A stretch of 64,000 nt of DNA from a virus. The stretch is from IMG/VR virus record IMGVR_UViG_3300042914_002215. The stretch is one strand, 5' to 3'. This document shows positions 1 through 64,000 of the stretch, one piece after another. The notes under the pieces were generated by a model, which saw nothing but the letters and a program-made list of their open reading frames with translations, was not told the origin of the DNA and searched no databases. A program made the translations under genes and the position numbers. How positions within the stretch are numbered: the first letter of the stretch is position 1; the number at the start of each line of letters is the position of its first letter.

Positions 1-489
1 CTTGTTGCGGTAGCAAACAATCTGACTAACAATACGAGCGGTGGCTTTGTGATGAACTCTTCAATTTTCATTGAAGGTTCAGAGTCATCTCTAAATGTTC
101 GTACACTTGCAAACATAAATTCACTCACCGCTAACACCGCAAATATTGCAAACGTTTCTTTTAATGGAAGTAATGTTTCAATACCACTTGATTTGACTAT
201 TGGAAGAAATGCAAATTTAGTAGGAAATGTTGCCTCTGTAAATGTTACAAACAGATTGTTCGTTGGTGGTGATACCGTTTTACATGGTAATCTAACTGTA
301 TCCGGTAATGTTACATTAGATGCAATTGGGTATGATGATCTAAGTGTTGCTGGTTCTATCAACTCAGCAAATCTAAACACAAGCACTGGTAATATTACAT
401 TACTTGTTGGAAATGCAAATACAGCAATTTACAGCACTATTACCGCAGCGATTGATTCATCGATTGCGTTTGCGATTGCTCTTGGTTAA
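1..489 (+). CDS. 5'-truncated virion structural/fibre protein ending in hydrophobic tag AIAFAIALG
   Basis: Frame is open from base 1; Asn/Val/Gly-rich beta-repeat sequence; C-terminal SIAFAIALG is typical of T4-like baseplate/fibre proteins. Confidence 0.6.
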   Translation, partial: LVAVANNLTNNTSGGFVMNSSIFIEGSESSLNVRTLANINSLTANTANIANVSFNGSNVSIPLDLTIGRNANLVGNVASVNVTNRLFVGGDTVLHGNLTVSGNVTLDAIGYDDLSVAGSINSANLNTSTGNITLLVGNANTAIYSTITAAIDSSIAFAIALG

Positions 490-518
490 ATAAATACTGA
501 CGATAAACAGAGGATTTA

Positions 519-854
519 ATGGCTAACAATTTTAAAAATAACGTTCTTAAAGCAGCAGGAACAACATTACAAAATGCATATACCGCTGCTTCTGGTGTTC
601 AAGCAACCGTTATTGGTATGACGATTGCGAACATTACCACATCTCCCATATCAGCAAATGTTGTTTTGACCTGTTCTGGTGCTGCTGCACCAAACGTTTA
701 CTTGGTCAAAGATGCTACAATTGCTCCAGGTGGCGCTCTTGTTCCAATCGGCGGTGATCAAAAACTTGTGCTTGAAGCCGGTGATTACTTACAGATAAGC
801 ACTTCAGTTGCATCCGCTGCTGATGTTATCACTTCTGTTCTGGAGATTACCTAA
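519..854 (+). CDS. small virion adaptor-like protein (MANNFKN type)
   Basis: RBS GAGG; 111 aa beta-rich, C-terminal LVLEAGDYL...SVLEIT; directly follows an AIALG-ending gene. Confidence 0.6.
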   Translation: MANNFKNNVLKAAGTTLQNAYTAASGVQATVIGMTIANITTSPISANVVLTCSGAAAPNVYLVKDATIAPGGALVPIGGDQKLVLEAGDYLQISTSVASAADVITSVLEIT

Positions 855-1489
855 TGTCTTACATTGGCAATAATCCTGATGTGAATGTATTTACGATCGG
901 AGTTGATAGATTCAACGGCACAGGCGCTTGTACAGAGTTTATTCTTACAAGAGATATTGATGACGCAAAAGCAATTGAAGTTATTGTTAATGGAGTTCAA
1001 CAAGATCCAGATAATGCTTACACTGTAACAAATGGTTTAATCACATTTAGTGAAGCGCCATCTTCTGGTACAGATAATATTACTGTCACATATCGTGCAC
1101 CTGTTGTTGTTACATTTAATCAAGTTACTACATCACAATTACAAGCAAATGCTGTAACTTCAACTGCTATTGCATCCAATGCAGTCACAACAATTAAGAT
1201 TGCACAAAGTGCTGTTACTGGAGATAAGATTCCTGATCGTGCGATTACATCAAACAACATCGTTGAGGGATCAATCACAAGCAATTTGATTGCAACAAAT
1301 ACAGTTGCAGGTAACAATATCGTTCCTGGTACAATTACAGGCAATTTAATTGCTTCCGGTACAATCGCAGGTAATGCAATTGGTGTTGGACAAATTACAG
1401 GTAATTTAATTGCAGACTTTGCGATTAGTGCAAACAATTTAACAAATCCAGATAATTTTGAAGATTCGTTCTTATTAGGTGGAATGTAA
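854..1489 (+). CDS. fibre/baseplate accessory protein (MSYIGN N-terminus, pentapeptide repeats, C-terminal FEDSFLLGGM)
   Basis: TAATG coupling; ~80-aa V.VNGV.Q.P..AY...ITF.EAP domain followed by AVTxxxIA/ITGNLIA repeats. Confidence 0.6.
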   Translation: MSYIGNNPDVNVFTIGVDRFNGTGACTEFILTRDIDDAKAIEVIVNGVQQDPDNAYTVTNGLITFSEAPSSGTDNITVTYRAPVVVTFNQVTTSQLQANAVTSTAIASNAVTTIKIAQSAVTGDKIPDRAITSNNIVEGSITSNLIATNTVAGNNIVPGTITGNLIASGTIAGNAIGVGQITGNLIADFAISANNLTNPDNFEDSFLLGGM

Positions 1490-1500
1490 AAGGAAAATAA

Positions 1501-1839
1501 ATGGCAAGAATATATAAAATCTTAGGACAAAGAAATCCAGGCTCAGGTGTATTGACGAATGTTTATACTGTGCCAGCTGGCAATTCTGCGGTCGTTTCTT
1601 CTATTGTATTGACAAATACATCGGGCACTGCAACTGGTGGTGTTGCTGCAAGAGTAGCAGTAAACGCTTCTGGTGTAGCGGTTGCAACTGCAAACTATCT
1701 TGCATATGATGTGAACGTTCCTGGCTGTGATAGCGTGACTCTCACACTTGGTATTACAATGAATGCGGGATCTCAATTGTCTGTACAAGCTAATTCATCA
1801 TCATTGGCAATTTCAGTTTTTGGCGCAGAGATTTATTAA
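1501..1839 (+). CDS. small adaptor-like protein, MARxYKILGQ family copy 1
   Basis: RBS AAGGA; clear paralog of 3361-3699 and 27629-27958 (YTVPAGNS, ANYL, FG.E.Y end). Confidence 0.65.
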   Translation: MARIYKILGQRNPGSGVLTNVYTVPAGNSAVVSSIVLTNTSGTATGGVAARVAVNASGVAVATANYLAYDVNVPGCDSVTLTLGITMNAGSQLSVQANSSSLAISVFGAEIY

Positions 1840-1854
1840 ACAGAATATTAGATT

Positions 1855-3351
1855 ATGACAATTCGTTCATTAAATCGAAACACAAACGTAATTAAGAGAA
1901 TTACTAAAAGCCGCACTGCTGCCGATCTTACACGCCGTCGTTCAATTAAACAAGTAATTGCGGGTGAAGGTAAGCCTGATTTTTACATCAAATGGATGAT
2001 TGTTGGAGGAGGTGGTGAGGGTGGTGCTGGAATGGGCGGAGGAGGTGGTGGTGGAGGTATCGTCATTGGTATTAATTATCTTTCACCAACAGGTAATTTA
2101 ACATACGGAACAAACTATCCAATTGGTGTTGGCGGTGGTGGAGGATACTCATCTGGACGTGGTGGTAATGGTGGAGACTCATCATTTTTAGGATTTATTG
2201 CTTACGGTGGTGGCGGTGGTGGAGGACTTAATAGTCCTGCTTCAAATACAAACGCAAGGCCCGGAGGCTCTGGTGGTGGTGAACCCAATTCACTTTACAC
2301 AGCAGCGTTTGGACTTCAAGGAGGAATGGGTGGAGTCAAATTTATAATTGATAATAATCGTCCATATGGAGGATTCGGTAGCGTAAATGATAATCAAGAT
2401 GGCTCAGGAGATAGATCGGGAAAAGGCGGCACAGATAACACTTGGTATGATGATGACTTCACTTACAATAAAAATAAAAATTTAAATCCAGCTTATCCTG
2501 CTCCAGGTCCATTATCATTTAGAGGATATGGCGGTGGTGGTGGTGGTGCAGCTGGTTTTGATGACGGAATCGTTTCTGGCAGTGGAAAAACCGAAGGTGG
2601 TGATGGTGGTGATGGTTATGCATATGGATTTGAAAACAACTTTTTACAAGGACCTATAGCAAATTTTATTTGGGGATTGGGTTATGGTGGTGGTGGAAGT
2701 TCTGGTGGTTATCAAAATAATCCAAGAGATGGTTACAATGGTCCTGCACCTTCCGTTTTTCCAAATGCACCCGGTGGTGTGAAAACTGGATGGGGTTCTA
2801 TTCGTGACGCTGGAGACTCTTGGACAGGCGAACCAAATTGGTCGCCAAACGGAGATGGTATAGGATTCAATCCAAGTCGTGGTAATCCGGGTGAACCTTG
2901 GCATAATGGTCCATCTGGTGGATTTCCTCCTGCTGGCAATTCATTTCCGCCTTTTGGTTATAAATCAGGATTTGGTGAAAATGTCTCACCGGGTGGACCA
3001 GCACCTCTACCATATTCTACGCCAGCTGGATATTATTCAATGAATGGTTTACCAAACTCTGGACAAGGAGGCGGCGGAAGATGGAATGGCGGTTCAAATT
3101 ATAAATGGGCTTGTCGTGGACCTTTTTGGGGATCAGACTCATATAATCCTGGTGCACCAAACTGGTTAGGTCGTGCAGCAGCAAATACAGGAGGTAAAGG
3201 TGGTTCAGGTGTTGTGTTCCTTTCGTATCCGCAAGTATTCGGCAACTGTTCAAACACAGGAAGTCCAGACGTATATGTAACAACAGATGGTTTTAGAATT
3301 TACACATTTAGAGGTAGTGGTTCAATTACAATTGACTACGATCCTAATTAA
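1855..3351 (+). CDS. glycine-rich adhesin-like protein with long aromatic/Pro-rich loops
   Basis: WMIVGGGG start motif and GGSGVVFLSY...IYTFRGSGSI end motif of the phage glycine-rich domain. Confidence 0.6.
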   Translation: MTIRSLNRNTNVIKRITKSRTAADLTRRRSIKQVIAGEGKPDFYIKWMIVGGGGEGGAGMGGGGGGGGIVIGINYLSPTGNLTYGTNYPIGVGGGGGYSSGRGGNGGDSSFLGFIAYGGGGGGGLNSPASNTNARPGGSGGGEPNSLYTAAFGLQGGMGGVKFIIDNNRPYGGFGSVNDNQDGSGDRSGKGGTDNTWYDDDFTYNKNKNLNPAYPAPGPLSFRGYGGGGGGAAGFDDGIVSGSGKTEGGDGGDGYAYGFENNFLQGPIANFIWGLGYGGGGSSGGYQNNPRDGYNGPAPSVFPNAPGGVKTGWGSIRDAGDSWTGEPNWSPNGDGIGFNPSRGNPGEPWHNGPSGGFPPAGNSFPPFGYKSGFGENVSPGGPAPLPYSTPAGYYSMNGLPNSGQGGGGRWNGGSNYKWACRGPFWGSDSYNPGAPNWLGRAAANTGGKGGSGVVFLSYPQVFGNCSNTGSPDVYVTTDGFRIYTFRGSGSITIDYDPN

Positions 3352-3360
3352 GAGAGAAAC

Positions 3361-3699
3361 ATGGCAAGAGCATACAAAATCTTAGGTCAAATTAATCCAT
3401 CAGCAAATGTGCTGAGTACACTTTACACTGTACCCGCTGGTAATTCAACAATCATTTCATCAATTACAATTGCTAATCTTGATGAAAATGCTGCAAATGG
3501 TGCAGCATTTAGAATTGCTGCAAACAACTCTGGTGTTGCTGTTGCCAATGCAAATTATCTTTCATACGGTGTTAATGTACCAGGTCGTGATGCAATAACT
3601 TATACGTTAGGTATAACATTAAATGCTGGTTCAGTTATTTCTGTAAATGCAAACAGTTCATTACTTGCCTTTTCTGCTTTTGGCACAGAAGTTTATTAA
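3361..3699 (+). CDS. small adaptor-like protein, MARxYKILGQ family copy 2
   Basis: Paralog of 1501-1839. Confidence 0.65.
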   Translation: MARAYKILGQINPSANVLSTLYTVPAGNSTIISSITIANLDENAANGAAFRIAANNSGVAVANANYLSYGVNVPGRDAITYTLGITLNAGSVISVNANSSLLAFSAFGTEVY

Positions 3700-3701
3700 T
3701 C

Positions 3702-5648
3702 ATGTCACTCAATAGAGCAAATTTAAATAGAATCTCGTTAAAAAGATTTTCTGTTCCTGGAACAGGCGGTGGAGGTGCTGTCACTCCACCAAGTACATTT
3801 ATTCCAATTGATTATTTTATTGTAGCCGGTGGTGGAGGTAGCGGTCCTTACAGTGGTGGAGGTGGTGCTGGTGGTTTTCTTCAAGGATATTATCAAACGA
3901 ACTTTGCTACTGCGAATGATGCATTCGTTGTTGTAGTTGGTTCTGGTGGTGGTGGTAACACCAATGGCACAAATTCTGGAATTTATTCAACTGCAAATAC
4001 ATTAAACGCCATTTGGTCTGCCGGTGGTGGTCGTGGTGGTGTTGGTCATCCTGTTTGGGCAAGCGGTGGTGGAGATGGTGCTGGTTATGGAGCATCTGGC
4101 GGTTCTGGTGGCGGTGCGGGTACAGGTAACTATAGTTGGCCAACATCACCATTTGGCTATTTAGTTGGTGGTTTAGGCATTGGAGCACAAGGTAATGATG
4201 GTGGACAATCTGGTTATTTTGACGGTGCTCCTGGCTGGTCTTGGGGTGAAGCTGGTGGTGGTGGAGGAGCACTGGGTCGTGGAACTCAAGGTGGACAAGG
4301 TAGAAATCAGCCTCCTGTTTATACAGGTGGTGGAGGTGGTAATGGTGGCATTGGCATATTCTCGACATTTACTGGTGCAAACGTAGGCTATGCTGGTGGT
4401 GGAGGTGGATTTAATATTCCAATGACACCCTTAGATGGTACAAATACTTATGGTGGCATTGGTTATTTTAGTTGTGGTGGAGGTAATTCTGCTGCCACAT
4501 ATGCGAATAATTTTATATTCAGACAGCAAACAAATGGTGGAGAAAATACCGGCGGCGGTGCTGGTGGTGGGCTCAACTCTAGAGGTGGTTCTGGTATTGT
4601 TATTATTCGATATCCAAATACTTATGCAAATGCAATAATTGCTGGTAATGCAGTGTTTTCAAACGTAGAAAGTTACTTTAGATGTTATACATTTAGATCA
4701 ACTGGAACAATTATTTTTCCATCAACGGGCGCTGCACCAAATGTGCCTACGGGTGGACCAACACAGATAGATTATCTTGTCGTTGCTGGTGGTGGTGGTG
4801 GAACTACAGCAAGTGGTGGCGGTGGCGGTGGTGGAGTTTTACAAGGTTCAGGATATAAGATTTCAACTGGCGTTACATACACAATTAGTATCGGTGGCGG
4901 TGGTGGTGCTAATACTAACGGCGTCAATTCTGGGATTTATAATACAAGCGCATCTGTCTGGTCTGCCGGTGGTGGTCGTGGTGGTGTTGGTGTACCGGTA
5001 TTTGTTGAACCTGTGAGTAGAGGTGCTTCAGGTGGTTCCGGTGGTGGTGCTGGTGCAGTTGATTATTCGGCAGGACAATCAGGTAATTTTGGTGGTAGTG
5101 AAGGAGTACCGGGACAAGGATTTGGTGGTGCTCGTTCTGGTCCGGCTGCACCAGGACCACCTTGGGCAAGAGGTGGCGCCGGTGGCGGTGGCGGTGCTGG
5201 TGGTTCGGGCGCAGAAGGAGGTGGTGGTTCAAGTTTTGACTATTATGGTGCAGCAGGTGGAAATGGTGGCGTTGGTATTTTCTCTACAATCACTGGTGCA
5301 AATGTAGGTTACGCCGGCGGTGGTGGTGGTAACAACGATCAACTAAGTCCATTACAAGGATGGCCTCCAGGATTGCCTGGCGGTATAGGATATATCAGTT
5401 GCGGTGGTGGTAATAGCGCATTCATATTAGCAAATGGATTTACGATAAGAGCAAGAACTGGTGGTACAACAAACAGAGGTGGTGGCGCTGGAGGTGGTGC
5501 GCCTGCTGCAAGTGGCGGCTCTGGTGTTGTGATTGTCAGATACTTAGATTCTTTTTCTAATGCAGTTGTAACTGGAAGTCCAACGTTTGCAAACGTTGGA
5601 GGATACAAGATATATACATTCAATGGAGCAGGAACTATAACATTTTAA
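3702..5648 (+). CDS. glycine-rich adhesin-like protein, two tandem domains
   Basis: Two IDY(F/L)(I/V)VAGGGG...GGSG(I/V)VI(I/V)RY units; identical 33-nt segment at 4014-4046 and 4959-4991. Confidence 0.65.
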   Translation: MSLNRANLNRISLKRFSVPGTGGGGAVTPPSTFIPIDYFIVAGGGGSGPYSGGGGAGGFLQGYYQTNFATANDAFVVVVGSGGGGNTNGTNSGIYSTANTLNAIWSAGGGRGGVGHPVWASGGGDGAGYGASGGSGGGAGTGNYSWPTSPFGYLVGGLGIGAQGNDGGQSGYFDGAPGWSWGEAGGGGGALGRGTQGGQGRNQPPVYTGGGGGNGGIGIFSTFTGANVGYAGGGGGFNIPMTPLDGTNTYGGIGYFSCGGGNSAATYANNFIFRQQTNGGENTGGGAGGGLNSRGGSGIVIIRYPNTYANAIIAGNAVFSNVESYFRCYTFRSTGTIIFPSTGAAPNVPTGGPTQIDYLVVAGGGGGTTASGGGGGGGVLQGSGYKISTGVTYTISIGGGGGANTNGVNSGIYNTSASVWSAGGGRGGVGVPVFVEPVSRGASGGSGGGAGAVDYSAGQSGNFGGSEGVPGQGFGGARSGPAAPGPPWARGGAGGGGGAGGSGAEGGGGSSFDYYGAAGGNGGVGIFSTITGANVGYAGGGGGNNDQLSPLQGWPPGLPGGIGYISCGGGNSAFILANGFTIRARTGGTTNRGGGAGGGAPAASGGSGVVIVRYLDSFSNAVVTGSPTFANVGGYKIYTFNGAGTITF

Positions 5649-5662
5649 TTAGGAGTGAGTGA

Positions 5663-6082
5663 ATGAATAACGAACAAATTACTTATGCACAATACTTAAT
5701 TGGTAACAACAACAAACTTGTTTGTGGTATTGATACTGCTATTAAAGCACTAAGACCAACAGCAAGATATGATATGTCTGCGTCTGGTGGACATTTTGAG
5801 TTCACACGTTGGGAAGATGAAGCAGATACTAAACCACCAACAAAAGAAGAGATTTTCAAAGAATTAGAATATCAGAATAAGTTTATCGACTATTGGCAAC
5901 ACTTCGTAGATCGTGCTGCTAACTATCCTGATATTGTAGTTCTAATTAACAATTTATGGGAAGCAATTGATTCTGGCGCAATACCAGGTAAAGGAACCGC
6001 ATTCTATGATTCAATCAAAGAAATCAACGATAAGTTTCCAAGACCAGCTGGTGAACCACCAGTAAGACCGACATACGAATAA
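5663..6082 (+). CDS. hypothetical protein, possible fibre assembly/XkdW-like
   Basis: RBS AGGAG; ALRP.A......W.D....PPT.EEI pattern; lies downstream of an adhesin-like gene. Confidence 0.4.
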   Translation: MNNEQITYAQYLIGNNNKLVCGIDTAIKALRPTARYDMSASGGHFEFTRWEDEADTKPPTKEEIFKELEYQNKFIDYWQHFVDRAANYPDIVVLINNLWEAIDSGAIPGKGTAFYDSIKEINDKFPRPAGEPPVRPTYE

Positions 6083-6093
6083 TAGGAAATTAA

Positions 6094-7044
6094 ATGTCAT
6101 ATATTGGCAATCAAGTTACTTCTGTACCACACATAATTGATACCTTTACTGGCACAGGCACAGGTACAACATTTGGTCCTTTGACGAGAGCACCTGCTGG
6201 CACTGCGGCTATAGCAGTTTTTATCACAGGATCTTATCAAATACCTGGTGTTGATTATACGTTAAATGGCGACTATATCAACTTTGTTGCTGCTCCATTT
6301 AATCTTGCGACAATCGTTGTTCATCATTTAGGTAATGGTACAACAACACAAGTACCATCTGATGGATCTGTTACTGGAACAAAATTAGCAGTTAATTCTG
6401 TTCGTGGTAATAATATTGTTGCGGGCACTATTACAGGCAATCAAATTTCTCTTAGTGCTATTTCAGGTAATCAGATAGGTGCTTATGCTGTATCAGGCAA
6501 CCAAATTGGTGTCGGTGCTATTAGTGCCAATAATTTTGCTGGTGGTGGCATTACATCAAATGTTCTTGCACCGAATCTGACATTAACGCTGACGAGAACA
6601 AATGAAACGACGAATTTATTTTCCACTGCACCTTCAGGAAATATAAACATTGACGTTGCAAATACAACGTTATATTATTTCACATCAAATACGACAGCGG
6701 GTATAACTTTTAATCTTCGTGCAAACAGTGTAAACACTTTTGATTCAGTAGTTAGAATTGGTGAAACTGTCACTGTAACAGTTATGCTTCGTCATTCAAC
6801 AACGTCAGGCGGTCGTCATCCAGCAAATGTTTATATTGATGGTGGACTTATTTCCACCAATAGAACAAATCCAGATCAAGCTGGTGCTAATAATATATTT
6901 TATGTTGGTAATTTAGTACCAATTTATGCTGCAACAATACCAGGAACTGGTGTTGAAATGAATATGTATAATATAAGCGTTTTTAAACGAGCGGCAAATA
7001 CTTATACAGTATTCATGTCTAATACTACAGCACAAATAGGATAA
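6094..7044 (+). CDS. fibre accessory protein (MSYIGN N-terminus, pentapeptide repeats, C-terminal TFNLR domain)
   Basis: Shares its N-domain with 854-1489 and its C-domain (YYF.SN....TFNLR) with 7978-8637 and 23776-24420. Confidence 0.6.
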   Translation: MSYIGNQVTSVPHIIDTFTGTGTGTTFGPLTRAPAGTAAIAVFITGSYQIPGVDYTLNGDYINFVAAPFNLATIVVHHLGNGTTTQVPSDGSVTGTKLAVNSVRGNNIVAGTITGNQISLSAISGNQIGAYAVSGNQIGVGAISANNFAGGGITSNVLAPNLTLTLTRTNETTNLFSTAPSGNINIDVANTTLYYFTSNTTAGITFNLRANSVNTFDSVVRIGETVTVTVMLRHSTTSGGRHPANVYIDGGLISTNRTNPDQAGANNIFYVGNLVPIYAATIPGTGVEMNMYNISVFKRAANTYTVFMSNTTAQIG

Positions 7045-7046
7045 GA

Positions 7047-7955
7047 ATGGGCAGACTTAATTCGTTATTGTCAGTAACAACCAGTGCTTTTGGAAATAAA
7101 AGAAGAGCAGCCGCAACTATATTCACAAGCAGTGGAACATTAACAATTCCTCCTGCTGTTCCTGGATTTGATGTTTTAATCGTTGGTGGTGGAGGTGGAG
7201 CATCAAGTTCTAACCCAGCCGGTGGTGGTGGAGCTGGTGGTGTTAGATACATTACCGGGGTTGATATTAAGCCAGGAACAGTTGTAAATGTTATAGTTGG
7301 AGGTGGCGGTGGAGCCGCTTCGCCTGTTGGTGTGCAGGGATCTAATTCCGGTATATGGTTTCCTACTCCGTTATCACCTCCCTTTCCATTTTTTTATGCT
7401 CAATACTGGTCAACTGGTGGTGGATATGGAGCGGGGGCTAATCCTAGTCCAGGAACAGGTAATGCAGGTGGAAATGGCGGATCAGGCGGTGGAGCTGGCG
7501 GCGGAGGAAATCCTATAACAAATAGTGGAGGATTAGGAACTCCGGGTCAAGGGAATAATGGTGGTAATGCCGGATTTATTAGAGCGGGTGGAGGTGGCGG
7601 CGCCGGTGGTGTTGGAGCAGATGGCAGCAGTTCAAACGGAGGTTTAGGCATATTCTCTAGCATAAGTGGAACGAATACTGCCTATGCTGGCGGTGGTGCA
7701 GGATGCAGTGGACCGAACGATCCTTTTTATGGTAATGTAATAGGCAATGGAGGCGGTGGTAGTTCTAGAACACCTGGAAGTTATGGTTCTCCTAATTCAA
7801 TAGTAGCACCTTATGGTGCATTTGTGGGCACACCTTTTGGTGCTGGTGGTGGTGGCACAGGAGAAAGTGGCGTTACAAATTCGGGCGGTGGTGGCGGTGG
7901 AAATCCGGGAGGTGGTGGAGCTGGCGGATCTGGCATCGTTATCTTTAGTTATTAA
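7047..7955 (+). CDS. glycine-rich adhesin-like protein, single domain
   Basis: VLIVGGGGG...GGSGIVIFSY. Confidence 0.6.
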   Translation: MGRLNSLLSVTTSAFGNKRRAAATIFTSSGTLTIPPAVPGFDVLIVGGGGGASSSNPAGGGGAGGVRYITGVDIKPGTVVNVIVGGGGGAASPVGVQGSNSGIWFPTPLSPPFPFFYAQYWSTGGGYGAGANPSPGTGNAGGNGGSGGGAGGGGNPITNSGGLGTPGQGNNGGNAGFIRAGGGGGAGGVGADGSSSNGGLGIFSSISGTNTAYAGGGAGCSGPNDPFYGNVIGNGGGGSSRTPGSYGSPNSIVAPYGAFVGTPFGAGGGGTGESGVTNSGGGGGGNPGGGGAGGSGIVIFSY

Positions 7956-7977
7956 AAAGATTTTAAGGAAAAAATAA

Positions 7978-8637
7978 ATGCCTTTAACAAGAATAGTAGG
8001 CGCAAGCATAACAGACGGAACAGTTGTTGCTGCCGACATAGCAGATGGTTCTGTTACTGGTTCAAAATTAGGTACTGCTTCTGTAAGTGGTAATAATATT
8101 GGAACTGGTGCAATTTCAGCAAACAATTTTGCGGGCGGTGGCATTACATCAAATGTTCTTGCATCAAATTTGAGTATTTCAGTTTCACGTGTATCTGAAA
8201 CGTTATCAATCAATACAGCCGTAATTGGTTCAAACAGTGCATCAGGTACAAATGTAAATCTTGATATCATCAATACAACTGTTTATTATTTTAGTTCGAA
8301 TACTTCTGGTAATGTAACGTTTAATCTTCGTGGTAATAATATCAATACATTTGATTCTGCTGTTCAAGTTGGTAATACAGTTTCAGTTGTGGTAACATTA
8401 CGACATAACACAGCAGCATATCGTTCTGGCGTAAATGTGATGATTGATGGCGGTCTTATTAGAACTACATTAGCAAATCCTGATTCAGATAATTTAATAA
8501 TGTATTCGGGCAACACATTGCCAACACACTCCGTCATTAATGCTATCGAATCTAATATTATTGGATTAACTGTGATAAAGAAAGCAGCAAACTCTTATAT
8601 TGTTTACATGTCTAACACAATATTTGGATTGACATAA
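7978..8637 (+). CDS. fibre accessory protein with C-terminal TFNLRG domain
   Basis: RBS AAGGA; GAISANNFAGGGITSNVLA shared with 6094-7044. Confidence 0.6.
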   Translation: MPLTRIVGASITDGTVVAADIADGSVTGSKLGTASVSGNNIGTGAISANNFAGGGITSNVLASNLSISVSRVSETLSINTAVIGSNSASGTNVNLDIINTTVYYFSSNTSGNVTFNLRGNNINTFDSAVQVGNTVSVVVTLRHNTAAYRSGVNVMIDGGLIRTTLANPDSDNLIMYSGNTLPTHSVINAIESNIIGLTVIKKAANSYIVYMSNTIFGLT

Positions 8638-9557
8638 TGCCATTTCAAGCAACATTTGGTAATGCATCATTAAGAACTTTTGGATTAGGAGCTACTAGAA
8701 GAAGAATTGGTGCTAACGTAGCGGTTCAATATCTTATGGTTGCGGGTGGAGGCGGCAGTACCTGGTCTGATAGGGGAACATCCGGAGCAGCAGGAGCCGG
8801 AGGTTTAAAAACAGGAATACAAAATACTTCAGGCTCAGCTAGATTGTTTATTCAAATTGGTGCTGGTGGTACAGGTTGGTCTAATGGCACGAATTCCTCA
8901 ATAACTTCAGTGGAAGGTGTGTGGAGTAACATATCATCTGATGGAGGTGGCGCTGGTGGTTGGTTTTCCGGTTCCACTTTTTATACAGCATATGATGGAG
9001 GCTCTGGTGGAGCCGGTTCTGGTAGAAGAGGTGCTTTTGGTGAATTTCCTTCTGCTGGACAAAGTGGTGCGCTTGGTTATCCTGGTCAAGGATATAATGG
9101 AGGTAGTGGAGAAGGTAGACCAGGAGGCACAGCTGGAGGAGGAGGCGGTGGTGCTGGTGGTGCTGGAACCAATGGCTATGATGGCGGCAACAATATTCTA
9201 TATGGTGGAAATGCTGGTGCTGCTTATTCATCACCAATTTCAGGAACACCTGCAAATTATGCTGGCGGTGGTCAGGGAGCCGCGACTCAAGCTGGCGCTG
9301 GAGCCGTGAATGGCTCTTCTGCGGCTCCAGGTGGAACGATAGAAAGTAATGCTCCAGCTAATGGCGGAGGTGGTGCTGGTGGTGTTAGAGACACTGCTCC
9401 CGGAGGTAGCACATATTCAGGCGGCAGCGGAATAGTGATTTTAAGAAGTTTAGCAAGAGCATCTAATACAGTTGGCAGCCCTACAGAAACACAAATAGGT
9501 AATGAGTGGATTTATACGTTCAATGGTTCAGGTGAAATAGTTATAGGTTCAGCATAA
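8637..9557 (+). CDS. glycine-rich adhesin-like protein, single domain
   Basis: TAATG coupling; MPFQATFGNASLRTFG leader; YLMVAGGGG...GGSGIVILR...IYTFNGSG. Confidence 0.6.
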   Translation: MPFQATFGNASLRTFGLGATRRRIGANVAVQYLMVAGGGGSTWSDRGTSGAAGAGGLKTGIQNTSGSARLFIQIGAGGTGWSNGTNSSITSVEGVWSNISSDGGGAGGWFSGSTFYTAYDGGSGGAGSGRRGAFGEFPSAGQSGALGYPGQGYNGGSGEGRPGGTAGGGGGGAGGAGTNGYDGGNNILYGGNAGAAYSSPISGTPANYAGGGQGAATQAGAGAVNGSSAAPGGTIESNAPANGGGGAGGVRDTAPGGSTYSGGSGIVILRSLARASNTVGSPTETQIGNEWIYTFNGSGEIVIGSA

Positions 9558-9576
9558 AAAAATTAAGGAAAAATAA

Positions 9577-9960
9577 ATGGCAGCACCTAATATAGTCGCA
9601 GTCACAACTATTCGAGGCAAATCAAATGTTGCCAATCTCACTACGACCTCATCAAGTGTTGTAGTGAATGATATCAATTCAGGTAAAGTATTTAAAATAA
9701 ACACAATTATTGTATCAAATGTTGATGGTACAAATTCTGGTAATGTAACAGTTGAACTATTTAAGTTTGGCGCACAAAATGTCGCAACAGGTACGGGCAA
9801 CTCAGTATATTCACTTGCAAACGTTGTGACGGTGCCAGCAAAGTCATCACTTGATATTATGTCAAAGTCACTCTATCTTGAAGAGGGTGATCATCTCAAA
9901 GCAAAAGCAGATTCAAACAATCGTCTGCATCTTATTACTTCATTCGAAGAGATTAGCTAA
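9577..9960 (+). CDS. small adaptor-like protein (MAAPNIV type)
   Basis: RBS AAGGA; KINTIIVSNVDG and YLEEGD...SFEEIS motifs; distant similarity to 519-854. Confidence 0.6.
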   Translation: MAAPNIVAVTTIRGKSNVANLTTTSSSVVVNDINSGKVFKINTIIVSNVDGTNSGNVTVELFKFGAQNVATGTGNSVYSLANVVTVPAKSSLDIMSKSLYLEEGDHLKAKADSNNRLHLITSFEEIS

Positions 9961-12548
9961 TGGCAGTTCGTTTTAACGGCGGTATCATCGGCAGTAGAAA
10001 TCTGACCACTGGTGGTCAAGGTAGTGGTGTTGCTGTAGGCATCTGGTCATTAAATGAAGCACAAGTGGCAAAACTTGCTGGTATATGGCCACAAGAAATA
10101 ACTTCTGGTTCTTTTCAAGGCGTTCAAATATTTACCGAAAGTACATCATGGGTGCCACCAACAAATGTTGTAGCGGTTGATTATCTTGTTGTTGCTGGCG
10201 GAGGTTCAGGTGGCGGTGGTCTTGGTGGCGGTGGTGGTGCCGGAGGATTTGTGTCGGGAACCGGTTTATCTGTAACTCCCGGACAAAATTATAATATAGT
10301 TGTTGGTGCTGGTGGTGCAGGTCCAGGATTTTTTCCTCTAGCATTTGGGGGAAATGGTTCAAATTCAGGAATATGGAGTTCGGCACCATTTTCTGCTGTT
10401 TGGTCAACCGGCGGCGGTGGTGGTGGAACAACAGCAAGTGGTGGTAGTGCTGGTCAACCCGGCATGGCTGGTGGTTCTGGCGGAGGAGGTTCTGGTAGAA
10501 CACCCGGTACTGGTGGTTCACCAAGTGGTGGTTTAGGCACACCAGGACAAGGAAATAATGGTGGCACTGGTTCACCAGGCGCATCAACATTTTCTGGTGG
10601 TGGTGGTGGAGGTGCCGGTGCCGCAGGTAATGCGGGAACTCCTACGGGTCCTGCTGTTGGTGGTGTAGGATTATATTCATCAATTTCAGGATCAAATACG
10701 GCATATGCTGGCGGCGGTGGAGGTGGAGGTGATTCACCTGTTGGTGCATTAGGTGGTGCTGGTGGTGGTGGAACATCTGGAGCATTTCCACAGGGTACGG
10801 GTGTTTCTGGAAATACTAACACTGGTGGTGGCGGTGGTGGAGGCTCTGGTGGTGGTCCTAATGGAGGAAATGGAGCATCAGGTGGATCAGGTGTCATTAT
10901 TCTCAAGTATTATGTGCAAGACACAAACGGTCTTTTTGTCTTTGCAAACACAGGACAAATAAGAATACCTGATGGTATCACAACGATTGATTATTTAATT
11001 GTTGGTGGTGGTGGTGCTGGCGGTTCGGGACATGGTGGTGGCGGTGGTGGTGCTGGTGGAGTTAGGACTGGCACAAGTTATCCAGTAGGACCAAATCAAC
11101 TTTACACAATTTCTATCGGTGCTGGTGGCACTGGTGGTGTTGGTGCAACAACAAATGGTGTTGCATCAATTTTGTCTGCTGGAAATACTAATACCGCCAA
11201 TCTAATCGTTGCATCTGGTGGAGGTGCTGGTGGTTCAGAGGGTAATCAATTAGCAAGTAGTGGTGGTTCTGGTGGAGGTGGAGCAGGTGTGCCAGGGAGA
11301 TATACTGGCGCACAGGGAAATTTTTTAAACAATACTAATTCTGGAGTTTCACCAGCACAAGGATTTGGTGGTGGCAACGGAGGGCCGGGCTCTGCTCCTA
11401 ATTATGGGGGTGGTGGTGGCGGTGGTGGTGCTAATGCTAATGGTACGAGTGCCTCTGGTTCCACTGGCGGGGGTGGTGGTGTTGGAGTTTTCTCAACTAT
11501 CACTGGTGCTAATGTAGCGTATGGAGGTGGTGGAGGTGGTGGAGGATGGAATGCTCCAGGTGGACCTGGAGCATCTGGTGGAGTAGGTGGTGCAGGAGGT
11601 GGAGCAAATGGAGCAAATCAGCCAGCAACAAGTAGAGGAAGTAATGCAAATAATAGCACTGGTGGAGGTGGTGGTGGTTCTGGAGGACAAGATATAGATG
11701 GTAGAACTGGTGGCAATGGTGGCTCTGGTTTTGCCGTCATCAAAATATCAGCAACACAAAACAAGATAGCAGTATTCTCTAACACTGCAACATGGAATGT
11801 GCCTACGGGCGTTTCGTCACTTGAGTATCTTATTGTTGCTGGTGGTGGAGGTGGCGGTGGTGATATTGGTTGTGGTGGTGGTGCTGGTGGATTTAGAACA
11901 AGTCCTGCACTATCAGTCACACCTGGAGCATCTTTGACTATTGTTGTTGGTGGAGGTGGTGCGGGTGGACCTACAGGACCTTCTGCCCGTGGCTCAAATG
12001 GTTCTAATTCAGGAATCTATGGTTCAGCACCATTTCCTGCTGTGTGGTCTACTTCTGGTGGTGGTGGTGCAACAAATGCACCGGGTCTTGTAGATGGATT
12101 CTCTGGTGGTTCTGGTGGAGGCGCCGCTTTTGGTGCAGTTGCCGGTAGAGGTAATTTAGGAGCATATACACCAGCAGAAGGAACTGGTGGTGGTGTTCAA
12201 GTAAATTGTGGTGCTGGTGCTGGTGCTATGGGTGGTGGAGGTGGCGCTACATCAAACGGTTCAAACGGATTTTGTTTAACACCAGCAGGCGGTGCCGGTG
12301 GTGCAGGTGGTGCAGGAACTCCTTCTACAATCACTGGAAGTGCTGTAACTTACGCTGGCGGTGGAGGTGGTGGTGGACAGCAACAAGGTAGTGCTGGTGG
12401 TGCTGGTGGTGGAGGTGCCGGTCGTGGTGGTAATATAACTGGTGAAAGTGGAAATACTGCTACTGGTGGTGGAGGTGGTGGTAGTGGTGGTGTGCCTTAT
12501 AGCGGCGGTGCTGGCGGCTCTGGTGTAGTCATTCTCAAATGGACATAA
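9960..12548 (+). CDS. glycine-rich adhesin-like protein, three tandem domains
   Basis: Three YL(V/I)V(A/G)GGG...GSG.(V/A)I.K units; paralog of 24822-27386. Confidence 0.65.
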   Translation: MAVRFNGGIIGSRNLTTGGQGSGVAVGIWSLNEAQVAKLAGIWPQEITSGSFQGVQIFTESTSWVPPTNVVAVDYLVVAGGGSGGGGLGGGGGAGGFVSGTGLSVTPGQNYNIVVGAGGAGPGFFPLAFGGNGSNSGIWSSAPFSAVWSTGGGGGGTTASGGSAGQPGMAGGSGGGGSGRTPGTGGSPSGGLGTPGQGNNGGTGSPGASTFSGGGGGGAGAAGNAGTPTGPAVGGVGLYSSISGSNTAYAGGGGGGGDSPVGALGGAGGGGTSGAFPQGTGVSGNTNTGGGGGGGSGGGPNGGNGASGGSGVIILKYYVQDTNGLFVFANTGQIRIPDGITTIDYLIVGGGGAGGSGHGGGGGGAGGVRTGTSYPVGPNQLYTISIGAGGTGGVGATTNGVASILSAGNTNTANLIVASGGGAGGSEGNQLASSGGSGGGGAGVPGRYTGAQGNFLNNTNSGVSPAQGFGGGNGGPGSAPNYGGGGGGGGANANGTSASGSTGGGGGVGVFSTITGANVAYGGGGGGGGWNAPGGPGASGGVGGAGGGANGANQPATSRGSNANNSTGGGGGGSGGQDIDGRTGGNGGSGFAVIKISATQNKIAVFSNTATWNVPTGVSSLEYLIVAGGGGGGGDIGCGGGAGGFRTSPALSVTPGASLTIVVGGGGAGGPTGPSARGSNGSNSGIYGSAPFPAVWSTSGGGGATNAPGLVDGFSGGSGGGAAFGAVAGRGNLGAYTPAEGTGGGVQVNCGAGAGAMGGGGGATSNGSNGFCLTPAGGAGGAGGAGTPSTITGSAVTYAGGGGGGGQQQGSAGGAGGGGAGRGGNITGESGNTATGGGGGGSGGVPYSGGAGGSGVVILKWT

Positions 12549-12555
12549 ATAAGTT

Positions 12556-12563
12556 TATAAATA
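12556..12563 (+). promoter_or_regulatory. T4-type late promoter TATAAATA
   Basis: Exact T4 late consensus, intergenic, upstream of 12598; gp55 is encoded in the window. Confidence 0.7.
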
Positions 12564-12597
12564 CAAAGTAATTTTTAACAAAAGGGAGTTTTAATAA

Positions 12598-12981
12598 ATG
12601 GCACATTTTGCACAACTTGATGAAAACAATGTAGTAACTCAAGTCATTGTTGTGTCCAACAATGAACTACTTGACGCTAGTGGCGTTGAGCGTGAAGAGA
12701 TGGGTATTGGTTTTTGCCAAAGATTGTTTGGTGGCAATTGGAAGCAAACATCATACAATCATAACTTCCGCAAGCGTTACGCAGGTATTGGATACACATA
12801 CAATGCAGAACTTGATGCATTTGTTCCACCTAAACCATTTCCTTCATGGGTATTAGACAATGATGAAGCAAACTGGAAAGCACCTGTTGCACAACCAGCG
12901 GATGCAGGACAAGGTGATCCACCTAAGGTGTATACATGGAATGAAGAAACAACTTCATGGGATGAAGTAGTACCAGCATAA
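12598..12981 (+). CDS. MAHFAQL-family protein copy 1 (putative fibre-tip/assembly factor)
   Basis: RBS GGAG; W.QTSY...FRKRYAG, FVPPKP.PSWVLD, WNEE...W. Confidence 0.55.
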   Translation: MAHFAQLDENNVVTQVIVVSNNELLDASGVEREEMGIGFCQRLFGGNWKQTSYNHNFRKRYAGIGYTYNAELDAFVPPKPFPSWVLDNDEANWKAPVAQPADAGQGDPPKVYTWNEETTSWDEVVPA

Positions 12982-12983
12982 TA

Positions 12984-13382
12984 ATGGCACACTTTGCACA
13001 ATTGAATGAAAACAATGAAGTTATTCAAGTCATTGTCGTTCGCAATTCTGAAATAATAGATGAAAACGGTTATGAATCTGAACAAAGAGGTATAGAGTTT
13101 TGTCAGAATCATTTTGGAGGAGGTCGTTGGATTCAAACTTCATATACTGGAAGTTTTCGTAAAAGATATGGTGGAGTTGGCACAGTATACCTTGAAGAAT
13201 ATGATATATTTGTGCCACCAAAACCATGGCCATCATGGGTATTGGATGTAAAATCCGGTGATTGGGATCCTCCAGTTCCGTATCCACCAGAACATGGACG
13301 ACCAAGACCTGAAGATGGTAAATATATTCATTATGAGTGGAATGAAGAAAGTCAACAGTGGATTAATCCTACACTCTCTTAA
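12984..13382 (+). CDS. MAHFAQL-family protein copy 2
   Basis: Tandem paralog of 12598-12981. Confidence 0.55.
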   Translation: MAHFAQLNENNEVIQVIVVRNSEIIDENGYESEQRGIEFCQNHFGGGRWIQTSYTGSFRKRYGGVGTVYLEEYDIFVPPKPWPSWVLDVKSGDWDPPVPYPPEHGRPRPEDGKYIHYEWNEESQQWINPTLS

Positions 13383-13402
13383 TAATTATTTTTATTCATC
13401 AT

Positions 13403-13427
13403 AAACCCTGCTTCGGCAGGGTTTTTT
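13403..13427 (+). terminator. intrinsic terminator
   Basis: AAACCCTGC-TTCG-GCAGGGTTT hairpin (cUUCGg loop) plus T-tract. Confidence 0.85.
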
Positions 13428-13445
13428 ATTAGCGGTATTAGATTG

Positions 13446-13453
13446 ACTAAATA
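13446..13453 (+). promoter_or_regulatory. probable late promoter variant ACTAAATA
   Basis: Between a terminator and the next structural gene; same octamer at 20634 and 34735. Confidence 0.5.
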
Positions 13454-13474
13454 CACGATTAGAAGGAGACAATC

Positions 13475-13810
13475 TTGGCTGCTTATGTAGAAATTACCAT
13501 CGAGCAAGGTGCAAACCTTACATCAACTGTTACAGTATCAGACACTCAAGGTGATGCAATCAATCTTTCAACATATTCCGCATCGGCTCAATTACGCAAA
13601 TCATATTACTCTTCAACAGCAAATACATTATCTGCGACAATTACTGGTAATGCGAACGGTCAAATTACTCTATCAATGACAGCAGCAAACACTGCTAATC
13701 TAACACCTGGTCGTTATGTTTACGATTTAAAAATAACAAACTCAGTTGATAATTCCGTGACCCGTGTAGTAGAAGGAACAGCGGTTGTTCTTCCATCAGT
13801 TACGAGGTAA
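13475..13810 (+). CDS. conserved small virion structural protein of T4-like phages
   Basis: TTG start with AAGGAG RBS; I.QGA....AQLRKSY...GRYVYD...TRVVEG...P.VTR. Confidence 0.65.
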   Translation: MAAYVEITIEQGANLTSTVTVSDTQGDAINLSTYSASAQLRKSYYSSTANTLSATITGNANGQITLSMTAANTANLTPGRYVYDLKITNSVDNSVTRVVEGTAVVLPSVTR

Positions 13811-13813
13811 TAT

Positions 13814-14035
13814 ATGCCAGATTTAGGTAAAGTCACGGTTTTTCAACCGAATAGAACTACAGTTGTATCACCAAACTATAAGCCAAAACCTAACGTTGCT
13901 CTAGCAGAAATAAATGATGTGTCTACAGAAGGTGTACAAGATGGTTATTCTCTTGTGTACAGTTCAGCGAACAATCGTTACGAAACAAAAGTTGCTGTTA
14001 CCGTTTTAGCTACGCTTGACGGTGGATTATTCTAA
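13814..14035 (+). CDS. small virion protein ending LDGGLF
   Basis: LAEINDV....QDGYSLVY...LDGG.F pattern; tightly packed in the operon. Confidence 0.5.
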   Translation: MPDLGKVTVFQPNRTTVVSPNYKPKPNVALAEINDVSTEGVQDGYSLVYSSANNRYETKVAVTVLATLDGGLF

Positions 14036-14044
14036 GAATTACAA

Positions 14045-17000
14045 ATGGCAAATACAACAATACAAATAAAAAGATCGCTAACGACTGACACACCACCGTC
14101 GTTAAATATTGGCGAACCAGCATATTCGTATAACAGCAATACATTATTCATAGGCTCAAGAACAGATGATGGTGCTATTCCTATTGGTGGTTGGGATACT
14201 TATATTCGTGGCATATCGTCTTATGAAAAATTAAATGCTTCTTACTCACATGCAAACTCGGCATTTATTCGTGCAAACAATGCGCTGAATGCTAACGTTG
14301 GTGGTTTCATTTCTGGTGATGTTACAATTGCTGGTAATCTGAGTATTATTGGTGGTCAACTTGCAGCAAATGTGCCAATCGTATTGATTGGTGATAATAT
14401 AATTTCACTGAACACGGCAATCAGTCCGTCTGGTGAACCAGTAATGAATGCTGGTATTGAAGTTGATCGTGGCGCACAACCGAACGTTTATTTGTTGTGG
14501 AATGAAACATTAGAAAGATGGCAGTTCACAAATGATGGTTCAACTTATGATGATTTGGGTGGTTCTTCTGCATCATCATATGCCAACTCAGCATTCATAA
14601 AAGCAAACGCATCTTTTGATCATGCTAATGCCGCATACACTTCACAGAATGCTACAGGACAATATGCTAATGCTGCGTTTATTCATGCCAACTCTGCATT
14701 CATAAAAACAAATGCTGCGTTTGATCATGCGAATGCAGCATTCGCAAATGCCAATGGTGCTTTTGCTTCTGCTAACGCTTCATTCGCAAATGCCAACGGT
14801 GCTTTTGCTGCTGCTAATGCTGCGTATATTCATGCTAATTCTGGTTTTATCAAAACGAATGCATCGTTCGATCATGCTAATTCCGCATTTATTAAAGCGA
14901 ATGCTGCGTATGAATCTCAGAATGCTACAGGACAATATGGTAATTCAGCATTCATTCAAGCAAATTCTGCGTTTATACATGCCAACGCTGCTTATCAGTC
15001 ACAGAATGCAACCGGTAACGTAGCAAACTCTGCCTTTTTTCAAGCAAATGCTGCATATCAGTCACAGAATGCTACAGGTCAATACGCCAACGCCGCATTC
15101 ACATTGGCTAACGGTGCATTTATTCATGCCAATAGTGGATTCATTCAAGCAAATGCTGCATATCAGTCACAGAATGCTACAGGTAATGTAGCCAATGCTG
15201 CTTTTGCTAATGCCAACGGTGCTTTTGCTTCTGCTAACGCTGCTTTTGCTAATGCCAACGGCGCTTTTGCTAAATCGAATGCTGCATACAATCATGCAAA
15301 CAGTGCATTCATTCAAACTAATTCTTCGTTTATTCATGTAAATTCTGCATTCGGTCATGCCAATGCTGCTTTCATTCGTGCGAATAATTCACTGAACGCT
15401 AACGTTGGCGGTAATGTCACTGGCGATGTTATCGTCATTGGCAATCTTACATCCAATACACTAACAACAACAGGTTCTAATGGTAGCATTACTGGCGCTA
15501 ATGCTATCTTTACAAATTATATTTTTGCCGCAAATGGTAATGTAGACTTATACATCTACTCATCGCTTGCATATGCACAATCCAATGCTGCGCTTGCTGC
15601 TGCCAATGCTTCATTCGCAAATGCCAATGGCGCTTTTGCTGCTGCTAATGCTGCATTCGCAAATGCCAATGGTGCATTTGCCGCTGCCAATGCCGCATAC
15701 ACACATGCAAACAGTGGTTTCATTCATGCAAACTCGGCATTCATACAAACGAACGCTGCATTTGATCATGCTAATTCTGGATTCATACAAGCGAATGCAT
15801 CATTCTTACATGCGAACTATGCATTCTCTAATGCTAATGCTGGTTTGGCAATGGCAAATGCTGCTTTTGCAAATGCTAATGGTGCTTTTGCTGCTGCTAA
15901 TGCTGCATACATCCATGCCAATAGCGGTTTTATTCAAACCAATTCTGCTTTTGATCACGCTAATGCAGCATACATTTCACAGAATGCCACAGGACAATAT
16001 GCAAATTCTGCTTTTGTTCACGCCAACTCTGCATATGAATCTCAGAACGCTACCGGTCAATATGCTAACGCTGCGTTCTTACGAGCAAACAATTCATTAG
16101 ATGCAAACAATGGTGGTACAGTTACAGCAAATGTAATTATTGCTGCTAATCTAACTACACAAAATGTATTTGTTCGTTCGTATATTGATCTAAACACAGC
16201 ACCTTCTGCACCACCAAGAAATGAAGGTCGTATTTTCTACGACAATGATCAGAAGGCTTTATCATACAATAATGAGTCCGACAATACAATTCAACTTGGC
16301 CAAGAAACGGTAATTCGTGTATGGAATAATTCTGGCACTACAATTGCAAGAGGTAAAGTTGCCCGTATAGGTGGTGACGCATCAGCAAATGGTTTCCCTG
16401 CTGTTGCACTTGCCGCTGCTGATGTTGCACAAAATGCTGAAGTTGTTGGTGTTACTTCAACCGCAATCGCAAATAATGATTATGGTTATGTAACTATACA
16501 TGGTAAAATAAGAGGACTCAATACATCGTTGTTCACTGCTGGACAAGAACTATTCTTGTCAGATACACCAGGTGAATATCAAACAACTCCACCGGCATCA
16601 CCAAGTGTGCCAATGGCAATTGGTTATGTCACTCTATCAGATGTAACAGACGGTTCGATTCTTGTCTACTCTCATTTGATGGAAGGCAAGAACAAAACAA
16701 ATGGTGCTATTCTCTTTGGTCGTAACGGTGCTATTGATCAAGATCCAACTAAACTGTATTGGGATTATGTCAATAATCGTTTAGGTATTGATACAGATAA
16801 TCCACAAGCAAATCTACATGTTGCTGGTGATGGTTTATTCAGTGGTAATGTTACAATCACTGGTAATCTGGTAATTAGTAATGCTCAAACAATTACAACT
16901 GATGAACTGTTTGTTGGTGGTAATGAAGTTATTCTTATTGCAAATAATACAGGTTCTCCTGTACTCAATGCTGCAATCATTGTAAATCGTGGTACATCAC

Positions 17001-20000
17001 CAAACGCATATATTCTTTGGGATGAAACTGTCAATGAGTGGATAGCATATGAAGGTAGTGGTGAGCCTGGTCATATTATTCTTGCAAATAAAACTGCAAA
17101 CAGTTGGGCAGTATATGATACTTTTGAAGCATATGAAAAAGAGTTTTATCCTATTGGCGCAAATCTTGCCAACAGTGTAAACGAACATGCAAAAGCTGGA
17201 TTTGAAACCGCAAATATTGCCGAACAGTTAGCAATCGCTGGTTTCAAACACGCCAATTCTGGATTTATTCAGGCAAACTCATCATATGTCCATGCTAATT
17301 CTGCATACTTATCACAGAATGCAACAGGACAGTATGCTAACAGTGCATTCATTCATGCCAACTCTGCTTATCAGTCACAGAATGCAACTGGTCAATATGC
17401 TAATGCTGCATTTATTCACGCTAACTCTGCGTTTGCATATGCAAATACATTAGCGGGTGGTGCTGCAATTGATAATGTTGCACGTGATACTGCTAACTCT
17501 GCTGGAATCTATGCTAACGGTGCTCAGGTTCTTGCAAATACGGCCGATTCAAAAGCAGTCAGTGCTGGTGTATATGCTAATGCAGCATTCAACACAGGCA
17601 ATTCAGCATTTATCCAGGCAAATGCATCGTTCAATCATGCGAATGCAGCTTTTGCTGCTGCTAATAATGTGTTTCCGCAGGTGCAACCAGCATTCAATAC
17701 TGCTAATGCTGCATTTATTCATGCCAACGCATCTTTTGATAAAGCAAATAACGCTGAAGCAAATGCTCAATCGGCAGGCGCTTATGCTAATGGTGCTTAC
17801 TTACATGCCAATGCTGCATTTGCTGCTGCAAATAATGTATTCCCACAAGTACAACCAGCATTCCATACTGCGAATGCCGCATTCTTACAAGCAAACGCTG
17901 GTATTCTACATGCACAGTCTGCATTCCATCATGCTAACGCAGGATTCGTTCAAGCAAATGCTGCTATAGTTCATGCACAATCGGCATTTACTGCACAGAA
18001 TGCAACTGGTACATATGCCAACTCAGCATTTATTCAAGCAAATGCTGCTTATGCTGATCTGAATACAGTATCAATCTATGCTAACACGCCAAGTTATACA
18101 GCAAACTCTGGCTCTGTATATGCGAACTCTGCTTTTGCACAAGCAAACTTAGCAAACAATAATGCAAACGCTGCTTCAGTATATGCTAACTCTGGATTTA
18201 TTGTTGCTAATTCTGGATTCATTCAGGCCAACTCTGCATTCTTCCATGCGAATGATGCTTTCAATAAAGCAAACAGTGGATATGATCAAGCAAACTCTGC
18301 GGCAATTTATGCTAACGGTGCATTCACTGCTGCAAATGTAGCAGATGCAAAAGCAGTTACGGCAGGTGTATATGCAAACTCTGCCTTTGCAAATGCCAAT
18401 GGCGCTTTTGCTGCTGCTAATGCTGCTTTTGCAAATGCTAACGGTGCTTTTGTTTCAGCTAACGCTGCATACGATACTGGTAACGGTGCGTTCATTCAAG
18501 CAAATTCTGGCATACTTCATGCACAATCTGCATATGATCATGCCAACGCAGCATTTAATTCTGCGAACAATTCAACAAAAGCAAACTCTGCATTTGATCA
18601 CGCCAATGCTGCATTTATAGTTGCCAATTCTGGATTTATTCAAGCGAATGCTGGTTTTGATCATGCTAATGCTGCATTCATTCGTGCAAACAATTCACTG
18701 AACGCCAATACTGGTGGACGTGTAACTGGTGACATAATCACTACTGGTATATTCCGTTCAGAAGCCCAAGGTGGTGATGAAGGTGGTCAAATTGAACTGG
18801 CAAATGCAGTAACAAATAGCACCCTAAGTGGTAATATTTCTATTGACATTTATCAAAACAGACTACGAATTTTTGAAACTGGTGGCACAAATCGTGGTGC
18901 ATTTATTGATTTGTCTGTTGCTGGTACTGGAGTAAGTTCTAATCTGTTGGCTGGTAGCGGAACTGGCGCAGATTCATTTGCCCGCAATACTGCTAATGCG
19001 GCATATAATCATGCTAATGCTGCTTTCATTAAAGCAAACACTGGCGGCGGTGGTGTTGGTAATGCTACAGTTCAGTCATTCCAAACAATTTCTGATGGTA
19101 CATCATCAACTTACGCATTAGGATATACACCAACAGATGCTAATGCTGCAATTTTCGTTTCTGTTGGTGGTATTGTTCAAACAGATAATGTTGATTATGT
19201 CGTTACAACATCGAATAGTACAATTTCATTCAATGAAGCTCCGCCATTAGGTGAAGTAATTCGTGCTGTTGGTTTTGCTTCATTCAATCCTTATTTCTTG
19301 GATGTTGCAAACTCTGCCGGTGCATTAGTTAGTACATTTAATTCTGTTGGTGATGGATCAAATACTACATTCTCACTTGGATTTCAGCCAGCAACAGCAG
19401 CGTCCGTATTCGTAACGATTGGTGGTATCGTACAGCCAGAATCTGCTTATACAACAAGTAATGTATCAAATACAATTACTTTTGGCACAGCACCTGGTGT
19501 AGGTGAAAACATTCGTGTTGTTGGATTCACTAAAGTTAATCCATATTATGTTCAATATATTTCATCAAATGTTACACCGTCTGTGTACGAAACAACCGCC
19601 AACGGTAACACAGCATCATTTAATATTGGATTTAATCCACAGATAAAAGAAGCATTGACTGTTACGATTGACGGTATCGTTCAGCCGTTGTCTGCATATT
19701 CAATTAATACAACAGCAAATACAATTACATTTGATGCTAATCCTGCGAATGGTGAATTGGTTCGTGTTGTTACAATGTACACGACAATCAATCCATATTA
19801 TAATCTTTATATTCCAGCAAATGTAACACCGCAAGTATTTGAAACAACTGCGAATGGATTAGTAAATACATTTGTTCTTGGCTGGAATCCTGTAACTAAT
19901 ACAGCACTGACTGTATCTGTGGACGGTGTTCTTCAACCACCAAGTTCATATACAGTAAGTAACACATCAAACTCAATCACGTTTAATACAACACCTTTGA

Positions 20001-20206
20001 ATGGTGAATATATTACTGTAACAACATACGGCGCAATTAATGTATTAGTTGTGAATGATGGAACAATTACATTTGATAAGTTACAATCAAGTGTTCGTTC
20101 ATTCGTAAATGCAAGTTTTGATACAGCAAATACGGCAAACACAGTAGCACAAGCAGCAGCAACAACAGGAAAGGCAATTGCAATGTCGATTGTATTTGGA
20201 GGCTAA
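14045..20206 (+). CDS. long tail fibre-like protein (Mtd-N-like N-terminus, Ala/Asn heptad coiled coil, four C-terminal beta repeats, KAIAMSIVFGG tag)
   Basis: IQIKRS...GEPAYS N-terminus; many ANxA(F/Y)xx heptads; repeated (V/T)..GG/DGIVQ...ITF domains. Confidence 0.7.
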   Translation: MANTTIQIKRSLTTDTPPSLNIGEPAYSYNSNTLFIGSRTDDGAIPIGGWDTYIRGISSYEKLNASYSHANSAFIRANNALNANVGGFISGDVTIAGNLSIIGGQLAANVPIVLIGDNIISLNTAISPSGEPVMNAGIEVDRGAQPNVYLLWNETLERWQFTNDGSTYDDLGGSSASSYANSAFIKANASFDHANAAYTSQNATGQYANAAFIHANSAFIKTNAAFDHANAAFANANGAFASANASFANANGAFAAANAAYIHANSGFIKTNASFDHANSAFIKANAAYESQNATGQYGNSAFIQANSAFIHANAAYQSQNATGNVANSAFFQANAAYQSQNATGQYANAAFTLANGAFIHANSGFIQANAAYQSQNATGNVANAAFANANGAFASANAAFANANGAFAKSNAAYNHANSAFIQTNSSFIHVNSAFGHANAAFIRANNSLNANVGGNVTGDVIVIGNLTSNTLTTTGSNGSITGANAIFTNYIFAANGNVDLYIYSSLAYAQSNAALAAANASFANANGAFAAANAAFANANGAFAAANAAYTHANSGFIHANSAFIQTNAAFDHANSGFIQANASFLHANYAFSNANAGLAMANAAFANANGAFAAANAAYIHANSGFIQTNSAFDHANAAYISQNATGQYANSAFVHANSAYESQNATGQYANAAFLRANNSLDANNGGTVTANVIIAANLTTQNVFVRSYIDLNTAPSAPPRNEGRIFYDNDQKALSYNNESDNTIQLGQETVIRVWNNSGTTIARGKVARIGGDASANGFPAVALAAADVAQNAEVVGVTSTAIANNDYGYVTIHGKIRGLNTSLFTAGQELFLSDTPGEYQTTPPASPSVPMAIGYVTLSDVTDGSILVYSHLMEGKNKTNGAILFGRNGAIDQDPTKLYWDYVNNRLGIDTDNPQANLHVAGDGLFSGNVTITGNLVISNAQTITTDELFVGGNEVILIANNTGSPVLNAAIIVNRGTSPNAYILWDETVNEWIAYEGSGEPGHIILANKTANSWAVYDTFEAYEKEFYPIGANLANSVNEHAKAGFETANIAEQLAIAGFKHANSGFIQANSSYVHANSAYLSQNATGQYANSAFIHANSAYQSQNATGQYANAAFIHANSAFAYANTLAGGAAIDNVARDTANSAGIYANGAQVLANTADSKAVSAGVYANAAFNTGNSAFIQANASFNHANAAFAAANNVFPQVQPAFNTANAAFIHANASFDKANNAEANAQSAGAYANGAYLHANAAFAAANNVFPQVQPAFHTANAAFLQANAGILHAQSAFHHANAGFVQANAAIVHAQSAFTAQNATGTYANSAFIQANAAYADLNTVSIYANTPSYTANSGSVYANSAFAQANLANNNANAASVYANSGFIVANSGFIQANSAFFHANDAFNKANSGYDQANSAAIYANGAFTAANVADAKAVTAGVYANSAFANANGAFAAANAAFANANGAFVSANAAYDTGNGAFIQANSGILHAQSAYDHANAAFNSANNSTKANSAFDHANAAFIVANSGFIQANAGFDHANAAFIRANNSLNANTGGRVTGDIITTGIFRSEAQGGDEGGQIELANAVTNSTLSGNISIDIYQNRLRIFETGGTNRGAFIDLSVAGTGVSSNLLAGSGTGADSFARNTANAAYNHANAAFIKANTGGGGVGNATVQSFQTISDGTSSTYALGYTPTDANAAIFVSVGGIVQTDNVDYVVTTSNSTISFNEAPPLGEVIRAVGFASFNPYFLDVANSAGALVSTFNSVGDGSNTTFSLGFQPATAASVFVTIGGIVQPESAYTTSNVSNTITFGTAPGVGENIRVVGFTKVNPYYVQYISSNVTPSVYETTANGNTASFNIGFNPQIKEALTVTIDGIVQPLSAYSINTTANTITFDANPANGELVRVVTMYTTINPYYNLYIPANVTPQVFETTANGLVNTFVLGWNPVTNTALTVSVDGVLQPPSSYTVSNTSNSITFNTTPLNGEYITVTTYGAINVLVVNDGTITFDKLQSSVRSFVNASFDTANTANTVAQAAATTGKAIAMSIVFGG
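14575..19040 (+). repeat. degenerate 21-bp (7-aa) tandem repeats ANxAF/Yxx, interrupted by globular domains
   Basis: E.g. identical 41-nt copies at 15039-15079 and 15144-15184 (105-nt offset = 5 heptads). Confidence 0.8.
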
Positions 20207-20209
20207 TCT

Positions 20210-20632
20210 ATGACACAACAAATTACCAGTAATAGAATAGCCAACAATTCGATTACTGTAAACAGTTTTGCTACCAGTTTTGGTGGTTTTGTTTACGACT
20301 TAGATGATATTTCTTATATCACGGATGGAATCACGAACATTTTTCCATTGACTTACAACACTTCAAATGTTTCCGTGCCAAGTCCTTGGAATCTAATGAT
20401 TTCCATAAATGGTTTATTGCAGTCTGCATATGCTAATACATATGAGTCGGTTTGGCTAAGTTACATTTCATCAGCAGCAAAAGGTTATACATTAGACAGT
20501 AGCGGAGGTGTAAGATTTGCCGATCCACCTCCAGCAGGTTCGGATGTAACGATTAGACTTGTTCCTGGCACACCAGCAGCAAATGCTAAAGTTTACCCGT
20601 TTAGACCCACGGATATTCTGATGGGTTACTAA
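20210..20632 (+). CDS. virion structural protein
   Basis: DG.TN.F.L...ISINGLLQ...F.DPPPAG domain related to the C-terminal repeats of the preceding fibre. Confidence 0.5.
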   Translation: MTQQITSNRIANNSITVNSFATSFGGFVYDLDDISYITDGITNIFPLTYNTSNVSVPSPWNLMISINGLLQSAYANTYESVWLSYISSAAKGYTLDSSGGVRFADPPPAGSDVTIRLVPGTPAANAKVYPFRPTDILMGY

Positions 20633-20633
20633 T

Positions 20634-20641
20634 ACTAAATA
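20634..20641 (+). promoter_or_regulatory. probable late promoter variant ACTAAATA
   Basis: Intergenic, upstream of a large structural gene. Confidence 0.45.
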
Positions 20642-20688
20642 GTAGAGATTTTTAAAAAACCAACACTTCCCAATATTTTGGAGTCAAA

Positions 20689-23600
20689 ATGGCTAGAAAA
20701 GCAATTATAGACACATATTACTCGTTCACACCGTCAACAAGAACGATTGTGTTTAATCAAGTGATTCAGCGTGAACGCTTTGTTCTAATTACAAACGTCA
20801 CTACGAATCAAGTAATATATAATTTTTCAGATCCTAATCTGAAGCTGACTTCTCATACAATCAGTCAGAACACGACAAGCGGTGTGTCAACAACAACAAT
20901 TGTGTTGCAGTATAATACAACTGCGATGTCGTCTACCGATAAACTTCAAGTTGTAGTTGATGAATATGCTGAAGTATTTGAACCGGATGAACTTTATACT
21001 GATCCAGTAAATAAATTCCGTGTGTCTCAGCCACAGTCTATGATCGATACAGACTTTGAATATGGTACACAAGCAACAAAATGGGAAACACTTTCTTTGG
21101 TAAATAACAGAGCATTTGCATATGCGAATGTGGCGGCTAACTCTGACGTTTCTGTTGGTGGTCCAATTAATGTTTCGGCTATTACAGTAAATTCTAATTC
21201 TAGTTTTGTTACTGTTTACACTCCAAATCCTCCAATTGTAAATACTCCAATTTTTATTACTGACACGGCTTGGGGTCCTGCTGATGGTACATATGTTGTT
21301 GATGCAGTTTTTTCTGGTTTAGGATTTAGATATACAGCAAAACAACGTTATCAAGCAACTCTTGGAGTAACAACTGGTCTGAACATTAATATTCCAGGTG
21401 TGTCACAAGTTGCTAACGGTTCAGTATTTACACGTTCAAATATCGCCATTTCTAATATCAACTTCACTGGCGTTTTTGCAAATGGTATTGTAAGAACTGT
21501 TCAGCCTCATGGCTTATCATTGGGTAATGAAATTATTCTTCAAGGAACGGTAGCAGCAACATCTGGCGCACCTAATGGTACATTTACCATCACTGGTGTT
21601 TATTCGAATACAGAATTTAGAATTGATTCTAATGTTGCACCTGTAAGTGCAACCGGTATCAATTCTGGTGGTTTTGCAAATCTATTCTCTTCAGGCCGTT
21701 CAACAGTTGTACATCGTGCTTACGATGGTGGTGTTGAGTTTAGCACAGCAGCAGAAGGTCACAACAATCAACTAATTCGCCAAACACGCCGTTATTTCCG
21801 TTATCAGTCTGGTAAAGGCATTCAAATGTCAACTGGCACTTTGATGAAACCTTCAATTCGTTTAGATAGTATTACAAGTTCAGGTGTAACCGTAACAGTA
21901 AAAACGAAAGAGCCTCATTTCTTAGATACTAATACATCTATTACAATTACTGGTTGCAATGAAAGTGCATACAATGGAACATTTACAATTAGTGAGGTTC
22001 TAGATCCTTATACACTTCGTTATATTGCTGGTAGCACACCTTCATCAGCAACAGCAACAGGACTATACTTCTTATCGGTAAATGGTTGGTACGGTGCATC
22101 GAATCGTGTTGGTATGTTTGATGATCAAAATGGTATCTTCTTTGAATTTGATGGACAACAACTATACGCAGTTCGTCGTTCTTCAACAAGACAGCTATCA
22201 GGATTCATCAGTGCTAACGTTGCAAACACACAAATAGATGGCGTATCTGTGAATGGTGTAACTACTAAGTTTGCATCTGAACTTGATGTTGGAGATTATA
22301 TTGTAATTAAAGGTATGTCGTATCGTGTTATTGAAATTAATTCTGACTCAAGATTACATGTGTCTCCTGCATACAGAGGTAATACCCAAATTCTACAAGG
22401 CGTGACTGCTAAAACGATTGACTTCAAGATCCCACAATCGCAGTGGAATTTAGATCGTTGTGATGGCACCGGTCCTTCAGGATTTAATCTTGATCTACGT
22501 AAAATGCAAATGTTTTATCTAGATTATTCTTGGTATGGCGCAGGTTTTGTTCGTTGGGGATTCCGTGGCGCAGATGGTAATATCATTTACTGCCATAAAA
22601 TGATAAACAATAATGTAAATTATGAAGCATATATGCGTTCCGGTAATTTACCAGGTCGTTATGAAACCAATACTTTTGCGCCTAGAACAAAAGTTCAAGC
22701 AACTATCAATGCAGGTGATACATCAGTAAATGTTGCGAATGCATCAGCTTTTCCGACTTCAGGAACTTTGTGGATAACAAATGGCGCTGGTCTAAGTGAG
22801 TTCGTAAATTACAATGGTGTAACTAACAGTTCACCAACAGGTTGGACATTTAATAATCTTGTTCGTGGACAGCCGGGTGCTACAATCAACTGTATTATGA
22901 GCACTTCAAATTCAGTGTTGAATCTTGTTTCAGGACAAACAACAACAGGAATTCAACTTGGTATGTTCGTGCAAAGTGCAAACGTTCCACAAGTTGCTCA
23001 AGTTGTTAGTATCAATCCTAACGTTTCAATTCAATTATCTCAAGCACCACAGATTGGTGGAACTGGTTTAGTAACATTTATTCCTATGGGTAATGTTGCT
23101 CAAACATTTACATACAGTGCTACTTCACCAACATACGCTGAGTTACATGCACCTGGATATGCGCCACGTATTGCACATTGGGGCACATCAGTAATTATGG
23201 ATGGTCGTTATGATGACGATAAATCATTCGTGTTTACGCAGGGTATGAGAGGCGGTTTATCTGTTCCTGCCGGACAACGTATGGCTCTTCAGAGTTTCCG
23301 TGTCGCACCTTCAGTGAATAATGGTGTTCCTGGTTCAGCTTTAGGTGATCGTGAAGTTGTTAATCGTATGCAAATGGTTCTTCGTCAGCTCGACTTGTTA
23401 TCAGGCGGTCAGTTCTTGATTGAAGTTGTTCTGAATGGTTCCACAGCAAATGCTGCACCAGTTTGGCAAAACGTTGGTGGTTCAAGTCTTACTCAGTATG
23501 TTAATCATGCAGTGAATACACGAATTGACGGTGGTGAAGTTATCTACGGCTTCTTCACAAACTCTTCTGGTGGTGCATCCAACTTGACTACAACTTCTAT

Positions 23601-23775
23601 GGACTTACCTCTGGTTCGTGATATGGGTAATAGCATTCTTGGAGGAGGAACAAATGATCCAACAAGAGGTTTCTTCCCAGATGGACCAGATATAGTGACA
23701 ATTGTTGCTCGTAACGTTGGTACGGCAGCGGCGTCGGTATTCTCACGACTTTCATGGACAGAAGCACAAGCATAA
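20689..23775 (+). CDS. large virion structural protein (baseplate/fibre-associated)
   Basis: RBS GGAG; Y.F.P....I...LITNVT.N.VIYNFSD N-terminus; repeated T..PHG/PHF...I.G domains; DYSWYGAG lectin-like segment. Confidence 0.6.
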   Translation: MARKAIIDTYYSFTPSTRTIVFNQVIQRERFVLITNVTTNQVIYNFSDPNLKLTSHTISQNTTSGVSTTTIVLQYNTTAMSSTDKLQVVVDEYAEVFEPDELYTDPVNKFRVSQPQSMIDTDFEYGTQATKWETLSLVNNRAFAYANVAANSDVSVGGPINVSAITVNSNSSFVTVYTPNPPIVNTPIFITDTAWGPADGTYVVDAVFSGLGFRYTAKQRYQATLGVTTGLNINIPGVSQVANGSVFTRSNIAISNINFTGVFANGIVRTVQPHGLSLGNEIILQGTVAATSGAPNGTFTITGVYSNTEFRIDSNVAPVSATGINSGGFANLFSSGRSTVVHRAYDGGVEFSTAAEGHNNQLIRQTRRYFRYQSGKGIQMSTGTLMKPSIRLDSITSSGVTVTVKTKEPHFLDTNTSITITGCNESAYNGTFTISEVLDPYTLRYIAGSTPSSATATGLYFLSVNGWYGASNRVGMFDDQNGIFFEFDGQQLYAVRRSSTRQLSGFISANVANTQIDGVSVNGVTTKFASELDVGDYIVIKGMSYRVIEINSDSRLHVSPAYRGNTQILQGVTAKTIDFKIPQSQWNLDRCDGTGPSGFNLDLRKMQMFYLDYSWYGAGFVRWGFRGADGNIIYCHKMINNNVNYEAYMRSGNLPGRYETNTFAPRTKVQATINAGDTSVNVANASAFPTSGTLWITNGAGLSEFVNYNGVTNSSPTGWTFNNLVRGQPGATINCIMSTSNSVLNLVSGQTTTGIQLGMFVQSANVPQVAQVVSINPNVSIQLSQAPQIGGTGLVTFIPMGNVAQTFTYSATSPTYAELHAPGYAPRIAHWGTSVIMDGRYDDDKSFVFTQGMRGGLSVPAGQRMALQSFRVAPSVNNGVPGSALGDREVVNRMQMVLRQLDLLSGGQFLIEVVLNGSTANAAPVWQNVGGSSLTQYVNHAVNTRIDGGEVIYGFFTNSSGGASNLTTTSMDLPLVRDMGNSILGGGTNDPTRGFFPDGPDIVTIVARNVGTAAASVFSRLSWTEAQA

Positions 23776-24420
23776 ATGCAAACAGTTACTACATTACCAA
23801 TACTGCAAACCGTTAGTGATTCACAAGATCACTATATCGGTTTGCAGCCCGCAATTGGTGGAAAAACAACGGCAGAGTATGTCAATCGCAATCTGTCGTT
23901 CAATCCTGCATCAAACACTCTGAACATTGGAGTTAATGTTCAATTTCTGCCTAATGCTGTGAGTGGTGCAGCAATTGCTGATGGTGGTATCACTTCATCA
24001 AAAATTGGTGCGCTTACACGACTAATTGAACAGGCAAAAATAATTCCAGGCACAACGGGTGGTAATGTAAACATTGATTTATTGGAAGCGACAGTATATT
24101 ATCTCACTGGATTTCCAAGTGCTAATTTGACATTCAATCTTCGTGGAAGTTCTTCAAGAAGATTAGATGAATTGTTAAATCCTGGCCAATCAATCAGCAC
24201 TGTATTTTTGATATCTCAAAATGTGAATCAATATGCAGCAAATATATCTATTGACGGGATTTATCAAGCAGCAAATACAAGATATCTTGGTAATTCAAAG
24301 CCAGGATTTGCAACTCTAACGGGTAATCCAATCATTGATGTGTATTCAATAGTGACATTAAAAGTTGGCGCAAACGCATACACTGTGTTAAGTTCTAATA
24401 CTGCTTTCGGAACAGGTTAA
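23776..24420 (+). CDS. fibre accessory protein with C-terminal TFNLRG domain
   Basis: LSFNPASNTL; GNVNIDL...VYY...LTFNLRG shared with 6094 and 7978. Confidence 0.55.
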   Translation: MQTVTTLPILQTVSDSQDHYIGLQPAIGGKTTAEYVNRNLSFNPASNTLNIGVNVQFLPNAVSGAAIADGGITSSKIGALTRLIEQAKIIPGTTGGNVNIDLLEATVYYLTGFPSANLTFNLRGSSSRRLDELLNPGQSISTVFLISQNVNQYAANISIDGIYQAANTRYLGNSKPGFATLTGNPIIDVYSIVTLKVGANAYTVLSSNTAFGTG

Positions 24421-24421
24421 T

Positions 24422-24595
24422 ATGCCAGAACAAAAAGTTGAATCGGGTCGTATAGCAACAGGTGCAGTCACTACAGACAAGATTGCGCCTCTTGCTATTA
24501 CAGGTAATCTTATTGCAAACAACGCTGTCAGTGGAAACAATATTGTTTCACCTCCGGATATTTTCGATGATGCACTTTTATTTGGTGGTATGTAA
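24422..24595 (+). CDS. 57-aa fibre stub (absent from ORF track): MPEQKVESGRIATGAVTTDKIAPLAITGNLIANNAVSGNNIVSPPDIFDDALLFGGM
   Basis: Translated by hand; fills the gap exactly, TAATG-coupled to the next gene; same repeats and C-terminal tag as 854-1489. Confidence 0.75.
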   Translation: MPEQKVESGRIATGAVTTDKIAPLAITGNLIANNAVSGNNIVSPPDIFDDALLFGGM

Positions 24596-24822
24596 TGATA
24601 CAAAAAGTTAGAACGAGTTTAATTGCAGATCAAGCAGTTGATGGTAATAACATGGGTGTTCGTGCTGTTAGTGCGAATAATATAGCACTCGGTGCTATTA
24701 CAGGCAATCTTATTTCAACAAGTGCAGTCAGTTCAAACAACATTGCTAACGGTTCTATCACTAACGACAAATTGTCTGAGCCGAACGCATTTGAAGATTA
24801 CTTTCTAATGGGTGGTTTGTAA
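24595..24822 (+). CDS. 75-aa fibre stub ending AFEDYFLMGGL
   Basis: Pentapeptide repeats plus conserved tag; TAATG coupling on both sides. Confidence 0.7.
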   Translation: MIQKVRTSLIADQAVDGNNMGVRAVSANNIALGAITGNLISTSAVSSNNIANGSITNDKLSEPNAFEDYFLMGGL

Positions 24823-27386
24823 TGGGTTTAAAAAGGTACACCGTAGCAAGCATCACTAATCAAAGATTCACTGTTCGTGGATTTGGTGGAGGTGCTATCA
24901 CACCTGCTGCACCAGTCGTTACGAATACTGCTATACAAATATTTACGGAAAGTAGTGCATGGGTGGCACCACCTGGTGTAACATCAGTTGAATATCTTGT
25001 TGTTGCTGGTGGAGGAGGTGCAGGTTTTAATCACTCGGGTGGTGGCGGTGGAGGTGGTTATCGTGCAGGTACTGGTTTATTTGTAACAGCAAATCAAACG
25101 TATACAATTGTTGTTGGTGGTGGTGGCACAGGAGGTTCTTCTGCTGGCAACAGAGGAGGAAACGGCTCAAATTCTGGAATTTATGGAACTGCTCCTTTTT
25201 CAGCCCTATGGTCAACTGGAGGAGGAGGTGGAGGAAACAGACACGATGGGACTCAAGCTCCAGCACAACATGGGAACTCTGGCGGTTCTGGAGGTGGTGG
25301 TGGTGGCGAAGATATTTCCGGCGCCGGAAATGGTGGTTCTGGTACGCCTGGCCAGGGATTTTCTGGTGGAAATGGTATAAATGGAAACTCTTTGGCATCA
25401 GGCGGCGGTGGTGGTGGCGCAGGCGCAGCTGGATTAAACGCTGCACCATCTTTAGGAGGTAACGGTGGTATAGGTATTTTTTCCACAATTACCGGTGCAA
25501 ATGTAGGATACGCTGGTGGTGGTGGCGGTGGTGGAATGGGGACCGGAGGTTTAGGAGCATTTTCGTTTGGTGGAGCAAATGGACATATATTAACTAATTC
25601 TACTGGCTCATCTGGAAATGTAAATCTTGGAGGTGGTGGTGGAGGCACTGGACCTTCAACTAATCCATCGGGAACAGGTGGTGCTGGCGGTTCTGGTATT
25701 GTTGTTCTCAAATACACATTTGGTGATGCTACAAATCAAACATTTGTCTTTGCAAATACAGGACAATTTAGAGTACCTGATGGAATCACAACAATTGATT
25801 ATCTGTTAGTTGCAGGTGGAGGTGGAGGAGGTTCTCAATCTGGCGGTGGCGGTGGCGGTGGTGGTGTTCTTGTTGGTACAGGATATCCCGTAGGACCAAA
25901 TCAATTATACACTATTCAAGTTGGTGCGGGAGGTTCTGGTGTGCCTTCCGTAGCGCCGGGCGGCGGCTCTTTTTCTGGAAATAATGGAACGAATACTGTT
26001 TTCTCAACAGGTAACACAGCAAATTCTGCTTTATTTACCGCTGTAGGAGGCGGTGGTGGTGGAAGAACAACTGCAAATGGAGCAAATGGCGGTTCGGGTG
26101 GTGGAGCAGGTAGTTCTTCTATAAGTGCTCGTTTGGGTGGTACAGGTACACCAGGACAAGGATATGATGGTGGAAATAATATAGTTTCTGGAACAACCAA
26201 TTTTATGGCTGGCGGCGGTGGTGGTGGTGCTGGTGTTAAAGGTGGAGATTCTTTTTGGATTAGTAGTCCAAATACTATAGCTAGTGGTAATGGTGGTAAT
26301 GGTATTTTTTCAACAATCACAGGAACATCTGTCGCTTATGGTGATGGTGGTGGCGGTGGTTCATATAATCGTGGTGCTCCTATAGGACCGGGCTATACAT
26401 ACTATTCTTCCGGTGGATATGGTTCAGGTGGTGCGGGAGGTGTAAATTTAGAAGCAAATGGAACGGACGCTATTGTTTCCACTGGCTCTGGTGGTGGTGG
26501 AGGTGGTTTAGCAGGTACTTTGCCAGCTGGTAAATCTGGTTCAGGCAGTTCGGGTATAGCAGTCATCAAAATATCAGCAGTACAAAATAAGATTGCAGTG
26601 TTCTCCAACACAGCAACATGGAATGTTCCAACAGGTGTAACTGCCGTTGATTATGTTGTCGTGGGTGGAGGTGGAGGTGGTGCATCTGGAGGTGGTGGCG
26701 CTGGTGGATATAGAACAGGAGCAAGTTTTCCAGTAACGCCAGGAACATTAATGACGGTTACTGTTGGTGCTGGCGGTGCAGGTGGTATTGCAACAAGTCC
26801 TGCTATGACACCCGCATCAAACGGAACAGACTCCATTTTCTCAACAATCACATCAGCTGGTGGTGGAGGTGGTGCTGGCTATCCATCAAACTCGGGCAGA
26901 AGTGGTGGCTCCGGTGGAGGTGGTGCAACAAGTGGTCCGAATCAACAAGGTGGCCAGGGTAATTGGTGGTCAAGTAATAACTCATTCTCAGGAATTTCAC
27001 CAGCACAAGGAACAAGTGGAGGCTCTGGTTACGGATATTTTGGTGTAGCTGGTGGCGGTGGCGGTGGCGCAGGTGCAAATGGTGCAAGTGCAGTCGTAGA
27101 CTTAACAAATGTTGCTGGAGCGGGTGGTATCGGCACACCATCAACTATAACAGGATCGGCAGTATATTATGCTGGTGGCGGCGGTGGTGGTGCATCAAAT
27201 GGTTCACCGGGCGCCACAGCAGCAGCAGGAGGTCTTGGTGGTGGCGGTAATGGTTCTAGTGCTGCTGCGCCAGTAGGAGGTAGTAATGGTGGCGCAGGTT
27301 TAGGCGGCGGTGGTGGCGGTTCAGGCACACCTGGAACAGTTGGCGGCTCTGGTGGTGGCGGAGTTGTCATTCTCAAATGGACATAA
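24822..27386 (+). CDS. glycine-rich adhesin-like protein, three tandem domains
   Basis: Paralog of 9960-12548 (QIFTES, FVFANTGQ..PDGITTIDYL, VIKISA.QNKIAVFSNTATWNVPTGV, VVILKWT). Confidence 0.65.
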   Translation: MGLKRYTVASITNQRFTVRGFGGGAITPAAPVVTNTAIQIFTESSAWVAPPGVTSVEYLVVAGGGGAGFNHSGGGGGGGYRAGTGLFVTANQTYTIVVGGGGTGGSSAGNRGGNGSNSGIYGTAPFSALWSTGGGGGGNRHDGTQAPAQHGNSGGSGGGGGGEDISGAGNGGSGTPGQGFSGGNGINGNSLASGGGGGGAGAAGLNAAPSLGGNGGIGIFSTITGANVGYAGGGGGGGMGTGGLGAFSFGGANGHILTNSTGSSGNVNLGGGGGGTGPSTNPSGTGGAGGSGIVVLKYTFGDATNQTFVFANTGQFRVPDGITTIDYLLVAGGGGGGSQSGGGGGGGGVLVGTGYPVGPNQLYTIQVGAGGSGVPSVAPGGGSFSGNNGTNTVFSTGNTANSALFTAVGGGGGGRTTANGANGGSGGGAGSSSISARLGGTGTPGQGYDGGNNIVSGTTNFMAGGGGGGAGVKGGDSFWISSPNTIASGNGGNGIFSTITGTSVAYGDGGGGGSYNRGAPIGPGYTYYSSGGYGSGGAGGVNLEANGTDAIVSTGSGGGGGGLAGTLPAGKSGSGSSGIAVIKISAVQNKIAVFSNTATWNVPTGVTAVDYVVVGGGGGGASGGGGAGGYRTGASFPVTPGTLMTVTVGAGGAGGIATSPAMTPASNGTDSIFSTITSAGGGGGAGYPSNSGRSGGSGGGGATSGPNQQGGQGNWWSSNNSFSGISPAQGTSGGSGYGYFGVAGGGGGGAGANGASAVVDLTNVAGAGGIGTPSTITGSAVYYAGGGGGGASNGSPGATAAAGGLGGGGNGSSAAAPVGGSNGGAGLGGGGGGSGTPGTVGGSGGGGVVILKWT

Positions 27387-27412
27387 AATAAATACGAACA
27401 AAAGAGACAGCA

Positions 27413-27619
27413 ATGGTAGATATCGTAAGAGTAGGTTCAAATCGTATAGCAAATAGTTCAGTGACAGGCAATAAAATTGCTGATAACTCTATTCGTGCTA
27501 ACAATATCGTTGCTGGACAAATTACAGGCAATCTAATTGCCGATAATACAGTTACAAATTCAAATCTTTCAGAGCCAAACGCTTTTGAAGATTACTTTTT
27601 ATTAGGTCTAGGCTCATAA
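27413..27619 (+). CDS. 68-aa fibre stub ending AFEDYFLLGLGS
   Basis: Same repeats and tag as 24595-24822. Confidence 0.7.
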   Translation: MVDIVRVGSNRIANSSVTGNKIADNSIRANNIVAGQITGNLIADNTVTNSNLSEPNAFEDYFLLGLGS

Positions 27620-27628
27620 GGAAAAAAA

Positions 27629-27958
27629 ATGCCAAGAAGATATGCTATTTTAGGACAAATTAACCCATCAGCAAATACACTTGCAACTTTATATCAAGTG
27701 CCAGCAGGTAATTCTGCTGTTATTTCTTCAATCAATATTGCAAATCTTGATGCTAATGCTGCTGCTTTTAGTATTGCTGCTAATGTATCTGGTATTGCAA
27801 CTGCTAATGCAAACTATCTTGCATGGCGTGTTTCTGTGCCAGGCAATGATTCAATTGCATTGAGTTTGGGTGTGACACTTAATGCATCATCGTATTTGTC
27901 TGTTAATGCTAATACATCAACAGTTACTTTCTCAGCTTTTGGCACAGAACTCTACTAA
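27629..27958 (+). CDS. small adaptor-like protein, MARxYKILGQ family copy 3
   Basis: MPRRYAILGQINPSAN...FGTELY; RBS AAGGA. Confidence 0.65.
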   Translation: MPRRYAILGQINPSANTLATLYQVPAGNSAVISSINIANLDANAAAFSIAANVSGIATANANYLAWRVSVPGNDSIALSLGVTLNASSYLSVNANTSTVTFSAFGTELY

Positions 27959-29184
27959 TGCCAATCCGTAAGTTTACTAATGGTCGTTTCAGCGTAAAAC
28001 GATTCACTGCACCAGGTGCAGGAAGTTCTGCTTCATTTCCGCCTACTTGGGTTACAGCGAATGGTTCACTGGGAATTGTATCAAGAAATTCGGCGTTTAC
28101 ACCTGCCACAGTTACCGCAATTTCTTCCGGATCAATCATCTATGCGGTTTCTTCAGGAACATTGCCTGAAGGATTGTATTTAGGATCATCTAATGGAACT
28201 ATTTTTGGAACATACTCTTTAGCACCAAAACCGAATACTGGAAATAGTTTAATTAAAAATTTTAATGTTAGAGCAACAGATACTTCTTCAGGATTATTCA
28301 GTGATGCATCTTTTTCGATTAATACAATTAATGAATTTGTTACCACTGTAAATTTTTCTTATACAGGCGCAGATCAACTTTATACTTTACCTCCAAATGT
28401 TAATTGGGTTAGAGCACAGTTGTGGGGTGCGGGTGGAGGAAATTGGAGAGCAACAACAGGCGCAGGAGGATATACAGAAGCTATAGTTTCAGTTCCTTCT
28501 GGAGTTAATACAATGAATGTTATTGTTGGTGGTGCGGGAGGAAATTATAATGGTGGTTATGGTGGAGGAGGATTCTCAAACGTAGACGGTGGTAGTGGTG
28601 GCGGTGGTGGCGGTGGTAGAAGTGCAATTCGATTTGCTTCTCCTGGAAATCCTTTTGTTGAAGTTTTAACTGCTGGTGGAGGTGGTGGTTCTGGTTTAGG
28701 TGGTAATTCTGGTGGTGGCGGTGGCGGTTTAACAGGTTTACCCGGAAATGGTCCGGCAGCGGGTACTGGAGGAACACAGAGTACGGGTGGTGCTGGAGGC
28801 ACAGGAAGCGGTGGAACAGCAGGATCAGGATCACAATTTCAAGGAGGAACTTCCACTGGCGGCTTCTCAGGCGGTGGCGGTGGCGGTGGTTATTATGGTG
28901 GTGGTGGTGCTTCAGGTGTGCCTACACAGCATCATGGTGGTGGTGGCGGTTCTGGATTCATTGGAACAAATGGATCAACTGCATTACCTGGAAACGAACA
29001 AGGATCGTTTAGCACTTTTGGAGATACAACTCCAAGATTTGATTCAGTTCGTGCCGTTTATTATGAATACACAAGATGTTTGAGAGGTGGTACAGCTAAT
29101 AGTGCTGCTGCATATTCTGGTCCAGGTTATTCACCTGGAACTGGAGGGTCTGGACAAAACGGTTACGTGTCAGTTTCTTGGTAA
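27958..29184 (+). CDS. Ig-like domain plus glycine-rich adhesin-like protein
   Basis: P.WVT..GSLG...YAVSSGTLPEGL.L...G.I.GT...FNVRATD Ig-like repeat, then LWGAGGG...NGYVSVSW. Confidence 0.6.
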   Translation: MPIRKFTNGRFSVKRFTAPGAGSSASFPPTWVTANGSLGIVSRNSAFTPATVTAISSGSIIYAVSSGTLPEGLYLGSSNGTIFGTYSLAPKPNTGNSLIKNFNVRATDTSSGLFSDASFSINTINEFVTTVNFSYTGADQLYTLPPNVNWVRAQLWGAGGGNWRATTGAGGYTEAIVSVPSGVNTMNVIVGGAGGNYNGGYGGGGFSNVDGGSGGGGGGGRSAIRFASPGNPFVEVLTAGGGGGSGLGGNSGGGGGGLTGLPGNGPAAGTGGTQSTGGAGGTGSGGTAGSGSQFQGGTSTGGFSGGGGGGGYYGGGGASGVPTQHHGGGGGSGFIGTNGSTALPGNEQGSFSTFGDTTPRFDSVRAVYYEYTRCLRGGTANSAAAYSGPGYSPGTGGSGQNGYVSVSW

Positions 29185-29200
29185 TTTAAAAGGAAAAATT

Positions 29201-29395
29201 ATGGCTATATTTAATCCCGTTCATGTTTATGATGTTATTTGGGAAGATTCAGAAGGTAACAGAACGCAAAAAAGTTATTTTGTTGAAGGAACCAAAGGTA
29301 AAATTGAAATTGATGAAGAGTTAAAATTATTGTTTCCCGATGCTGTTGATTTTGCTTATATAAGATTAGCAGAATCAATTGAGCCATTAAAATAA
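29201..29395 (+). CDS. hypothetical 64-aa protein
   Basis: ATG at 29201 with AAGGA RBS, in frame with track ORF 29087-29395. Confidence 0.5.
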   Translation: MAIFNPVHVYDVIWEDSEGNRTQKSYFVEGTKGKIEIDEELKLLFPDAVDFAYIRLAESIEPLK

Positions 29396-29405
29396 ATAAA
29401 CAATC

Positions 29406-30356
29406 ATGCCAATAAACACAAGACAACAATTCAAAGATTACTGCTTACGCCGACTTGGTTGGCCAGTAATTGAAATCAACGTTGATGATGATCAGGTAGA
29501 TGATCGTATCGATGATGCACTCAACTTCTGGCGTGATTATCATTATGACGGAACAGAAAAACTGTTCATGAAACATCAAATCACACAAGCAGATATTGAT
29601 CGTCAATGGATTTATTGTCCAGATGCAGTGCAGTTTGTTACAGGCATTTTTCCGTTTGATCAATCTAACGCATCAATCAATATGTTTGACTTGCGTTATC
29701 AGTTACGTCTACACGATCTCTATGACTTTACATCGGTATCATATGTGTCATACGAAATCACGATGCAGCATCTACGCACATTGAATTTGCTGTTCTCTGG
29801 TACGCCACAGTTTCGTTTCAATCGTCATCAAAACAAAGTGTTCTTAGACATTGATTGGACAAGAGATGTGCAACCAGGTGATTGGGTTGTTGTTGAATGT
29901 TATCGTACAATTCGTCCAGAAACAGTTACACTGACTGGTACGGTAACGGGTTCACCTTCATCAAATACAATTACAGGCTATGGTACGAAATTCGATCAAG
30001 AAATCGTACCGTATGATTTTATTACCATTGGTACAGAATCAAAACAAGTTGGTAACATTGAGTCTCCAACAAGTCTGACGCTGATTGGACCACCGACATT
30101 GACGCACAACAATTCGGCAATTCAAATTGAAGGCACGACTGATGTGTGGAATGATCGTTTTCTGAAGCAACTTGCAACTGCAAAAATCAAACAGCAGTGG
30201 GGCAACAATCTCAAAAAATTTGAGGGTATTCAAATGCCCGGTGGTGTCACACTGAATGGTCAAAAGATTTACGATGAAGCAACCGAAGAAATCAAAGATA
30301 TGGAAGAGCAGATTTACATGATGGGTTCACTGCCATCGGAAATCTTTACTGGCTAA
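29406..30356 (+). CDS. gp13: neck protein gp13
   Basis: YCLRRLG.PVIEINVDDDQ..DRIDDAL, KQQWG.NL.KF.G.Q.PGGVTLNG. Confidence 0.92.
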   Translation: MPINTRQQFKDYCLRRLGWPVIEINVDDDQVDDRIDDALNFWRDYHYDGTEKLFMKHQITQADIDRQWIYCPDAVQFVTGIFPFDQSNASINMFDLRYQLRLHDLYDFTSVSYVSYEITMQHLRTLNLLFSGTPQFRFNRHQNKVFLDIDWTRDVQPGDWVVVECYRTIRPETVTLTGTVTGSPSSNTITGYGTKFDQEIVPYDFITIGTESKQVGNIESPTSLTLIGPPTLTHNNSAIQIEGTTDVWNDRFLKQLATAKIKQQWGNNLKKFEGIQMPGGVTLNGQKIYDEATEEIKDMEEQIYMMGSLPSEIFTG

Positions 30357-31258
30357 TGTCTACAAACTTTTACTTCAACAATTTTCCAAGCAGACTTGCT
30401 GATGCTCCGATTACACCGGAGCAATTGCTTGTTGAAAACCTTGTTATTGAAGCCTTACAAATCTACGGACTTGATGTCTATTATTTGCCACGCACAACAC
30501 GTGATCAAGTAGACTATCTGTTTGGCGAAGATGTGCTCAAAGAGTATCGTACCGCACATGCGATTGAAATGTATCTTGAAAACGTCACTGGTTTTGATGG
30601 TGAACAAGACTTTATATCTAAATTTGGTTTAGAGATTCGTGATGAAGTTACGATGCTTGTCTCAAGACTAAGATTCAAATATACAGTCAACGGTTATACA
30701 CGACCACGTGAAGGTGATTTGATTTACATACCAATGACTACCAGTTTCTTTGAAATTACCAGTGTAGAATCAGAGAATGATCAGGCAATGTTTTACACAT
30801 TAGGTCGTGGTCGTGGTGGTAATGTATACGTATTTGCGTTGAAGATGAAACAGTTTTATTTCTCTAACGAGATTATTGAAACTGGTATTGATGATATTGA
30901 TAACAATATTCGTAATTACTATTCTAAAGTTCGCATTTCATTAGGCTCAGGTTTTGGTAAGTTCTTGAATGATGAGATTGTGTATCAAGGTTCATCATTA
31001 GCTAACGCAACAGCGCAAGCACTTGTGTATGACTTTCAACCAAATGCATACATTGATGTTTATCGTATGCAAGGCGATTTTACTACATCATCAAACGTAC
31101 ACGGTAACACAAGTTCCGCACAGTGGACAGTAATACTTGCATCTGATGCACCAACACAAAACAATGCATTTGAAGATATCATTGACAATGCACGTATTGA
31201 AGCAGCAAGTGATAATATTATCGACTTTACGGAAGTCAATCCGTTTGGAGAACCGTAA
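30356..31258 (+). CDS. gp14: neck protein gp14
   Basis: EQ.L.E.L.IE....YG.DVYYLPR, SKFGLEIRDE, RPREGDLIY.P, DF.E.NPFGE. Confidence 0.92.
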   Translation: MSTNFYFNNFPSRLADAPITPEQLLVENLVIEALQIYGLDVYYLPRTTRDQVDYLFGEDVLKEYRTAHAIEMYLENVTGFDGEQDFISKFGLEIRDEVTMLVSRLRFKYTVNGYTRPREGDLIYIPMTTSFFEITSVESENDQAMFYTLGRGRGGNVYVFALKMKQFYFSNEIIETGIDDIDNNIRNYYSKVRISLGSGFGKFLNDEIVYQGSSLANATAQALVYDFQPNAYIDVYRMQGDFTTSSNVHGNTSSAQWTVILASDAPTQNNAFEDIIDNARIEAASDNIIDFTEVNPFGEP

Positions 31259-32259
31259 TGTTAGGTAATGCACAATTTTATCACCGCACCATTCGTAAGA
31301 TGGTCGTCGTGTTTGGCACGATGTTCAATGATTTGGAAATTGTTCGTTATACTCAAGCGGGTTTACCAAAAGAAAAACTTAAAGTACCGTTGTCATATGG
31401 ACCAAAAGAAAGATATCTGACACAGATTACATCTGACCCAAATCTTATCAAGTCAGTCAACTCTGTTATACCAAGAATGTCATTCAATCTTGACAGTCTT
31501 GAGTATGATATGAGTCGTAAACAAATTTCTACTCTACAGAACTTTGCATCAGCAACAAATACCGGTGTCGCAACACAGTTTCTTCCTGTGCCGTATAACT
31601 TTGAGTTTAGTCTGTCAATCTATGTACGTAACACAGAAGATGGCACACAGATATTAGAACAGATTCTACCGTTCTTCACTCCGGATTTCAGTGTAGTGGT
31701 AGATTTTATTCCTACGATGAAGCAAAAGTACACTGTTCCTATTATACTCAATTCTGTTGCATCTACAGTTGAGTATGAGGGTGGTATGTCTGATGGTACG
31801 ACAAGAATTATTGTATGGGACTTGACATTTACTGCAAAGAGTTTCATCTGGCCACCTGTCAAGTCGGGCAAACTTATCAATGCCGCAAACACAAATATCA
31901 ACATTGATCTTACATCCAAAGAACTACAGAAAGTATATGTTGACTTTGCAAACGGCTCAAGCGTATTTACAACTGGCGAAACAATTCGTGACACAGCAAA
32001 TGGATTTATTGGCACAGTAGAATACTTTAGCAACACTGCCACAGGCACACTTGTTGTTACTGGTGGTAACAAATACATTGAAAGATACTATACACTTACG
32101 GGTGATTATTCTGGTGCGTCATATAACGTAGCAACACTTGACATCAATTCAGTCAATGCTGCTGCTGTGATTACAGAACCAGATCCAACATCTTCATTAC
32201 CAAATGCTAACTTTGGTTACATTGAAACAATTACAGAATGGCCTGATACATTATCATGA
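31258..32259 (+). CDS. gp15: tail terminator / sheath stabilizer gp15
   Basis: FYH.TIRK.VV.FG..FN, KVPL.YGPKE, QILEQILPFF.P. Confidence 0.92.
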   Translation: MLGNAQFYHRTIRKMVVVFGTMFNDLEIVRYTQAGLPKEKLKVPLSYGPKERYLTQITSDPNLIKSVNSVIPRMSFNLDSLEYDMSRKQISTLQNFASATNTGVATQFLPVPYNFEFSLSIYVRNTEDGTQILEQILPFFTPDFSVVVDFIPTMKQKYTVPIILNSVASTVEYEGGMSDGTTRIIVWDLTFTAKSFIWPPVKSGKLINAANTNINIDLTSKELQKVYVDFANGSSVFTTGETIRDTANGFIGTVEYFSNTATGTLVVTGGNKYIERYYTLTGDYSGASYNVATLDINSVNAAAVITEPDPTSSLPNANFGYIETITEWPDTLS

Positions 32260-32657
32260 AAAAACTAAATCAAAATTTATCTGAAATCTTTGACGTTGAA
32301 CCCATTGAAGAAAAACCGATAGAATCATTACCTGTTGTGATTGACGATTCTGTTAATCAAGTTGATGCTGATGCTGAATTTGCTCGTAGCAATATGCGTA
32401 CACTGATTACAAATGGTAACGATGCGTTAGAAAAATTGGCATATGTTGCTGATCAATCTGAATCACCACGTGCATACGAAGTCTTAGCCACAATGATGAA
32501 AAATCTGGCTGAGATGAACAAAGATTTGTTGGAACTTCAGAAAAGGAAAAGAGAGCTTGCACCCCAATCTGAATCCGCAAAAGGAGTCAACATAGATAAA
32601 GCAGTCTTTGTTGGCTCCACAACCGAATTACTGAAGATGATAAAGGCAAATAAATAA
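32256..32657 (+). CDS. gp16: terminase small subunit gp16
   Basis: SESPRAYEV, VFVGST.EL.K. Confidence 0.9.
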   Translation: MKKLNQNLSEIFDVEPIEEKPIESLPVVIDDSVNQVDADAEFARSNMRTLITNGNDALEKLAYVADQSESPRAYEVLATMMKNLAEMNKDLLELQKRKRELAPQSESAKGVNIDKAVFVGSTTELLKMIKANK

Positions 32658-32661
32658 AACT

Positions 32662-33096
32662 ATGGAACAACTAATAGAACAAATGAAAATCATACTTGGT
32701 ACAAACTTTGGTTTGTATTTCAAGGCACATACTTTTCACTGGAATGTGGAAGGACCCGACTTTGCTCAGTATCATGGATTCTTAGGTGACTTCTATGATT
32801 CGGTATTTGATCAAACTGATCCAATCGCAGAACACATTCGTGCATTGGGTTCATATGCACCAACAACACTTGCACGAATGATGGAACTATCCAAAGTGCA
32901 AGACTTAGTTGCTATACCTTCACCGCTTATCATGATGTCAGAACTTGCACAAGACAACGACAAGTACATCGTGGAACTACGTGCAGGTATCGCACTTGCA
33001 GATGCAGCAGATGAGCCTGCCGTCGGTAACTTCTTACAAGACATTCTTGACGCACATCAAAAGCATGGCTGGATGCTAAAGAGTTTCACACGATAA
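32662..33096 (+). CDS. dps: Dps-family ferritin-like DNA protection protein
   Basis: H.FHWNVEG..F...H..L...Y......D.IAE.IRALG ferroxidase signature; KH.WML end. Confidence 0.9.
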   Translation: MEQLIEQMKIILGTNFGLYFKAHTFHWNVEGPDFAQYHGFLGDFYDSVFDQTDPIAEHIRALGSYAPTTLARMMELSKVQDLVAIPSPLIMMSELAQDNDKYIVELRAGIALADAADEPAVGNFLQDILDAHQKHGWMLKSFTR

Positions 33097-33099
33097 ATT

Positions 33100-34731
33100 A
33101 TGGATGACGGGTATCTTGGTAATGCACGACTGAAGAAAGTCGGTGTTGAATTATCCCTAACAGAAGAACAAGTAAAAGAGTTTGCAAAGTGTGCCGAAGA
33201 TCCGGTATATTTTATTGCCAACTACGTAAAAATTGTCAACGTTGACCGTGGTCTTGTCCCATTTGATATGTGGGACTTTCAAAAAGAAATGGTCAAGACG
33301 TTTCATGAAAATAGATTCTGTATCGCAAAAATGCCACGACAGGTTGGTAAAACAACTACCACTGTCGGCTACATGTTATGGTCTGCTTTGTTCAACGAAG
33401 AGTTTGTTATTGGTATTTTGGCTAACAAACTTCAATTGGCACAAGACATTCTGGCTAAGATACAGAAAGCATACGAATATCTTCCACACTGGTTGCAGCA
33501 AGGGATTGTCAACTGGAACAAACGTTCTTTAGAACTGGAAAACGGTTCAAAGATTTATGCTTACGCTACGTCAGCAGCGGGTGTTCGAGGTGGTACGTAC
33601 AATCTAATCTTTCTTGATGAGTTCGCATTCGTGCCACATAATATGGCAGTTGATTTCTTTACGTCAACGTATCCTGTTATCTCATCTGGTAAGACATCAA
33701 AAGTAATTATTGTTTCTACACCGAACGGTCTAAATCTATTCTACAAAATGTGGATGGATGCATTAGAGGGACGTTCTCTTTATAAGACACTTGAAGTTCA
33801 CTGGTCAATGGTACCAGGTCGTGATGAAAAGTGGAAAGAAGAAACAATACGAAACACTTCTGAAGAACAGTTTCGTCAAGAGTTTGAGACTGAATTCATT
33901 GGTTCTTCAGCAACACTCATCTCTGGTGCCAAATTACGATCAATGGCATTTCGTGATCCGATGCGAATTGAAGATGATGGAAATCTCTTTATCTACGAAG
34001 ATCCACGCCCAGGACGTATCTATATTGCTACTGTAGACTGCTCGGAAGGTGTTGGACTAGACTATCATACCATCAATATGATTGACGCTACCGAAGCACC
34101 ATACAGACAAGTAGCCAGATACCGAAACAATAAGTTGCCATTATATTTTTTACCTACAATAATCTATTCACTGGTCAACCGTTACAATGAAGCGTATGTG
34201 TTGATTGAAACTAACAATGTCGGTCAGCAAGTAGTAGATATTCTACATTATGATCTGGAATATGAACACGTTTACAAGCTGGAACATCATCATATCAAAG
34301 GTCAAAGTATTTCTGCCGGCTTCAAACGCTCTGTTGGATTTGGTATCAAAACAACCAAATCGGTCAAGAAAATTGGTTGTGCTAACCTAAAAACTCTAAT
34401 TGAAAGTGATAAGTTGATCGTCAATGACTTTGATACTATTGCAGAACTGAACACTTTTGTGCGTAAAAAAGATACTTTCATGGCAGAAGAAGGCAACAAT
34501 GATGATATCGTTATGGGTCTGGTGCTTTATGCTTGGCTGACAGCACAGACTTTCTTCAAAGATGAAACACGAATTGATATCCGCAAGATTTTGTTAGAAG
34601 AACAGCAGTTGTTGGGTGAGGAAAGTGTTCTTCCGTTTGGTTTTATTGAGGATGGACTGCGCCGAGAAGTAGAGGTGGAAGATGGAGACATGTGGGAGCC
34701 TCCAGCTGGCTATTTATCATCAAGTTTGTAA
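33100..34731 (+). CDS. gp17: terminase large subunit gp17
   Basis: YLGN..LK, Walker A PRQVGKTT, Walker B IFLDEFAF, STPNG.N.FY, nuclease NDD.VM. Confidence 0.96.
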   Translation: MDDGYLGNARLKKVGVELSLTEEQVKEFAKCAEDPVYFIANYVKIVNVDRGLVPFDMWDFQKEMVKTFHENRFCIAKMPRQVGKTTTTVGYMLWSALFNEEFVIGILANKLQLAQDILAKIQKAYEYLPHWLQQGIVNWNKRSLELENGSKIYAYATSAAGVRGGTYNLIFLDEFAFVPHNMAVDFFTSTYPVISSGKTSKVIIVSTPNGLNLFYKMWMDALEGRSLYKTLEVHWSMVPGRDEKWKEETIRNTSEEQFRQEFETEFIGSSATLISGAKLRSMAFRDPMRIEDDGNLFIYEDPRPGRIYIATVDCSEGVGLDYHTINMIDATEAPYRQVARYRNNKLPLYFLPTIIYSLVNRYNEAYVLIETNNVGQQVVDILHYDLEYEHVYKLEHHHIKGQSISAGFKRSVGFGIKTTKSVKKIGCANLKTLIESDKLIVNDFDTIAELNTFVRKKDTFMAEEGNNDDIVMGLVLYAWLTAQTFFKDETRIDIRKILLEEQQLLGEESVLPFGFIEDGLRREVEVEDGDMWEPPAGYLSSSL

Positions 34732-34734
34732 AAA

Positions 34735-34742
34735 ACTAAATA
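34735..34742 (+). promoter_or_regulatory. probable late promoter variant ACTAAATA upstream of gp18
   Basis: Lies upstream of gene 18, where a late promoter is expected. Confidence 0.55.
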
Positions 34743-34786
34743 GACAATAAAAAGAAAATTGACCCAACAATAAAAGGAGAAATCCA

Positions 34787-36478
34787 ATGGCATTTCAATT
34801 ATCACCAGGAGTAAACGTATCAGAGATTGATCTGACTACAGTTATTCCTTCAGTGGCCACTTCTACTGGCGCATTCGTAGGACCTTTTGCTTGGGGACCA
34901 ATTGGTGAAGTAACTACTATTTCCGATGAAGTTCGTCTTGTGAACACATTCGGCAAACCAGATAGCGATAATTATGAATATTGGTTCTCTGCTGCGAACT
35001 TCCTGGCTTACGGAAATAATCTAAAAATCGTTCGTACTCAAGGCGTCGGCGCATTAAATGCAACATCGAACGGCACAGGTTTACTAATCAAAAATGAAGA
35101 TGATTACAATGACAACCATTCAAGCTATGCTGCTGGTGCATACGGTGATACAGGTGGTTGGGCAGCACGTTATGCTGGTTCATTAGGTAATAGTCTAAGA
35201 GTTTCTATGGCAGATGCAAACACATGGAATGTGTGGACATATGCATCACAGTTTAGTGCAACACCAAATACATCATCATACGTAGCAAGCCGTGGCGGTG
35301 CTAACGACGAAGTTCATATTGTTGTTGTTGACGAAGATGGTCTGTGGACAGGTACATCTGGCACAGTCTTAGAAAAATACGCATTTGTTTCTAAAGCATC
35401 TGATGCTAAAGATGACAGCGGCAATTCAAACTATTATAAAGATGTTGTTAATAAACAGTCACAGTATATTTGGTCACTGTCACATCCAACTAATCTAGGT
35501 ACTGGTACTGCATGGGGATCAGTTGCTAATACATCTGCATTCAAATTGTTTACAAGTAACTCTGCTAACTCATTGTCAGCAGGTACAGTAGGTACATCAG
35601 GCACAGCAAACGTTACAACAGGTTGGGATTCATTTAAGAATGCTGAATCTGTAGATGTATCATTACTCGTAACTGGTACAGGTAATAGCACGGTTGCTTC
35701 ATATGTTATCAGCAACATTGCAGAATCACGTAAAGATTGCGTAGCGTTTATCTCTCCAGAAAAAGCAGACTGTGTTGACAATGCAGGCAATGAAGTTACA
35801 GATATCAAAGCATTCCGTAATGGTCTGACTTCATCTTCTTATGCATTCTTAGACTCAGGTTACAAATATCAGTACGACAAATACTCAGATGTTTATCGTT
35901 GGATTCCTCTGAACGGTGACATTGCGGGTCTGTGTGTACGTACCGACAACGAACGTGATCCTTGGTTCTCACCTGGCGGTTTCAATCGTGGTCAAATCAA
36001 GAACGTAATCAAACTTTCATGGAATCCAACAAAAGCAAATCGTGATGATCTGTACCAAGTTGGTGTAAACCCTGTCGTTTCGTTCCCAGGTGAAGGCACA
36101 GTTCTGTACGGAGATAAAACTCTGTTGAGCAAGCCAAGTGCATTTGATCGTATCAATGTACGCCGTCTGTTCATCACACTTGAGAAAGCAATCTCACGTG
36201 CAGCACGTTTCTCACTGTTTGAATTCAATGATCAGTTCACACGTGCTCAGTTTGTTGCTCTAGTTGAGCCATTCCTGCGTGACGTTCAAGGTCGCCGTGG
36301 TATCACTGACTTCCGTGTAGTCTGCGATGACACAAACAACACAGGAGAAGTTATTGACCGTAATGAATTTGTTGGTGACATTTACATTAAACCTGCTCGT
36401 TCTATCAACTTTATTCAACTTAACTTTGTTGCAGTACGCACAGGTGTAAGTTTCAATGAAGTTGTAGGTGCAGCTTAA
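34787..36478 (+). CDS. gp18: tail sheath protein gp18
   Basis: SPGV.VSEIDLT, F.WGP, PWFSP.G.NRG, FDRINVRRLF, IKPARSINFI.LNFVA. Confidence 0.96.
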   Translation: MAFQLSPGVNVSEIDLTTVIPSVATSTGAFVGPFAWGPIGEVTTISDEVRLVNTFGKPDSDNYEYWFSAANFLAYGNNLKIVRTQGVGALNATSNGTGLLIKNEDDYNDNHSSYAAGAYGDTGGWAARYAGSLGNSLRVSMADANTWNVWTYASQFSATPNTSSYVASRGGANDEVHIVVVDEDGLWTGTSGTVLEKYAFVSKASDAKDDSGNSNYYKDVVNKQSQYIWSLSHPTNLGTGTAWGSVANTSAFKLFTSNSANSLSAGTVGTSGTANVTTGWDSFKNAESVDVSLLVTGTGNSTVASYVISNIAESRKDCVAFISPEKADCVDNAGNEVTDIKAFRNGLTSSSYAFLDSGYKYQYDKYSDVYRWIPLNGDIAGLCVRTDNERDPWFSPGGFNRGQIKNVIKLSWNPTKANRDDLYQVGVNPVVSFPGEGTVLYGDKTLLSKPSAFDRINVRRLFITLEKAISRAARFSLFEFNDQFTRAQFVALVEPFLRDVQGRRGITDFRVVCDDTNNTGEVIDRNEFVGDIYIKPARSINFIQLNFVAVRTGVSFNEVVGAA

Positions 36479-36502
36479 ATAAGAGAAACAGGAGAAAATT
36501 AA

Positions 36503-37048
36503 ATGGCATTTAACGTAAATCAGTTCCGTTCACAATTACAAGGTGACGGTGCCCGCCCAAATCTATTTGAGGTAAGTATGCCGTTTCCTGCGTTCTCACT
36601 GCCAGGAAACGCACAAACAAAAATGACGTTCATGTGTAAGACAGCACAACTTCCAGGTTCAACTCTGGGCGTTGTGCCTGTTCAATACTTTGGTCGTGAA
36701 TTGAAGTTTGTGGGCAATCGTACTTTTGCTGATTGGACAGTAACAATTATCAACGATGAAGATTTTGTTGTACGTAACGCATTTGAGCGTTGGATGAATG
36801 GTATCAATAGCCATAATCTGAACGTTCGTAATCCAGTTGCAGGTACACCACTAGGCTATACAGTTGATGGTGAAGTTACTCAGTTCGGTAAAGCAGGTAA
36901 CAACATCAAGAAATATAAGTTTGTAGGTATGTTCCCATCTGACATCACTCCAATTGATGTTGATTGGGGATCAAATGATACGATTGAAGAGTTTTCTGTA
37001 ACACTTACCTACCAGTGGTGGGAAGCAGTTGCAGATGGTGTGATCTAA
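36503..37048 (+). CDS. gp19: tail tube protein gp19
   Basis: GARPNLFEV, GR.LK..G.RTF.DW.VT..NDEDF, IEEF.VT..YQ.W. Confidence 0.95.
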   Translation: MAFNVNQFRSQLQGDGARPNLFEVSMPFPAFSLPGNAQTKMTFMCKTAQLPGSTLGVVPVQYFGRELKFVGNRTFADWTVTIINDEDFVVRNAFERWMNGINSHNLNVRNPVAGTPLGYTVDGEVTQFGKAGNNIKKYKFVGMFPSDITPIDVDWGSNDTIEEFSVTLTYQWWEAVADGVI

Positions 37049-37049
37049 G

Positions 37050-37076
37050 AGTAAGGGTGTTTTACCCTTACTTTTT
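37050..37076 (+). terminator. intrinsic terminator after gp19
   Basis: AGTAAGGGT-GTTTT-ACCCTTACT hairpin plus T-tract. Confidence 0.75.
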
Positions 37077-37094
37077 AATTTAGGATGATATTTA

Positions 37095-38765
37095 ATGGCA
37101 ATTAAACTATTTGGTTTCACATTTGGTGGAAGGGATGTCGTTAAGGCTGAGAAGCCCGAACAGGCATCCTTTACACTGCCTTCTGCTGCACAGTTGGATG
37201 ATGGTGCAGTTACAGTCACGCAGAATGCCTACTACGGCACCTATGTTGACTTAGAAGGTTCAGTTCGCAATGAGATTGAACTCATCACACGATATCGTGA
37301 AATGTCCAATCATCCAGAATGTCAAATGGCAATTGATGAAATTGTCAATGAAGCCATCACACATGATGATCAAGGCAAAGTTGTTGACATCGTTCTTGAT
37401 AATTTGAAACAACCAGAATCAATTAAGAAAAAGATTATAGAAGAATTCAATAACGTTCAGAGAATGTTGAACTTTAATAATCTTGCTGACGATTTGTTCA
37501 AGCGTTGGTACATTGATGGTCGTATGTTTTATCATGTGATAGTAAACGACAAGAATCCAAAAGAAGGTATTCAAGAACTTAGATACATCGATCCACGTAA
37601 GATTCGTAAAGTACGTGAGATCAAAAAAGATCGTGATCCTAAGACAGGTGCAATGATCATCGTGTCGGTTGCTGAATACTACGTTTACAATGATCGTGGT
37701 ACAACAACACAAACATTTACAGCAAATGTAGGTCAAGGTCTCCGTATTGCACCAGACTCAATCATCAATGTGAATTCTGGTTTGATGGATGCTAAGAATA
37801 CATTTGTCATTTCATATTTACATAAAGCAATCAAGCCTCTCAATCAACTTAGAATGATTGAAGATGCGATTGTTATCTATCGTATTTCACGTGCACCTGA
37901 ACGCCGCATATTTTACATTGATGTAGGTAACTTACCACGTGGCAAAGCAGAACAATATCTACGTGACATCATGATCAAGTATCGTAATAAACTTGTCTAT
38001 GATGCCAACACAGGTGAGATTCGTGACGAGCGTAAGCATATGTCCATGTTAGAGGACTTCTGGCTACCACGCCGTGAAGGCGGTAAAGGTACAGAGATTA
38101 CAACTCTACCAGCAGGACAAAATCTTGGTGAACTAGAAGATGTAAAGTATTTCCAAAAGAAATTACTTCAATCTCTAAACGTGCCTTATTCACGCCTTGA
38201 ATCACAAGAAGGTGGTTTAGCAGGTCTTGGTCGTTCACAAGAAGTTACACGTGATGAACTGAAGTTTGCCAAGTTCGTTATTCGTCTGCGTAATAAGTTC
38301 TCACAAGTGTTTGATGATGCATTGAGAATTCAATTGACACTCAAAGGTATCTGCACACGTGAAGAGTGGGATGAGTTCAAAGAGAATATTTACTACGACT
38401 TCCGTAAAGACAATAACTTTACCGAGTTGCGTGAGGCAGAGTTACTACAAAACAGATTGCAAATGGTGCAGTTGGTTGATCCATTCGTTGGTCGTTATTT
38501 CTCCAATCATTACGTTCAGAATAAGATTCTTATGATGACTGATGAAGAGATTGAAGCAATGCAAAAACAGATTCAGGAAGAGAAAGAAACTTTGCCTGAT
38601 GACATGCAAGGTCCTGTATTGGGTGGTCCACCACAAGGTGCAGAACCACAAGCAGAGCCAGAAGATAACACGGTAGAAAATGCCGAAGAGCCTGAGTCAT
38701 TGACACCTCAACTTGACGATGAGGTAAACAGAGCGGTTGTCAACATAAATAATAGACGCAGATAA
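37095..38765 (+). CDS. gp20: portal protein gp20
   Basis: YR.M...PE...AIDEIVNEAI, RAPERRIFYIDVGNLP..KAEQY, EDFWLPRREGGKGTEITTLP. Confidence 0.97.
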   Translation: MAIKLFGFTFGGRDVVKAEKPEQASFTLPSAAQLDDGAVTVTQNAYYGTYVDLEGSVRNEIELITRYREMSNHPECQMAIDEIVNEAITHDDQGKVVDIVLDNLKQPESIKKKIIEEFNNVQRMLNFNNLADDLFKRWYIDGRMFYHVIVNDKNPKEGIQELRYIDPRKIRKVREIKKDRDPKTGAMIIVSVAEYYVYNDRGTTTQTFTANVGQGLRIAPDSIINVNSGLMDAKNTFVISYLHKAIKPLNQLRMIEDAIVIYRISRAPERRIFYIDVGNLPRGKAEQYLRDIMIKYRNKLVYDANTGEIRDERKHMSMLEDFWLPRREGGKGTEITTLPAGQNLGELEDVKYFQKKLLQSLNVPYSRLESQEGGLAGLGRSQEVTRDELKFAKFVIRLRNKFSQVFDDALRIQLTLKGICTREEWDEFKENIYYDFRKDNNFTELREAELLQNRLQMVQLVDPFVGRYFSNHYVQNKILMMTDEEIEAMQKQIQEEKETLPDDMQGPVLGGPPQGAEPQAEPEDNTVENAEEPESLTPQLDDEVNRAVVNINNRRR

Positions 38766-38776
38766 GAAAGGTTATT

Positions 38777-38983
38777 ATGGATATCAAAGATATTATCAAC
38801 AATATTGCTGCTGGTGATAACATTGCAGCAAAAGAAGGTATAGAAAATGTTTTATCAGCCAAAGCGTTCGATGCGCTCCAAGGTCGCAAGCAAGAAATCG
38901 CTACAACTCTTTTTGGCGGGAAAGAGCAAGAGTCAGAAGAAGTTACAGGCGATGAAGAAAGCGAAGAAGCAACAGAAGAATGA
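38777..38983 (+). CDS. small acidic prohead core protein (gp67-like)
   Basis: Directly after gp20; acidic tail. Confidence 0.6.
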   Translation: MDIKDIINNIAAGDNIAAKEGIENVLSAKAFDALQGRKQEIATTLFGGKEQESEEVTGDEESEEATEE

Positions 38984-39639
38984 AATCATTACTTGAGTTC
39001 AAATCTATTGTAGAAGAAGAGAAGTCAGACTACTCTAAGTTTGACGCACTTGTTCGTGCAGGATTGGCAAACAAGGCACAGTTGAGTCGTATTCATAAAA
39101 TCTTAGATAAGATGGGTGAAGAACGTCCTGTGTTCAATAATGCTGACCGTGAAATCATGCGTAATCTATTCAATCGCATGGTAGATTTAGTTTCAAGTAA
39201 ACAGATGTTTACCAAAACAAAACAAGCAATACGTGAAGAAGTGGAACTGAATGAAGGTCCAATGGATACACCATTAGTTCCAGATCCACCGGTAATATTG
39301 GTAATCAAACGTAAAGCAGTAAGATTGTATCCAGATGGCACCCGTATTGCTCTGTATTGGAGTGATAAGATAAAAAGAGTTTTCAGTTTGCCATATGGTC
39401 CTGCTGTTCAGCCAGTGATTCAAGCAGAAGAATATGTGCAAGAATTGATGGAGTCTGAAGAGTTATTACTAAATGACGGTAATAAAATTACTCTATCTGA
39501 AGAATCAAAACAACAAATTATAAACACATACGAACAGTTAGACGAAGAAAGCAAAGATTACTTCTGGCAGCAACTAACTGAATCGGTATCAACATTTGGA
39601 AAACTGTATGAATTTTGTAGACTTAATTCTGCAAAATAA
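38980..39639 (+). CDS. hypothetical head-cluster protein
   Basis: ATGA overlap; DPP.ILVIKRKAVR.YPDG.RIALY; Glu-rich. Confidence 0.55.
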   Translation: MKSLLEFKSIVEEEKSDYSKFDALVRAGLANKAQLSRIHKILDKMGEERPVFNNADREIMRNLFNRMVDLVSSKQMFTKTKQAIREEVELNEGPMDTPLVPDPPVILVIKRKAVRLYPDGTRIALYWSDKIKRVFSLPYGPAVQPVIQAEEYVQELMESEELLLNDGNKITLSEESKQQIINTYEQLDEESKDYFWQQLTESVSTFGKLYEFCRLNSAK

Positions 39640-40069
39640 ATTAGACGAAGCCAAAGAACTTATCTTTGCACGTTTAGACGAGATTGCTTCTGTTCGTATG
39701 GAAGAAGCGAAACCATATATTGTTGATGCGATGTATGAAGAGATTGAAGTTGACGAAGAAGTATTAGAAGAAGCAGCTAAGAAACGCAATCCAAACATTC
39801 AGAAGATGGGTCGTATTACAAAAATACGTCGCCGTATTCGTCGTAATAAAAAAGGTAGAATTATAGTTCAGCGCAATGTTAAGAAATCTGGACTTAAAGG
39901 TTATAGAATTTCTGGTAGCACAGTCAAACGTATACCAGCAACAGTAAGATTACGCAAAGCACGTTTATTAAAACGTTCTTGGAAAACAACTAGAAAAAGT
40001 AAACTAAGACGTACATTGATGAAGAGAAAAATGTCAATGCGCCGTCGTAAAGCTATGGGACTAAAATAA
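39608..40069 (+). CDS. prohead core-like protein with Arg/Lys-rich C-terminal half (gp68-position)
   Basis: Acidic N-half, strongly basic C-half; start probably ATG 39608 rather than 39596. Confidence 0.55.
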   Translation: MNFVDLILQNKLDEAKELIFARLDEIASVRMEEAKPYIVDAMYEEIEVDEEVLEEAAKKRNPNIQKMGRITKIRRRIRRNKKGRIIVQRNVKKSGLKGYRISGSTVKRIPATVRLRKARLLKRSWKTTRKSKLRRTLMKRKMSMRRRKAMGLK

Positions 40070-40070
40070 A

Positions 40071-40433
40071 ATGCCATTTGAAATTACCAATACTCTAAGA
40101 GGATCGTCAATTGTACGAGCAGTCGATCCTGGTACATATACAATCACTCTCAATAGTTTAAGAGCAAATACTACAACCGAGACTGTTACTGCTGCTGACA
40201 TCAAACATGTTTTGTGGTCAACAAACGGTAATATTCGTATCACAAGAAACGGTGTTCCTTTGTTAGCACTTCAAAATGGTGGTGACATGGATTTTGATTC
40301 GTATGGATATTCGGTTGCAAATAATAACACTCAAAGCATTGTAATTGAAATCAATACTGGCGGAACAATTATTTTACATCTTGCCAAGTATGCAACATAC
40401 AATGTTGATCCATATACAGGAGTAGCAATCTAA
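40071..40433 (+). CDS. hypothetical head-cluster protein
   Basis: Tightly coupled (TAATG) to gp21. Confidence 0.55.
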   Translation: MPFEITNTLRGSSIVRAVDPGTYTITLNSLRANTTTETVTAADIKHVLWSTNGNIRITRNGVPLLALQNGGDMDFDSYGYSVANNNTQSIVIEINTGGTIILHLAKYATYNVDPYTGVAI

Positions 40434-41083
40434 TGAAACTCATCAAAGAACATATTGAGAATGTAAGATATCTTACCGAAAAAACGGAAGATGGTAAGAA
40501 ACAACTTTACATTGAAGGTACATTCCTTGTTGGTGATACAGTCAATCGCAACAACCGTATGTACAAAATGGACACACTTCGTAACGAAGTGCAACGATAC
40601 ACAGAAGAATACATCAATTCTAATCGTGCGCTTGGTGAACTAGGACATCCAGACACACCATCTCTAAATCTAGAACGTGTGTCACACAAGATTACAAGTT
40701 TGGTAGAGAACGGCAATACATTTGTCGGTAAAGCACTGATCATGGAAACACCATATGGTTTGATTGCTAAGAATCTTATTGAGTCTGGCGTTAATCTGGG
40801 TGTATCTTCACGTGCTTTAGGTTCTGTCGTTATGACTAAAGAAGGTTACAATCTGGTACAAGATGATTTGCGTCTTGCTACTGCTGCTGATATTGTTGCT
40901 GATCCTTCCGCTCCAGGTGCTTTTGTTCAAGGCATTATGGAAAACAAAGAATGGTTATTCGTAGAAGGTCGTTTTGTAGAATCTGATATCGACTATTCTA
41001 AGCAACAGATTCGTAAGGCATCACGCAGAGAGATTGAGGCTGTAGGATTACAGCTCTTCGAAAACTTCCTACGAAAACTTTAA
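40433..41083 (+). CDS. gp21: prohead protease gp21
   Basis: MKLI.E, NRN.R.Y, ALGELGHP, GVSSR.LGS, D.VADPSAP.AFV. Confidence 0.96.
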   Translation: MKLIKEHIENVRYLTEKTEDGKKQLYIEGTFLVGDTVNRNNRMYKMDTLRNEVQRYTEEYINSNRALGELGHPDTPSLNLERVSHKITSLVENGNTFVGKALIMETPYGLIAKNLIESGVNLGVSSRALGSVVMTKEGYNLVQDDLRLATAADIVADPSAPGAFVQGIMENKEWLFVEGRFVESDIDYSKQQIRKASRREIEAVGLQLFENFLRKL

Positions 41084-41087
41084 AATT

Positions 41088-41095
41088 TATAAATA
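41088..41095 (+). promoter_or_regulatory. T4-type late promoter TATAAATA upstream of gp22
   Basis: Exact consensus, intergenic. Confidence 0.8.
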
Positions 41096-41117
41096 AGAAA
41101 TCATAAGGAGATATTCA

Positions 41118-42212
41118 ATGGCAACAACTAAACTAATGGAAGCCGCAGCAGATATTCTTGCAAAAAGCAAGTCATCCGCTGGTGGTATGCCAATGCCTAA
41201 ATTAACTCAGAACACACCTCCAGGCAATCCTGGAACACCTGAAGATTTAGGTGGTCCTACACCACAGAATTATAAGAACAACGATGATTCTGCTAAGTTG
41301 ACAAATAAAGCAACTGCTAAAAGTGCTTCTGCACCTACAACAAAGCCTTCGGCAGCATCAAGCGACGTTCAACTTGGAGACAAGAACATGAAAGCAGGCA
41401 CAGGTACAGCAATGATGCCTGAAGAGACAGAAGAAGGCGAACTGGTGCTTGACGATGAGTCAGCAATCGAAGAAATGAAAGCACAAATGAAAGAAGATGT
41501 TGCTTCATTGTTTGCCGATGACTCAAACATCTCTGAAGATTTCAAAGCAAAAGCAGCGACAATCTTTGAAGCACGTGTATTTGACCGTGTTGCTCAGATT
41601 CAAGAACAATTGGAAGCAGAATATGCTGGTCAATTAGAAGAAGCTGTTAATGCTATCCGTGATGAACTCACAGAAAAAGTAGATGATTACCTGAACTACG
41701 TAGTAGAGCAGTGGATGCAAGAAAACGAAATCGCAATTGAAAGCGGTCTACGTTCCGAAATCACTGAGGACTTTATTGCTGGTCTGCGTAATCTGTTTGC
41801 CGAAAACTATATCAACGTTCCAGAAGATAAAGTTGACCTAGTAGATGAACTAGCATCTAAGGTTGAAGAGCTGGAAGTTAAACTGAATGAAGAAATTGAA
41901 GCAAATGTTCAGTATAAAAAACAACTTACTGAAGCAATCAAAGCACAACTGGTAAATGAAGTATGCGAAGGTCTTACAGCAACTCAAGTAGAAAAAATTA
42001 AAGCACTTGCAGAGAGTGTAGAGTTCTCCACAGAGGAAGAATTCACAGAAAAACTTGAGACAATTCGTGAGAACTACTTCCCATCAGGCGTAAAGAAAGC
42101 CAATGCTTCACAGTTGCACGAAGAAGTGGAAGATGATGGCACTGAAAAGAAAGTTGCCGCTGATCCATACGTCGCTTCGGTTGCACAAGCAATTTCTAAA
42201 ATCAAAATCTAA
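41118..42212 (+). CDS. gp22: prohead core scaffold protein gp22
   Basis: SEDFK.KAATIFEA, KVDDYLNYVVEQW..EN..AIE.GLRSE. Confidence 0.93.
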   Translation: MATTKLMEAAADILAKSKSSAGGMPMPKLTQNTPPGNPGTPEDLGGPTPQNYKNNDDSAKLTNKATAKSASAPTTKPSAASSDVQLGDKNMKAGTGTAMMPEETEEGELVLDDESAIEEMKAQMKEDVASLFADDSNISEDFKAKAATIFEARVFDRVAQIQEQLEAEYAGQLEEAVNAIRDELTEKVDDYLNYVVEQWMQENEIAIESGLRSEITEDFIAGLRNLFAENYINVPEDKVDLVDELASKVEELEVKLNEEIEANVQYKKQLTEAIKAQLVNEVCEGLTATQVEKIKALAESVEFSTEEEFTEKLETIRENYFPSGVKKANASQLHEEVEDDGTEKKVAADPYVASVAQAISKIKI

Positions 42213-42235
42213 AAATAAAATAAGGAGATACAAAG

Positions 42236-43579
42236 ATGTATTTGTCTGAAAATCTACAATCAAAATGGGAAAGCGTTCTGGATCATCCAGATATGCCAAA
42301 GATTGCTGACCCATATCGTAAAGCCGTTACAGCAGTCATTCTTGAGAACCAAGCTCAAGAAATGATCAAAGAAGGTGCAATCCTGAATGAAACAGGTTCA
42401 CCAACTAACTTTGCTGGTACAGGTGGTTTCAGTGGCGGTGCTGCTGCTGCTGGTCCAGTTGCTGGTTTTGATCCAATCCTGATCAGCCTGGTTCGTCGTT
42501 CACTACCTAATCTGATTGCGTATGACGTTTGCGGCGTTCAGCCAATGACAGGTCCTACAGGTCTGATTTTTGCGATGCGTACAAAATACTCATCACAAGG
42601 CGGTACAGAAGCATTCTACAACGAAGCTAACACAGCATTCTCTGGTGCTAATGGTGCTATCGTTGCTTCTTCAATGAGCATTTCTGGTAATACAACAGAC
42701 TATCTGTTTACAGGTAACGCTGCTCCAACAGGCGCAATGACAACTGGTTCTGCTGAAGCACTGGGTGATGGCGCTGCTGGTAACACATTCCAAGAAATGG
42801 CATTCTCAATTGAGAAAGTTACTGTAACAGCACGTACACGTGCTCTGAAAGCAGAATACTCAATGGAACTGGCACAAGACTTGAAAGCAGTTCATGGTCT
42901 TGACGCTGAGACAGAACTTGCAAACATTCTGTCTGCTGAAATTCTTGCTGAAATCAACCGTGAAGTTATCCGTACAATCTACAAGATTGCTAAGCCAGGT
43001 TGCCAAGCAGGTACAACAACCAAAGGTGCATTCAACTTAGACACAGACTCAAACGGTCGTTGGATGGTTGAAAAGATCAAAGGTCTGGCATTCCAGATTG
43101 AGCGTGAAGCAAATCAAATTGCAAAGACAACTCGTCGTGGTAAAGGTAACATCGTTATCTGTTCTTCAGACGTAGCATCTGCTCTTGCAATGGCTGGTAT
43201 CCTTGACTATAACTCAGCACTTGCTGGTCAAGTATCACTGACAGTTGACGATACAGGTAACACATTTGCTGGTACAATCTTCGGTCGTATCAAAGTTTAC
43301 ATCGATCCATACTTCCCAGTTGGCTCAACATCTGAGTTTGCTGTTGTAGGTTACAAGGGTACTAACGCATACGATGCTGGTATGTTCTACTGCCCATACG
43401 TTCCTCTACAAATGGTTCGTGCAGTTGATACTGGTACTTTCCAGCCAAAGATCGGCTTCAAGACTCGTTACGGTCTGGTAGCAAATCCATTCGCAGAAGG
43501 TACAGATCAAGGTCTTGGCGCTCTGAACGCACAGACAAACAACTACTACCGTGGTTTCCGTATTGCGAACCTGATGTAA
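42236..43579 (+). CDS. gp23: major capsid protein gp23
   Basis: DP.LISLVRR..PNLIAYD.CGVQPM.GPTGLIFAMR, RALKAEYS.ELAQDLKAVHGLDAE, FQPKIGFKTRYG. Confidence 0.98.
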   Translation: MYLSENLQSKWESVLDHPDMPKIADPYRKAVTAVILENQAQEMIKEGAILNETGSPTNFAGTGGFSGGAAAAGPVAGFDPILISLVRRSLPNLIAYDVCGVQPMTGPTGLIFAMRTKYSSQGGTEAFYNEANTAFSGANGAIVASSMSISGNTTDYLFTGNAAPTGAMTTGSAEALGDGAAGNTFQEMAFSIEKVTVTARTRALKAEYSMELAQDLKAVHGLDAETELANILSAEILAEINREVIRTIYKIAKPGCQAGTTTKGAFNLDTDSNGRWMVEKIKGLAFQIEREANQIAKTTRRGKGNIVICSSDVASALAMAGILDYNSALAGQVSLTVDDTGNTFAGTIFGRIKVYIDPYFPVGSTSEFAVVGYKGTNAYDAGMFYCPYVPLQMVRAVDTGTFQPKIGFKTRYGLVANPFAEGTDQGLGALNAQTNNYYRGFRIANLM

Positions 43580-43610
43580 TTGAAAAAGCCACCGCAGAGT
43601 GGTGTTTTAG

Positions 43611-43638
43611 AGAGGCTCCTTCGGGAGCCTCTTTTTTT
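43611..43638 (+). terminator. intrinsic terminator after gp23
   Basis: AGAGGCTCC-TTCG-GGAGCCTCT plus T-tract. Confidence 0.9.
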
Positions 43639-43643
43639 ACGCA

Positions 43644-43651
43644 TATAAATA
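43644..43651 (+). promoter_or_regulatory. T4-type late promoter TATAAATA
   Basis: Exact consensus immediately after the gp23 terminator. Confidence 0.75.
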
Positions 43652-43656
43652 GGAGT

Positions 43657-43872
43657 ATGACTCAGATAATTATGATTACCGAGTTGCTTGACATACGCAA
43701 CCGTAAATTAAAAGAGTTACAGTTTTATACGGATCAACTTCAAGAACTGAAGTTGAAGATGGCATATATTCAACAAGAAATAGATTTGACTTCACGTATC
43801 ATAAAAATGATTGAGCAAGAATCGTTGGTCGATCTAAAACAATACATAAAAAATGACAGTTCTGACACGTAA
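43657..43872 (+). CDS. hypothetical coiled-coil protein
   Basis: Heptad-like Leu/Gln/Glu pattern; fills the gap between the late promoter and gp3. Confidence 0.5.
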   Translation: MTQIIMITELLDIRNRKLKELQFYTDQLQELKLKMAYIQQEIDLTSRIIKMIEQESLVDLKQYIKNDSSDT

Positions 43873-44392
43873 TCCGACTAATCCAAACAGTCTACAGCCG
43901 AATAAGTTCACGCTGAATTTCTCACGTGCGCCTAATCTCCAATATTTTTGTCAGACTATTTCACTACCAGGTCTTTCAACATCTGAAATTCCAGTGCAGA
44001 ACCCGTTCGTTGAACTATATGCACCAGGTGAAAAGACTGTGTATGATGTACTTAACATTACCTTTATTGTTGATGCTGAGATGAAGAGTTGGTTGGAAGT
44101 ACATGATTGGATTCGTGCGATGACATTCCCGACAGAGTATGAAGAGTATCAGAATCTTGGTAAATTAACACAGTTCAATACAGCACAAGTCACTGCAACG
44201 CCACAATATGCAGATGGCGCAGTTACAATTTTATCAGCATCAAATAAACCATATTATCGTTTCAACTTCAAAGATTTATTTCCAATCTCATTGTCTGGCT
44301 TTGTAGTATCATCTACCGACACACCAGATACCATTATTACAGCAGACGCTACCTTCAGATTTACCTATTATAACGTAGAAAAATTATTCTAA
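43853..44392 (+). CDS. gp3: tail completion protein gp3
   Basis: N.L....F.L...R.P...YFCQ...LPG, L.I.F.VD.....W.E..DW, F.D.FP.SL; position after gp23. Confidence 0.85.
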   Translation: MTVLTRNPTNPNSLQPNKFTLNFSRAPNLQYFCQTISLPGLSTSEIPVQNPFVELYAPGEKTVYDVLNITFIVDAEMKSWLEVHDWIRAMTFPTEYEEYQNLGKLTQFNTAQVTATPQYADGAVTILSASNKPYYRFNFKDLFPISLSGFVVSSTDTPDTIITADATFRFTYYNVEKLF

Positions 44393-44424
44393 TTGTGATA
44401 TAATTCCCGTAAGGGAGATAAACT

Positions 44425-44859
44425 ATGAGCAAACTTGACGAAGTATTACAAATGTGGACTGCGGATTCTAATATCGACCGCACTGAACCAGGTAAGGCAC
44501 TGATTGACATTCCAAAATTACATTCCAAATATCTGAATATCTTATCGTCACATCGGCTACTGGCCAAAGAAGCAGAGTTTCAGTATAATAAATGGCGAAA
44601 GTTAAAATGGGAATACTATACAGGTAAACTAGATGAAGATGATCTAGCAAAATATGGATGGCAGCCATTTCCTTATACCCTCAAATCAGAGATCAATACA
44701 TACTTAGAAGCAGATGAAGATATCAATAAGTATCTTGCAAGAAAACTTTTGCATGAAGAGATTGTTGATGTTTGCCAAGCCATACTAAAAGAATTGAACA
44801 ATAGAACGTGGGAACTTCGTTCATTTATTGATTGGGAAAAGTTTATTCAAGGTGTCTGA
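44425..44859 (+). CDS. uvsY: recombination mediator UvsY
   Basis: W..DS.ID, IPKLHSKYL, KWEYY.GK, YL.AD.D, IDW.KF..G; extended -10 TGATATAAT at 44396-44404. Confidence 0.9.
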   Translation: MSKLDEVLQMWTADSNIDRTEPGKALIDIPKLHSKYLNILSSHRLLAKEAEFQYNKWRKLKWEYYTGKLDEDDLAKYGWQPFPYTLKSEINTYLEADEDINKYLARKLLHEEIVDVCQAILKELNNRTWELRSFIDWEKFIQGV

Positions 44860-46333
44860 TATTGTTCTCTACAAGCAAAATGAAGCATTCATCAAGTTTG
44901 ACTGTGAAAAAAGTATTGCACAAGAACTTGCCGACTACTTCACATTCTTTGTACCAGGTTATCAGTTTATGCCTGCGTACAAGAATCGTCTTTGGGATGG
45001 TAAGATAAGACTTGCTGATTTACGTACATATACTATCTATCATGGTCTTGTGCCGTACATTGAAAAGTTTTGTGAAGAAAGAGATTACAAACTTGAGATT
45101 GATTCGCCAGTAACTAGCACAGAGAACTTCTCAGCATTAGAAGCCAAAGAGTTTATACAGCAACTTCATCTAGACAAAAGCATTATAACAGAGGGTGTCA
45201 GGGAATATCAAGTCAAAGCCTTCTTATTTGCCGTAAGAAATAGACGAATGCTGTTATTATCACCGACTGGTTCTGGTAAATCTTTGATTCAGTATCTCAT
45301 TCTTAGGTATTTGCAACACAAAGGTTACAAGAAAGGACTGCTAATTGTTCCTACAACTTCTCTTGTTGAGCAAATGTATGCTGATTTTGTATCATATGGC
45401 TATGATGCCGCAGAGTATGCCCATAGACAGTATTCGGGAAAAGACAAGCATACAGATAAGTTTCTAACTATTACCACGTGGCAATCTATCTACAAGAATC
45501 CACCCGAATACTTTGAACAATTTGATTTTGTATTAGGTGATGAAGCACATCAGTTCAAAGCAAAGTCATTGACTACCATCATGACTGGTCTGAAGAATGC
45601 CGGATATAGAATAGGCTGTACAGGTACGATTGATGGTACGCAAACACATAAGTTGGTTCTAGAAGGTTTGTTTGGTCCAGTATATCAGTCTACTACCACA
45701 GCAAAACTAATTGAGAACAAGCAACTTGCAGACTTTCGTATCAAGTGTTTGGTACTGAAGTATCCAGATAACGTTTGCAAGATGTCACGTGAATGGGACT
45801 ATCAATCGGAAATAGACTACATAGTTAGTAGTAAAGCACGAAATGAGTTTGTTCGGAATCTAGCCTTGTCATTAGAGGGCAATTCACTTATATTATTCAA
45901 TCTGGTAGAGAAACATGGTAAACAACTTTACAAACTCATTAAAGAAAAAGCTGGTGACAGGCACGTTTTTTTTGTGTATGGTGGAACAGATGTGGAAGTC
46001 CGTGAGCAAGTCCGTTCAATAACGGAGAAACAGAATGGTGCGATTATTGTGGCTTCTTATGGTACATTCAGCACTGGTATTAACATTCGTAATCTTCACA
46101 ATGTTGTCTTTGCATCACCGTCTAAGTCTAGAGTTCGTAATCTACAGTCCATCGGCAGAGGTTTACGAATCGGAGACAATAAAACAGAAGCCGTTCTGTA
46201 TGATTTAGCAGACGATTTTCGTATTGGTAAACATGTCAACTTCACATTGAAACATCTCCAGGAACGTGTTAGAATATACGATGACGAAAAATTCAAGTAT
46301 AAATTTTACAATATAGAGGTCAAGAATGCATAA
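44852..46333 (+). CDS. uvsW: SF2 DNA helicase UvsW
   Basis: WDGKIRL, SPTGSGKS, DEAH, ASYGTFSTGINI, LQSIGRGLR; probable GTG start at 44852. Confidence 0.95.
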   Translation: MSDIVLYKQNEAFIKFDCEKSIAQELADYFTFFVPGYQFMPAYKNRLWDGKIRLADLRTYTIYHGLVPYIEKFCEERDYKLEIDSPVTSTENFSALEAKEFIQQLHLDKSIITEGVREYQVKAFLFAVRNRRMLLLSPTGSGKSLIQYLILRYLQHKGYKKGLLIVPTTSLVEQMYADFVSYGYDAAEYAHRQYSGKDKHTDKFLTITTWQSIYKNPPEYFEQFDFVLGDEAHQFKAKSLTTIMTGLKNAGYRIGCTGTIDGTQTHKLVLEGLFGPVYQSTTTAKLIENKQLADFRIKCLVLKYPDNVCKMSREWDYQSEIDYIVSSKARNEFVRNLALSLEGNSLILFNLVEKHGKQLYKLIKEKAGDRHVFFVYGGTDVEVREQVRSITEKQNGAIIVASYGTFSTGINIRNLHNVVFASPSKSRVRNLQSIGRGLRIGDNKTEAVLYDLADDFRIGKHVNFTLKHLQERVRIYDDEKFKYKFYNIEVKNA

Positions 46334-46748
46334 CGTAAAACTTATAAGAATGCAATCTGGTGAAGATATTATGGCTTCTATGTTTGAGCAGGAAGATTCA
46401 GAACAAGTTCAACTCAATGATCCTATGCGTTTGGTATTTCGTCGTATGCCTACAGGTCAAACTGTAATGATGATGATGCCTTGGTTGCCAGTTGAATTGA
46501 TCAAAGAGAACTCAGCATTAGTATATACTTCTGATATCGTCACAGTTATAGATCCAAAAGAATCTATGATTCGTTATTATGATAAGTTAGTTGAAAGAAC
46601 AATAAATGATATGGCAGATTCAGACAAAATGCTTGATCAGTTATTGGAAGAACAGGAAGAAGAAGAGGATGAAAGTCAACAACAAGAAGAAATGATGCAA
46701 GAGTTGTTGCAACACATTCAGGAAGTAAAAAATAAAAAGTTACATTAA
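46326..46748 (+). CDS. conserved hypothetical protein following uvsW
   Basis: VKLIRM.SGEDI...L.DP...MPWLP pattern; acidic tail. Confidence 0.6.
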   Translation: MHNVKLIRMQSGEDIMASMFEQEDSEQVQLNDPMRLVFRRMPTGQTVMMMMPWLPVELIKENSALVYTSDIVTVIDPKESMIRYYDKLVERTINDMADSDKMLDQLLEEQEEEEDESQQQEEMMQELLQHIQEVKNKKLH

Positions 46749-46762
46749 AAGGAATTTTTGTT

Positions 46763-48286
46763 ATGTCAAAAGTGGTGACATTTGTTATACCGAGCAGTGC
46801 TGCACAAGCATACCAAGCACTTGCAAATAAATATTCTGCTATTGAACCTCCAACATGGGCATTATTGTTAGCCAATGCTGTTCGTGTTGAAGGTTATGAC
46901 CCATGTATTTTAGACTTTGATGCCGAGCCAGCAAGGGACTATGAACATGCTGCACATCAAATTGCAGAAACAGGAACAGATATAGCAGTCTTTGTTCTTT
47001 ACGGACAAAATCCAAACTCAGGCACCACAATGATGATTGGTGCATCCAAGTTAGCAACACAACTCAAACTTTCCTATCCTTCAATCAAGATCGTATTCAT
47101 CGGTTCACATGCATCTGCATTGCCATATGAAGTCATTGGTCTATCATATGTTGATTTTGTATTCATTAATGAAGGCGTATATGGTCTGTTAGATTTGTTG
47201 CAGACAAACTATGTTGATGGTTTAGATAAAGTTCGTGGTCTTGTTTATAAGAAACATGGATTTGCTGCAACTGGTGCACCGGGTGAGATTGTACAAACAA
47301 AAGACATGGATCGTGTGATGCCTGGTTATGCATGGGATTTGTTACCAAAGAAAAGAAAACTGTTAGACAAATATCGTGCTCACTATTGGCACAACTACTT
47401 CAAAGATGATGATGGACGTACACCGTTTGCTGCTATCTCAACATCATTAGGTTGTTCGTTCGGCTGTAACTTCTGTATGATCAACATTGTGAATCGTACA
47501 TCATATGAACAAGGTACAGTATCATCTGACTCACGTGGTATGCGTTTCTGGTCACCTGAATTGATGCTCAAAGAGTTTGAATATCTGTATGAGAATGGTG
47601 TTCGTACAGTTCGTCTAACAGATGAGATGTTCTTTTTGAATAAAAAGTATTACATACCAATTCTTGAAGGCATCAAACAGCGTGGTATGGACTTCAACTT
47701 CTGGGCATATGCACGTGTTGATTCTGTGCGTAAAGATCAATTAGAGTTATTCAAAGAAGCAGGTGTGAATTGGCTGTGCCTTGGTATTGAAGCAGCAAAT
47801 CAAAACGTGAGACTTGAAATTGAAAAAGGTAAGTTTGAAGATGTAGACATTCGTCGTGTTGTTTCTGACATCAAAGCAGCCGACATTAACATACTTGGTA
47901 ATTACATGTTTGGTTTTCCTGAAGATACAATGGAAACAATGCAAGAAACACTTGATCTGTCACTTGAATTGAATACAGAACATGCCAATTTCTATGCGGC
48001 AATGGCATTGCCAGGTAGTCCACTGTACATGTACGCAAAGAACAATGGATGGGAATTGCCAGAAAGATTTGAAGAGTTTGCATTCTTGTCTTATGACTGC
48101 AAACCACTACGCACAAAGACACTTGAAGGTGCAGAAGTGTTGAAGTTCCGTGATGAAGCATGGCACAAATACTTCTCACATGAGCCGTTCTTGAATCTTG
48201 TTGAAACAAAGTTTGGTGCAGACTCACGTGCAAACATTGAACAGATGTCAAAAATAAAATTGAAACGAAAAATACTTGGAGATTGA
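46763..48286 (+). CDS. cobalamin-binding radical SAM enzyme (class B methyltransferase-like)
   Basis: N-terminal B12-binding-like domain (PP...LLLA, IG.HASALP, EG), CxxxCxxC = CSFGCNFC, DEMF, LGIE.AN, YMFGFP.DT, LPGSPLY. Confidence 0.88.
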   Translation: MSKVVTFVIPSSAAQAYQALANKYSAIEPPTWALLLANAVRVEGYDPCILDFDAEPARDYEHAAHQIAETGTDIAVFVLYGQNPNSGTTMMIGASKLATQLKLSYPSIKIVFIGSHASALPYEVIGLSYVDFVFINEGVYGLLDLLQTNYVDGLDKVRGLVYKKHGFAATGAPGEIVQTKDMDRVMPGYAWDLLPKKRKLLDKYRAHYWHNYFKDDDGRTPFAAISTSLGCSFGCNFCMINIVNRTSYEQGTVSSDSRGMRFWSPELMLKEFEYLYENGVRTVRLTDEMFFLNKKYYIPILEGIKQRGMDFNFWAYARVDSVRKDQLELFKEAGVNWLCLGIEAANQNVRLEIEKGKFEDVDIRRVVSDIKAADINILGNYMFGFPEDTMETMQETLDLSLELNTEHANFYAAMALPGSPLYMYAKNNGWELPERFEEFAFLSYDCKPLRTKTLEGAEVLKFRDEAWHKYFSHEPFLNLVETKFGADSRANIEQMSKIKLKRKILGD

Positions 48287-48288
48287 TT

Positions 48289-49059
48289 ATGGATTTGCAG
48301 AGACAAGCAAACTTATATCGTAAAGAATTATTTGAGAAGTTTGTAGAAGTTGGACAGGGACATCCTGGTTCTACATTCTCAATGTTAGAGATTGTGACTA
48401 CACTTTATCATGGCGGCTATGTTGGCTTTGAAGATAAAGTTCTTATCAGCAAAGGACATGCAACTGTTGCACTTTATCCTATTCTGAAAAACTTTGGAGT
48501 TATTGCTGAAGAAGATTGGAATAATTGGGGCAAAGGATTACCATCATGCTTGCGTGTGTTTGGTAACATTTCTATTCCAGGCATTGACATGACTTCAGGT
48601 TCATTGGGACATGGCGTTGGTGTTGGTGCAGGCATGGCAATTGGCAATCCAGATAGTCATGTGTATACAATCATCTCGGAAGGTGAACTGTATGAAGGTT
48701 CAACATGGGAAGGATTATTGTTCGTTGCACACCGTCAGTTGAAAAACATGACAATCTTTATTGATGTAAACAATCTTATTATTCTAGGAAAAACTGATGA
48801 TTGTCTGCGCCTTAATTCTATCAAAGACAAGCTATCTGGGTTTGAGTTTGATATTTACACTGTCGATGGTCACAACACAAACTCTATACAAGCAGCCTTG
48901 GATGCAGCCTCTAATCAACCAAAAATAATTATTGCAAACACTGTCAAAGGTAAAGGTTTTTCATTGATGGAGAACAAACCAGAATGGCATTACATGCAAG
49001 CAATTACACCAGAACAAATTGAACAGTGCCGTAAGGAGATTAATGATGCTACAGCGTGA
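48289..49059 (+). CDS. transketolase-like protein, N-terminal (ThDP-binding) subunit
   Basis: GHPG...S, LISKGHA, GSLGHG, SEGE..EG..WE...N, DGHN, TVKGKG, WH. Confidence 0.9.
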   Translation: MDLQRQANLYRKELFEKFVEVGQGHPGSTFSMLEIVTTLYHGGYVGFEDKVLISKGHATVALYPILKNFGVIAEEDWNNWGKGLPSCLRVFGNISIPGIDMTSGSLGHGVGVGAGMAIGNPDSHVYTIISEGELYEGSTWEGLLFVAHRQLKNMTIFIDVNNLIILGKTDDCLRLNSIKDKLSGFEFDIYTVDGHNTNSIQAALDAASNQPKIIIANTVKGKGFSLMENKPEWHYMQAITPEQIEQCRKEINDATA

Positions 49060-49957
49060 TGCATTTATTGAAGAAGTAAAGAAACGTTTAGAGACTGATA
49101 AAGATATTTACTTTCTGTCTGCTGACTTTGGTGCAGCAGCGTTAGATAGTCTACGTGAAGAGTATCCAGATAACTTTGTTCACTGCGGTATCTCAGAGCA
49201 AGCAATGCTTGACATTGCAACTGGTCTTGCATTGCAAGGTAAAAAAGTATTCTGTTACGCCATGGCACCATTCATCTCACTCCGTGCTATTGAACAAATC
49301 AAATGCGGTCCATCAATGATGAATCTGCCTATTGCTATTCTTTCTGTTGGTATTGGTATTGGATATGCTGATGCCGGTCCTACTCATTACATCACAGAAG
49401 ATTTTGCATGTATGCGTTCAATCATCAATCTGAATGTATACACATTAGCAGATGCAAGTTCGGCTAAACGATTGGCTAATCAAGTATTAGACAATCCAGA
49501 ACTGTGTTACATTCGTTTTGATCGTCATGATCAACCAGAACTACCAGTAACTAATTTTAAGAATGATCTGACTTATCGTTTGATTGGTGATACTGTTGAT
49601 AAATCAAAAGTGTTATTGATTGGCTCGGGTAAAATGTCTCACATTATAAGTGAAGTGTGTAGAGAAAGAGATGATGTTGTTGGTGTTGATTTGATTCGTG
49701 CCAAACCATTTCCATTTTCTTTCTCTAACTTGTTGACTGAGTGTAAGGGTGTAATTGTTGTTGATGAACAAACACCATGCGGCTCATTGGGTGCAGCAGT
49801 CATGGAAGATATGGCATCAAACTCCATATTAAAACCTATACACGTTATCACATTGCCAGAACAATATTTGTTTGAGAATGGTGGTCGTGAATATTTGTTG
49901 AAGAAACATGGTCTGAGCAAAGAAAATATCATACAAAAACTGAATGATTATTTCTAA
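49043..49957 (+). CDS. transketolase-like protein, C-terminal subunit
   Basis: RBS AAGGAG; LSADFG, GISEQAM, GPTH...ED, YIRFDR. Confidence 0.9.
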   Translation: MMLQRDAFIEEVKKRLETDKDIYFLSADFGAAALDSLREEYPDNFVHCGISEQAMLDIATGLALQGKKVFCYAMAPFISLRAIEQIKCGPSMMNLPIAILSVGIGIGYADAGPTHYITEDFACMRSIINLNVYTLADASSAKRLANQVLDNPELCYIRFDRHDQPELPVTNFKNDLTYRLIGDTVDKSKVLLIGSGKMSHIISEVCRERDDVVGVDLIRAKPFPFSFSNLLTECKGVIVVDEQTPCGSLGAAVMEDMASNSILKPIHVITLPEQYLFENGGREYLLKKHGLSKENIIQKLNDYF

Positions 49958-50930
49958 AACACCGTATAGACTGTCACTATTTGGTGGTGGTACAGATTAT
50001 CCAGCGTGGTTTGAAACGAAACAAACGAAGATAATCTCGGCTGCTATGGCACATTATTGCTATGTCAGTTTGAAGAAACTGCCGCCATACTTTGATTATG
50101 TAAATAGAGTTATCTACTCAAAGATAGAGAGTGTAAAAGACATTTCAGATATAGATCATCCTTCTGTAAGGGAGTGTTTGAAATACTATGGAATACCTAA
50201 TGGCATTTCTATTAGCCATGACGGCGATCTACCTGCTCGGTCTGGCATTGGCTCATCTTCTTCATTTACTGTTGGACTAATCAATGCTATTCATACTTAC
50301 TTAGGGTATCGTAAAGTAAGTAAATTCCAATTAGCAAGTGAAGCAATCAATATTGAACAAAACTATATTGGTGAATCTGTTGGTGTGCAAGATCAAATTA
50401 TGGCTGCATATGGTGGCATTCGTGTCATTGAATTATCTGGTGCTAATATCAATGTTCGTGATCTGAGAGTGAAAGATAGTTATGTTCTTGATCTTGAAGA
50501 ACACATCATGTTGGGCTTTTCTGGTATAGATAGACTTTCTGACGTACATGCCAAACAACAGGTGCAGTCAATCAAAGAAGGTAAGTCGGTCAAATTATTG
50601 GAAGAAATAGCATCTATTACAAATAATGCATTGCATATATTTGAAAGTTATGGTAAAATAAAAGAAATAGGTGAGTTGTTAGACTATCAGTGGAAACGCA
50701 AACGTGAACTCACGAATAGTGTTACAACTGATTACATAGATAACATATACACTAAAGCAATGAATGCTGGTGCGTATGGTGGTAAGTTGATGGGTGCAGG
50801 TGGTGGTGGATTCTTTATGTTTCTTGCACCACCAGATGCACATGAGAAAATAAAACAAGCAATACCTGAAATCAACGTATGGGTGCCTTTTGCATTTGAT
50901 TACGAAGGCTCAAAAATTATTATGGAGTGA
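49944..50930 (+). CDS. GHMP-family sugar kinase, HddA-like (heptose-7-phosphate 1-kinase family)
   Basis: TPYRLSLFGGGTDYP, DLPARSGIGSSSSF, G.QDQ..AAYGG, GGKLMGAGGGGF. Confidence 0.88.
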   Translation: MIISKTPYRLSLFGGGTDYPAWFETKQTKIISAAMAHYCYVSLKKLPPYFDYVNRVIYSKIESVKDISDIDHPSVRECLKYYGIPNGISISHDGDLPARSGIGSSSSFTVGLINAIHTYLGYRKVSKFQLASEAINIEQNYIGESVGVQDQIMAAYGGIRVIELSGANINVRDLRVKDSYVLDLEEHIMLGFSGIDRLSDVHAKQQVQSIKEGKSVKLLEEIASITNNALHIFESYGKIKEIGELLDYQWKRKRELTNSVTTDYIDNIYTKAMNAGAYGGKLMGAGGGGFFMFLAPPDAHEKIKQAIPEINVWVPFAFDYEGSKIIME

Positions 50931-50932
50931 TT

Positions 50933-52105
50933 ATGAAGTACCCACTAATGTCAGACAATATTACTAGAGAAGATTTAGATTTGGTAATAGAGCATCTCAA
51001 AAAAGGTAATCCAAAACTAACTAATGGTCCAGAGTGCCGTGCTTTTGAAGAAGCATGGAGCAAATGGTTGGGTGTAAAGTATTCTGTGTTTGTAAACTCA
51101 GGTGCTTCTGCTAATCTATTGTCTATGACAATGTTGAAGATTCTACATCCAGAAGGCGGTGAAGTTATCGTGCCACCATTCACATGGATATCTGATGTTG
51201 CATCTGTTCTACAGTGTGGTTTTACACCAGTGTTTGTTGACATTGACTTGAATACACTTGGCATGAACACTGAAGGTATTCTCAAAGCAATTACACCAAA
51301 AACACGTGCAGTGTTTCTTACATATGCACAAGGCTTCAACTGTCTTACAGACGAATTGTTATTGAAACTACAAGCACTCAATATTCCATTGATTGAAGAT
51401 GTGTGTGAATCACATGGCGCAAAACACAACGACCAATTATTAGGTAGTTTTGGTTGGATGTCTAATTTCTCATTCTACTTTGCACATCATATGTCAACGA
51501 TTGAGGGTGGTATGGTATGCACAAACGATGAAAATGTATATCACACAGTTCGTATGCTTCGTTCACATGGCATGGTGCGTGAGTGTGGTTCAGAAAGCAT
51601 GAAGCAATCATATCAGGACATGTATCCTGAACTCAATCCTGATTTTATCTTTGCGTATCCAGCATATAACATGCGTAACACAGAGATTGGTGGTATACTT
51701 GGCCAGAATCAGTTGAAATATTTGGATGAAAATGTGTCCAAACGAAATGATAATTTACTTTACTTCATGAATAAATTGGATGGAACAAAATATAAAGTAG
51801 ATTTTAATTATGATGGTTGCAGTAACTATGCATTCAATATTGTGCTACAACCAGAATATGCCAACAAAGATTTTGCACAAAGACTCATGCACAAAATGCG
51901 TGATAATGAGATAGAGTATCGTCGTGGTTCTGCTGGTGGTGGTAATCAGTTGCGTCAGCCATATCTGACTGGTGTGTACGGTGATCATTACTTAGATTTT
52001 CCTAACACAGAACACATGCACTTCTACTCATTCTATATTGGAAATTATCCAACATTGAGTAAGATGGCAATTGATGAAATAACTGGCGTATTGAATAGGG
52101 TGTAA
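50933..52105 (+). CDS. PLP-dependent DegT-fold enzyme, ColD/E1-like NDP-sugar 3-dehydratase
   Basis: NSGASANL, IEDVCESHGA, FSFYFAHHMSTIEGG (His at the usual Schiff-base Lys position), RSHG. Confidence 0.82.
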   Translation: MKYPLMSDNITREDLDLVIEHLKKGNPKLTNGPECRAFEEAWSKWLGVKYSVFVNSGASANLLSMTMLKILHPEGGEVIVPPFTWISDVASVLQCGFTPVFVDIDLNTLGMNTEGILKAITPKTRAVFLTYAQGFNCLTDELLLKLQALNIPLIEDVCESHGAKHNDQLLGSFGWMSNFSFYFAHHMSTIEGGMVCTNDENVYHTVRMLRSHGMVRECGSESMKQSYQDMYPELNPDFIFAYPAYNMRNTEIGGILGQNQLKYLDENVSKRNDNLLYFMNKLDGTKYKVDFNYDGCSNYAFNIVLQPEYANKDFAQRLMHKMRDNEIEYRRGSAGGGNQLRQPYLTGVYGDHYLDFPNTEHMHFYSFYIGNYPTLSKMAIDEITGVLNRV

Positions 52106-52107
52106 TT

Positions 52108-53049
52108 ATGGGACAATGGCGTGTATTAGTAACTGGTGGTGCTGGTTACATTGGTAGCATTCTTGTTGAATATCTTTTACAGATGGGTTGTTTAGTAACT
52201 GTAATTGATAACTTCATGTTCGGACAAACAAGTCTGAATCACTTGTGTGACAATAAAAATCTAAAGATTGTGAACGGTGACATTCGTAATCCATCACACA
52301 TGGCACCTCTACTAAAAGAAGCAGACATAGTTATACCTCTTGCTGCATTAGTGGGTGCACCACTGTGTAATAAAGATGTTGTTGGTGCAGACACGACAAA
52401 TAAAGATGCGATGTTCTGGATGCTGAATGCTGTATCTAAAAAACAACGCATTATTATGCCTACAACTAACTCAGCATATGGCACTGGCGATGAGAACAAC
52501 TTCTGTACAGAGGAATCACCACTGCGTCCAATCTCTAAGTATGCGATTGATAAAGTAGCAGTTGAAGAAAGATTGATGGAACGTGAGAACTCTATCAGTT
52601 ATAGACTAGCAACTGTGTTTGGTATGTCACCACGTATGCGTACTGACTTGTTAGTAAATGATTTGACATATCGTGCAGTCAATGATGGTTATGTTGTTAT
52701 CTTTGAAGGTCATTTCAAACGTAATTATATTCATGTACGTGATGTTTGTGAAGCATTCTTACATGCAATCTATCAGTTTGAAGAAATGAAAAGCAACATC
52801 TATAATGTAGGATTGTCATCTGCAAATGTATCTAAGTTGGAACTATGTGAGATTATCAAAAAACATGTGCCAAACTTTACGATTGTAGAAGGTGATATCA
52901 AGAAAGATCCAGATCAAAGAAACTACATTGTATCTAATGAGAAGTTGGAAGCAACTGGTTGGTATCCTTATCACACATTAGATGATGGCGTTGAAGAACT
53001 AATCAAAGGTTATCAGTATCTCAAAAACAATAAACACGGTAACGTATGA
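52108..53049 (+). CDS. NAD-dependent sugar epimerase/dehydratase/reductase (extended SDR)
   Basis: VLVTGGAGYIGS, YAIDK (YxxxK), RLATVFG.SPRMR.DL.VN, RNYIHV.D. Confidence 0.9.
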   Translation: MGQWRVLVTGGAGYIGSILVEYLLQMGCLVTVIDNFMFGQTSLNHLCDNKNLKIVNGDIRNPSHMAPLLKEADIVIPLAALVGAPLCNKDVVGADTTNKDAMFWMLNAVSKKQRIIMPTTNSAYGTGDENNFCTEESPLRPISKYAIDKVAVEERLMERENSISYRLATVFGMSPRMRTDLLVNDLTYRAVNDGYVVIFEGHFKRNYIHVRDVCEAFLHAIYQFEEMKSNIYNVGLSSANVSKLELCEIIKKHVPNFTIVEGDIKKDPDQRNYIVSNEKLEATGWYPYHTLDDGVEELIKGYQYLKNNKHGNV

Positions 53050-53585
53050 GCACAAACAACCATTATGTAAACAATGCTGACTTTCTTGCAGCACTCATCA
53101 AGTACCGTGATGAATGTGAACATGCAAAGAAAAACAGCACACAAGAACCAAAGATACCAGACTACATTGGTGAATGCTTTCTAAAGATTGCAGAACATCT
53201 ATCACGTAAGCCAAACTTTATTTCATACACATATCGTGATGAGATGATATCGGATGGTGTAGAAAACTGTCTGATGTATTTCCGTAACTTTGATCCTGCT
53301 AAGTCTAAGAATCCATTTGCTTACTTCACACAGATAATTTATTATGCCTTTCTGCGTAGAATTATGCGTGAGAAGAAGCAACTGTATGTAAAGTATAAGG
53401 CAACACAACAGTTTGGTTTGTTAGATGAAGGCGAAATGTACGAAGATGAAAACGGCAACATGAAACAGTTTGAGTTGTACGACAATATCTCCGAGTTCAT
53501 TCATAACTTTGAAGAAAACAAAAAGAAAAAGAAGGTAAAGAAGTTAGTTGGACTTGACAACTTTCTTGATGATGATATAATCTAA
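53046..53585 (+). CDS. gp55: late transcription sigma factor gp55
   Basis: HYVNNADFL, YIGECFLKIA..LS.KPNF..Y.YRDEMI.DG.ENC, NPFAYFTQIIYYAFLRRI..EKKQ. Confidence 0.96.
   Translation: MSTNNHYVNNADFLAALIKYRDECEHAKKNSTQEPKIPDYIGECFLKIAEHLSRKPNFISYTYRDEMISDGVENCLMYFRNFDPAKSKNPFAYFTQIIYYAFLRRIMREKKQLYVKYKATQQFGLLDEGEMYEDENGNMKQFELYDNISEFIHNFEENKKKKKVKKLVGLDNFLDDDII
53554..53581 (+). promoter_or_regulatory. sigma70-type promoter inside the gp55 3' end, upstream of gp47
   Basis: TTGACA-16-TATAAT with extended -10 TG. Confidence 0.6.
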
Positions 53586-53587
53586 GT

Positions 53588-54658
53588 ATGAAACTATGCA
53601 TACTTGGTGACACGCATTTTGGAATGCGTAACGACTCTTTGGAATTTCATAAATATATTGAGAAGTTCTACGAGAACACTTTCTTTCCATATCTAAAAGA
53701 AAATGGTATTACAACCGTTGTACAACTTGGCGATCTATTCGACCGCCGTAAGTTTATTAACTTCAATTCACTCTATTTGTGTCGTAAATACTTCTTTGAT
53801 AAACTTAGAGAAAATGACATCAAGTTCATTACGCTTCTTGGCAACCACGATGTCGCATACAAGAATACGTTAGAGGTAAACTCATCTCAACTGTTACTAA
53901 ACGAATATGATAATATTACTATATACGATTCTTTTAGTACAGTTAATTTTGACGGTATTGATGTTGACATTGTACCTTGGTTATGTGACGACAACGAAAG
54001 TGAAATCCTTTCTCAAATAAAATCTTCCAAATCACAAATCTGTTTCGGTCACTTTGAAATAGAAGGCTTTGAGATGCAAGCGGGCATCATGCAACAAGAA
54101 GGTCTAGACCGCAGCAAATTAAAAAAATATGATGTAGTTCTCACTGGACATTTTCATCACAAGTCAACAGATGGTTCAATTACATACGTAGGCACACCGT
54201 ATGAAATGTTCTGGTCTGACTACAATGATCCACGTGGATTTCATATCTTTGATACTGATACACGTGAGTTAGAGTTCGTACAAAATCCATATAGAATGTT
54301 TTATAAGTTGAATTACAAAGATGATCTGGAGCACTTTGCAGAAAACTATCGGACATTTGATTATTCAATCTATAAAGATTCATATGTCAAAGTAGTAGTA
54401 TTGATAAAACAAAATCCATTTCTGTTTGATGTAGTAATTGATAATCTATACAAAGCTGGAGTTGCAGATGTAACTATTGTAGAAGATTTTACCGAAGTAG
54501 AAAATAATAACGATGAAGAATTGGTAGATCGTGCTGAAGATACCATGACAATTCTTTCCAAATATATTGATAACTTGACACTCAATGTGGAATCTGATAA
54601 ACTAAAGAACATTATGCAAGAACTTTATGTAGAAGCATTAAGTACCGAAACTGAATGA
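53588..54658 (+). CDS. gp47: recombination endonuclease subunit gp47 (Mre11/SbcD-like)
   Basis: GDTHFG, LGDLFDRRK, GNHD, GHFE, GHFH. Confidence 0.95.
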   Translation: MKLCILGDTHFGMRNDSLEFHKYIEKFYENTFFPYLKENGITTVVQLGDLFDRRKFINFNSLYLCRKYFFDKLRENDIKFITLLGNHDVAYKNTLEVNSSQLLLNEYDNITIYDSFSTVNFDGIDVDIVPWLCDDNESEILSQIKSSKSQICFGHFEIEGFEMQAGIMQQEGLDRSKLKKYDVVLTGHFHHKSTDGSITYVGTPYEMFWSDYNDPRGFHIFDTDTRELEFVQNPYRMFYKLNYKDDLEHFAENYRTFDYSIYKDSYVKVVVLIKQNPFLFDVVIDNLYKAGVADVTIVEDFTEVENNNDEELVDRAEDTMTILSKYIDNLTLNVESDKLKNIMQELYVEALSTETE

Positions 54659-56364
54659 TATTATTTAAAAGACTACGCTGGAAAAATTTACTCTCAACTG
54701 GCAATCACTTTACTGAGATATTACTAAACGGCAATCCAAACACGCTAATCGTAGGCACAAATGGCTCAGGTAAGTCAACGATGCTTGATGCTTTGTGTTT
54801 TGGTTTGTTTGGCAAGCCGTTTCGTAATATCAACAAGCCCAATCTCCTAAATAGTATTAATGGTAAAGATTGTGTAGTTGAGATTGAGTTTTCTGTTGGC
54901 AATAAAGAATATAAGATTGTTCGTGGTATCAAACCGAATGTGTTTGAGATATACCAAGACGCAGTTTTGCTGAACCAAGATGCGGCTGTAAGAGATTATC
55001 AAGACTACTTAGAGAAGTTCGTTCTCAAACTAAACTACAAGTCTTTCACGCAGATCGTTATTCTTGGTTCAGCATCCTTTACACCGTTCATGCAGTTATC
55101 TGCTGCTGATCGTCGTGCAATCATTGAAGATTTGTTAGACATTCAAATCTTTTCTACAATGAACAGTCTGGTAAAAGAAAGACTGTCAAATAATAAAGAG
55201 TTGACCATAGCCAAGAAGAACGATGTATCACTTCTTGAGCAAAAATATGAACTCAAAAAAGAGCATCAAGATAAACTCAATGAAGATATTGAAGTAAAGG
55301 TAAAAGAATATGAGAAAGAGATACTTCTGCACAGAGAAACAATACGCACCTTATGTGGAGAGATTGACGATCTGGAGCAATCAAAGAAAGCACTTGCCGA
55401 AATCTGTGCGAAAATTCCTGAAAATGAAAAGAAGATTGCTGCGTTTACAAAAGTTGAGTCACAGATTGAGAGCAAAATATCCAAAGTGGGAAATGATAGA
55501 AGTTTCTATGAACACAATGCTGATTGCCCAACCTGTAGGCAAGCCATTACCTTGGAGTTTAAAGAGGGGCAACTCACAGAACTTGCTACAAAAGAACAAG
55601 AACTCAGGAGTGGTCTAACAGAACTACAAACAAAAATAACAGAACAAGAAAATGTTATTGCCGATCTGCGTGAAAAAGAAAAAGAACTGTCTAATGTTCG
55701 TGTTCAAATCGCAACCACAAACACAAGCGTCAAAGGTTTGAATGACACAATCAAGAGACTTGAAAAAGAAATCAAAGAACTAAGAACACCGAAAGTAAAT
55801 AACACAGACACAAACGAATTGGAAACAATTCAAACACAGATAAAAGAATCACAAGAAGAACTAAAGCAGTTGATGATTGATAAAACATATCTTGATGTAG
55901 CATCAACTTTGTTGAAAGATACTGGTATCAAAACCAATATCATCAAACAATATTTGCCTGTGATAAACAAACTGGTAAACAAATATCTTACCAGTATGGA
56001 CTTCTTTGTGAACTTCAATCTTGATGAGTCTTTCAAAGAAACAATCAAGTCACGCCATCGTGATGATTTTAGTTATCACAATTTCTCAGAAGGTGAGAAG
56101 CAGCGTATTGATATGGCATTGATGTTGACATGGAGAGCAGTAGCCAAGTTGAAAAATTCCATAAATACAAACCTACTGATACTGGATGAGGTTTTTGATT
56201 CAAGCCTAGATACCAGTGGCACAGAAGATTTGATGAAGATACTACACACACTTGACAATGTAAATCTGTTTGTCATCAGTCATAAAGGTGACATACTACA
56301 AGATAAGTTTATGAATACAATACGATTTGAGAAAGTCAAAAACTTTTCAAGGATAATGAAATGA
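54655..56364 (+). CDS. gp46: recombination ATPase subunit gp46 (Rad50/SbcC-like)
   Basis: G.NGSGKST, CPTC hook, FSEGEK.RID, LILDEVFDSSLD, ISHK. Confidence 0.96.
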   Translation: MILFKRLRWKNLLSTGNHFTEILLNGNPNTLIVGTNGSGKSTMLDALCFGLFGKPFRNINKPNLLNSINGKDCVVEIEFSVGNKEYKIVRGIKPNVFEIYQDAVLLNQDAAVRDYQDYLEKFVLKLNYKSFTQIVILGSASFTPFMQLSAADRRAIIEDLLDIQIFSTMNSLVKERLSNNKELTIAKKNDVSLLEQKYELKKEHQDKLNEDIEVKVKEYEKEILLHRETIRTLCGEIDDLEQSKKALAEICAKIPENEKKIAAFTKVESQIESKISKVGNDRSFYEHNADCPTCRQAITLEFKEGQLTELATKEQELRSGLTELQTKITEQENVIADLREKEKELSNVRVQIATTNTSVKGLNDTIKRLEKEIKELRTPKVNNTDTNELETIQTQIKESQEELKQLMIDKTYLDVASTLLKDTGIKTNIIKQYLPVINKLVNKYLTSMDFFVNFNLDESFKETIKSRHRDDFSYHNFSEGEKQRIDMALMLTWRAVAKLKNSINTNLLILDEVFDSSLDTSGTEDLMKILHTLDNVNLFVISHKGDILQDKFMNTIRFEKVKNFSRIMK

Positions 56365-56954
56365 GTGAAATACTAACAATTGATACCGCTGCTGGCATAC
56401 AACAAGTAGAACAAGTAGAGCCACTACAAGTGTTTGATGATAACTACTTTATGCTTCAGCAAAAAATACCAGAATACACTGGTGGATTTCCAGCACCAGC
56501 AATGGTAAACTTAGCCAAAAGATTGAAGTTGACAATGAAACTTTATTCTGGTCTTGGTCTTGCTGCTAATCAATGTGGTATTGCAGAGCGAATGTTTGTT
56601 ATTGGTACAGATGAGTTTCAAATGGTATGTATCAATCCAAAAGTATTAGATGAAGATGATGAATGGGAAAAAGGTAAAGAAGGATGTCTATCCTCACCCG
56701 GATTGTTTCTGAATATTGAAAGACCGAAGTCAATCAAAGTAGGATTTACCGATGAGTTTGGTGAATACAAAGAAGCAATGTTACAAGGATTATCTGCTCG
56801 TTGTTACCTTCATGAGCTTGACCATCTGAATGGAATCAAGTATACTAGCTATGTAAAACCACTTGCACTTAGAATGGCAAAACAGAAAGCAAACAAAATT
56901 GTGAAGAAAATTATTAGGAATCACAAAAATGGAAAACAAAGTTCAAGAATCTAG
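56361..56954 (+). CDS. def: peptide deformylase
   Basis: GLGLAANQ, EGCLS, HELDHLNG. Confidence 0.92.
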   Translation: MSEILTIDTAAGIQQVEQVEPLQVFDDNYFMLQQKIPEYTGGFPAPAMVNLAKRLKLTMKLYSGLGLAANQCGIAERMFVIGTDEFQMVCINPKVLDEDDEWEKGKEGCLSSPGLFLNIERPKSIKVGFTDEFGEYKEAMLQGLSARCYLHELDHLNGIKYTSYVKPLALRMAKQKANKIVKKIIRNHKNGKQSSRI

Positions 56955-57279
56955 TTCATATGAAAACTGCATGGAGTTGTTGACCGATGAGTATCAACCT
57001 CCAACACTAAGCAGATTTTTTGGTGAAGAAGAAAATGATGAAGATGGTGGTGTAGATACCGAAAATGCCGAATGGAAAAAGCATTGGGTTGGTATGCCAG
57101 AGTTCGTCCAGAACGACAAGAAAACATTCAAGACAATTTATCTACATTTCCGCAATCAAGAAGATTATGATGCATTTGCCAAATTGGTTGATCAGAATCT
57201 CACTATGAAAACAAAGTCTATCTGGTATCCAAAACTAGAGCGTGATGAAAACTCACTCAAGAGATGGATTGAAGAGTGA
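56929..57279 (+). CDS. small acidic protein with W..HW.GMPEF motif, likely glycosyltransferase partner
   Basis: WKKHWVGMPEF.Q, HFRNQEDY..FA....Q.LT.KTKSIWYP. Confidence 0.6.
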   Translation: MENKVQESSSYENCMELLTDEYQPPTLSRFFGEEENDEDGGVDTENAEWKKHWVGMPEFVQNDKKTFKTIYLHFRNQEDYDAFAKLVDQNLTMKTKSIWYPKLERDENSLKRWIEE

Positions 57280-57280
57280 A

Positions 57281-58072
57281 ATGGATTTTCTGAAAGAAAA
57301 GCCTCAGGTTCTGTTTGAATATTTTCTACAAGACTATGGCAGTTTATTTGATATAGACGCTGAAGAGTGTAGAGCACTAAGAAAAACAGATAAGATTTTC
57401 CAAGAACTGTCAATAAAATGGTATGATGATCTGGAACATGAGCATGAAAGAAACATTTATGAGGTGTACAATCACGATTACTATTTTATAGATATCTTCA
57501 ATTGTTTTGTTACCTATAGCAGAGATTATATCAAACGTATAATCAAGTCATCACACTTTCAGGAACTCAAAGATGCCAAAGTAATCGTTGACATCGGTTG
57601 TGGAATAAGTTATAGTACATGCTTACTGAAGCAAATATTTCCTGAAGCAAAAGTCTATGCCATAAATCTCAAAGGCACCAAACAATGGAAGTTATGTGAG
57701 ATAATGGCGCAAAGATTTGATTTCAATCTTGTTGAATCTATTCATGACATTGAAGAATCGGTTGATATTCTATGGGCTTCAGAATACTTTGAGCACATTT
57801 ATAATCCAATTGAACATGTTGATGATATAATTAAAACACTGAATCCAAAACATATGATTGTAGCAAACTCATTCAACACATGGGGAATGGGACACTTTAC
57901 AAAGTATGATGTCTATGGTACAATAGTAAGTCAAGACAAAGTTAGTAAAATGTTCAATCAACATTTGATGGCAAAACAATATGAGAATGTCAAATGTGGA
58001 ATATGGAATAACAAACCTATAGTATGGAAAAGAAATGACCAATCCAACACATCCAGTTTATATCGTTTCTAA
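57281..58072 (+). CDS. class I SAM-dependent methyltransferase
   Basis: Motif I VIVDIGCGISYS; SEYFEHI..P; probable start ATG 57281. Confidence 0.7.
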   Translation: MDFLKEKPQVLFEYFLQDYGSLFDIDAEECRALRKTDKIFQELSIKWYDDLEHEHERNIYEVYNHDYYFIDIFNCFVTYSRDYIKRIIKSSHFQELKDAKVIVDIGCGISYSTCLLKQIFPEAKVYAINLKGTKQWKLCEIMAQRFDFNLVESIHDIEESVDILWASEYFEHIYNPIEHVDDIIKTLNPKHMIVANSFNTWGMGHFTKYDVYGTIVSQDKVSKMFNQHLMAKQYENVKCGIWNNKPIVWKRNDQSNTSSLYRF

Positions 58073-58931
58073 AGGTCGTTCAGACACAATGATCACCTCA
58101 CGATCATTGTCACGCATGAGAGTACCACACTACATTGTAATTGAACCACAAGATAAAAAGCCATATGAGGATGCACTTGATAAGTTCGGCATTCGTGACT
58201 ATGTAACATTGATTGTCGCACCGTTCAGTAATCATGGTGATGGTCCTGGTCGTGCAAGGAACTTTGCATGGGATCATTCTATCTCTATCGGTGCAGAGAA
58301 ACATTGGGTGCTTGATGATAATATCGCAGACTTCTACCGCTTGCATAACAACTATCGTATTCGTGTAGAGTCTGGCTGCATCTTCAAAGCAGCAGAAGAT
58401 TTCATTGATAGATTTGAAAATGTGCCAATCTCTGGCTTTCAGTATCGTTTCTTCATTGCACCAAATCAAAGTTATCCACCATATGTAAAGAATACACGAA
58501 TCTATTCTACACTATTGATTGATAATAATTGCAAGCACCGTTGGCGTGGTAGATATAATGAAGATACTGATATCTGTCTGCGTGTATTGAAAGATGGTGA
58601 CTGCACCATTCAATTTAATGCATTTCTTCAAGGCAAAGCAGCGACACAAACTGTCAAGGGTGGTAATACAGAAGAGTTCTATCACAAAGAAGGTGTTGAA
58701 AAGAATCATTGGGTAGATGGTGTCAATGCTGAAGGTACCAGAAACAAATCAGAAATGCTGGTACGTATGCATCCAGATGTAGCACGAATGGTATGGAGAT
58801 ACAAACGCTGGCATCATTATGTTGATTATTCACCGTTCAAGAAGAATGAACTGCGTTATAAAAAGAACATCACAATACCAACTGGTACAAATGAATATGG
58901 TATGAAATTGGTAACTAATTTCAAGTCTTGA
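58035..58931 (+). CDS. GT-A glycosyltransferase, TET-associated (TAGT)/GREB1-like family
   Basis: VYIVSKGR, RARNFAWD, HWVLDDNI, RIYSTLLI, WRGRYNEDTDICLRVLK, GGNT. Confidence 0.78.
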   Translation: MTNPTHPVYIVSKGRSDTMITSRSLSRMRVPHYIVIEPQDKKPYEDALDKFGIRDYVTLIVAPFSNHGDGPGRARNFAWDHSISIGAEKHWVLDDNIADFYRLHNNYRIRVESGCIFKAAEDFIDRFENVPISGFQYRFFIAPNQSYPPYVKNTRIYSTLLIDNNCKHRWRGRYNEDTDICLRVLKDGDCTIQFNAFLQGKAATQTVKGGNTEEFYHKEGVEKNHWVDGVNAEGTRNKSEMLVRMHPDVARMVWRYKRWHHYVDYSPFKKNELRYKKNITIPTGTNEYGMKLVTNFKS

Positions 58932-58956
58932 CAATTGCGTCCATCTCTGTTATTAT
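58928..58956 (+). promoter_or_regulatory. sigma70-type early promoter
   Basis: TTGACA-17-TATTAT, extended -10 TG. Confidence 0.7.
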
Positions 58957-58982
58957 TACCATATAGTGATTAACAGGAGATG

Positions 58983-59144
58983 ATGATGTCAGAATTACAA
59001 GACTTTGTTGACGAAAATGAAACAAATTACCAATTTGCTTTGCTTGATGTCAAAAATGCAATAGATACATATGGCATTGAAATAGTGTTTGAAGCACTAG
59101 ACTTGACAAATATCGTCATGCTTGATACAATGTATGTTCAGTAA
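58983..59144 (+). CDS. small acidic hypothetical protein (~53 aa; absent from ORF track)
   Basis: RBS AGGAG at 58975; MMSELQDFVDENETNYQFALLDVKNAIDTYGIEIVFEALDLTNIVMLDTMYVQ*. Confidence 0.55.
   Translation: MMSELQDFVDENETNYQFALLDVKNAIDTYGIEIVFEALDLTNIVMLDTMYVQ
59103..59131 (+). promoter_or_regulatory. sigma70-type early promoter
   Basis: TTGACA-17-TACAAT, extended -10 TG, 30 nt upstream of 59161. Confidence 0.7.
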
Positions 59145-59160
59145 TTGATAGGAATATCAA

Positions 59161-61422
59161 ATGAGCAACATTCAAAATCAAAAATCTGGTCTTGCCAAAC
59201 TGATGGCGACCGAGAATCTCACAGTTCAACATGCTAAAACAAATACAGCATCGTTTGATCCCAAAAATCGTATTCTAACTTGCCCAATCTGGTCAGAAAT
59301 GTCTGGCGATCTTTATGACTTGCTGATGGGTCATGAAGTTGGTCACGCTATTGATACACCTGCTGATGGTTGGCACGGTGCAGTACATGATCGTGGTGCA
59401 AATTACAAAGGCTTTCTCAATGTGGTTGAAGATGCACGTATTGAGAAACGCCAGAAACGCCGTTATCCCGGTCTGCGTCGATCATTCATCAACGGCTTCA
59501 ATGAGTTGATGAAGCGTGACTTCTTTGGTATCGGTGATCGTGAAGTCAATACATTCCCATTCATTGATCGTTTGAACATGTATACCAAATCTGGTTATAC
59601 AATGCAGATTGCATTCAATGCAAAAGAACAGGACTTTGTTGACCGTGTTCAAGCCTGCGAAACTTGGGAAGATGTTCTCAAAGTTACAGATGAGATTTGG
59701 GATTACTCTAAACAAGAACAATCACAAACCAACATGCCGCAAGATAGTTTCGGCTTCAGTGATGAAGATGCTGATGGTCAACAAGAAACTGGTGCCAATG
59801 AGGGTGATGCTGAGACTCAAGCAAAAGGTAACAATGAGTCTAAGGCAAGTGATAAGGGTGATGGTGGTGATCAAGAAAAAGAATCACAATCATCAAGTGG
59901 CGATGCACAAGAAAATGGCGACAATGAAGATGGTGAAGATGGTGATGCCATCAACCGTTTCAAAGAATCACAGAATACACGTGATGATGTTGAGCCACGG
60001 TGTGAGACTGATGAAAACTTCCGTCGCAACGAATCTTCTTTGATTGACAAGAAAGCACGTGAGTATGTGTATGTCAACATACCACAAGCCAATCTGAAGA
60101 AAATTATCACGCCAGCAAAACGTGTACAAGAACTTCTGACCGCTGAGTTTTCCGACCAGCGTAAAGACTATGAAACAGTTGCTAACAATTTGTACAATGA
60201 GTTCCGTCGTAAAAACGAACGATTCATTTCTCTGTTGGCAAAAGAGTTTGAGATGCGTAAAGCGGCTGATAAGTTTGCGAAAGCAAAAACATCGGACACT
60301 GGTGATATTGACGTTAGCCGTATCTTCAAATATCAGATTGATGATGCTATCTTCAAAAAAGTCATGCGTGTACCGAAAGGTAAATCACATGGCTTAATTC
60401 TGTTACTTGATAAGTCTGGCTCAATGTTTGAGAATCTGGCGGCATCATATGAACAGATTTTGATACTGGCTATGTTCTGCCGTAAAGTAAATATTCCTTT
60501 TACTGCCTACGGCTTCGGCAATTCTGAGGGCGTTCGTGACATTGATTTTCCCAATGGCCGAACTGATGAATACTCATATGAATGTTTTAGTAAATCATAC
60601 AAAGATATGGCTTTGTCGGATGTCTTTCTGCGTGAGATGATCAATTCTAAAATGAGTAACTCAGAATTTTCAAAAGCAGTAAAAAATATTCTTTGTCTCA
60701 AAGATTCGTACTCAGGTCGTAACAGATATTCATATCATGGTACAAACTTCTATCGTCCACAATCCGATAGTTTGTCTAACACACCATTGTCTGAGGCATT
60801 GGTTGCTTGTCAACCATTGATCAATGAGTTCCGTCAAGTGAACAATCTTGATATCGTGAATCTGTGTGTGGTACATGATGGTGATGCTGATGAAGTTCGT
60901 AATTATTACGATTCAACTCAACGCCGTGAATTCTTTGGTCCCAGGTATCAAAATGTTTTTCTTGTAGATAAGAAAAATAAAGTACAACAAGAAGTGCCCG
61001 CTATTGAAGATGGTGTACGAATTGCTGTGGCTAAATGGTTGTCTAAGACAACTGGTGTAAAGATTATTGGTTTCTATCTTGCACCACACAGTCAAGTCAA
61101 GGGTGCACTACGCCGTCGTTTGTATAATGATGAAATTAACCCGTTGCGTGATGATGCAAACAAACGGTATGAATTGTTTGATGTGATGAGTAAATACCAA
61201 AAGATACTAAAGAAAGAAAAGTATCTTGAATCAAAGAATGATGGTTATGAATCATTCTTTATTCTACCTGGCGGTAATGAACTCGGTGTTGATGATGAAG
61301 AATTTGAAGCACCAGAAAAAGTTACTACGGCATCTTTGACTAAAGCGTTTTCTAAGTACACCAAGAATCGCCAAGTCAACCGTGTGTTGGTATCACGTTT
61401 CATCGGTATGATAGCAGTTTGA
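59161..61422 (+). CDS. metallopeptidase-like plus vWA-domain protein (CobT-like partner of the AAA ATPase)
   Basis: HEVGH (HExxH), NVVEDARIE, acidic linker, MIDAS LLLDKSGSM. Confidence 0.8.
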   Translation: MSNIQNQKSGLAKLMATENLTVQHAKTNTASFDPKNRILTCPIWSEMSGDLYDLLMGHEVGHAIDTPADGWHGAVHDRGANYKGFLNVVEDARIEKRQKRRYPGLRRSFINGFNELMKRDFFGIGDREVNTFPFIDRLNMYTKSGYTMQIAFNAKEQDFVDRVQACETWEDVLKVTDEIWDYSKQEQSQTNMPQDSFGFSDEDADGQQETGANEGDAETQAKGNNESKASDKGDGGDQEKESQSSSGDAQENGDNEDGEDGDAINRFKESQNTRDDVEPRCETDENFRRNESSLIDKKAREYVYVNIPQANLKKIITPAKRVQELLTAEFSDQRKDYETVANNLYNEFRRKNERFISLLAKEFEMRKAADKFAKAKTSDTGDIDVSRIFKYQIDDAIFKKVMRVPKGKSHGLILLLDKSGSMFENLAASYEQILILAMFCRKVNIPFTAYGFGNSEGVRDIDFPNGRTDEYSYECFSKSYKDMALSDVFLREMINSKMSNSEFSKAVKNILCLKDSYSGRNRYSYHGTNFYRPQSDSLSNTPLSEALVACQPLINEFRQVNNLDIVNLCVVHDGDADEVRNYYDSTQRREFFGPRYQNVFLVDKKNKVQQEVPAIEDGVRIAVAKWLSKTTGVKIIGFYLAPHSQVKGALRRRLYNDEINPLRDDANKRYELFDVMSKYQKILKKEKYLESKNDGYESFFILPGGNELGVDDEEFEAPEKVTTASLTKAFSKYTKNRQVNRVLVSRFIGMIAV

Positions 61423-61428
61423 TAATGG

Positions 61429-61465
61429 ACCACTACTTGACAAAGTGGTGGTTCTCTTTTATAAT
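61429..61465 (+). promoter_or_regulatory. terminator-like hairpin overlapping a perfect sigma70 promoter
   Basis: ACCACTACTT-GACA-AAGTGGTGGT stem-loop; TTGACA(61437-42)-17-TATAAT(61460-65). Confidence 0.75.
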
Positions 61466-61497
61466 GATAGTTCCTACAGTGATGGAGAATTTATATT

Positions 61498-62685
61498 ATG
61501 GCAACACGTGCTGAAAAACGCCAAGCATTTATTGATGCTATTCTGGCAACTGGTAAGACTCAAGTTACCACTGATGATATTCGTGATATCGTAGAACAAA
61601 CTGGCCTGAAGTGGCCACAGTGGTTCACTAAAGATGAATCATATCGTATCAAGCGTGGTGTGTTCCGTGTTCCTGGTGTCTCCAATGAAGCACCAGAGCC
61701 AATCAATATGGTCGCACAAGTAATACCCATGGCAAAACCTGCTGCTCCTGTTGCTGGCAATCGTATTGCTAATGTGACAACTGATCTTGAAATTGAGAAT
61801 CTGATTCCAACTCAATACAAAAACTATGTACCTTTTGGCAACTTTGAAGATGTGTTGTCAATCGTACAATCTAGTCAATTCTTCCCTGTGTTCATTACTG
61901 GTCAATCTGGTAATGGTAAAACAATGTCAATTGAACAGGCTTGTGCCAAAGCAAAACGCAAATTTGTTTGCGTATCAATGACACCTGACACCGACGAAGG
62001 CGATCTTCTTGGTAACTATGTTCTGATCAACGGTCAGATGGAATGGCGTGATGGTCCTGTCACGGTTGCAGCCCGTCAGGGTGCTGTACTCTGTATTGAT
62101 GAGATTGATTACGGTGCTCAGAATCTTTCCTGTCTCCAACGTGTACTTGAAGGTAAACCATTCTTGCTGAAGAAAAAGAATGAACTGGTTACACCTGCAC
62201 CTGGTTTCACTGTCTTTGCTACTGCTAATACCAAGGGTAAAGGCTCTGAAGATGGTCGTTATATGTTTACCAACGTGTTGAACGAAGCGTTTCTTGAGCG
62301 TTTTCCTAACACTATGGAACAAGATTGGCCGCCGGCTAAGATTGAAGAAAAGATTATCGGCAAAGAACTTGATGCAGTTGGTCGTCCTGATGCATCATTT
62401 GCCAAGAATCTTGTGACATGGGCGAATGCAATTCGTACTACATTTGCCGATGGTGGCTGTGATGAAGTTATCTCCACACGCCGTCTGGTACACATTGTCA
62501 AAACTTTCGGTATCTACAATGATAAAAAGAAAGCGATTGAGTATTGCTTGAATCGTTTTGATGCCGATACTAAGGCTACCTTCTTTGACTTGTATACCAA
62601 AGTTGATGCTGGTGTTGATCCTACTGTCGCACCTCCACATGAAGAGAAGTCTACCGCAACTGAAGGTGAAGAGATTCCATTCTAA
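61498..62685 (+). CDS. cobS: CobS-like/MoxR-type AAA+ ATPase
   Basis: GQSGNGKT, DEGDLLG, IDEID, TANTKGKG..DGRY, LNEAFLERF, ISTRRLVHI. Confidence 0.88.
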   Translation: MATRAEKRQAFIDAILATGKTQVTTDDIRDIVEQTGLKWPQWFTKDESYRIKRGVFRVPGVSNEAPEPINMVAQVIPMAKPAAPVAGNRIANVTTDLEIENLIPTQYKNYVPFGNFEDVLSIVQSSQFFPVFITGQSGNGKTMSIEQACAKAKRKFVCVSMTPDTDEGDLLGNYVLINGQMEWRDGPVTVAARQGAVLCIDEIDYGAQNLSCLQRVLEGKPFLLKKKNELVTPAPGFTVFATANTKGKGSEDGRYMFTNVLNEAFLERFPNTMEQDWPPAKIEEKIIGKELDAVGRPDASFAKNLVTWANAIRTTFADGGCDEVISTRRLVHIVKTFGIYNDKKKAIEYCLNRFDADTKATFFDLYTKVDAGVDPTVAPPHEEKSTATEGEEIPF

Positions 62686-62707
62686 GGTAATCTTTCACCT
62701 TTACCAG

Positions 62708-62744
62708 AGGGAGTGTTGACACACTCCCTTTTTTTGTCTATAAT
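62708..62744 (+). promoter_or_regulatory. intrinsic terminator overlapping a perfect sigma70 promoter
   Basis: AGGGAGTGT-TGAC-ACACTCCCT plus T-tract; TTGACA(62716-21)-17-TATAAT(62739-44). Confidence 0.8.
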
Positions 62745-62753
62745 GTAACGTAT

Positions 62754-62796
62754 GTAGAGAAAAGTCGCCTCTACTATTTGATCATTTGGTGCGACT
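62754..62796 (+). promoter_or_regulatory. predicted H-type RNA pseudoknot in 5' leader
   Basis: S1 GTAGAG(62754-59)/CTCTAC(62769-74); S2 AGTCGC(62763-68)/GCGACT(62791-96). Confidence 0.55.
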
Positions 62797-62818
62797 AATT
62801 TTTTATGGAGTAAATTGA

Positions 62819-63082
62819 ATGTCTGCTAAACAGAAAATCCTCAACTATCTTTCTAAAGATTCTGGCTACAACACATTGACTGCTGCTCAGATTCGTTCAC
62901 GTTTCGGTATTACAAATGTTGGTGCACGTATTGAAGAACTACGTGCTGAAGGTCACTGCATCTATACTAACAAGAAAACCCTAAACGACGGTCGTACAAT
63001 CACTGTCTATCGTCTAGGTAAACCTAGCAAGGCAATGGTAGCAGCAGCACACGCTTTGCTTGGCGGACAAGCATTTGCCTAA
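62819..63082 (+). CDS. small winged helix-turn-helix protein
   Basis: RBS GGAG; KILNYL......LT..QI..RFGI..V.ARI.ELR..G..I.......YRLG. Confidence 0.75.
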   Translation: MSAKQKILNYLSKDSGYNTLTAAQIRSRFGITNVGARIEELRAEGHCIYTNKKTLNDGRTITVYRLGKPSKAMVAAAHALLGGQAFA

Positions 63083-63100
63083 AAAAGGCTAAAAATCAGC

Positions 63101-63143
63101 AGAGTGAAAGCATATATATTTGTATGTGTTTTCACTCTTTTTT
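63101..63143 (+). terminator. probable intrinsic terminator (long hairpin)
   Basis: AGAGTGAAA...TTTCACTCT stem with inner GCATATA/TGTATGT pairing, followed by T-tract. Confidence 0.6.
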
Positions 63144-63154
63144 ATGGATAGATT

Positions 63155-63970
63155 ATGCAACTACAAGTTAACCTTGAACAACTAAGAAAAAATAAACTGT
63201 TCGTTGCTACACCAATGTATGGTGGCATGAACCACGGTTTGTACATGAAGTCATGTCTTGACTTGCAAACCATCATGATACGTTATGGTATCGAAACAAA
63301 ATTCTCCTTTCTCTTCAACGAATCCCTAATCACACGTGCTCGTAATTATCTGGTAGATGAATTTCTGCGTACAGATTTTACACACATGATGTTCATTGAC
63401 TCCGATATTCATTTTGATCCAAATGATATTATTGCATTGATGGCACTTGATAAAGATGTTATCGGTGGTCCTTATCCTAAGAAGTCAATCAATTGGGGTA
63501 ACATTGCTGAGACAGCACGTAAACATCCTGATTTGAATCCAAAAGAACTTGAGAATCTTGTTGGTGAATATGTGTTCAACGTAGTAAAAGGCACACAACA
63601 ATTCCAAGTATCAGAACCTCTAGAAGTTATGGAGATTGGTACAGGTCACATGATGATCAAACGTGGAGTGTTTGATAAGATGAAAGAGGCGTATCCTTTC
63701 ATTCGTTATAAGCCTGATCATATTGGTCAAGCACACTTTGACGGTTCACGTTACATTCACGCATACTTTGATACTGTAATTGATACTACTGATTCATGTG
63801 TGGGTGGTGGTTCTGATCGTTATCTGTCAGAGGATTACATGTTCTGTCAGATGTGGCGCAAGATAGGTGGTCAAGTTTATCTGTGCCCATGGATGAAAAC
63901 TCAACACATTGGTACATACGCATTTACTGGCAACATGCCCGCTGTTGCTCAGTATACTGGTAGACTTTGA
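63155..63970 (+). CDS. GT-A fold glycosyltransferase-like protein
   Basis: LFVATPMYGG, NESLITRARN, FIDSDI (DxD), YPKK, GTG.M.I.R, YLSEDY.FC. Confidence 0.7.
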   Translation: MQLQVNLEQLRKNKLFVATPMYGGMNHGLYMKSCLDLQTIMIRYGIETKFSFLFNESLITRARNYLVDEFLRTDFTHMMFIDSDIHFDPNDIIALMALDKDVIGGPYPKKSINWGNIAETARKHPDLNPKELENLVGEYVFNVVKGTQQFQVSEPLEVMEIGTGHMMIKRGVFDKMKEAYPFIRYKPDHIGQAHFDGSRYIHAYFDTVIDTTDSCVGGGSDRYLSEDYMFCQMWRKIGGQVYLCPWMKTQHIGTYAFTGNMPAVAQYTGRL

Positions 63971-64000
63971 TTGATTACAAATATAGTGAGGACCGTATTC
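63967..64000 (+). CDS. start of next gene (MIDYKYSEDRI...), 3'-truncated
   Basis: TTG overlapping the previous stop; open to the window end; only 11 codons visible. Confidence 0.3.
   Translation, partial: MIDYKYSEDRI

Follow-up and report, generated by a model that had tools for sequence, protein, structure and literature searches.

The long tail fiber of phage T4 (gp34-gp35-gp36-gp37) is built from separately encoded segments whose gene order is the order of assembly, and a small separate protein at the joint connects the C-terminus of the proximal segment to the N-terminus of the distal one. In branched complexes of several receptor-binding proteins, as in CBA120 (TSP1-4), G7C (gp63.1/gp66), K1-5 (adaptor), phi92, and RaK2, these proteins are mounted on each other via N-terminal docking modules, and the assembly is multivalent. 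Branched multi-RBP systems of this kind are discussed in PMC10253068 and PMC4819975. In cyanophage Pam3, the distal part of the fiber protein gp24 is a trimer and the proposed receptor-binding end (PMC9608196).

The window analyzed here is the whole stretch of 64,000 nucleotides from virus record IMGVR_UViG_3300042914_002215, of which region 1-29184 is best read as the fiber cluster of an uncultured marine T4-like myovirus. A sequence-only reading had described this region as stalks, small adaptors, and Gly-rich adhesins, and every ORF that it named was found on the + strand where it had been placed. The ORF at 24422-24595 encodes only 57 aa and was therefore absent from the 60-aa ORF list, and its reading frame is intact. 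The features are listed below; the small adaptors are called connectors and the Gly-rich proteins heads.

1..489, + strand: 3' end of the proximal fiber protein (5'-open ORF; about 300 aa in relatives), type-1 tag ...SIAFAIALG
519..854, + strand: type-1 connector, MANNFKN..., 111 aa (phrog_1276)
854..1489, + strand: stalk with MSYIGN N-terminal domain, fiber repeats, and type-2 tag ...FEDSFLLGGM (phrog_892, phrog_18673 tail fiber)
1501..1839, + strand: type-2 connector, MARIYKILGQ, 112 aa (phrog_1276)
1855..3351, + strand: Gly-rich head, basic leader MTIRSLNRNT...KR (Gly_rich_2 20.8 bits, just below the cut-off)
3361..3699, + strand: type-2 connector, second copy, downstream of a head and not a stalk
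3702..5648, + strand: two-domain Gly-rich head, leader MSLNRANLNRISLKRFSVPG (Gly_rich_2)
5663..6082, + strand: conserved 139-aa protein, always upstream of the second MSYIGN-type stalk
6094..7044, + strand: stalk with MSYIGN N-terminal domain and fused C-terminal TFNLR domain (phrog_5906)
7047..7955, + strand: one-domain Gly-rich head, leader MGRLNSLLSVTTSAFGNKRR (AF2 model matches the Pam3 fiber tip)
7978..8637, + strand: short stalk MPLTRIVG... with TFNLR domain
8637..9557, + strand: one-domain Gly-rich head, leader MPFQATFGNASLRTFG (phrog_2295)
9577..9960, + strand: type-3 connector, MAAPNIV, 127 aa (phrog_1276)
9960..12548, + strand: three-domain Gly-rich head, leader MAVRFNGGIIG (Gly_rich_2)
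12598..13382, + strand: two paralogous MAHFAQL proteins, candidate assembly chaperones (phrog_7759)
14045..20206, + strand: giant 2053-aa fiber, type-3 tag KAIAMSIVFGG, apart from its own connector
23776..24420, + strand: TFNLR-domain protein, 214 aa, downstream of a 1028-aa virion protein
24422..24595, + strand: mini-stalk, 57 aa, type-2 tag FDDALLFGGM at its C-terminal end
24595..24822, + strand: mini-stalk, 75 aa, type-2 tag FEDYFLMGGL
24822..27386, + strand: three-domain Gly-rich head, basic leader MGLKRYTVASITNQRFTV, no adjoining connector gene (Gly_rich_2)
27413..27619, + strand: mini-stalk, 68 aa, type-2-like tag FEDYFLLGLGS
27629..27958, + strand: type-2 connector, third copy, MPRRYAILGQ, 109 aa (AF2 jelly roll)
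27958..29184, + strand: head with basic leader, He_PIG Ig domain, and ALK/LTK-type Gly-rich domain

This study indicates that the small jelly-roll protein is probably a non-covalent joint between fiber parts. All five small adaptors matched a single family among the PHROG profiles, phrog_1276 (E-values of 6.7e-9 for 519, 5.9e-6 for 1501, and 2.1e-4 for 9577); the connectors at 1501, 3361, and 27629 share 54-69% mutual identity, and 519 and 9577 are their distant relatives within the family. A connector profile built from 73 members found 5337 cluster representatives, and a profile search of PDB sequences with the connector found no homologue. The AF2 model of 27629 (pLDDT 90.9) is an 8-strand jelly roll and scores highest against oligomeric viral jelly rolls, namely the KHP40 trimeric cement protein (Z 9.9, rmsd 2.6 over 102 residues) and the HFTV1 turret (Z 9.7), and these matches are generic, as a Z of about 10 barely exceeds the background of 7-8 in such searches. 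TNF-family chains (Z 6.9-7.3) lie inside that background range. A natural form with three connector domains in tandem (P0202), followed by two Gly_rich_2 genes, hints at a trimer.

Some connector homologues are annotated as 'putative lectin' or 'C1q globular head like', and it is conceivable, albeit improbable, that each stalk carries the small protein as its distal knob, a host-binding C1q/TNF-like lectin, with the adjacent Gly-rich proteins as independent fibers attached elsewhere on the baseplate. Two variants (P0246 and L043) carry a 250-aa insertion resembling an added binding domain, and the fiber module of phiPsal1 ends at the connector; nothing resembling a distal partner was found downstream of it, so that the connector may end that particular fiber. 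However, few genes of the cluster are as well conserved as those of the connectors, which share 60-92% identity across hundreds of metagenomic relatives, whereas the heads are hypervariable; a receptor-binding tip would be expected to show the reverse. Moreover, a stalk with an attachment-type N-terminal domain follows the type-1 connector in every case, and in HTVC010P a MAYIGRE stalk is encoded about 1 kb downstream.

The tags, connectors, and leaders fall into three channels. In channel 1, a tag ...IALG is followed by a MANxFKN connector and an MSYIGN stalk; in channel 2, ...FDDxFLxGGM is followed by a MARxYKILGQ connector and a basic leader of 25-45 aa; in channel 3, ...I(I/V)FGG is followed by a MAAPNIV connector and an NGGIIG leader, M..(F/L)NGGIIG. 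A fourth mode is connector-free: a stalk with a TFNLR domain is followed directly by a head with the leader MP.L..L......FG..RR. All components of the three classes proposed from the sequence were found, but class B of that proposal merged two classes that are separate. The IALG/MANxFKN joint connects a stalk to another stalk (854) and not to a head; therefore, the system is more than a collection of tips, being partly serial like a jointed fiber. In the connector tree, three groups match the tag class, two of them as clades (support 100/99 and 99/98), and five relatives each carry exactly one connector per type.

Across 42 related viral contigs, the tag-adaptor pairs were class-concordant in 70 of 70 cases (IALG with type 1 28/28, FGGM with type 2 29/29, and IIFGG with type 3 13/13), as were 77 of the 81 adaptor-leader pairs (MSYIGN 28/28, basic leader 32/35, and NGGIIG 17/18), the remaining four being without any other class's leader; kinship inflates such counts within a group, and only the cross-family cases are independent. 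Covariation of the classes, suggested earlier as a check, was strict in these contigs, with no cross-class pair, and exceeds what chance would give. Connectors of types 2 and 3 that lie downstream of a head rather than a stalk still precede the matching leader, and second heads that do not adjoin a connector retain theirs. The tags also recur on non-adjacent genes, such as the giant fiber and the mini-stalks near gp13, and at two loci (L036 and L037) a type-2 connector lacks a head downstream. Combinatorial mounting is suggested only by the per-genome counts of tags, adaptors, and leaders, which are not equal.

The link between tag and connector is the strictest one found, and it could also be that of an assembly factor. 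The small jelly-roll protein would then be a fiber assembly chaperone or cap, likened to T4 gp38/gp57A and to the Tfa proteins of Mu and P2, which recognizes the C-terminal tag, nucleates trimerization of the stalk, and either leaves or stays as a cap, while the heads use their leaders to dock elsewhere or directly on the tag. We regard this explanation as unlikely, although the order of a fiber gene followed by a small gene is the classic one for chaperones, the acidic type-2 tags could pair directly with the basic leaders, and the 75-aa mini-stalk at 24595 directly precedes head 24822 with no connector gene between or alongside. A chaperone role accounts neither for the agreement between leader class and connector clade in different phage families nor for the connector domains fused to distal N-termini and collagen-like stalks. 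Additionally, several deposited genomes list homologues as structural proteins; for example, 519 shares 36-53% identity with 'structural protein' genes of CRP-9, HTVC010P, S-TIM5, and Rhizobium phages, and the label 'virion structural protein' on connector homologues is the depositors' annotation. Other candidates for the chaperone are present alongside, namely the MAHFAQL proteins, encoded downstream of Gly-rich heads both in the window and in distant phages, and, in Yersinia GN1, a separate annotated tail fiber assembly protein (Tfa) behind the distal fiber, so that the connector there is not the sole candidate. Searched against Pfam, neither the connectors nor 5663 nor the MAHFAQL proteins matched Tfa (PF02413).

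Further evidence on the joint reading comes from the proteins behind the connector. At seven loci, the protein behind a type-2 connector is not Gly-rich, and all seven retain the ...NR.SL(K/R)RFPFP leader; the four of them that were scanned (L005, L009, L016, and L025) contain DUF7483 repeats, some also with Laminin_G_3 or SBBP beta-propeller domains. The basic leader is kept where a lectin or beta-propeller payload replaces the Gly-rich one. Natural fusions place the adaptor domain C-terminally on stalks and N-terminally on distal proteins: one stalk carries two connector domains at its C-terminus (P0240), a 526-aa distal protein carries one at its N-terminus (P0247), and in another case two connector domains are followed by a collagen triple-helix repeat and then a head (P0160). 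The connector fold also occurs inside tail-fiber-like proteins of P-SSM2 and S-CAM1.

The tag-connector-leader system is not peculiar to the window but widespread, and the cultured phages that carry the triad span other families and hosts. The type-1 triad is found in HTVC010P, S-TIM5, CRP-9, RHph_I1_18, Ochrobactrum OC, Yersinia GN1, HMO-2011, and Melnitz, and the type-3 triad in DSL-LC04, S-SKS1, HTVC033P, and Bellamy; a type-2 tag plus connector occurs in phiPsal1, L041, and L063. The coupling persists through gene shuffling within the phage group, payload replacement, and very deep divergence. This persistence also bears on the idea that the conserved termini are mere DNA homology blocks for recombination of fiber cassettes, with no part in docking at the level of protein. 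Fiber genes are indeed mosaic, with breakpoints immediately after the leaders, and the mini-stalks 24422 and 24595 resemble recombinants of a single 116-aa gene in relative G001; nevertheless, this idea is very improbable, since tags and leaders are kept as peptides even in phages where the connector proteins share only 35-45% identity and no DNA similarity can be detected, which points to selection on the peptide. Of the class-specific docking peptides proposed earlier, the class-wise coupling of tag, adaptor, and leader and its conservation across phages are borne out, which supports the proposal in part; the physical binding, its stoichiometry, the presence of the parts in the virion, and the assignment of heads to stalks are our inference.

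The seven heads (1855, 3702, 7047, 8637, 9960, 24822, and 27958) contain 26-36% Gly. By whole-protein score, 3702 (35.9 bits), 7047 (45.4), 9960 (172.2), and 24822 (193.6) exceed the gathering cut-off of 24.3 bits of Pfam PF21722 (Gly_rich_2); 8637 was compared with the PHROGs only. In 27958, residues 154-356 matched PF12810 ALK_LTK_GRD (31.4 bits, cut-off 24.5 bits), and the He_PIG domain scored 33.5 bits. An HMM built here counted 3+3+2+1+1+1 domains, which, with the ALK-type domain of 27958, makes about 12, in agreement with the seven adhesins and some 12 Gly-rich domains first read from the sequence. The model of 7047 matches the Pam3 fiber 7ypx_A (Z 15.5, rmsd 2.6 A, 172 residues, 34% identity) and the Bxb1 tail tip (Z 14.5), followed by ALK/LTK TG domains (Z about 8), with the next rows at Z <=2.4. 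As judged from this model, the heads are related to the Pam3 gp24 fiber tip, TNF-like plus Gly-rich. They carry only a short leader, which in the 7047 model is of low confidence and unstructured. The Pfam/PHROG output contained no gp38 family, and S16 6F45 was absent from the fold matches of 7047; in the earlier view of a generalized T-even gp37-gp38 tip, the kinship of the heads with gp38 is hypothetical, and Pam3 gp24 is to be put in its place. The TFNLR domain shared by 6094, 7978, and 23776, which had been noticed earlier, proved to be a real family (phrog_5906), with pairwise identities of 31-47%.

In the mechanism that we propose, the fiber cluster would encode separate parts joined end to end without covalent links, and the joint would be the single jelly-roll protein of 105-130 aa (phrog_1276), probably as a trimer. 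On one side, the connector would receive the C-terminal peptide of the proximal trimeric stalk, which is short, hydrophobic, and Gly-ended, and on the other side the N-terminal peptide or domain of the protein that follows. Three separate channels would arise from the three paralogous connector types, and the stalks with a TFNLR domain would take a head directly via the fourth leader type. The distal pieces may be receptor-binding heads of one to three TNF-like plus polyglycine domains, as in the Pam3 tip, replaced in relatives by lectin or beta-propeller proteins with the same leader. Since the same tag is found on several stalks and the same leader on several heads, a single connector type could mount varied combinations of heads and stalks. 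If true, the result would be a jointed, branched, many-tipped adsorption apparatus. A class-matched peptide-connector-peptide rule recurring in many unrelated phages seems to be undescribed, and our literature search found no paper describing the tag-connector-leader triad.

Among known systems, the likeness to Tfa/T4 gp38-type chaperones is the small gene directly behind a fiber gene and, as we deduce here, recognition of the C-terminal end of the fiber; unlike these chaperones, the connector has an all-beta fold, and some phages carry it as a fusion within fibers. As with gp37-gp38 of T2/S16, a separately encoded polyglycine adhesin would sit on the C-terminal tip of a trimeric fiber (for S16 gp38, see PMC9608196). 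However, gp38 attaches through an N-terminal helical domain of its own and needs no third protein, whereas the heads here have only a leader of 20-45 aa and consist of one to three tandem domains of the TNF-like plus Gly-rich Pam3/ALK-type fold. This distal fold, as modeled for 7047, is shared with Pam3 gp24 (PDB 7YPX/7YFW), which has its own N-terminal helical shaft docking on the baseplate and a two-domain chaperone, gp25; here, in contrast, shaft and head are encoded by different genes, with a connector gene in between. In the branched complexes, the docking domains are within large spike proteins, whereas here a free-standing small jelly-roll protein and two short peptides may take that role. 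The separate segments, the small joint protein, and the gene order following assembly resemble the fiber joints of T4. Families gp35 and gp36 were not among the Pfam/PHROG matches of the connectors or stalks, where distant kinship could escape, and T4 gp35 is a hinge protein of 372 aa, as against a jelly roll of 110 aa here. Unlike T4, the present system has three paralogous connector classes that are apparently non-interchangeable and, judging from the genes, would be used several times per virion.

The genes 3' of the fibre genes are T4-type core genes, namely gp13-, gp14- and gp15-like neck and tail completion genes, the large terminase, sheath, portal and major capsid protein. The major capsid protein was closest to those of cyanophages, such as P-RSM6 (64% identity), and a megablast search with the core genes nearby found zero DNA-level matches among 50,697 phage genomes; the virus is, judging by these comparisons, a phage without a close cultured relative. 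In G001, a complete 172-kb relative whose gp13 is 96% identical, the fibre cluster is flanked by baseplate wedge genes and gp13. The core genes, together with the position of the cluster in G001, identify region 1-29184 as the fibre-gene cluster of an uncultured T4-like marine myovirus. Its genes all lie close-packed on the + strand, with frequent overlap of a start and the preceding stop. Within the cluster there is only one clear transcription stop, a strong hairpin of terminator type with a T run behind it (13403-13424), located in the gap of 92 nt that follows 13382; it divides the cluster into two units. An ORF that begins with TTG (13475-13810) lies immediately 5' of the gene for the giant fibre; it matched phrog_1084 and also phrog_3304, which carries the label 'L-shaped tail fiber protein assembly' (E 8e-24).

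Every ORF named in the sequence-only reading was present, and the 57-aa ORF 24422-24595 was intact (single coordinates serve below as ORF names). Four stalks end in a tail of the F(E/D)D.(F/L)L.GG type, ORF 1-489 ends in AFAIALG and the 2053-aa giant fibre (14045-20206) ends in AMSIVFGG; these C-terminal peptides are called tags here. The five small proteins, called connectors (519, 1501, 3361, 9577 and 27629), constitute a single family with three subtypes, all matching phrog_1276. The seven Gly-rich distal proteins, or heads, matched Pfam Gly_rich_2 / phrog_2295, except 27958, which has an ALK_LTK_GRD match with an Ig domain ahead of it; the domain count agreed with the earlier figure of about 12 Gly-rich domains over seven heads. 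PDB sequence searches with heads 7047 and 27958, a MAHFAQL protein and the connector profile returned nothing meaningful, and a word-based homologue search with head 7047 gave only 2 hits, swamped by Gly-rich words.

With a profile built from the small proteins, 42 related viral contigs of conserved gene order were retrieved, in which the tag, the connector and the N-terminal peptide of the next protein (the leader) were matched as follows.

Tag, connector and leader classes in 42 related contigs
Type 1: ...IAF(A/S)IALG -> MANxFKN -> M(S/A)YIGN; tag pairs 28/28, leader pairs 28/28
Type 2: ...DIFDDAFLFGGM -> MARxYKILGQ -> basic leader, e.g. MALNR..SLKRMTVPG; tag pairs 29/29 (stalk upstream), leader pairs 32/35
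Type 3: ...S(I/V)(I/V)FGG -> MAAPNIV -> M..G(F/L)NGGIIG; tag pairs 13/13, leader pairs 17/18

No cross-class pairs occurred in these contigs, and chance is therefore ruled out as an explanation of the pairing. The proposal that tags, adaptors and leaders associate class by class across uncultured relatives was thus borne out, with three channels. The class that had united IALG and KAIAMSIVFGG stalks, MANNFKN and MAAPNIV adaptors and a MAVRFNGGIIG head did show class-bound pairing, but since the termini sort into three channels, it had to be divided into two classes, type 1 and type 3; of these, type 1 connects one stalk with another (854), not with a head.

Several observations indicate that the pairing exceeds inherited gene order. 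Extra type-2 and type-3 connectors sited behind a head, not a stalk, are still followed by the matching leader, and second heads away from a connector retain their leader. In both the window and G001, tags are found far from any connector, type-3 on the giant fibre and type-2 on mini-stalks before gp13. At seven loci, the protein behind a type-2 connector is not Gly-rich, and the ...NR.SL(K/R)RFPFP leader is retained in 7/7; four of these proteins were scanned and contained DUF7483 repeats, some together with a ConA-like lectin domain or beta-propeller repeats. Each of five relatives contains exactly one connector of each type, and the window contains five connectors because its type-2 module has multiplied. 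G001 carries two type-2 tags against one connector and one head, and likewise for type 3. As tags, connectors and leaders are therefore not 1:1:1, tip sharing between stalks is plausible.

Unrelated phages, not the 42 related contigs, were taken as independent cases, and the type-1 triad was found in eight cultured phages.

Independent cases in unrelated phages
Type-1 triad: HTVC010P (Pelagibacter podophage), MAYIGRE stalk about 1 kb downstream
Type-1 triad: S-TIM5 (cyanomyovirus)
Type-1 triad: CRP-9 (Roseobacter phage)
Type-1 triad: RHph_I1_18 (Rhizobium phage)
Type-1 triad: Ochrobactrum phage OC
Type-1 triad: Yersinia phage GN1
Type-1 triad: HMO-2011 (SAR116 phage)
Type-1 triad: Melnitz (Methylophilales phage)
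Type-3 triad: phage DSL-LC04
Type-3 triad: Synechococcus phage S-SKS1, non-Gly heads starting MLGFNGGTIG and MPLYNGGRIG
Type-3 triad: HTVC033P (pelagiphage)
Type-3 triad: cyanophage Bellamy
Type-2 tag and connector: actinophage phiPsal1, ...ALMLMGG then MASSYKILGQ
Type-2 tag and connector: L041 (small-genome contig)
Type-2 tag and connector: contig L063:3330-3684, uncalled collagen-like Gly-X-Y mini-stalk ending IFALMGA, directly before a double-connector gene

Synechococcus phage Bellamy (L053:6551-8378) also encodes a 160-aa 'tail fiber' ending FDTWLYGGG, a 120-aa protein (MALERGKLSN...) and a Gly-rich protein with a basic leader, which may be a diverged type-2 triad with the 120-aa protein as putative connector.

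In a maximum-likelihood tree of 27 connectors, three groups corresponded to the tag classes, and two of them are clades (support 100/99 and 99/98); the tree alone is no proof of co-evolution, since kin share labels. Ten-residue peptides outside the connector gene match the connector clade at 35-45% connector identity, in genomes without DNA similarity, and it is on this match between peptide and clade, as read from the sequences, that the case for co-evolution rests, not on the tree.

A HMMER scan of 1.84 billion representatives identified 5,337 connector relatives, mostly free-standing and 105-130 aa long; the family comprises at least 5,337 clusters at 50% identity. Several relatives are fused to other parts: P0240 is a fibre-repeat protein with two connector domains at its C-terminal end, P0247 starts with a type-2-like connector domain followed by a 420-aa distal part, and P0160 combines two connector domains with a collagen triple-helix repeat and a C-terminal domain. 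In P0202, three connector domains form a single chain, behind which come two Gly_rich_2 genes; this triple form hints at a trimer. P0246 and contig L043 carry a 250-aa insertion within the connector domain, and a predicted-structure library of viral proteins placed the connector fold also inside tail-fibre-like proteins of P-SSM2 and S-CAM1. Judged by domain order, the fusions locate the connector domain where a stalk ends and a distal piece begins. The main rival explanation, that the connector is a chaperone or cap, accounts for the link to the tag; it fails on the link to the leader and on the N-terminal fusions, and other chaperone candidates lie close by, namely the MAHFAQL proteins in the window and an annotated Tfa in Yersinia phage GN1. 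The labels given by depositors to homologues suggest that the connector is present in the virion; the ORF of the S-SCSM1 fold homologue was not found in the supplement text of the mass-spectrometry paper, which covers 45 virion proteins.

The MAHFAQL proteins (12598-12981 and 12984-13382) are tandem paralogues, 55% identical, which match phrog_7759 and lie behind the last head of the first block. In two distant contigs, L041 and L042, and in phage Melnitz (E 1e-28, 5e-19), homologues come directly after Gly-rich heads; Pfam and PDB sequence searches gave no match. They are candidate assembly chaperones for Gly-rich heads. A conserved 139-aa protein (5663-6082) is always immediately 5' of the second MSYIGN-type stalk in the window and all relatives, and in the pelagiphage HTVC010P a weak relative (26% over 109 aa) immediately precedes the MAYIGRE stalk; the 139-aa protein may be a further accessory protein of the fibres.

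The TFNLR domain of certain stalks is a real family, phrog_5906. It was considered as a fused connector and rejected, as the profile-profile probability between connector and TFNLR alignments was 0.3% and similarity went undetected. At nine loci, and twice in the window, a TFNLR stalk is followed directly by a head with no connector. These heads are Gly-rich, roughly 300 aa long (1404 aa in contig L040), and carry a fourth leader type, MP.L..L......FG..RR.

The model of connector 27629 (pLDDT 90.9) is an eight-strand jelly roll. Its best fold matches were oligomeric viral jelly rolls (the KHP40 trimeric cement protein, Z 9.9, and the HFTV1 and STIV turrets), with TNF-family members at about Z 7; at the level of the model, this is a generic fold match, uninformative on function. 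The model of head 7047 (pLDDT 78) matched the cyanophage Pam3 fibre (Z 15.5, rmsd 2.6 A, 172 residues, 34% identity), the mycobacteriophage Bxb1 tail-tip protein (Z 14.5) and the ALK/LTK TNF-like plus Gly-rich domain (about Z 8), the following rows being at Z 2.4 and below. The matched Pam3 region is the trimeric distal fibre end, a proposed receptor binder (PMC9608196). The 7047 leader, the first 15-20 residues, was without structure in the model. A complex prediction with three copies of mini-stalk 27413, connector 27629 and residues 1-130 of head 27958, each with its own alignment, scored 0.00, which is neutral on binding.

We propose that the connector is a structural joint, probably trimeric, in which one side would receive three stalk C-terminal tags and the other the leaders with which the next protein begins, mixing of the three joints being prevented by three paralogous connector clades. 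The proximal protein 1-489 would bind stalk 854 through connector 519, and stalk 6094 is probably mounted in the same way because the MSYIGN domain is common to both. The type-2 tags of stalk 854 and three mini-stalks would lead through connectors 1501, 3361 and 27629 to heads 1855, 3702, 24822 and 27958, and the type-3 tag of giant fibre 14045 through connector 9577 to head 9960. TFNLR stalks 6094 and 7978 would bear heads 7047 and 8637 without a connector.

The mini-stalk genes seem mosaic (window 23776-27619 versus L044:18559-19550 and L046:17850-19650). A single 116-aa gene of G001 shares its N-terminus with ORF 24595 and its C-terminus with ORF 24422, the 24422 N-terminus resembles that of a TFNLR protein in contig L046, and modules [24595+24822] and [27413+27629+27958] are gains of the window relative to G001. 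The C-terminal 140 residues of the giant fibre contain repeats like the MSYIGN N-terminal domain of stalk 854-1489 (32% over 142 aa), and there is a weak Pfam DUF2460 match as well.

At somewhat less than even odds, we consider that an ancient three-channel joint of peptide, jelly-roll protein and peptide is common to many families of tailed phage (pelagiphage podoviruses, cyanomyoviruses, T4-like phages that infect Rhizobium and Methylophilales, and an actinophage siphovirus), with channels apparently uncrossed. If true, the stalk-to-tip wiring of branched fibres could be read from a genome by matching tag, connector clade and leader, and exchange of a 10-40-residue peptide could transfer tips from one stalk to another. 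Marine phages of SAR11, SAR116, picocyanobacteria and roseobacters are abundant, their host recognition is poorly understood and their fibre genes are mostly annotated 'hypothetical'. The rule of terminal peptides and connectors would allow fibre architecture to be inferred from metagenomes, would account for tip exchange by recombination just behind a conserved leader, and would provide a concrete and testable model of how multi-tip adsorption devices are assembled, with a proposed role for phrog_1276, a large family of unknown function.

Precedents exist for jointed fibres (T4 gp34-37), for Gly-rich adhesins encoded by a gene of their own (gp38) and for branched complexes of spikes. Neither this connector nor the tag/leader rule was found described in a literature search, and the arrangements in the A1002 'chain-like fibre' paper and the phiRIO-1 paper differ from this one. 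Relative to the literature searched, what seems new is a small free-standing jelly-roll connector in three matched classes, with apparent readout by terminal peptides and a spread across phage families.

Follow-up and report, generated by a model that had tools for sequence, protein, structure and literature searches.

Between the uvsW/DUF6561 genes and the late sigma factor gene gp55 of an uncultured T4-like phage lies a cassette of six tightly packed plus-strand ORFs (positions 46763-53049 of the window, i.e., the whole 64-kb stretch of DNA analysed), which raises the question of what sugar its products might build. The route that we consider probable would start from a GDP-heptose and proceed through oxidation at C4, deoxygenation at C3, a ThDP-dependent branch at C4 and tailoring by a radical SAM enzyme. 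The first-pass annotation had proposed a 3-deoxy, C-branched, radical SAM-tailored higher-carbon NDP-sugar, and homology, residues and gene context support such a product.

Organization of the Cassette

The first-pass annotation had described six co-oriented, overlapping or abutting genes between the gene following uvsW and gp55. All six ORFs are present where it had placed them, with Pfam domains in agreement (Table 1), and its gene-by-gene assignments are upheld by Pfam, PDB matches and catalytic residues. The overlap of the last gene with the gp55 start is likewise seen, as an ATGA at 53046-53049 that joins the SDR stop codon to the gp55 start codon, and gp55 is predicted to be translationally coupled to the SDR gene. 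The remaining junctions are overlaps, or gaps of a few bases at most. In three cases the likely true start lies slightly inside the listed ORF: GGAG precedes both ATG 48289 and ATG 50933, and AGGAG precedes ATG 49043. The GC content of the cassette equals that of its flanks, and a scan of 44-54 kb found neither terminator-like sites nor the T4 late-promoter motif.

Table 1. Genes of the cassette and its flanks.
Feature	Position	Strand	Remarks
UvsW helicase, upstream flank	44828-46333	+	Pfam UvsW_N, ResIII, Helicase_C; context, outside pathway
DUF6561 protein, upstream flank	46326-46748	+	Pfam DUF6561; context, outside pathway
Class B (B12-domain) radical SAM enzyme, 507 aa	46763-48286	+	Pfam Radical_SAM + B12-binding
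ThDP enzyme, diphosphate-binding half (split transketolase N)	48289-49059	+	listed ORF from TTG 48283
ThDP enzyme, pyrimidine-binding + C-terminal half (split transketolase C)	49043-49957	+	listed ORF from TTG 49019
GHMP sugar kinase, HddA-like (heptose-7-phosphate 1-kinase type), 328 aa	49944-50930	+	Pfam GHMP_kinases_N/C
PMP/PLP-dependent sugar 3-dehydratase, ColD type (DegT fold)	50933-52105	+	listed ORF from GTG 50927
SDR, Cj1427-like	52108-53049	+	Pfam Epimerase/GDP_Man_Dehyd; PDB 6vo6
gp55 late sigma factor, downstream flank	53046-53585	+	phrog_234, E = 1.6e-61; context

As annotated, the window is devoid of an isomerase, a phosphatase and a nucleotidyltransferase: tblastn searches of the 64 kb with the proteins of related bacterial clusters detected none of these, nor a GT2 protein like the bacterial ones. 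A reductase and a glycosyltransferase for finishing and transferring the sugar are not found within the cassette either.

Distribution in Phages and Bacteria

The gene order recurs in other phages with the same placement. In each of 80 IMG/VR loci compared (76-98% identity of the radical SAM protein), uvsW and DUF6561 are followed directly by the radical SAM gene, and every locus that is long enough continues with the rest of the cassette in the same order and then with gp55. The cassette ORFs are intact throughout, and their conservation far exceeds chance. The slot of the ThDP enzyme is variable: it is occupied by the split transketolase in one clade and by a miniature E1alpha/beta pair (202 + 176 aa) in the rest. 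On the radical SAM tree the transketolase-bearing phages form a single clade (support 92/90), and hence one swap of the ThDP enzyme is enough.

Among 80 bacterial loci surrounding radical SAM homologues, 65 contain a ThDP enzyme nearby, which is of the E1 type in 39 loci, a transketolase in 14, acetolactate-synthase/YerE-like in 10, and E1 plus acetolactate-synthase-like in two. Homologues of the GHMP kinase (40-52% identity) are found in 55 and of the Cj1427-like SDR (40-60% identity) in 48 of these clusters; most carry a DegT enzyme of the His type, and an NTP-transferase is present at 42 loci. Further members, often present, include a mannose-1-phosphate/HddC-like guanylyltransferase and a GDP-fucose-synthase (Fcl)-like reductase. 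Two Pelagibacteraceae single-cell genomes harbour genes for the radical SAM enzyme, E1alpha, E1beta, kinase, DegT enzyme, RmlC-like epimerase and SDR in phage order, with no phage genes near the cluster. Unrelated origins of the six genes, the counter-reading named in the first-pass annotation, do not agree with their co-occurrence in 80 phage loci and across many bacterial phyla. The phage cassette derives from this widespread bacterial cluster.

The Radical SAM Enzyme

Most of the class B radical SAM enzymes that contain a B12 domain are methyltransferases, and the class B (cobalamin-dependent) enzymes GenK, Fom3, AprD4 and HpnJ act on sugars or small hydroxyalkyl groups. Like these, the phage enzyme combines an N-terminal B12-type domain (Pfam B12-binding, 30.4 bits, slightly below the cut-off of 32.1) with a CxxxCxxC core (Radical_SAM, 63 bits), and it is also encoded inside a carbohydrate pathway. 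No substitution of the three cysteines (C231/C235/C238) is seen among 79 phage and 80 bacterial copies. The enzyme differs in that it reaches no NCBIfam family cut-off and forms a large family of its own, with 308 representatives at E < 1e-30. None of the named families closest to it (HpnJ, BchE, AprD4) consists of methyltransferases.

C-methylation is the most likely activity, as judged from family resemblance. Alternatively, the same route to a 4-keto sugar nucleotide might end with a rearranging or cyclising (HpnJ/OxsB-like) or AprD4-like dehydratase reaction of the radical SAM enzyme, yielding a carbocyclic or ring-contracted sugar. The best NCBIfam match is indeed HpnJ (120 bits, residues 63-471), followed by BchE, and the diol-dehydratase AprD4 is the only clear PDB match (1e-10); moreover, cyclitol chemistry is evidently of interest to a related phage, which bears a dehydroquinate-synthase-like sugar phosphate cyclase cluster. 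However, the scores for HpnJ (cut-off 578), BchE and AprD4 all remain far under the family cut-offs, the methyltransferase families PhpK, HpnR and TsrM-type score as well, and the cyclase cluster, at a distance of 36 kb, does not adjoin the cassette. Given also the prevalence of methyltransferases in class B, we regard this outcome as unlikely, albeit not negligible.

The Split Transketolase

Both halves of the ThDP enzyme match real transketolases best. The N half (Pfam Transketolase_N, 1e-20) has the split transketolase 6yak as its top PDB match (2.8e-42), and the C half (Transket_pyr, 1.2e-22, and Transketolase_C) matches 6yaj (2.5e-21). The ThDP motif of the N half reads S-E-G rather than G-D-G in all 26 phage copies, which is unusual. 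Compared to E. coli TktA, the phage enzyme retains Glu411, which activates the cofactor, His473, Arg358 and Arg520, with the catalytic histidines conserved, but carries the replacements His100Phe, Ser385Ala, His461Gly and Asp469Ala. Two of four transketolase phosphate-binding residues are kept, namely both arginines; the enzyme may still use a phosphorylated substrate, although a role of these arginines in holding the diphosphate of GDP is just as conceivable.

Pentose-phosphate genes are known in T4-like phages of aquatic bacteria. The cassette might be a mixed bag, in which an ordinary pentose-phosphate transketolase raises the level of sedoheptulose-7-phosphate, the kinase, SDR and DegT enzyme form an unbranched 3-deoxy-heptose nucleotide, and the radical SAM enzyme is unrelated. 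The similarity to the active split enzyme 6yak/6yaj, the retained arginines and the role of sedoheptulose-7-phosphate as heptose precursor fit such an arrangement. Yet both halves score far under every NCBIfam transketolase cut-off, the four TktA residues named above are replaced, and most sister phages hold in this slot the E1alpha/beta pair, for which a transketolase role is impossible; in bacteria the slot is filled by E1, transketolase or acetolactate-synthase-like enzymes. Furthermore, the radical SAM and ThDP enzymes are predicted to be functionally coupled, since in a natural protein (P0171) the radical SAM enzyme and E1alpha form a single fused chain. A mixed bag is quite unlikely in our judgement. 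A sugar-branching ThDP enzyme, as suggested in the first-pass annotation, is favoured over a pentose-phosphate role because of the altered acceptor residues, the sharing of the slot with E1alpha/beta or acetolactate-synthase-like enzymes and the fusion.

Enzymes that branch keto-sugars include the YerE-like proteins (yersiniose, erwiniose, caryophyllose) and the E1alpha/beta-type alphaKADH2 (aldgarose, kibdelomycin and others), and split transketolases have been proposed as branching enzymes for miharamycin and amipurimycin, all from Streptomyces secondary metabolism and with in vitro tests lacking (PMC12247030). The three ThDP superfamilies in the cassette slot, which all three fill across phages and bacteria, coincide precisely with those for which keto-sugar branching is known or has been proposed (PMC12247030). 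The phage gene likewise resides in a sugar-nucleotide cluster, immediately beside enzymes for a 3-deoxy-4-keto sugar. In contrast, the known substrates are CDP- or TDP-deoxyhexoses instead of the GDP-heptose proposed here, none of these systems is viral or includes a ThDP enzyme paired or fused with a B12 radical SAM enzyme, and the phages differ by an unusually small E1 pair and by S-E-G for G-D-G in the transketolase.

Kinase, 3-Dehydratase and C4-Dehydrogenase

The DegT enzyme (Pfam DegT_DnrJ_EryC1, 2.8e-65) had been assigned to the ColD/E1 type, and this assignment holds. ColD is its closest PDB match (2gms, 3.3e-49, versus 1.5e-33 for E1, 3bcx), and a His replaces the Schiff-base Lys: the query FAHHMST aligns with ColD SHHIAT, where the catalytic His was located through the PDB mutant entries H188N and H188K. 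This His is conserved in 42 of 42 phage and 47 of 49 bacterial copies.

The kinase and the SDR required some revision. The top four PDB matches of the kinase are all HddA/WcbL-type (E = 3e-32 to 9e-30), in keeping with the HddA resemblance noted initially, but not with equivalog status: the NCBIfam HddA score is 144 bits, under the cut-off of 600, and for this reason its substrate could be a sugar phosphate other than heptose phosphate. The SDR family assignment stands (GxxGxxG present, YxxxK invariant), whereas a generic epimerase/reductase role does not, given about 60% identity to the solved structure 6vo6 (E = 2e-106, residues 5-312; next match only 1.5e-21). The entry is titled only “putative sugar-nucleotide epimerase/dehydratase”; we take it to be Cj1427, a GDP-heptose C4-dehydrogenase, and on this basis the likeness points to a GDP-heptose substrate that retains its C6 hydroxyl rather than a 6-deoxy sugar.

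It is very unlikely that kinase and SDR instead act on a hexose or another sugar (e.g., GDP-mannose or another NDP-hexose) toward a yersiniose-type branched 3-deoxy-hexose: the sub-threshold kinase score, the scarcity of GmhA or GmhB (seen at a distance of up to 10 kb in 7-11 of 80 bacterial loci) and mannose-1-phosphate guanylyltransferase as top NCBIfam match of the bacterial NTP-transferase would suit such a substrate, but the closest structures of the kinase are all heptose kinases, the SDR resembles what is presumably a heptose-specific enzyme, GmhA (204 bits, cut-off 209) and GmhB (passing its cut-off) lie inside some bacterial clusters (e.g., L102), a gmhA-like isomerase gene is carried elsewhere in the genome of a related phage (G001), and the 4,6-dehydratase required for yersiniose-type 3,6-dideoxyhexoses is absent.

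A Putative Route to a Branched GDP-3-Deoxy-Heptose

For the preferred GDP-heptose route, the steps would be as follows. Host GmhA would isomerise sedoheptulose-7-phosphate, the phage HddA-like kinase would phosphorylate C1, and host GmhB together with a guanylyltransferase would form the GDP-heptose; the only NTP-transferase found in a phage relative is RmlA/GlmU-like and belongs to a different cluster. The Cj1427-like SDR would then oxidise C4, and the ColD-type enzyme would remove the C3 hydroxyl to give GDP-3-deoxy-4-keto-heptose. Onto the C4 ketone the ThDP enzyme would place a two-carbon acyl branch, possibly hydroxyacetyl with the split transketolase and acetyl with the E1alpha/beta pair of the sister phages. 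Finally, the radical SAM enzyme would tailor the product, with methylation of an unactivated carbon likeliest and a radical rearrangement possible, and completion and transfer of the sugar would fall to a reductase and a glycosyltransferase encoded outside the cassette. C4 oxidation and C3 deoxygenation are strongly indicated by homology and catalytic residues, C1 phosphorylation moderately so by homology and bacterial gene context, and the branching step is favoured by gene context, by the exchange of non-orthologous enzymes in the slot and by changes at active-site residues; the tailoring step and the sugar acceptor we infer.

The capsular GDP-heptose pathway of Campylobacter jejuni comprises GmhA, HddA, GmhB, HddC, the C4-dehydrogenase Cj1427, the HS:5 C3-dehydratase, epimerases and C4-reductases, and mixing Cj1427 with the PLP-dependent C3-dehydratase in vitro yielded novel GDP-3-deoxy-heptoses, including GDP-D-glycero-4-keto-3-deoxy-heptose (PMC10680097). 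The phage shares the HddA-type kinase, the Cj1427-type SDR and the His-type PLP/PMP 3-dehydratase, and bacterial versions of the cassette add GmhA, GmhB, guanylyltransferase, RmlC-like epimerase and Fcl-like reductase. Campylobacter, however, has neither the ThDP nor the radical SAM enzyme, and the phage cassette is without isomerase, phosphatase, nucleotidyltransferase and reductase.

Implications for Phage-Host Interactions

Pelagimyophages and cyanomyophages carry sugar- and lipopolysaccharide-related auxiliary genes in a hypervariable host-recognition cluster (PMC7029224). These are likewise aquatic T4-like phages with sugar-nucleotide and radical SAM cassettes, which are thought to alter the host surface; the present cassette is not described there and, in contrast, has a fixed place between uvsW and gp55 throughout an entire clade. 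The cassette is shared by further phages, and the most probable target of its sugar would be a glycan on the surface of infected host cells.

Genomic setting of the cassette

The window derives from an uncultured T4-like myovirus whose major head protein is about 64% identical to the proteins of cyanophages P-RSM6 and P-TIM40, and it keeps a T4-like gene order of prohead protease, scaffold, UvsY, UvsW, gp55, gp47 and gp46. Within this core, six plus-strand genes sit between the post-uvsW DUF6561 gene and gp55. Pfam agrees with the domains that the first-pass annotation had assigned to all six, i.e., a B12-binding radical SAM enzyme, the two halves of a transketolase, a HddA-like kinase, a PLP enzyme and an SDR. 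Adjacent cassette genes overlap or are separated by a few bases at most, and the stop codon of the SDR and the start codon of gp55 overlap in an ATGA. The probable real starts of three of the genes are the ATG codons at 48289, 49043 and 50933, each with GGAG or AGGAG ahead of it.

Neither terminator-like hairpins nor T4 late-promoter motifs were found within 44-54 kb of the window; the late-promoter motif TATAAATA stands upstream of structural genes at 12556, 41088 and 43644. The GC content of the cassette is that of its flanks, and sigma-70-like promoter matches occur in a scan at the rate expected by chance. Given the tight junctions, the missing terminator and late promoter and the flank-like GC content, the cassette can be read as belonging to the early or middle genes of the uvsY-uvsW-gp55-gp47-gp46 block. 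The 3' end of gp55 contains a perfect match to the sigma-70 consensus (TTGACA, 16 nt with TG, TATAAT), located 7 bases ahead of the start of gp47; it is a likely early promoter of gp47 and gp46.

Coordinates of features in the window and in the related phage G001 (133-kb contig C1, 75% complete)
Feature	Sequence	Position	Remark
Major head protein	window	42236-43579	
Radical_SAM + B12-binding	window	46763-48286	Pfam; cassette
Transketolase_N	window	48283-49059	Pfam; cassette
Transket_pyr + Transketolase_C	window	49019-49957	Pfam; cassette
GHMP kinase	window	49944-50930	Pfam; cassette
DegT	window	50927-52105	Pfam; cassette
Extended SDR	window	52108-53049	Pfam; cassette
Sigma-70 consensus	window	53554-53581	within gp55 3' end
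Peptide deformylase	window	56361-56954	
116-aa ORF	window	56929-57279	variable insert
Class I methyltransferase	window	57242-58072	variable insert; overlaps next gene
TAGT-family glycosyltransferase	window	58035-58931	variable insert; PF20691, 4.6e-41
AAA_5/CbbQ-type ATPase (CobS-like)	window	61498-62685	
271-aa protein	window	63155-63970	weak, sub-threshold Anp1 mannosyltransferase family match; possible further glycosyltransferase
gmhA-like sedoheptulose-7-phosphate isomerase	G001:C1, locus L175	1393-2016	~65 kb downstream of cassette
Second small-molecule cluster	G001:C1, locus L085	54000-73000	~36 kb downstream of cassette; methyltransferase, DUF7796, RmlA/GlmU-like NTP-transferase, APH-like kinase, sugar phosphate cyclase, short-chain dehydrogenase

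Distribution in phages

Searching IMG/VR with the window's radical SAM protein gave 80 loci at 76-98% identity. The uvsW and DUF6561 genes lie upstream of the radical SAM gene in all 80, while the kinase, DegT, SDR and gp55 genes follow downstream in every locus that is long enough. The informative variation lies in the slot for the ThDP enzyme. About half of the loci carry the split transketolase there (variant A). The others have a pair of short genes encoding proteins of 202 and 176 aa (variant B), which match E1_dh/TPP_enzyme_C and Transket_pyr and are predicted to form a minimal E1alpha/E1beta-type ThDP enzyme. In a maximum-likelihood tree of the radical SAM proteins, variant A forms a single clade (92/90 support) and variant B comprises all else, so that one in-place swap suffices to account for the pattern.

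The cassette was found in no cultured phage of the collection searched: blastn with the whole cassette returned only a weak 280-base match, to the 3-dehydratase gene of S-CAM7, and the radical SAM protein, used as a tblastn query, matched only a Streptomyces phage SF3 sequence, at 24%. The radical SAM family as such is large, with more than 7,600 proteins at E <= 1e-10 in a 90%-clustered collection and 308 representatives at E < 1e-30 in a 50%-clustered library.

Related clusters in bacteria

In a search of one genome per prokaryotic species, the radical SAM protein had at least 419 relatives, and the 80 best loci were retained. These loci belong to Bdellovibrio, Colwellia, Pseudoalteromonas, Marinomonas, Paenibacillus, cyanobacteria, Nitrospira and Planctomycetes, as well as to Rhodospirillales, Myxococcota, Omnitrophota, Pelagibacteraceae single cells and some archaea. 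Culturable carriers include Bdellovibrio sp. HCB290, Marinomonas ostreistagni and Floridaenema fluviatile. Most loci contain a ThDP enzyme, a GHMP kinase and a Cj1427-like SDR near the radical SAM gene.

Genes within 10 kb of the radical SAM gene in the best 80 of at least 419 relatives
Neighbour	Loci
Any ThDP enzyme	65/80
E1alpha/beta only	39/80
Split transketolase	14/80
610-aa acetolactate-synthase/YerE-like enzyme only	10/80
E1 and acetolactate-synthase-like enzyme both	2/80
GHMP kinase, 40-52% identity	55/80
Cj1427-like SDR, 40-60% identity	48/80
Second SDR	44/80
NTP-transferase	42/80
GT2 glycosyltransferase	14/80
HAD phosphatase	11/80
SIS isomerase	7/80

Judged by NCBIfam models, the clusters include GmhB (above its cut-off), GmhA (204 bits against a cut-off of 209), a mannose-1-P/HddC-like guanylyltransferase as the NTP-transferase and, as the second SDR, a GDP-L-fucose synthase-like protein (397 bits against a cut-off of 500). 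Taken together, these partners point to a GDP-linked heptose.

Counterparts in layout come from two Pelagibacteraceae single-cell genomes (loci L124 and L138), which encode the radical SAM enzyme, E1alpha, E1beta, the kinase, a DegT enzyme with the histidine described below, an RmlC-like 3,5-epimerase and a Cj1427-like SDR. Apart from the epimerase between DegT and SDR, this is the gene order of the phage cassette, which hints that SAR11-type cells make the sugar, but the proteins are only 39-51% identical to those of the phage. No phage genes were seen around the two clusters. The phage cassette is judged to derive from a widespread bacterial cluster. The first-pass annotation had asked whether the six-gene order occurs elsewhere; it does, in those of the 80 IMG/VR loci that are long enough, and the cassette also recurs in bacterial clusters.

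A predicted GDP-heptose core: kinase, dehydrogenase and dehydratase

The four top PDB matches of the kinase are all HddA/WcbL-type heptose kinases (including 3k85, 4n3o and 4usk), and in bacteria its homologues are clustered with GmhA, GmhB and an NTP-transferase, as in locus L102. Its score of 144 bits against the HddA equivalog model NF049969 does not reach the cut-off of 600, and hence the enzyme resembles HddA, the D-glycero-D-manno-heptose-7-phosphate 1-kinase, without being an equivalog.

The SDR aligns over residues 5-312 with PDB 6vo6/6vo8 at about 60% identity (E = 2e-106; the next PDB match is at 1.5e-21). It has an N-terminal NAD-binding GxxGxxG motif (GGAGYIG), and Y145 and K149 of the YxxxK motif are unchanged in 31 phage and 49 bacterial copies. 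We take 6vo6/6vo8 to be Cj1427 of Campylobacter jejuni, in which case the SDR is most likely a Cj1427-type GDP-heptose C4-dehydrogenase.

The DegT enzyme finds its best PDB match in ColD (3.3e-49, 171 bits), ahead of E1 (1.5e-33, 120 bits), an Fe-S-containing enzyme that needs an E3 reductase. Its segment FAHHMST aligns with SHHIAT of ColD, where the deposited mutants H188N and H188K mark the catalytic histidine. This residue, which replaces the Schiff-base lysine, is shared by all 42 phage copies and by 47 of the 49 bacterial ones, arguing for a 3-dehydratase rather than an aminotransferase, and the protein is assigned as a ColD-type PMP-dependent sugar 3-dehydratase. The same pair of activities has been reconstituted in vitro by the Raushel group, who converted GDP-heptose to GDP-D-glycero-4-keto-3-deoxy-heptose with Cj1427, the HS:5 C3-dehydratase, PLP and glutamate (PMC10680097).

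The ThDP enzyme

The transketolase halves have their best PDB match in a split enzyme (6yak/6yaj) and score below all NCBIfam transketolase cut-offs. Aligned with E. coli TktA from the annotated K-12 record, they keep His26, His66, Asn185, His261, Arg358, Glu411, His473 and Arg520, while His100 is changed to Phe, Ser385 to Ala, His461 to Gly and Asp469 to Ala. At the metal/ThDP motif, usually G-D-G, all 26 phage copies have S-E-G (S132-E133-G134 in the window), and the homologues from bacterial clusters retain G-D-G. In terms of this motif and the acceptor/phosphate residue set, the phage enzyme is no canonical transketolase: the catalytic core is intact, with an acceptor/phosphate pocket unlike that of pentose-phosphate transketolase.

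In phages as well as in bacteria, the ThDP genes adjoin genes for predicted deoxy-4-keto sugar nucleotide enzymes, and the ThDP superfamilies interchange in the slot. To our knowledge, neither split transketolases nor mini E1 pairs have ever been shown in vitro to accept ketones. A 2025 review distinguishes three known or proposed types of ThDP enzymes that attach acyl branches to keto-sugars, namely YerE-like decarboxylases, E1alpha/beta-type alphaKADH2 and split transketolases, the last so far merely proposed for branching, and in Streptomyces alone (PMC12247030). The three superfamilies that alternate in the cassette slot are the same three.

The mini ThDP pair next to a Fom3/PhpK-like radical SAM enzyme could also suggest a phosphonopyruvate or sulfopyruvate decarboxylase, but the pair matches E1_dh and Transket_pyr rather than the TPP_enzyme_N/C architecture, and the conserved partners are sugar-nucleotide enzymes, which speaks against a phosphonate pathway.

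The radical SAM enzyme

The cysteines of the CxxxCxxC motif (C231, C235 and C238) are invariant. The N-terminal B12-binding-type domain scores 30.4 bits in the window copy, slightly below the cut-off of 32.1, and up to 61 bits in homologues. Motif and domain together match the layout of class B cobalamin-dependent radical SAM enzymes. The protein falls below the NCBIfam cut-off of every named family, methyltransferases included (the best being HpnJ, 120 bits); its best PDB match is AprD4 (1e-10), and a search of the ESM Atlas retrieved only generic “B12-binding radical SAM” clusters. Many homologues (P0122, P0123, P0128, P0143 and P0191) owe their length of 640-990 aa to inteins (Intein_splicing, Hint, LAGLIDADG) that lie close to the CxxxCxxC region or around residue 410-420; the window copy is intein-free.

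Three arrangements tie the radical SAM enzyme to ThDP enzymes. Another phage-like contig (L081) encodes E1alpha, SDRs, DegT and glycosyltransferases alongside a radical SAM protein of 42% identity; a bacterial contig (L087) encodes in a row an SDR, transketolase N, transketolase C, the radical SAM enzyme and a GT2 protein; and in P0171 the radical SAM enzyme is naturally fused to a full E1alpha. The two enzymes may be a coupled pair that carries out an undescribed combined reaction, whatever the acceptor.

Proposed pathway

In the pathway proposed here, C4 oxidation by the SDR and C3 deoxygenation by the DegT enzyme would turn GDP-heptose into GDP-3-deoxy-4-keto-heptose. Acylation of the latter at C4 is the most likely role of the ThDP enzyme, in view of the neighbouring enzymes that would make a 3-deoxy-4-keto sugar, the altered pocket, the non-orthologous replacement in the ThDP slot of phages and bacteria alike, and the fusion to the radical SAM enzyme. 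The branch would be a hydroxyacetyl group if supplied by the transketolase and an acetyl group if supplied by E1, and since these differ, the sugar may not be the same in variants A and B. For the radical SAM enzyme, C-methylation of an unactivated carbon would be favoured by analogy with class B enzymes; it is the least certain step. With HpnJ and AprD4 as the nearest named relatives, rearrangement or cyclisation is a serious alternative.

We hold this pathway as a whole with moderate confidence, its core of GDP-heptose, C4 oxidation and C3 deoxygenation more firmly, and the branching and radical SAM chemistry less so. The cassette noticed in the first-pass annotation is real, and the proposal of a 3-deoxy, C-methyl NDP-sugar that is higher-carbon or C4-branched is supported and sharpened. 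Taken singly, the parts are familiar from GDP-heptose modification, ThDP sugar branching and class B radical SAM enzymes. In the literature searched, their combination is undescribed, as regards its occurrence in a virus, the coupling of radical SAM and ThDP enzymes, the mini E1 pair and the transketolase with S-E-G.

Steps to be supplied by the host

As the first-pass annotation had noted for the first three, tblastn of the window revealed no isomerase, phosphatase, nucleotidyltransferase, reductase or transferase for the pathway. The wider genomic context was assessed in five long IMG/VR relatives, where absences count only weakly because the genomes are 36-75% complete. The search for GmhA and GmhB that had been proposed, run on partial relatives, gave one match: G001, which carries a variant-B cassette and is 75% complete, has a gmhA-like isomerase gene (TIGR00441, 158 bits, short of the cut-off of 209). 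GmhB was not found.

The NTP-transferase of G001 is RmlA/GlmU-like and belongs to a separate cluster, together with a dehydroquinate-synthase-like sugar phosphate cyclase of 378 aa (aroB, 215 bits, below the cut-off). The equivalent site lies past the end of the window. This second cluster looks like a cyclitol-nucleotide pathway, which would likewise consume sedoheptulose-7-phosphate.

With several pathway steps missing from the phage, the host must provide these as well as cobalamin, and is itself likely to have a related pathway.

Destination of the sugar

By analogy, the default reading is that the sugar remodels a host surface glycan during infection, as suggested for the sugar genes of pelagimyophages (PMC7029224). 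A second candidate acceptor is the phage DNA. Five kb downstream of the cassette, a TAGT-family glycosyltransferase gene overlaps a methyltransferase gene, and a 2026 paper applies the TAGT name to the T6-type enzyme by which glucosylated hydroxymethylcytosine in DNA receives a second glucose (PMC13390438). The module may mark a sugar modification of phage DNA. Together with the 116-aa ORF, it is a variable insert flanked by the peptide deformylase gene and a 753-aa gene. The window and seven relatives have the module, and four relatives that carry the cassette lack it; the cassette consequently does not require it. A thymidylate-synthase-family (hydroxymethylase) gene was not found in the five partial relatives. 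A Tet_JBP search gave no match there, but is uninformative, as the control genomes gave none either. The patchy occurrence of TAGT and the lack of a detected hydroxymethylase leave a DNA target possible, not favoured, and it is improbable that the TAGT enzyme puts the branched heptose on phage DNA rather than on a host surface glycan. If it did, this would be the first heptose-type, carbon-branched hypermodification of any viral genome.

Implications

It is puzzling that a lytic phage keeps five costly enzymes dependent on B12, Fe-S, ThDP, PLP and NAD in its early gene block; possible uses are host surface remodelling against superinfection, virion decoration and DNA modification. The cassette also constrains the host, as it implies a supply of cobalamin. 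In terms of carbohydrate enzymology, it would introduce a class B radical SAM family linked, and even fused, to ketone-accepting ThDP enzymes, and the three superfamilies interchanging in one slot would constitute a natural experiment on substrate scope. If the pathway is correct, uncultured aquatic T4-like phages of a large, abundant clade would make an undescribed sugar, a GDP-linked 3-deoxy-heptose that bears an acyl branch at C4 and a change installed by the radical SAM enzyme, and so would bacteria of at least 12 phyla, including Nitrospira, Planctomycetes, cyanobacteria, Bdellovibrio and SAR11 single cells.

Follow-up and report, generated by a model that had tools for sequence, protein, structure and literature searches.

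The DNA of an uncultured aquatic T4-like phage contains three consecutive genes that resemble a glycosylation system, raising the question of whether these genes act together and, if so, which molecule receives the sugar. In the window, i.e. the whole 64,000-nt stretch of DNA analysed, gp47 (53588-54658), gp46 (54655-56364) and the peptide deformylase gene def (56361-56954) are followed on the same (+) strand by ORF-A (56929..57279; 116 aa), a class I SAM methyltransferase gene (MT; 57281..58072) and the gene for a TAGT-family GT-A glycosyltransferase (GT; 58035..58931; 298 aa), with MT in the slot between ORF-A and GT. The start of ORF-A overlaps the def stop codon by 26 nt, and GT overlaps MT by 38 nt. 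The ORF list gives a GTG at 57242 as the start of MT; the alignments with nine homologues begin at the ATG at 57281, which lies two bases past the ORF-A stop codon, and, therefore, MT abuts ORF-A and does not overlap it. Thus, the three co-oriented genes described in the initial annotation, which was made from the sequence alone, were borne out, with the first two abutting and the last two overlapping. Dozens of independent viral contigs show the same gene arrangement, i.e. far more than chance would give. We conclude that ORF-A, MT and GT constitute one functional glycosylation module.

A site on the + strand at 53554..53581 matches TTGACA/16/TATAAT at 12/12 positions and weakly suggests a possible early sigma-70-type promoter that would serve the gp47-gp46-def-A-MT-GT run; it is one of two perfect matches in all, and in total count promoter-like sites are no commoner than in shuffled controls. 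Up to 61427, the + strand has no terminator-like site, and the surroundings of the module contain no T4-type late motif (TATAAATA). A conserved GT-like gene at 63155-63970 was weighed as a further member of the module and discarded, since it is common among T4-like phages without a TAGT.

GT matches the Pfam family TAGT (PF20691; E 4.6e-41; 141.5 bits with a cut-off of 27.5) over profile positions 2-205 of 205, and phrog_842 (8.8e-45). In an alignment of 31 sequences, divergent paralogues included, R75 as well as D94-D95 (58314-58319, + strand) and E176-D177 (58560-58565, + strand), all of them catalytic residues, are invariant and fit the signature R...DD(D)...ED(Y/F); an R...DDD...EDY/F signature has been described for phage DNA GT-A enzymes (10.1101/2023.12.21.572611). 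GT is, thus, a genuine member of the TAGT family, as the initial annotation had recognised from the motifs of TET/JBP-associated (GREB1-like) glycosyltransferases; it is a GT-A enzyme of the TAGT/GREB1 type. It is a basic protein (pI 9.2, net +9), its sequence contains neither a signal peptide nor a membrane segment, and it is ~81% identical in phages whose gp46 is ~53% identical. The AF2 model of GT (pTM 0.70) gave as best Foldseek matches GT-A and NDP-sugar-binding/nucleotidyltransferase folds, with a TM of only ~0.4, and solved structures searched by sequence with the profile of GT yielded nothing meaningful. Such generic fold matches carry no information on the acceptor.

ORF-A had been set down as a separate "GMPEF protein". 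Its N-terminal half is acidic (net -12), and it contains a conserved core of ~70 aa and the motif W-V-G-M-P-E-F at residues 53-59 (57085..57105, + strand). Searches of Pfam, PHROG and NCBIfam gave no family match, and the protein atlas returned unnamed viral clusters only. By contrast with a protein of separate function, ORF-A has a homologue in the first ~100 aa of the Aeh1 TAGT protein (399 aa in total; E 3e-11), and its domain is fused to a TAGT in Aeh1, phage 65, POP12, PTm1, Kuja, GD1 and the Vibrio phages 1.076.O and 1.124.O. A profile search with ORF-A reached 2912 clusters; among the homologues sampled, the short forms adjoin a TAGT while the long forms are TAGT fusions. In all 77 related loci in which upstream DNA is present, ORF-A is adjacent to the TAGT on its upstream side, mostly with a 4-nt overlap, and the same pair occurs in unrelated metagenome contigs. 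We conclude that ORF-A is the N-terminal domain of GT itself, made as a separate, translationally coupled protein.

Modelled alone, ORF-A folds poorly (pLDDT 58.7). The predicted complex of ORF-A and GT, in turn, scored 0.88 versus 0.17 for the best of three controls. Among 80 solved complexes, 58 reached the mark on this scale, as did 2 of 110 mismatched pairs. At least 78% of the contacts were shared between runs, with a partner pLDDT of at least 70. Because no related solved structure was found by sequence, this score is unlikely to stem from a complex already known to the predictor. In the contacts of lowest predicted error, ORF-A residues 52-59, i.e. the W-V-G-M-P-E-F motif, meet GT residues 102-104, 119-123, 149-150, 196 and 285-288, and among 28 ORF-A sequences W53, M56 and P57 are invariant and G55 is nearly so. 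In total, these observations establish ORF-A as the partner of GT, with the binding itself being predicted and the W-V-G-M-P-E-F motif being its predicted main contact.

MT matches Methyltransf_31 (2e-6; 28 bits, cut-off 27), Methyltransf_11 (8e-5; 23.6 bits, cut-off 21.2) and Methyltransf_23 in Pfam and, weakly, Tam, UbiG and BioC in NCBIfam; no DNA-methylase family (C5, N6 or N4) is among these matches. The SAM motif I, D-I-G-C-G, and the motif S-E-Y-F-E-H are invariant, and the nearest solved relatives, which are weak matches, are alkaloid N-methyltransferases. Judged from its sequence, MT is a class I SAM-dependent methyltransferase of the small-molecule type. The slot between or after ORF-A and GT is empty in some relatives; in others it is taken up by a methyltransferase of class I or of the FkbM type, by a GT-B enzyme or by a second, divergent TAGT. 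This repertoire agrees with the "sequential GT" class described for DNA glycan pathways (10.1101/2023.12.21.572611). The divergent TAGT in the slot of locus L014 had no tblastn match in cultured phages and no similarity to the main GT detectable by BLASTP and, therefore, a likeness to the T6 enzyme that adds a second sugar could not be shown. The 351-aa slot gene of locus L060 has neither a relationship to the GT-B slot gene nor a family match. Since in other phages a second glycosyltransferase or another kind of methyltransferase takes this place, MT most likely tailors the transferred sugar; the role of sugar modifier that the initial annotation gave to MT fits the slot, and its direct target is a matter of inference.

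The initial annotation had further proposed that the acceptor is a hydroxymethylated pyrimidine and that the sugar comes from the cassette at 46763-53049 upstream of the module. In this explanation, 5-hydroxymethyl-cytosine or -uracil in DNA receives the cassette sugar, which MT then modifies, consistent with the hydroxymethyl-pyrimidine-derived acceptors of the characterised TAGT-type enzymes. The search for precursor enzymes covered relatives and the neighbourhood in the 64-kb window, and a hydroxymethylase could be encoded in the ~two thirds of the phage genome that lie outside the window. The relatives comprised 18 partial genomes, six of them near-clade contigs of 42-80 kb, and one complete genome (G001), which measures 149.6 kb and has terminal repeats. 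None of these 19 had a match to the thymidylate-synthase family (PF00303), for which T4 gp42 was detected as the positive control, or to Tet_JBP (PF12851), a search that had no positive control. Moreover, no C5 methylase was found in G001 and four long relatives, and the alpha-GT and beta-GT families (PF11440, PF09198) were absent from G001-G004, while the T4 controls scored 862 and 328 bits. The Vibrio phages 1.076.O and 1.124.O likewise have no known precursor pathway, and gene 42 is also missing from Aeh1 and phage 65 (PMC2993671). G001 has ThyX for dTMP as well as a dCMP deaminase. Its lone 2OG-Fe(II) oxygenase was considered as a base hydroxylase; the protein is of the prolyl-hydroxylase type, its gene lies ~55 kb away from the module, and G002, a relative that is 85% complete, does not have it, making such a role unlikely.

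Thus, the known precursor enzymes are absent in the relatives, an absence that the initial annotation itself had named as evidence against its proposal, and a reading that depends on a hydroxymethylase, TET/JBP or C5 methylase is not supported. The cassette points the same way. In 14 loci of the near clade, the SDR gene of the cassette is found upstream of gp55, which agrees with the proposal; the cassette accompanies all three slot variants there, however, and is therefore not tied to MT, and the cassette genes that were scanned included no nucleotidyltransferase. G001 has ORF-A, MT and GT without the cassette, and at least 14 other loci likewise have ORF-A and GT but no cassette; in these loci and in G001, gp55 directly follows UvsW and a small post-UvsW gene. 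We conclude that the module is independent of the sugar cassette. Altogether, the overall interpretation in the initial annotation stands for the TAGT glycosyltransferase and the single module, with sugar tailoring by MT fitting as well, and falls for the hydroxymethylated base and the cassette link, a combination that we now regard as very unlikely.

What, then, is the acceptor? The module neighbours gp55, gp47 and gp46 here, and dCMP deaminase, DnaB-like helicase or DndB/GmrSD_N-like genes at other loci; in GD1, henriette, 1.124.O and phage 65, the homologue lies within replication or nucleotide-metabolism modules. In addition, the acidic linker of ORF-A contains the peptide T-L-S-R-F-F-G (57004..57024, + strand), which follows the pattern T-L-x-x-F-F-[G/S]. 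The near-clade DNA polymerase ends in S-T-L-E-D-F-F-S, gp43 of G001 in S-L-E-S-F-F-A and that of T4 in S-L-D-F-L-F-G, and the gp55 C-termini in these phages read L-x-x-F-[LIM] followed by acidic residues. A hydrophobic-acidic motif occupies the aligned position in 28/28 ORF-A sequences, and ORF-A residues 16-38 lie outside the predicted interface with GT. The peptide is short, lies in a low-complexity acidic region, is internal and not C-terminal as in gp43 and gp55, and is absent from the fused proteins of cultured phages. With T4 alpha-GT known to bind gp45 (PMC13216743), we consider T-L-S-R-F-F-G a candidate binding motif for the gp45 sliding clamp, suggesting a testable link to the replisome. 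The gp45 gene of this phage lies immediately past the end of the window. Based on the replication-gene neighbours, the basic catalytic subunit and the polymerase-tail-like peptide in ORF-A, we infer that DNA is the likeliest target. DNA is the substrate of the T6 TAGT and of the GT-A enzymes associated with TET (10.1101/2023.12.21.572611), and the Aeh1 homologue has already been listed as "presumably modifies DNA, unknown base" (PMC8056088).

A protein (of the phage virion, of phage replication or of the host), a glycan or a small molecule could be the acceptor instead, with the slot enzymes extending or methylating the glycan. GREB1, a member of the same family, is a protein O-GlcNAc transferase (PMC7968844); relatives have no hydroxylated-base pathway; the phage carries further sugar-pathway genes in its cassette; and in Vibrio phage 1.076.O the gene lies between portal and head-morphogenesis genes, i.e. 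in a head module, which counts against DNA. Similarly, most metagenomic GT-A contigs (~65%) have no neighbouring base-modification gene and were judged less likely to be DNA-modifying (10.1101/2023.12.21.572611). Against such an acceptor stand the replication or nucleotide-metabolism context in most phages examined, the basic catalytic subunit, the clamp-like peptide of ORF-A and the fact that all phage members of the family with known activity act on DNA; an envelope glycan in particular is at odds with an enzyme that has no signal peptide or membrane segment. On balance, we consider a non-DNA acceptor rather unlikely. RNA, e.g. a modified tRNA base, is by analogy another conceivable acceptor: GT enzymes that glycosylate queuosine in tRNA exist, the carriers phage 65, PTm1 and Aeh1 are tRNA-rich giant phages, and in phage 65 tRNA genes lie near the gene. 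However, no tRNA or RNA-modification genes accompany the module in the window or in 80 related loci, and both the surrounding replication genes and the peptide resembling a clamp-binding motif favour DNA; RNA is, thus, highly improbable.

Our best explanation, to which we give close to an even chance, is that a two-subunit TAGT GT-A enzyme with a tailoring MT glycosylates phage DNA at a non-classical acceptor site. Since the relatives have no thymidylate-synthase homologue or TET/JBP enzyme that would supply it, the acceptor in this explanation is not a hydroxymethyl- or hydroxy-pyrimidine made by these enzymes. We know of no case in which a canonical DNA base is glycosylated. The module would be transcribed early together with the recombination genes gp47 and gp46; ORF-A would dock on the catalytic subunit via its W-x-G-M-P-x-F core, and T-L-x-x-F-F-G in its acidic linker would tether the enzyme to the sliding clamp in the way T4 alpha-GT is tethered to gp45. 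The enzyme would then use a nucleotide-sugar of the host to place a sugar on replicating phage DNA, and MT would subsequently methylate the transferred sugar. The more specific claim that A-TAGT enzymes place a sugar, here methylated, on a DNA acceptor outside the known hydroxy(methyl)pyrimidine pathways and do so at the fork by means of a clamp-binding adaptor subunit is, taken as a whole, improbable.

In the terminology of PMC13216743, GT counts as a "solitary" TAGT. Solitary TAGTs were already known, with such genes reported in 288 of 753 GT-carrying phage genomes; what is new here is the split N-terminal partner domain and the variable slot. ORF-A represents an obligate, so far unannotated partner domain of TAGTs with ~2,900 sequence clusters, the tailoring slot diversifies in the way expected in an arms race with host defences, and a complete genome (G001) contains the GT system without any known precursor pathway. 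If DNA is the target, the chemistry of the modification would be new, with consequences for the evasion of restriction and CRISPR and for sequencing bias in aquatic viromes; a sugar on a novel DNA acceptor would occur widely among aquatic T4-like phages that have not been cultured, and cultured phages of Aeromonas, Vibrio and Tenacibaculum would have it too. Because the fused form is carried by the cultured phages Aeh1, 65, PTm1 and Vibrio 1.076.O, the question of the target is experimentally accessible.

Several known systems share features with the module. GT-A enzymes associated with TET/5mYOX or ThyS (PMC8256090, PNAS 2021; 10.1101/2023.12.21.572611) have the same R...DD...ED signature and, as here, sequential GTs and sugar-tailoring genes beside the primary GT; they adjoin, however, a C5 methylase and a TET or a thymidylate-synthase homologue that supplies the hydroxyl, none of which was found here or in relatives. 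The eukaryotic enzymes GREB1 and JGT, the base-J glucosyltransferase, belong to the GT-A clade and have a catalytic domain of the same family as GT, but GREB1 glycosylates protein, JGT needs hmU made by JBP, and neither has the ORF-A domain. T4 alpha-glucosyltransferase (PF11440) is encoded in the same gene 55-47-46 neighbourhood, its placement between genes 55 and 47 confirming the parallel drawn initially, and its binding of gp45 is the mechanism proposed for ORF-A; by contrast, it has a GT-B fold, belongs to a family unrelated to GT and uses hmC as acceptor.

The T2/T6 beta-glucosyl-HMC-alpha-glucosyltransferase is the founding TAGT and shares PF20691, the PHROG and the GT-A fold with GT; the T6 enzyme, likewise from a T4-like phage, acts after replication. 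It adds a second glucose to alpha-glucosyl-hmC and, thus, depends on gp42 and alpha-GT, whereas the relatives examined here have neither gp42 nor a primary alpha- or beta-GT, the combination that marks a T-even secondary GT. Moreover, tblastn with GT fails to reach the T-even enzymes, and, judging from sequence and structure prediction, a separate ORF-A subunit would be needed here. The closest likeness is to the fused A-TAGT proteins Aeh1p093, ST65p128 (phage 65), POP12_148, PTm1 gp209, Kuja gp032/033, GD1 gp80 and NVP1076O_12, the catalytic domains of which are 44-52% identical to GT and the N-terminal domains of which are homologous to ORF-A. These are single polypeptides of 384-471 aa, whereas here the two parts are encoded by two genes between which a tailoring gene can intervene, and ORF-A has gained an acidic tail with the clamp-like peptide.

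The window covers part of the genome of an uncultured myovirus of the T4 type. The major capsid protein of this phage shares ~64% identity with its counterparts in cyanophages P-RSM6 and P-TIM40, and a DNA-level search with the window found no close cultured relative. On a single strand, gp55 (53046-53585) is followed by gp47, gp46 and peptide deformylase and then by three genes: ORF-A (56929-57279), which encodes a small acidic protein of 116 aa; MT, a class I SAM-dependent methyltransferase gene, the start of which (ATG at 57281) was set by nine aligned homologues together with the sequence; and GT (58035-58931), which encodes a protein of 298 aa. The initial annotation had described a three-gene module with a TAGT-type glycosyltransferase, and this was confirmed: in profile searches, GT matched Pfam TAGT (PF20691; E 4.6e-41) and phrog_842 (8.8e-45), and its residues R75, D94-D95 and E176-D177 do not vary among 31 sequences, very divergent paralogues included. 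These residues correspond to the R...DDD...EDY/F signature of phage DNA GT-A enzymes and JGT (10.1101/2023.12.21.572611). A sigma-70 consensus (12/12) is present at 53554-53581; downstream of it, no terminator was found on the + strand before 61427, and no late-promoter motif was found near the module. Together, these observations weakly suggest that the module may be co-transcribed early with gp47 and gp46. A second 12/12 match, at 61437-61465, overlaps a terminator-like hairpin (61427-61454) upstream of a CobS-like AAA gene. Between GT and a CobT-like gene, the window also has a 54-aa ORF (58980-59144) that is kept in some relatives only, with 39-64% identity.

GT is basic (pI 9.2, net charge +9) while ORF-A is acidic. 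GT is ~81% identical across phages in which gp46, ORF-A and gp47 are ~53%, ~52% and ~50% identical, respectively, a comparison that is biased upward for GT by the choice of loci by GT similarity. The conservation is unusually strong for an accessory gene, and it is consistent with an enzyme under constraint from invariant substrates. A second candidate glycosyltransferase is encoded at 63155-63970; this 271-aa protein has a weak match to Anp1-like GT-A mannosyltransferases as well as to phrog_1574, and is conserved, with 89-99% identity in loci of the closest relatives (the near clade) and 50% in G001, a complete relative. Homologues of it were identified in 64 cultured phages of the T4 type, which lack TAGT and infect cyanobacteria, Pelagibacter, rhizobia or Caulobacter.

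The 80 related viral contigs include 77 loci in which the DNA upstream of GT is present; every one of these has ORF-A there, and the two genes abut or overlap in 49 of the 77, most commonly by 4 nt. The homologue of Aeromonas phage Aeh1 is one polypeptide of 399 aa, the first ~100 residues of which align with ORF-A (33% identity, E 3e-11); similarly, phage 65, POP12, PTm1, Kuja, Paraglaciecola phage GD1 and Vibrio phages 1.076.O and 1.124.O have fused A-TAGT proteins of 384-471 aa. A profile search with ORF-A returned 2912 sequence clusters, mostly of 80-130 aa. For three of four short forms looked up, TAGT is the next gene downstream, and the fourth is cut by the contig end; among eight long forms scanned, five are TAGT fusions and none is a fusion to any other enzyme family. 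Modelled alone, ORF-A folds poorly (pLDDT 58.7). By contrast, the predicted A-GT complex scores 0.88 versus 0.17 for the best of three controls, passing a mark that was attained for 58 of 80 solved complexes and for 2 of 110 mismatched pairs; contacts agree between runs by at least 78%, and partner pLDDT is at least 70. Because a sequence search found no related solved structure, this result is unlikely to be the memory of a known complex. The most confident contacts are made by the conserved W-x-G-M-P-x-F stretch. Thus, ORF-A is part of the TAGT enzyme, an N-terminal domain that is here split off and is predicted to bind GT. Some ORF-A relatives, the metagenome proteins P0007, P0008, P0010 and P0027 (190-203 aa), have the ~70-aa core in two or three tandem copies, and the N-terminal extensions of the PTm1 and Kuja proteins contain a similar F-D-N-x-x-D-L unit. 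Vibrio phage Kuja (Ackermannviridae; L104, NC_048827 30264-32952) encodes a tandem pair of fused A-TAGT paralogues, of 446 and 452 aa, next to a 'DNA end protector' gene.

At residues 26-32, in its acidic linker, ORF-A reads T-L-S-R-F-F-G, which is T-L-N-R-F-F-G in near-clade relatives. The DNA polymerase gp43 ends in S-T-L-E-D-F-F-S in the near clade, in S-L-E-S-F-F-A in G001 and in S-L-D-F-L-F-G in T4, and gp55 of these phages has a C-terminal L-x-x-F-[LIM] followed by acidic residues. In T4, gp43 and gp55 bind gp45 through their C-terminal tails. Because the linker peptide resembles these clamp-binding tails, we suggest that ORF-A might tether GT to the sliding clamp, the putative peptide being a short motif in a low-complexity region. 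A hydrophobic-acidic motif, drifting in sequence, is present at the aligned position in 28 of 28 ORF-A sequences, residues 16-38 are outside the predicted A-GT interface, and the peptide is absent from the fused proteins of cultured phages. T4 alpha-GT binds gp45, according to a statement in PMC13216743 that cites Sommer 2004.

The slot between ORF-A and GT is variable. It holds a class I methyltransferase as in the window in 17 loci, a second, very divergent TAGT paralogue (Pfam E ~1e-9) in five, a GT-B enzyme (Glycos_transf_1) in four, and an FkbM-family methyltransferase and a gene without family assignment in one locus each; it is empty in 49 loci, eight of which have a homologous methyltransferase after GT instead. 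MT carries D-I-G-C-G, a SAM-binding motif, and is similar to methyltransferases of small molecules, not to DNA methylases. A fixed core enzyme with exchangeable transferases and methyltransferases is the pattern that would be expected for the building and tailoring of a glycan, and has a counterpart in the 'sequential GT' class of DNA-glycan pathways (10.1101/2023.12.21.572611). It is therefore a reasonable idea, by analogy, that MT could modify the transferred sugar, as proposed initially.

The initial annotation also derived this sugar, as a possibility, from the cassette at 46763-53049, between a small post-UvsW gene and gp55, which encodes a B12-radical-SAM protein, a split transketolase, an HddA-like kinase, an RfbH/DegT-type PLP enzyme and an SDR; no nucleotidyltransferase was found among the cassette genes scanned. 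The cassette was observed in the near clade only: its SDR gene precedes gp55 in 14 loci of that clade, where it goes with all three slot variants. In G001, the gap between the end of UvsW (33526) and the start of gp55 (33986) is too small for the cassette, while ORF-A, MT and GT are all present (38657-40655). In at least 14 further loci, UvsW, usually with the small post-UvsW gene, leads directly to gp55, and ORF-A and GT are still there. Because many relatives keep the module without the cassette, the donor sugar of this conserved enzyme cannot generally depend on it.

G001 (149.6 kb, with direct terminal repeats; CheckV 100% complete) has a GT 81% identical to that of the window. It has ThyX and, directly upstream of ORF-A, a dCMP deaminase, and lacks the thymidylate-synthase family, which would cover dCMP and dUMP hydroxymethylases and 5-hydroxy-dCMP synthase, as well as C5 DNA methylase, alpha-GT, beta-GT and, in a search without positive control, Tet_JBP. 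Because the same search on T4 detected td, gp42 (58 bits), alpha-GT and beta-GT, these negatives, Tet_JBP excepted, are meaningful. Similarly, neither the thymidylate-synthase family nor Tet_JBP was found in 18 partial relatives, six of them near-clade contigs of 42-80 kb, or in the cultured carriers 1.076.O and 1.124.O, and Aeh1 and phage 65 were reported to lack genes 42 and 56 (PMC2993671). The initial annotation had named the lack of such a pathway as refuting its hydroxymethyl-base model, and this lack was observed in the relatives searched, G001 and the 18 partial genomes among them. The full initial model, in which GT places the cassette sugar on a hydroxymethylated base and MT modifies it, is improbable, as it needs a hydroxymethylase in the unseen ~two thirds of the genome of the window phage, unlike its relatives. 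Kuja has one thymidylate-synthase-family gene (206 bits) that could be a dUMP hydroxymethylase. Tenacibaculum phage PTm1, which carries a fused A-TAGT, has a third, weak match to this family (L117, NC_049340 123231-123866; 37 bits; one in-frame TAA) apart from its split td gene, and this may be a divergent hydroxymethylase-like gene.

Phage members of the TAGT family with known activity all act on DNA (PMC13216743; 10.1101/2023.12.21.572611). The module lies beside gp55, gp47 and gp46, near the place of alpha-gt in T4; variable neighbours in other loci include a dCMP deaminase, a DnaB-like helicase, a homing endonuclease and a weakly DndB/GmrSD_N-like gene, and the homologues of GD1, henriette, 1.124.O and phage 65 have helicase, clamp-loader, polymerase, dUTPase, Dam or dNMP-kinase genes around them. 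Because of the family activity, these replication-type neighbours, the basic and conserved GT and the early-type promoter, DNA would be our best guess for the acceptor. An acceptor other than DNA is a serious, if doubtful, alternative: GREB1, of the same family, glycosylates protein (PMC7968844), the gene of Vibrio phage 1.076.O lies between portal and head-morphogenesis genes, and relatives lack the precursor pathway. RNA, suggested by analogy, would be a very improbable acceptor. In Vibrio phage henriette 12B8 (L106, NC_021073 21373-22215), the RefSeq record annotates no gene at the position of the TAGT homologue, which is between clamp-loader and dUTPase/polymerase genes. The DndB/GmrSD_N-like gene (L073:3561-4973 and L068:4-1416) encodes a 470-aa protein with weak DndB and GmrSD_N (DUF262-like) matches just upstream of ORF-A, and is followed by an Rv2179c-like 3'-5' exonuclease gene. 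GmrSD enzymes restrict glucosylated DNA, and a phage copy beside GT is therefore curious.

Solitary TAGTs were found in 288 of 753 GT-carrying phage genomes, with their function called undefined (PMC13216743), ~65% of GT contigs have no neighbouring base-modification gene (10.1101/2023.12.21.572611), and the Aeh1 enzyme is listed as 'presumably modifies DNA, unknown base' (PMC8056088). Relative to this, the obligate ORF-A domain or subunit with its split form, the tailoring slot, the demonstration of a complete relative with the module but without a known acceptor pathway, and the possible clamp tether appear to be new.
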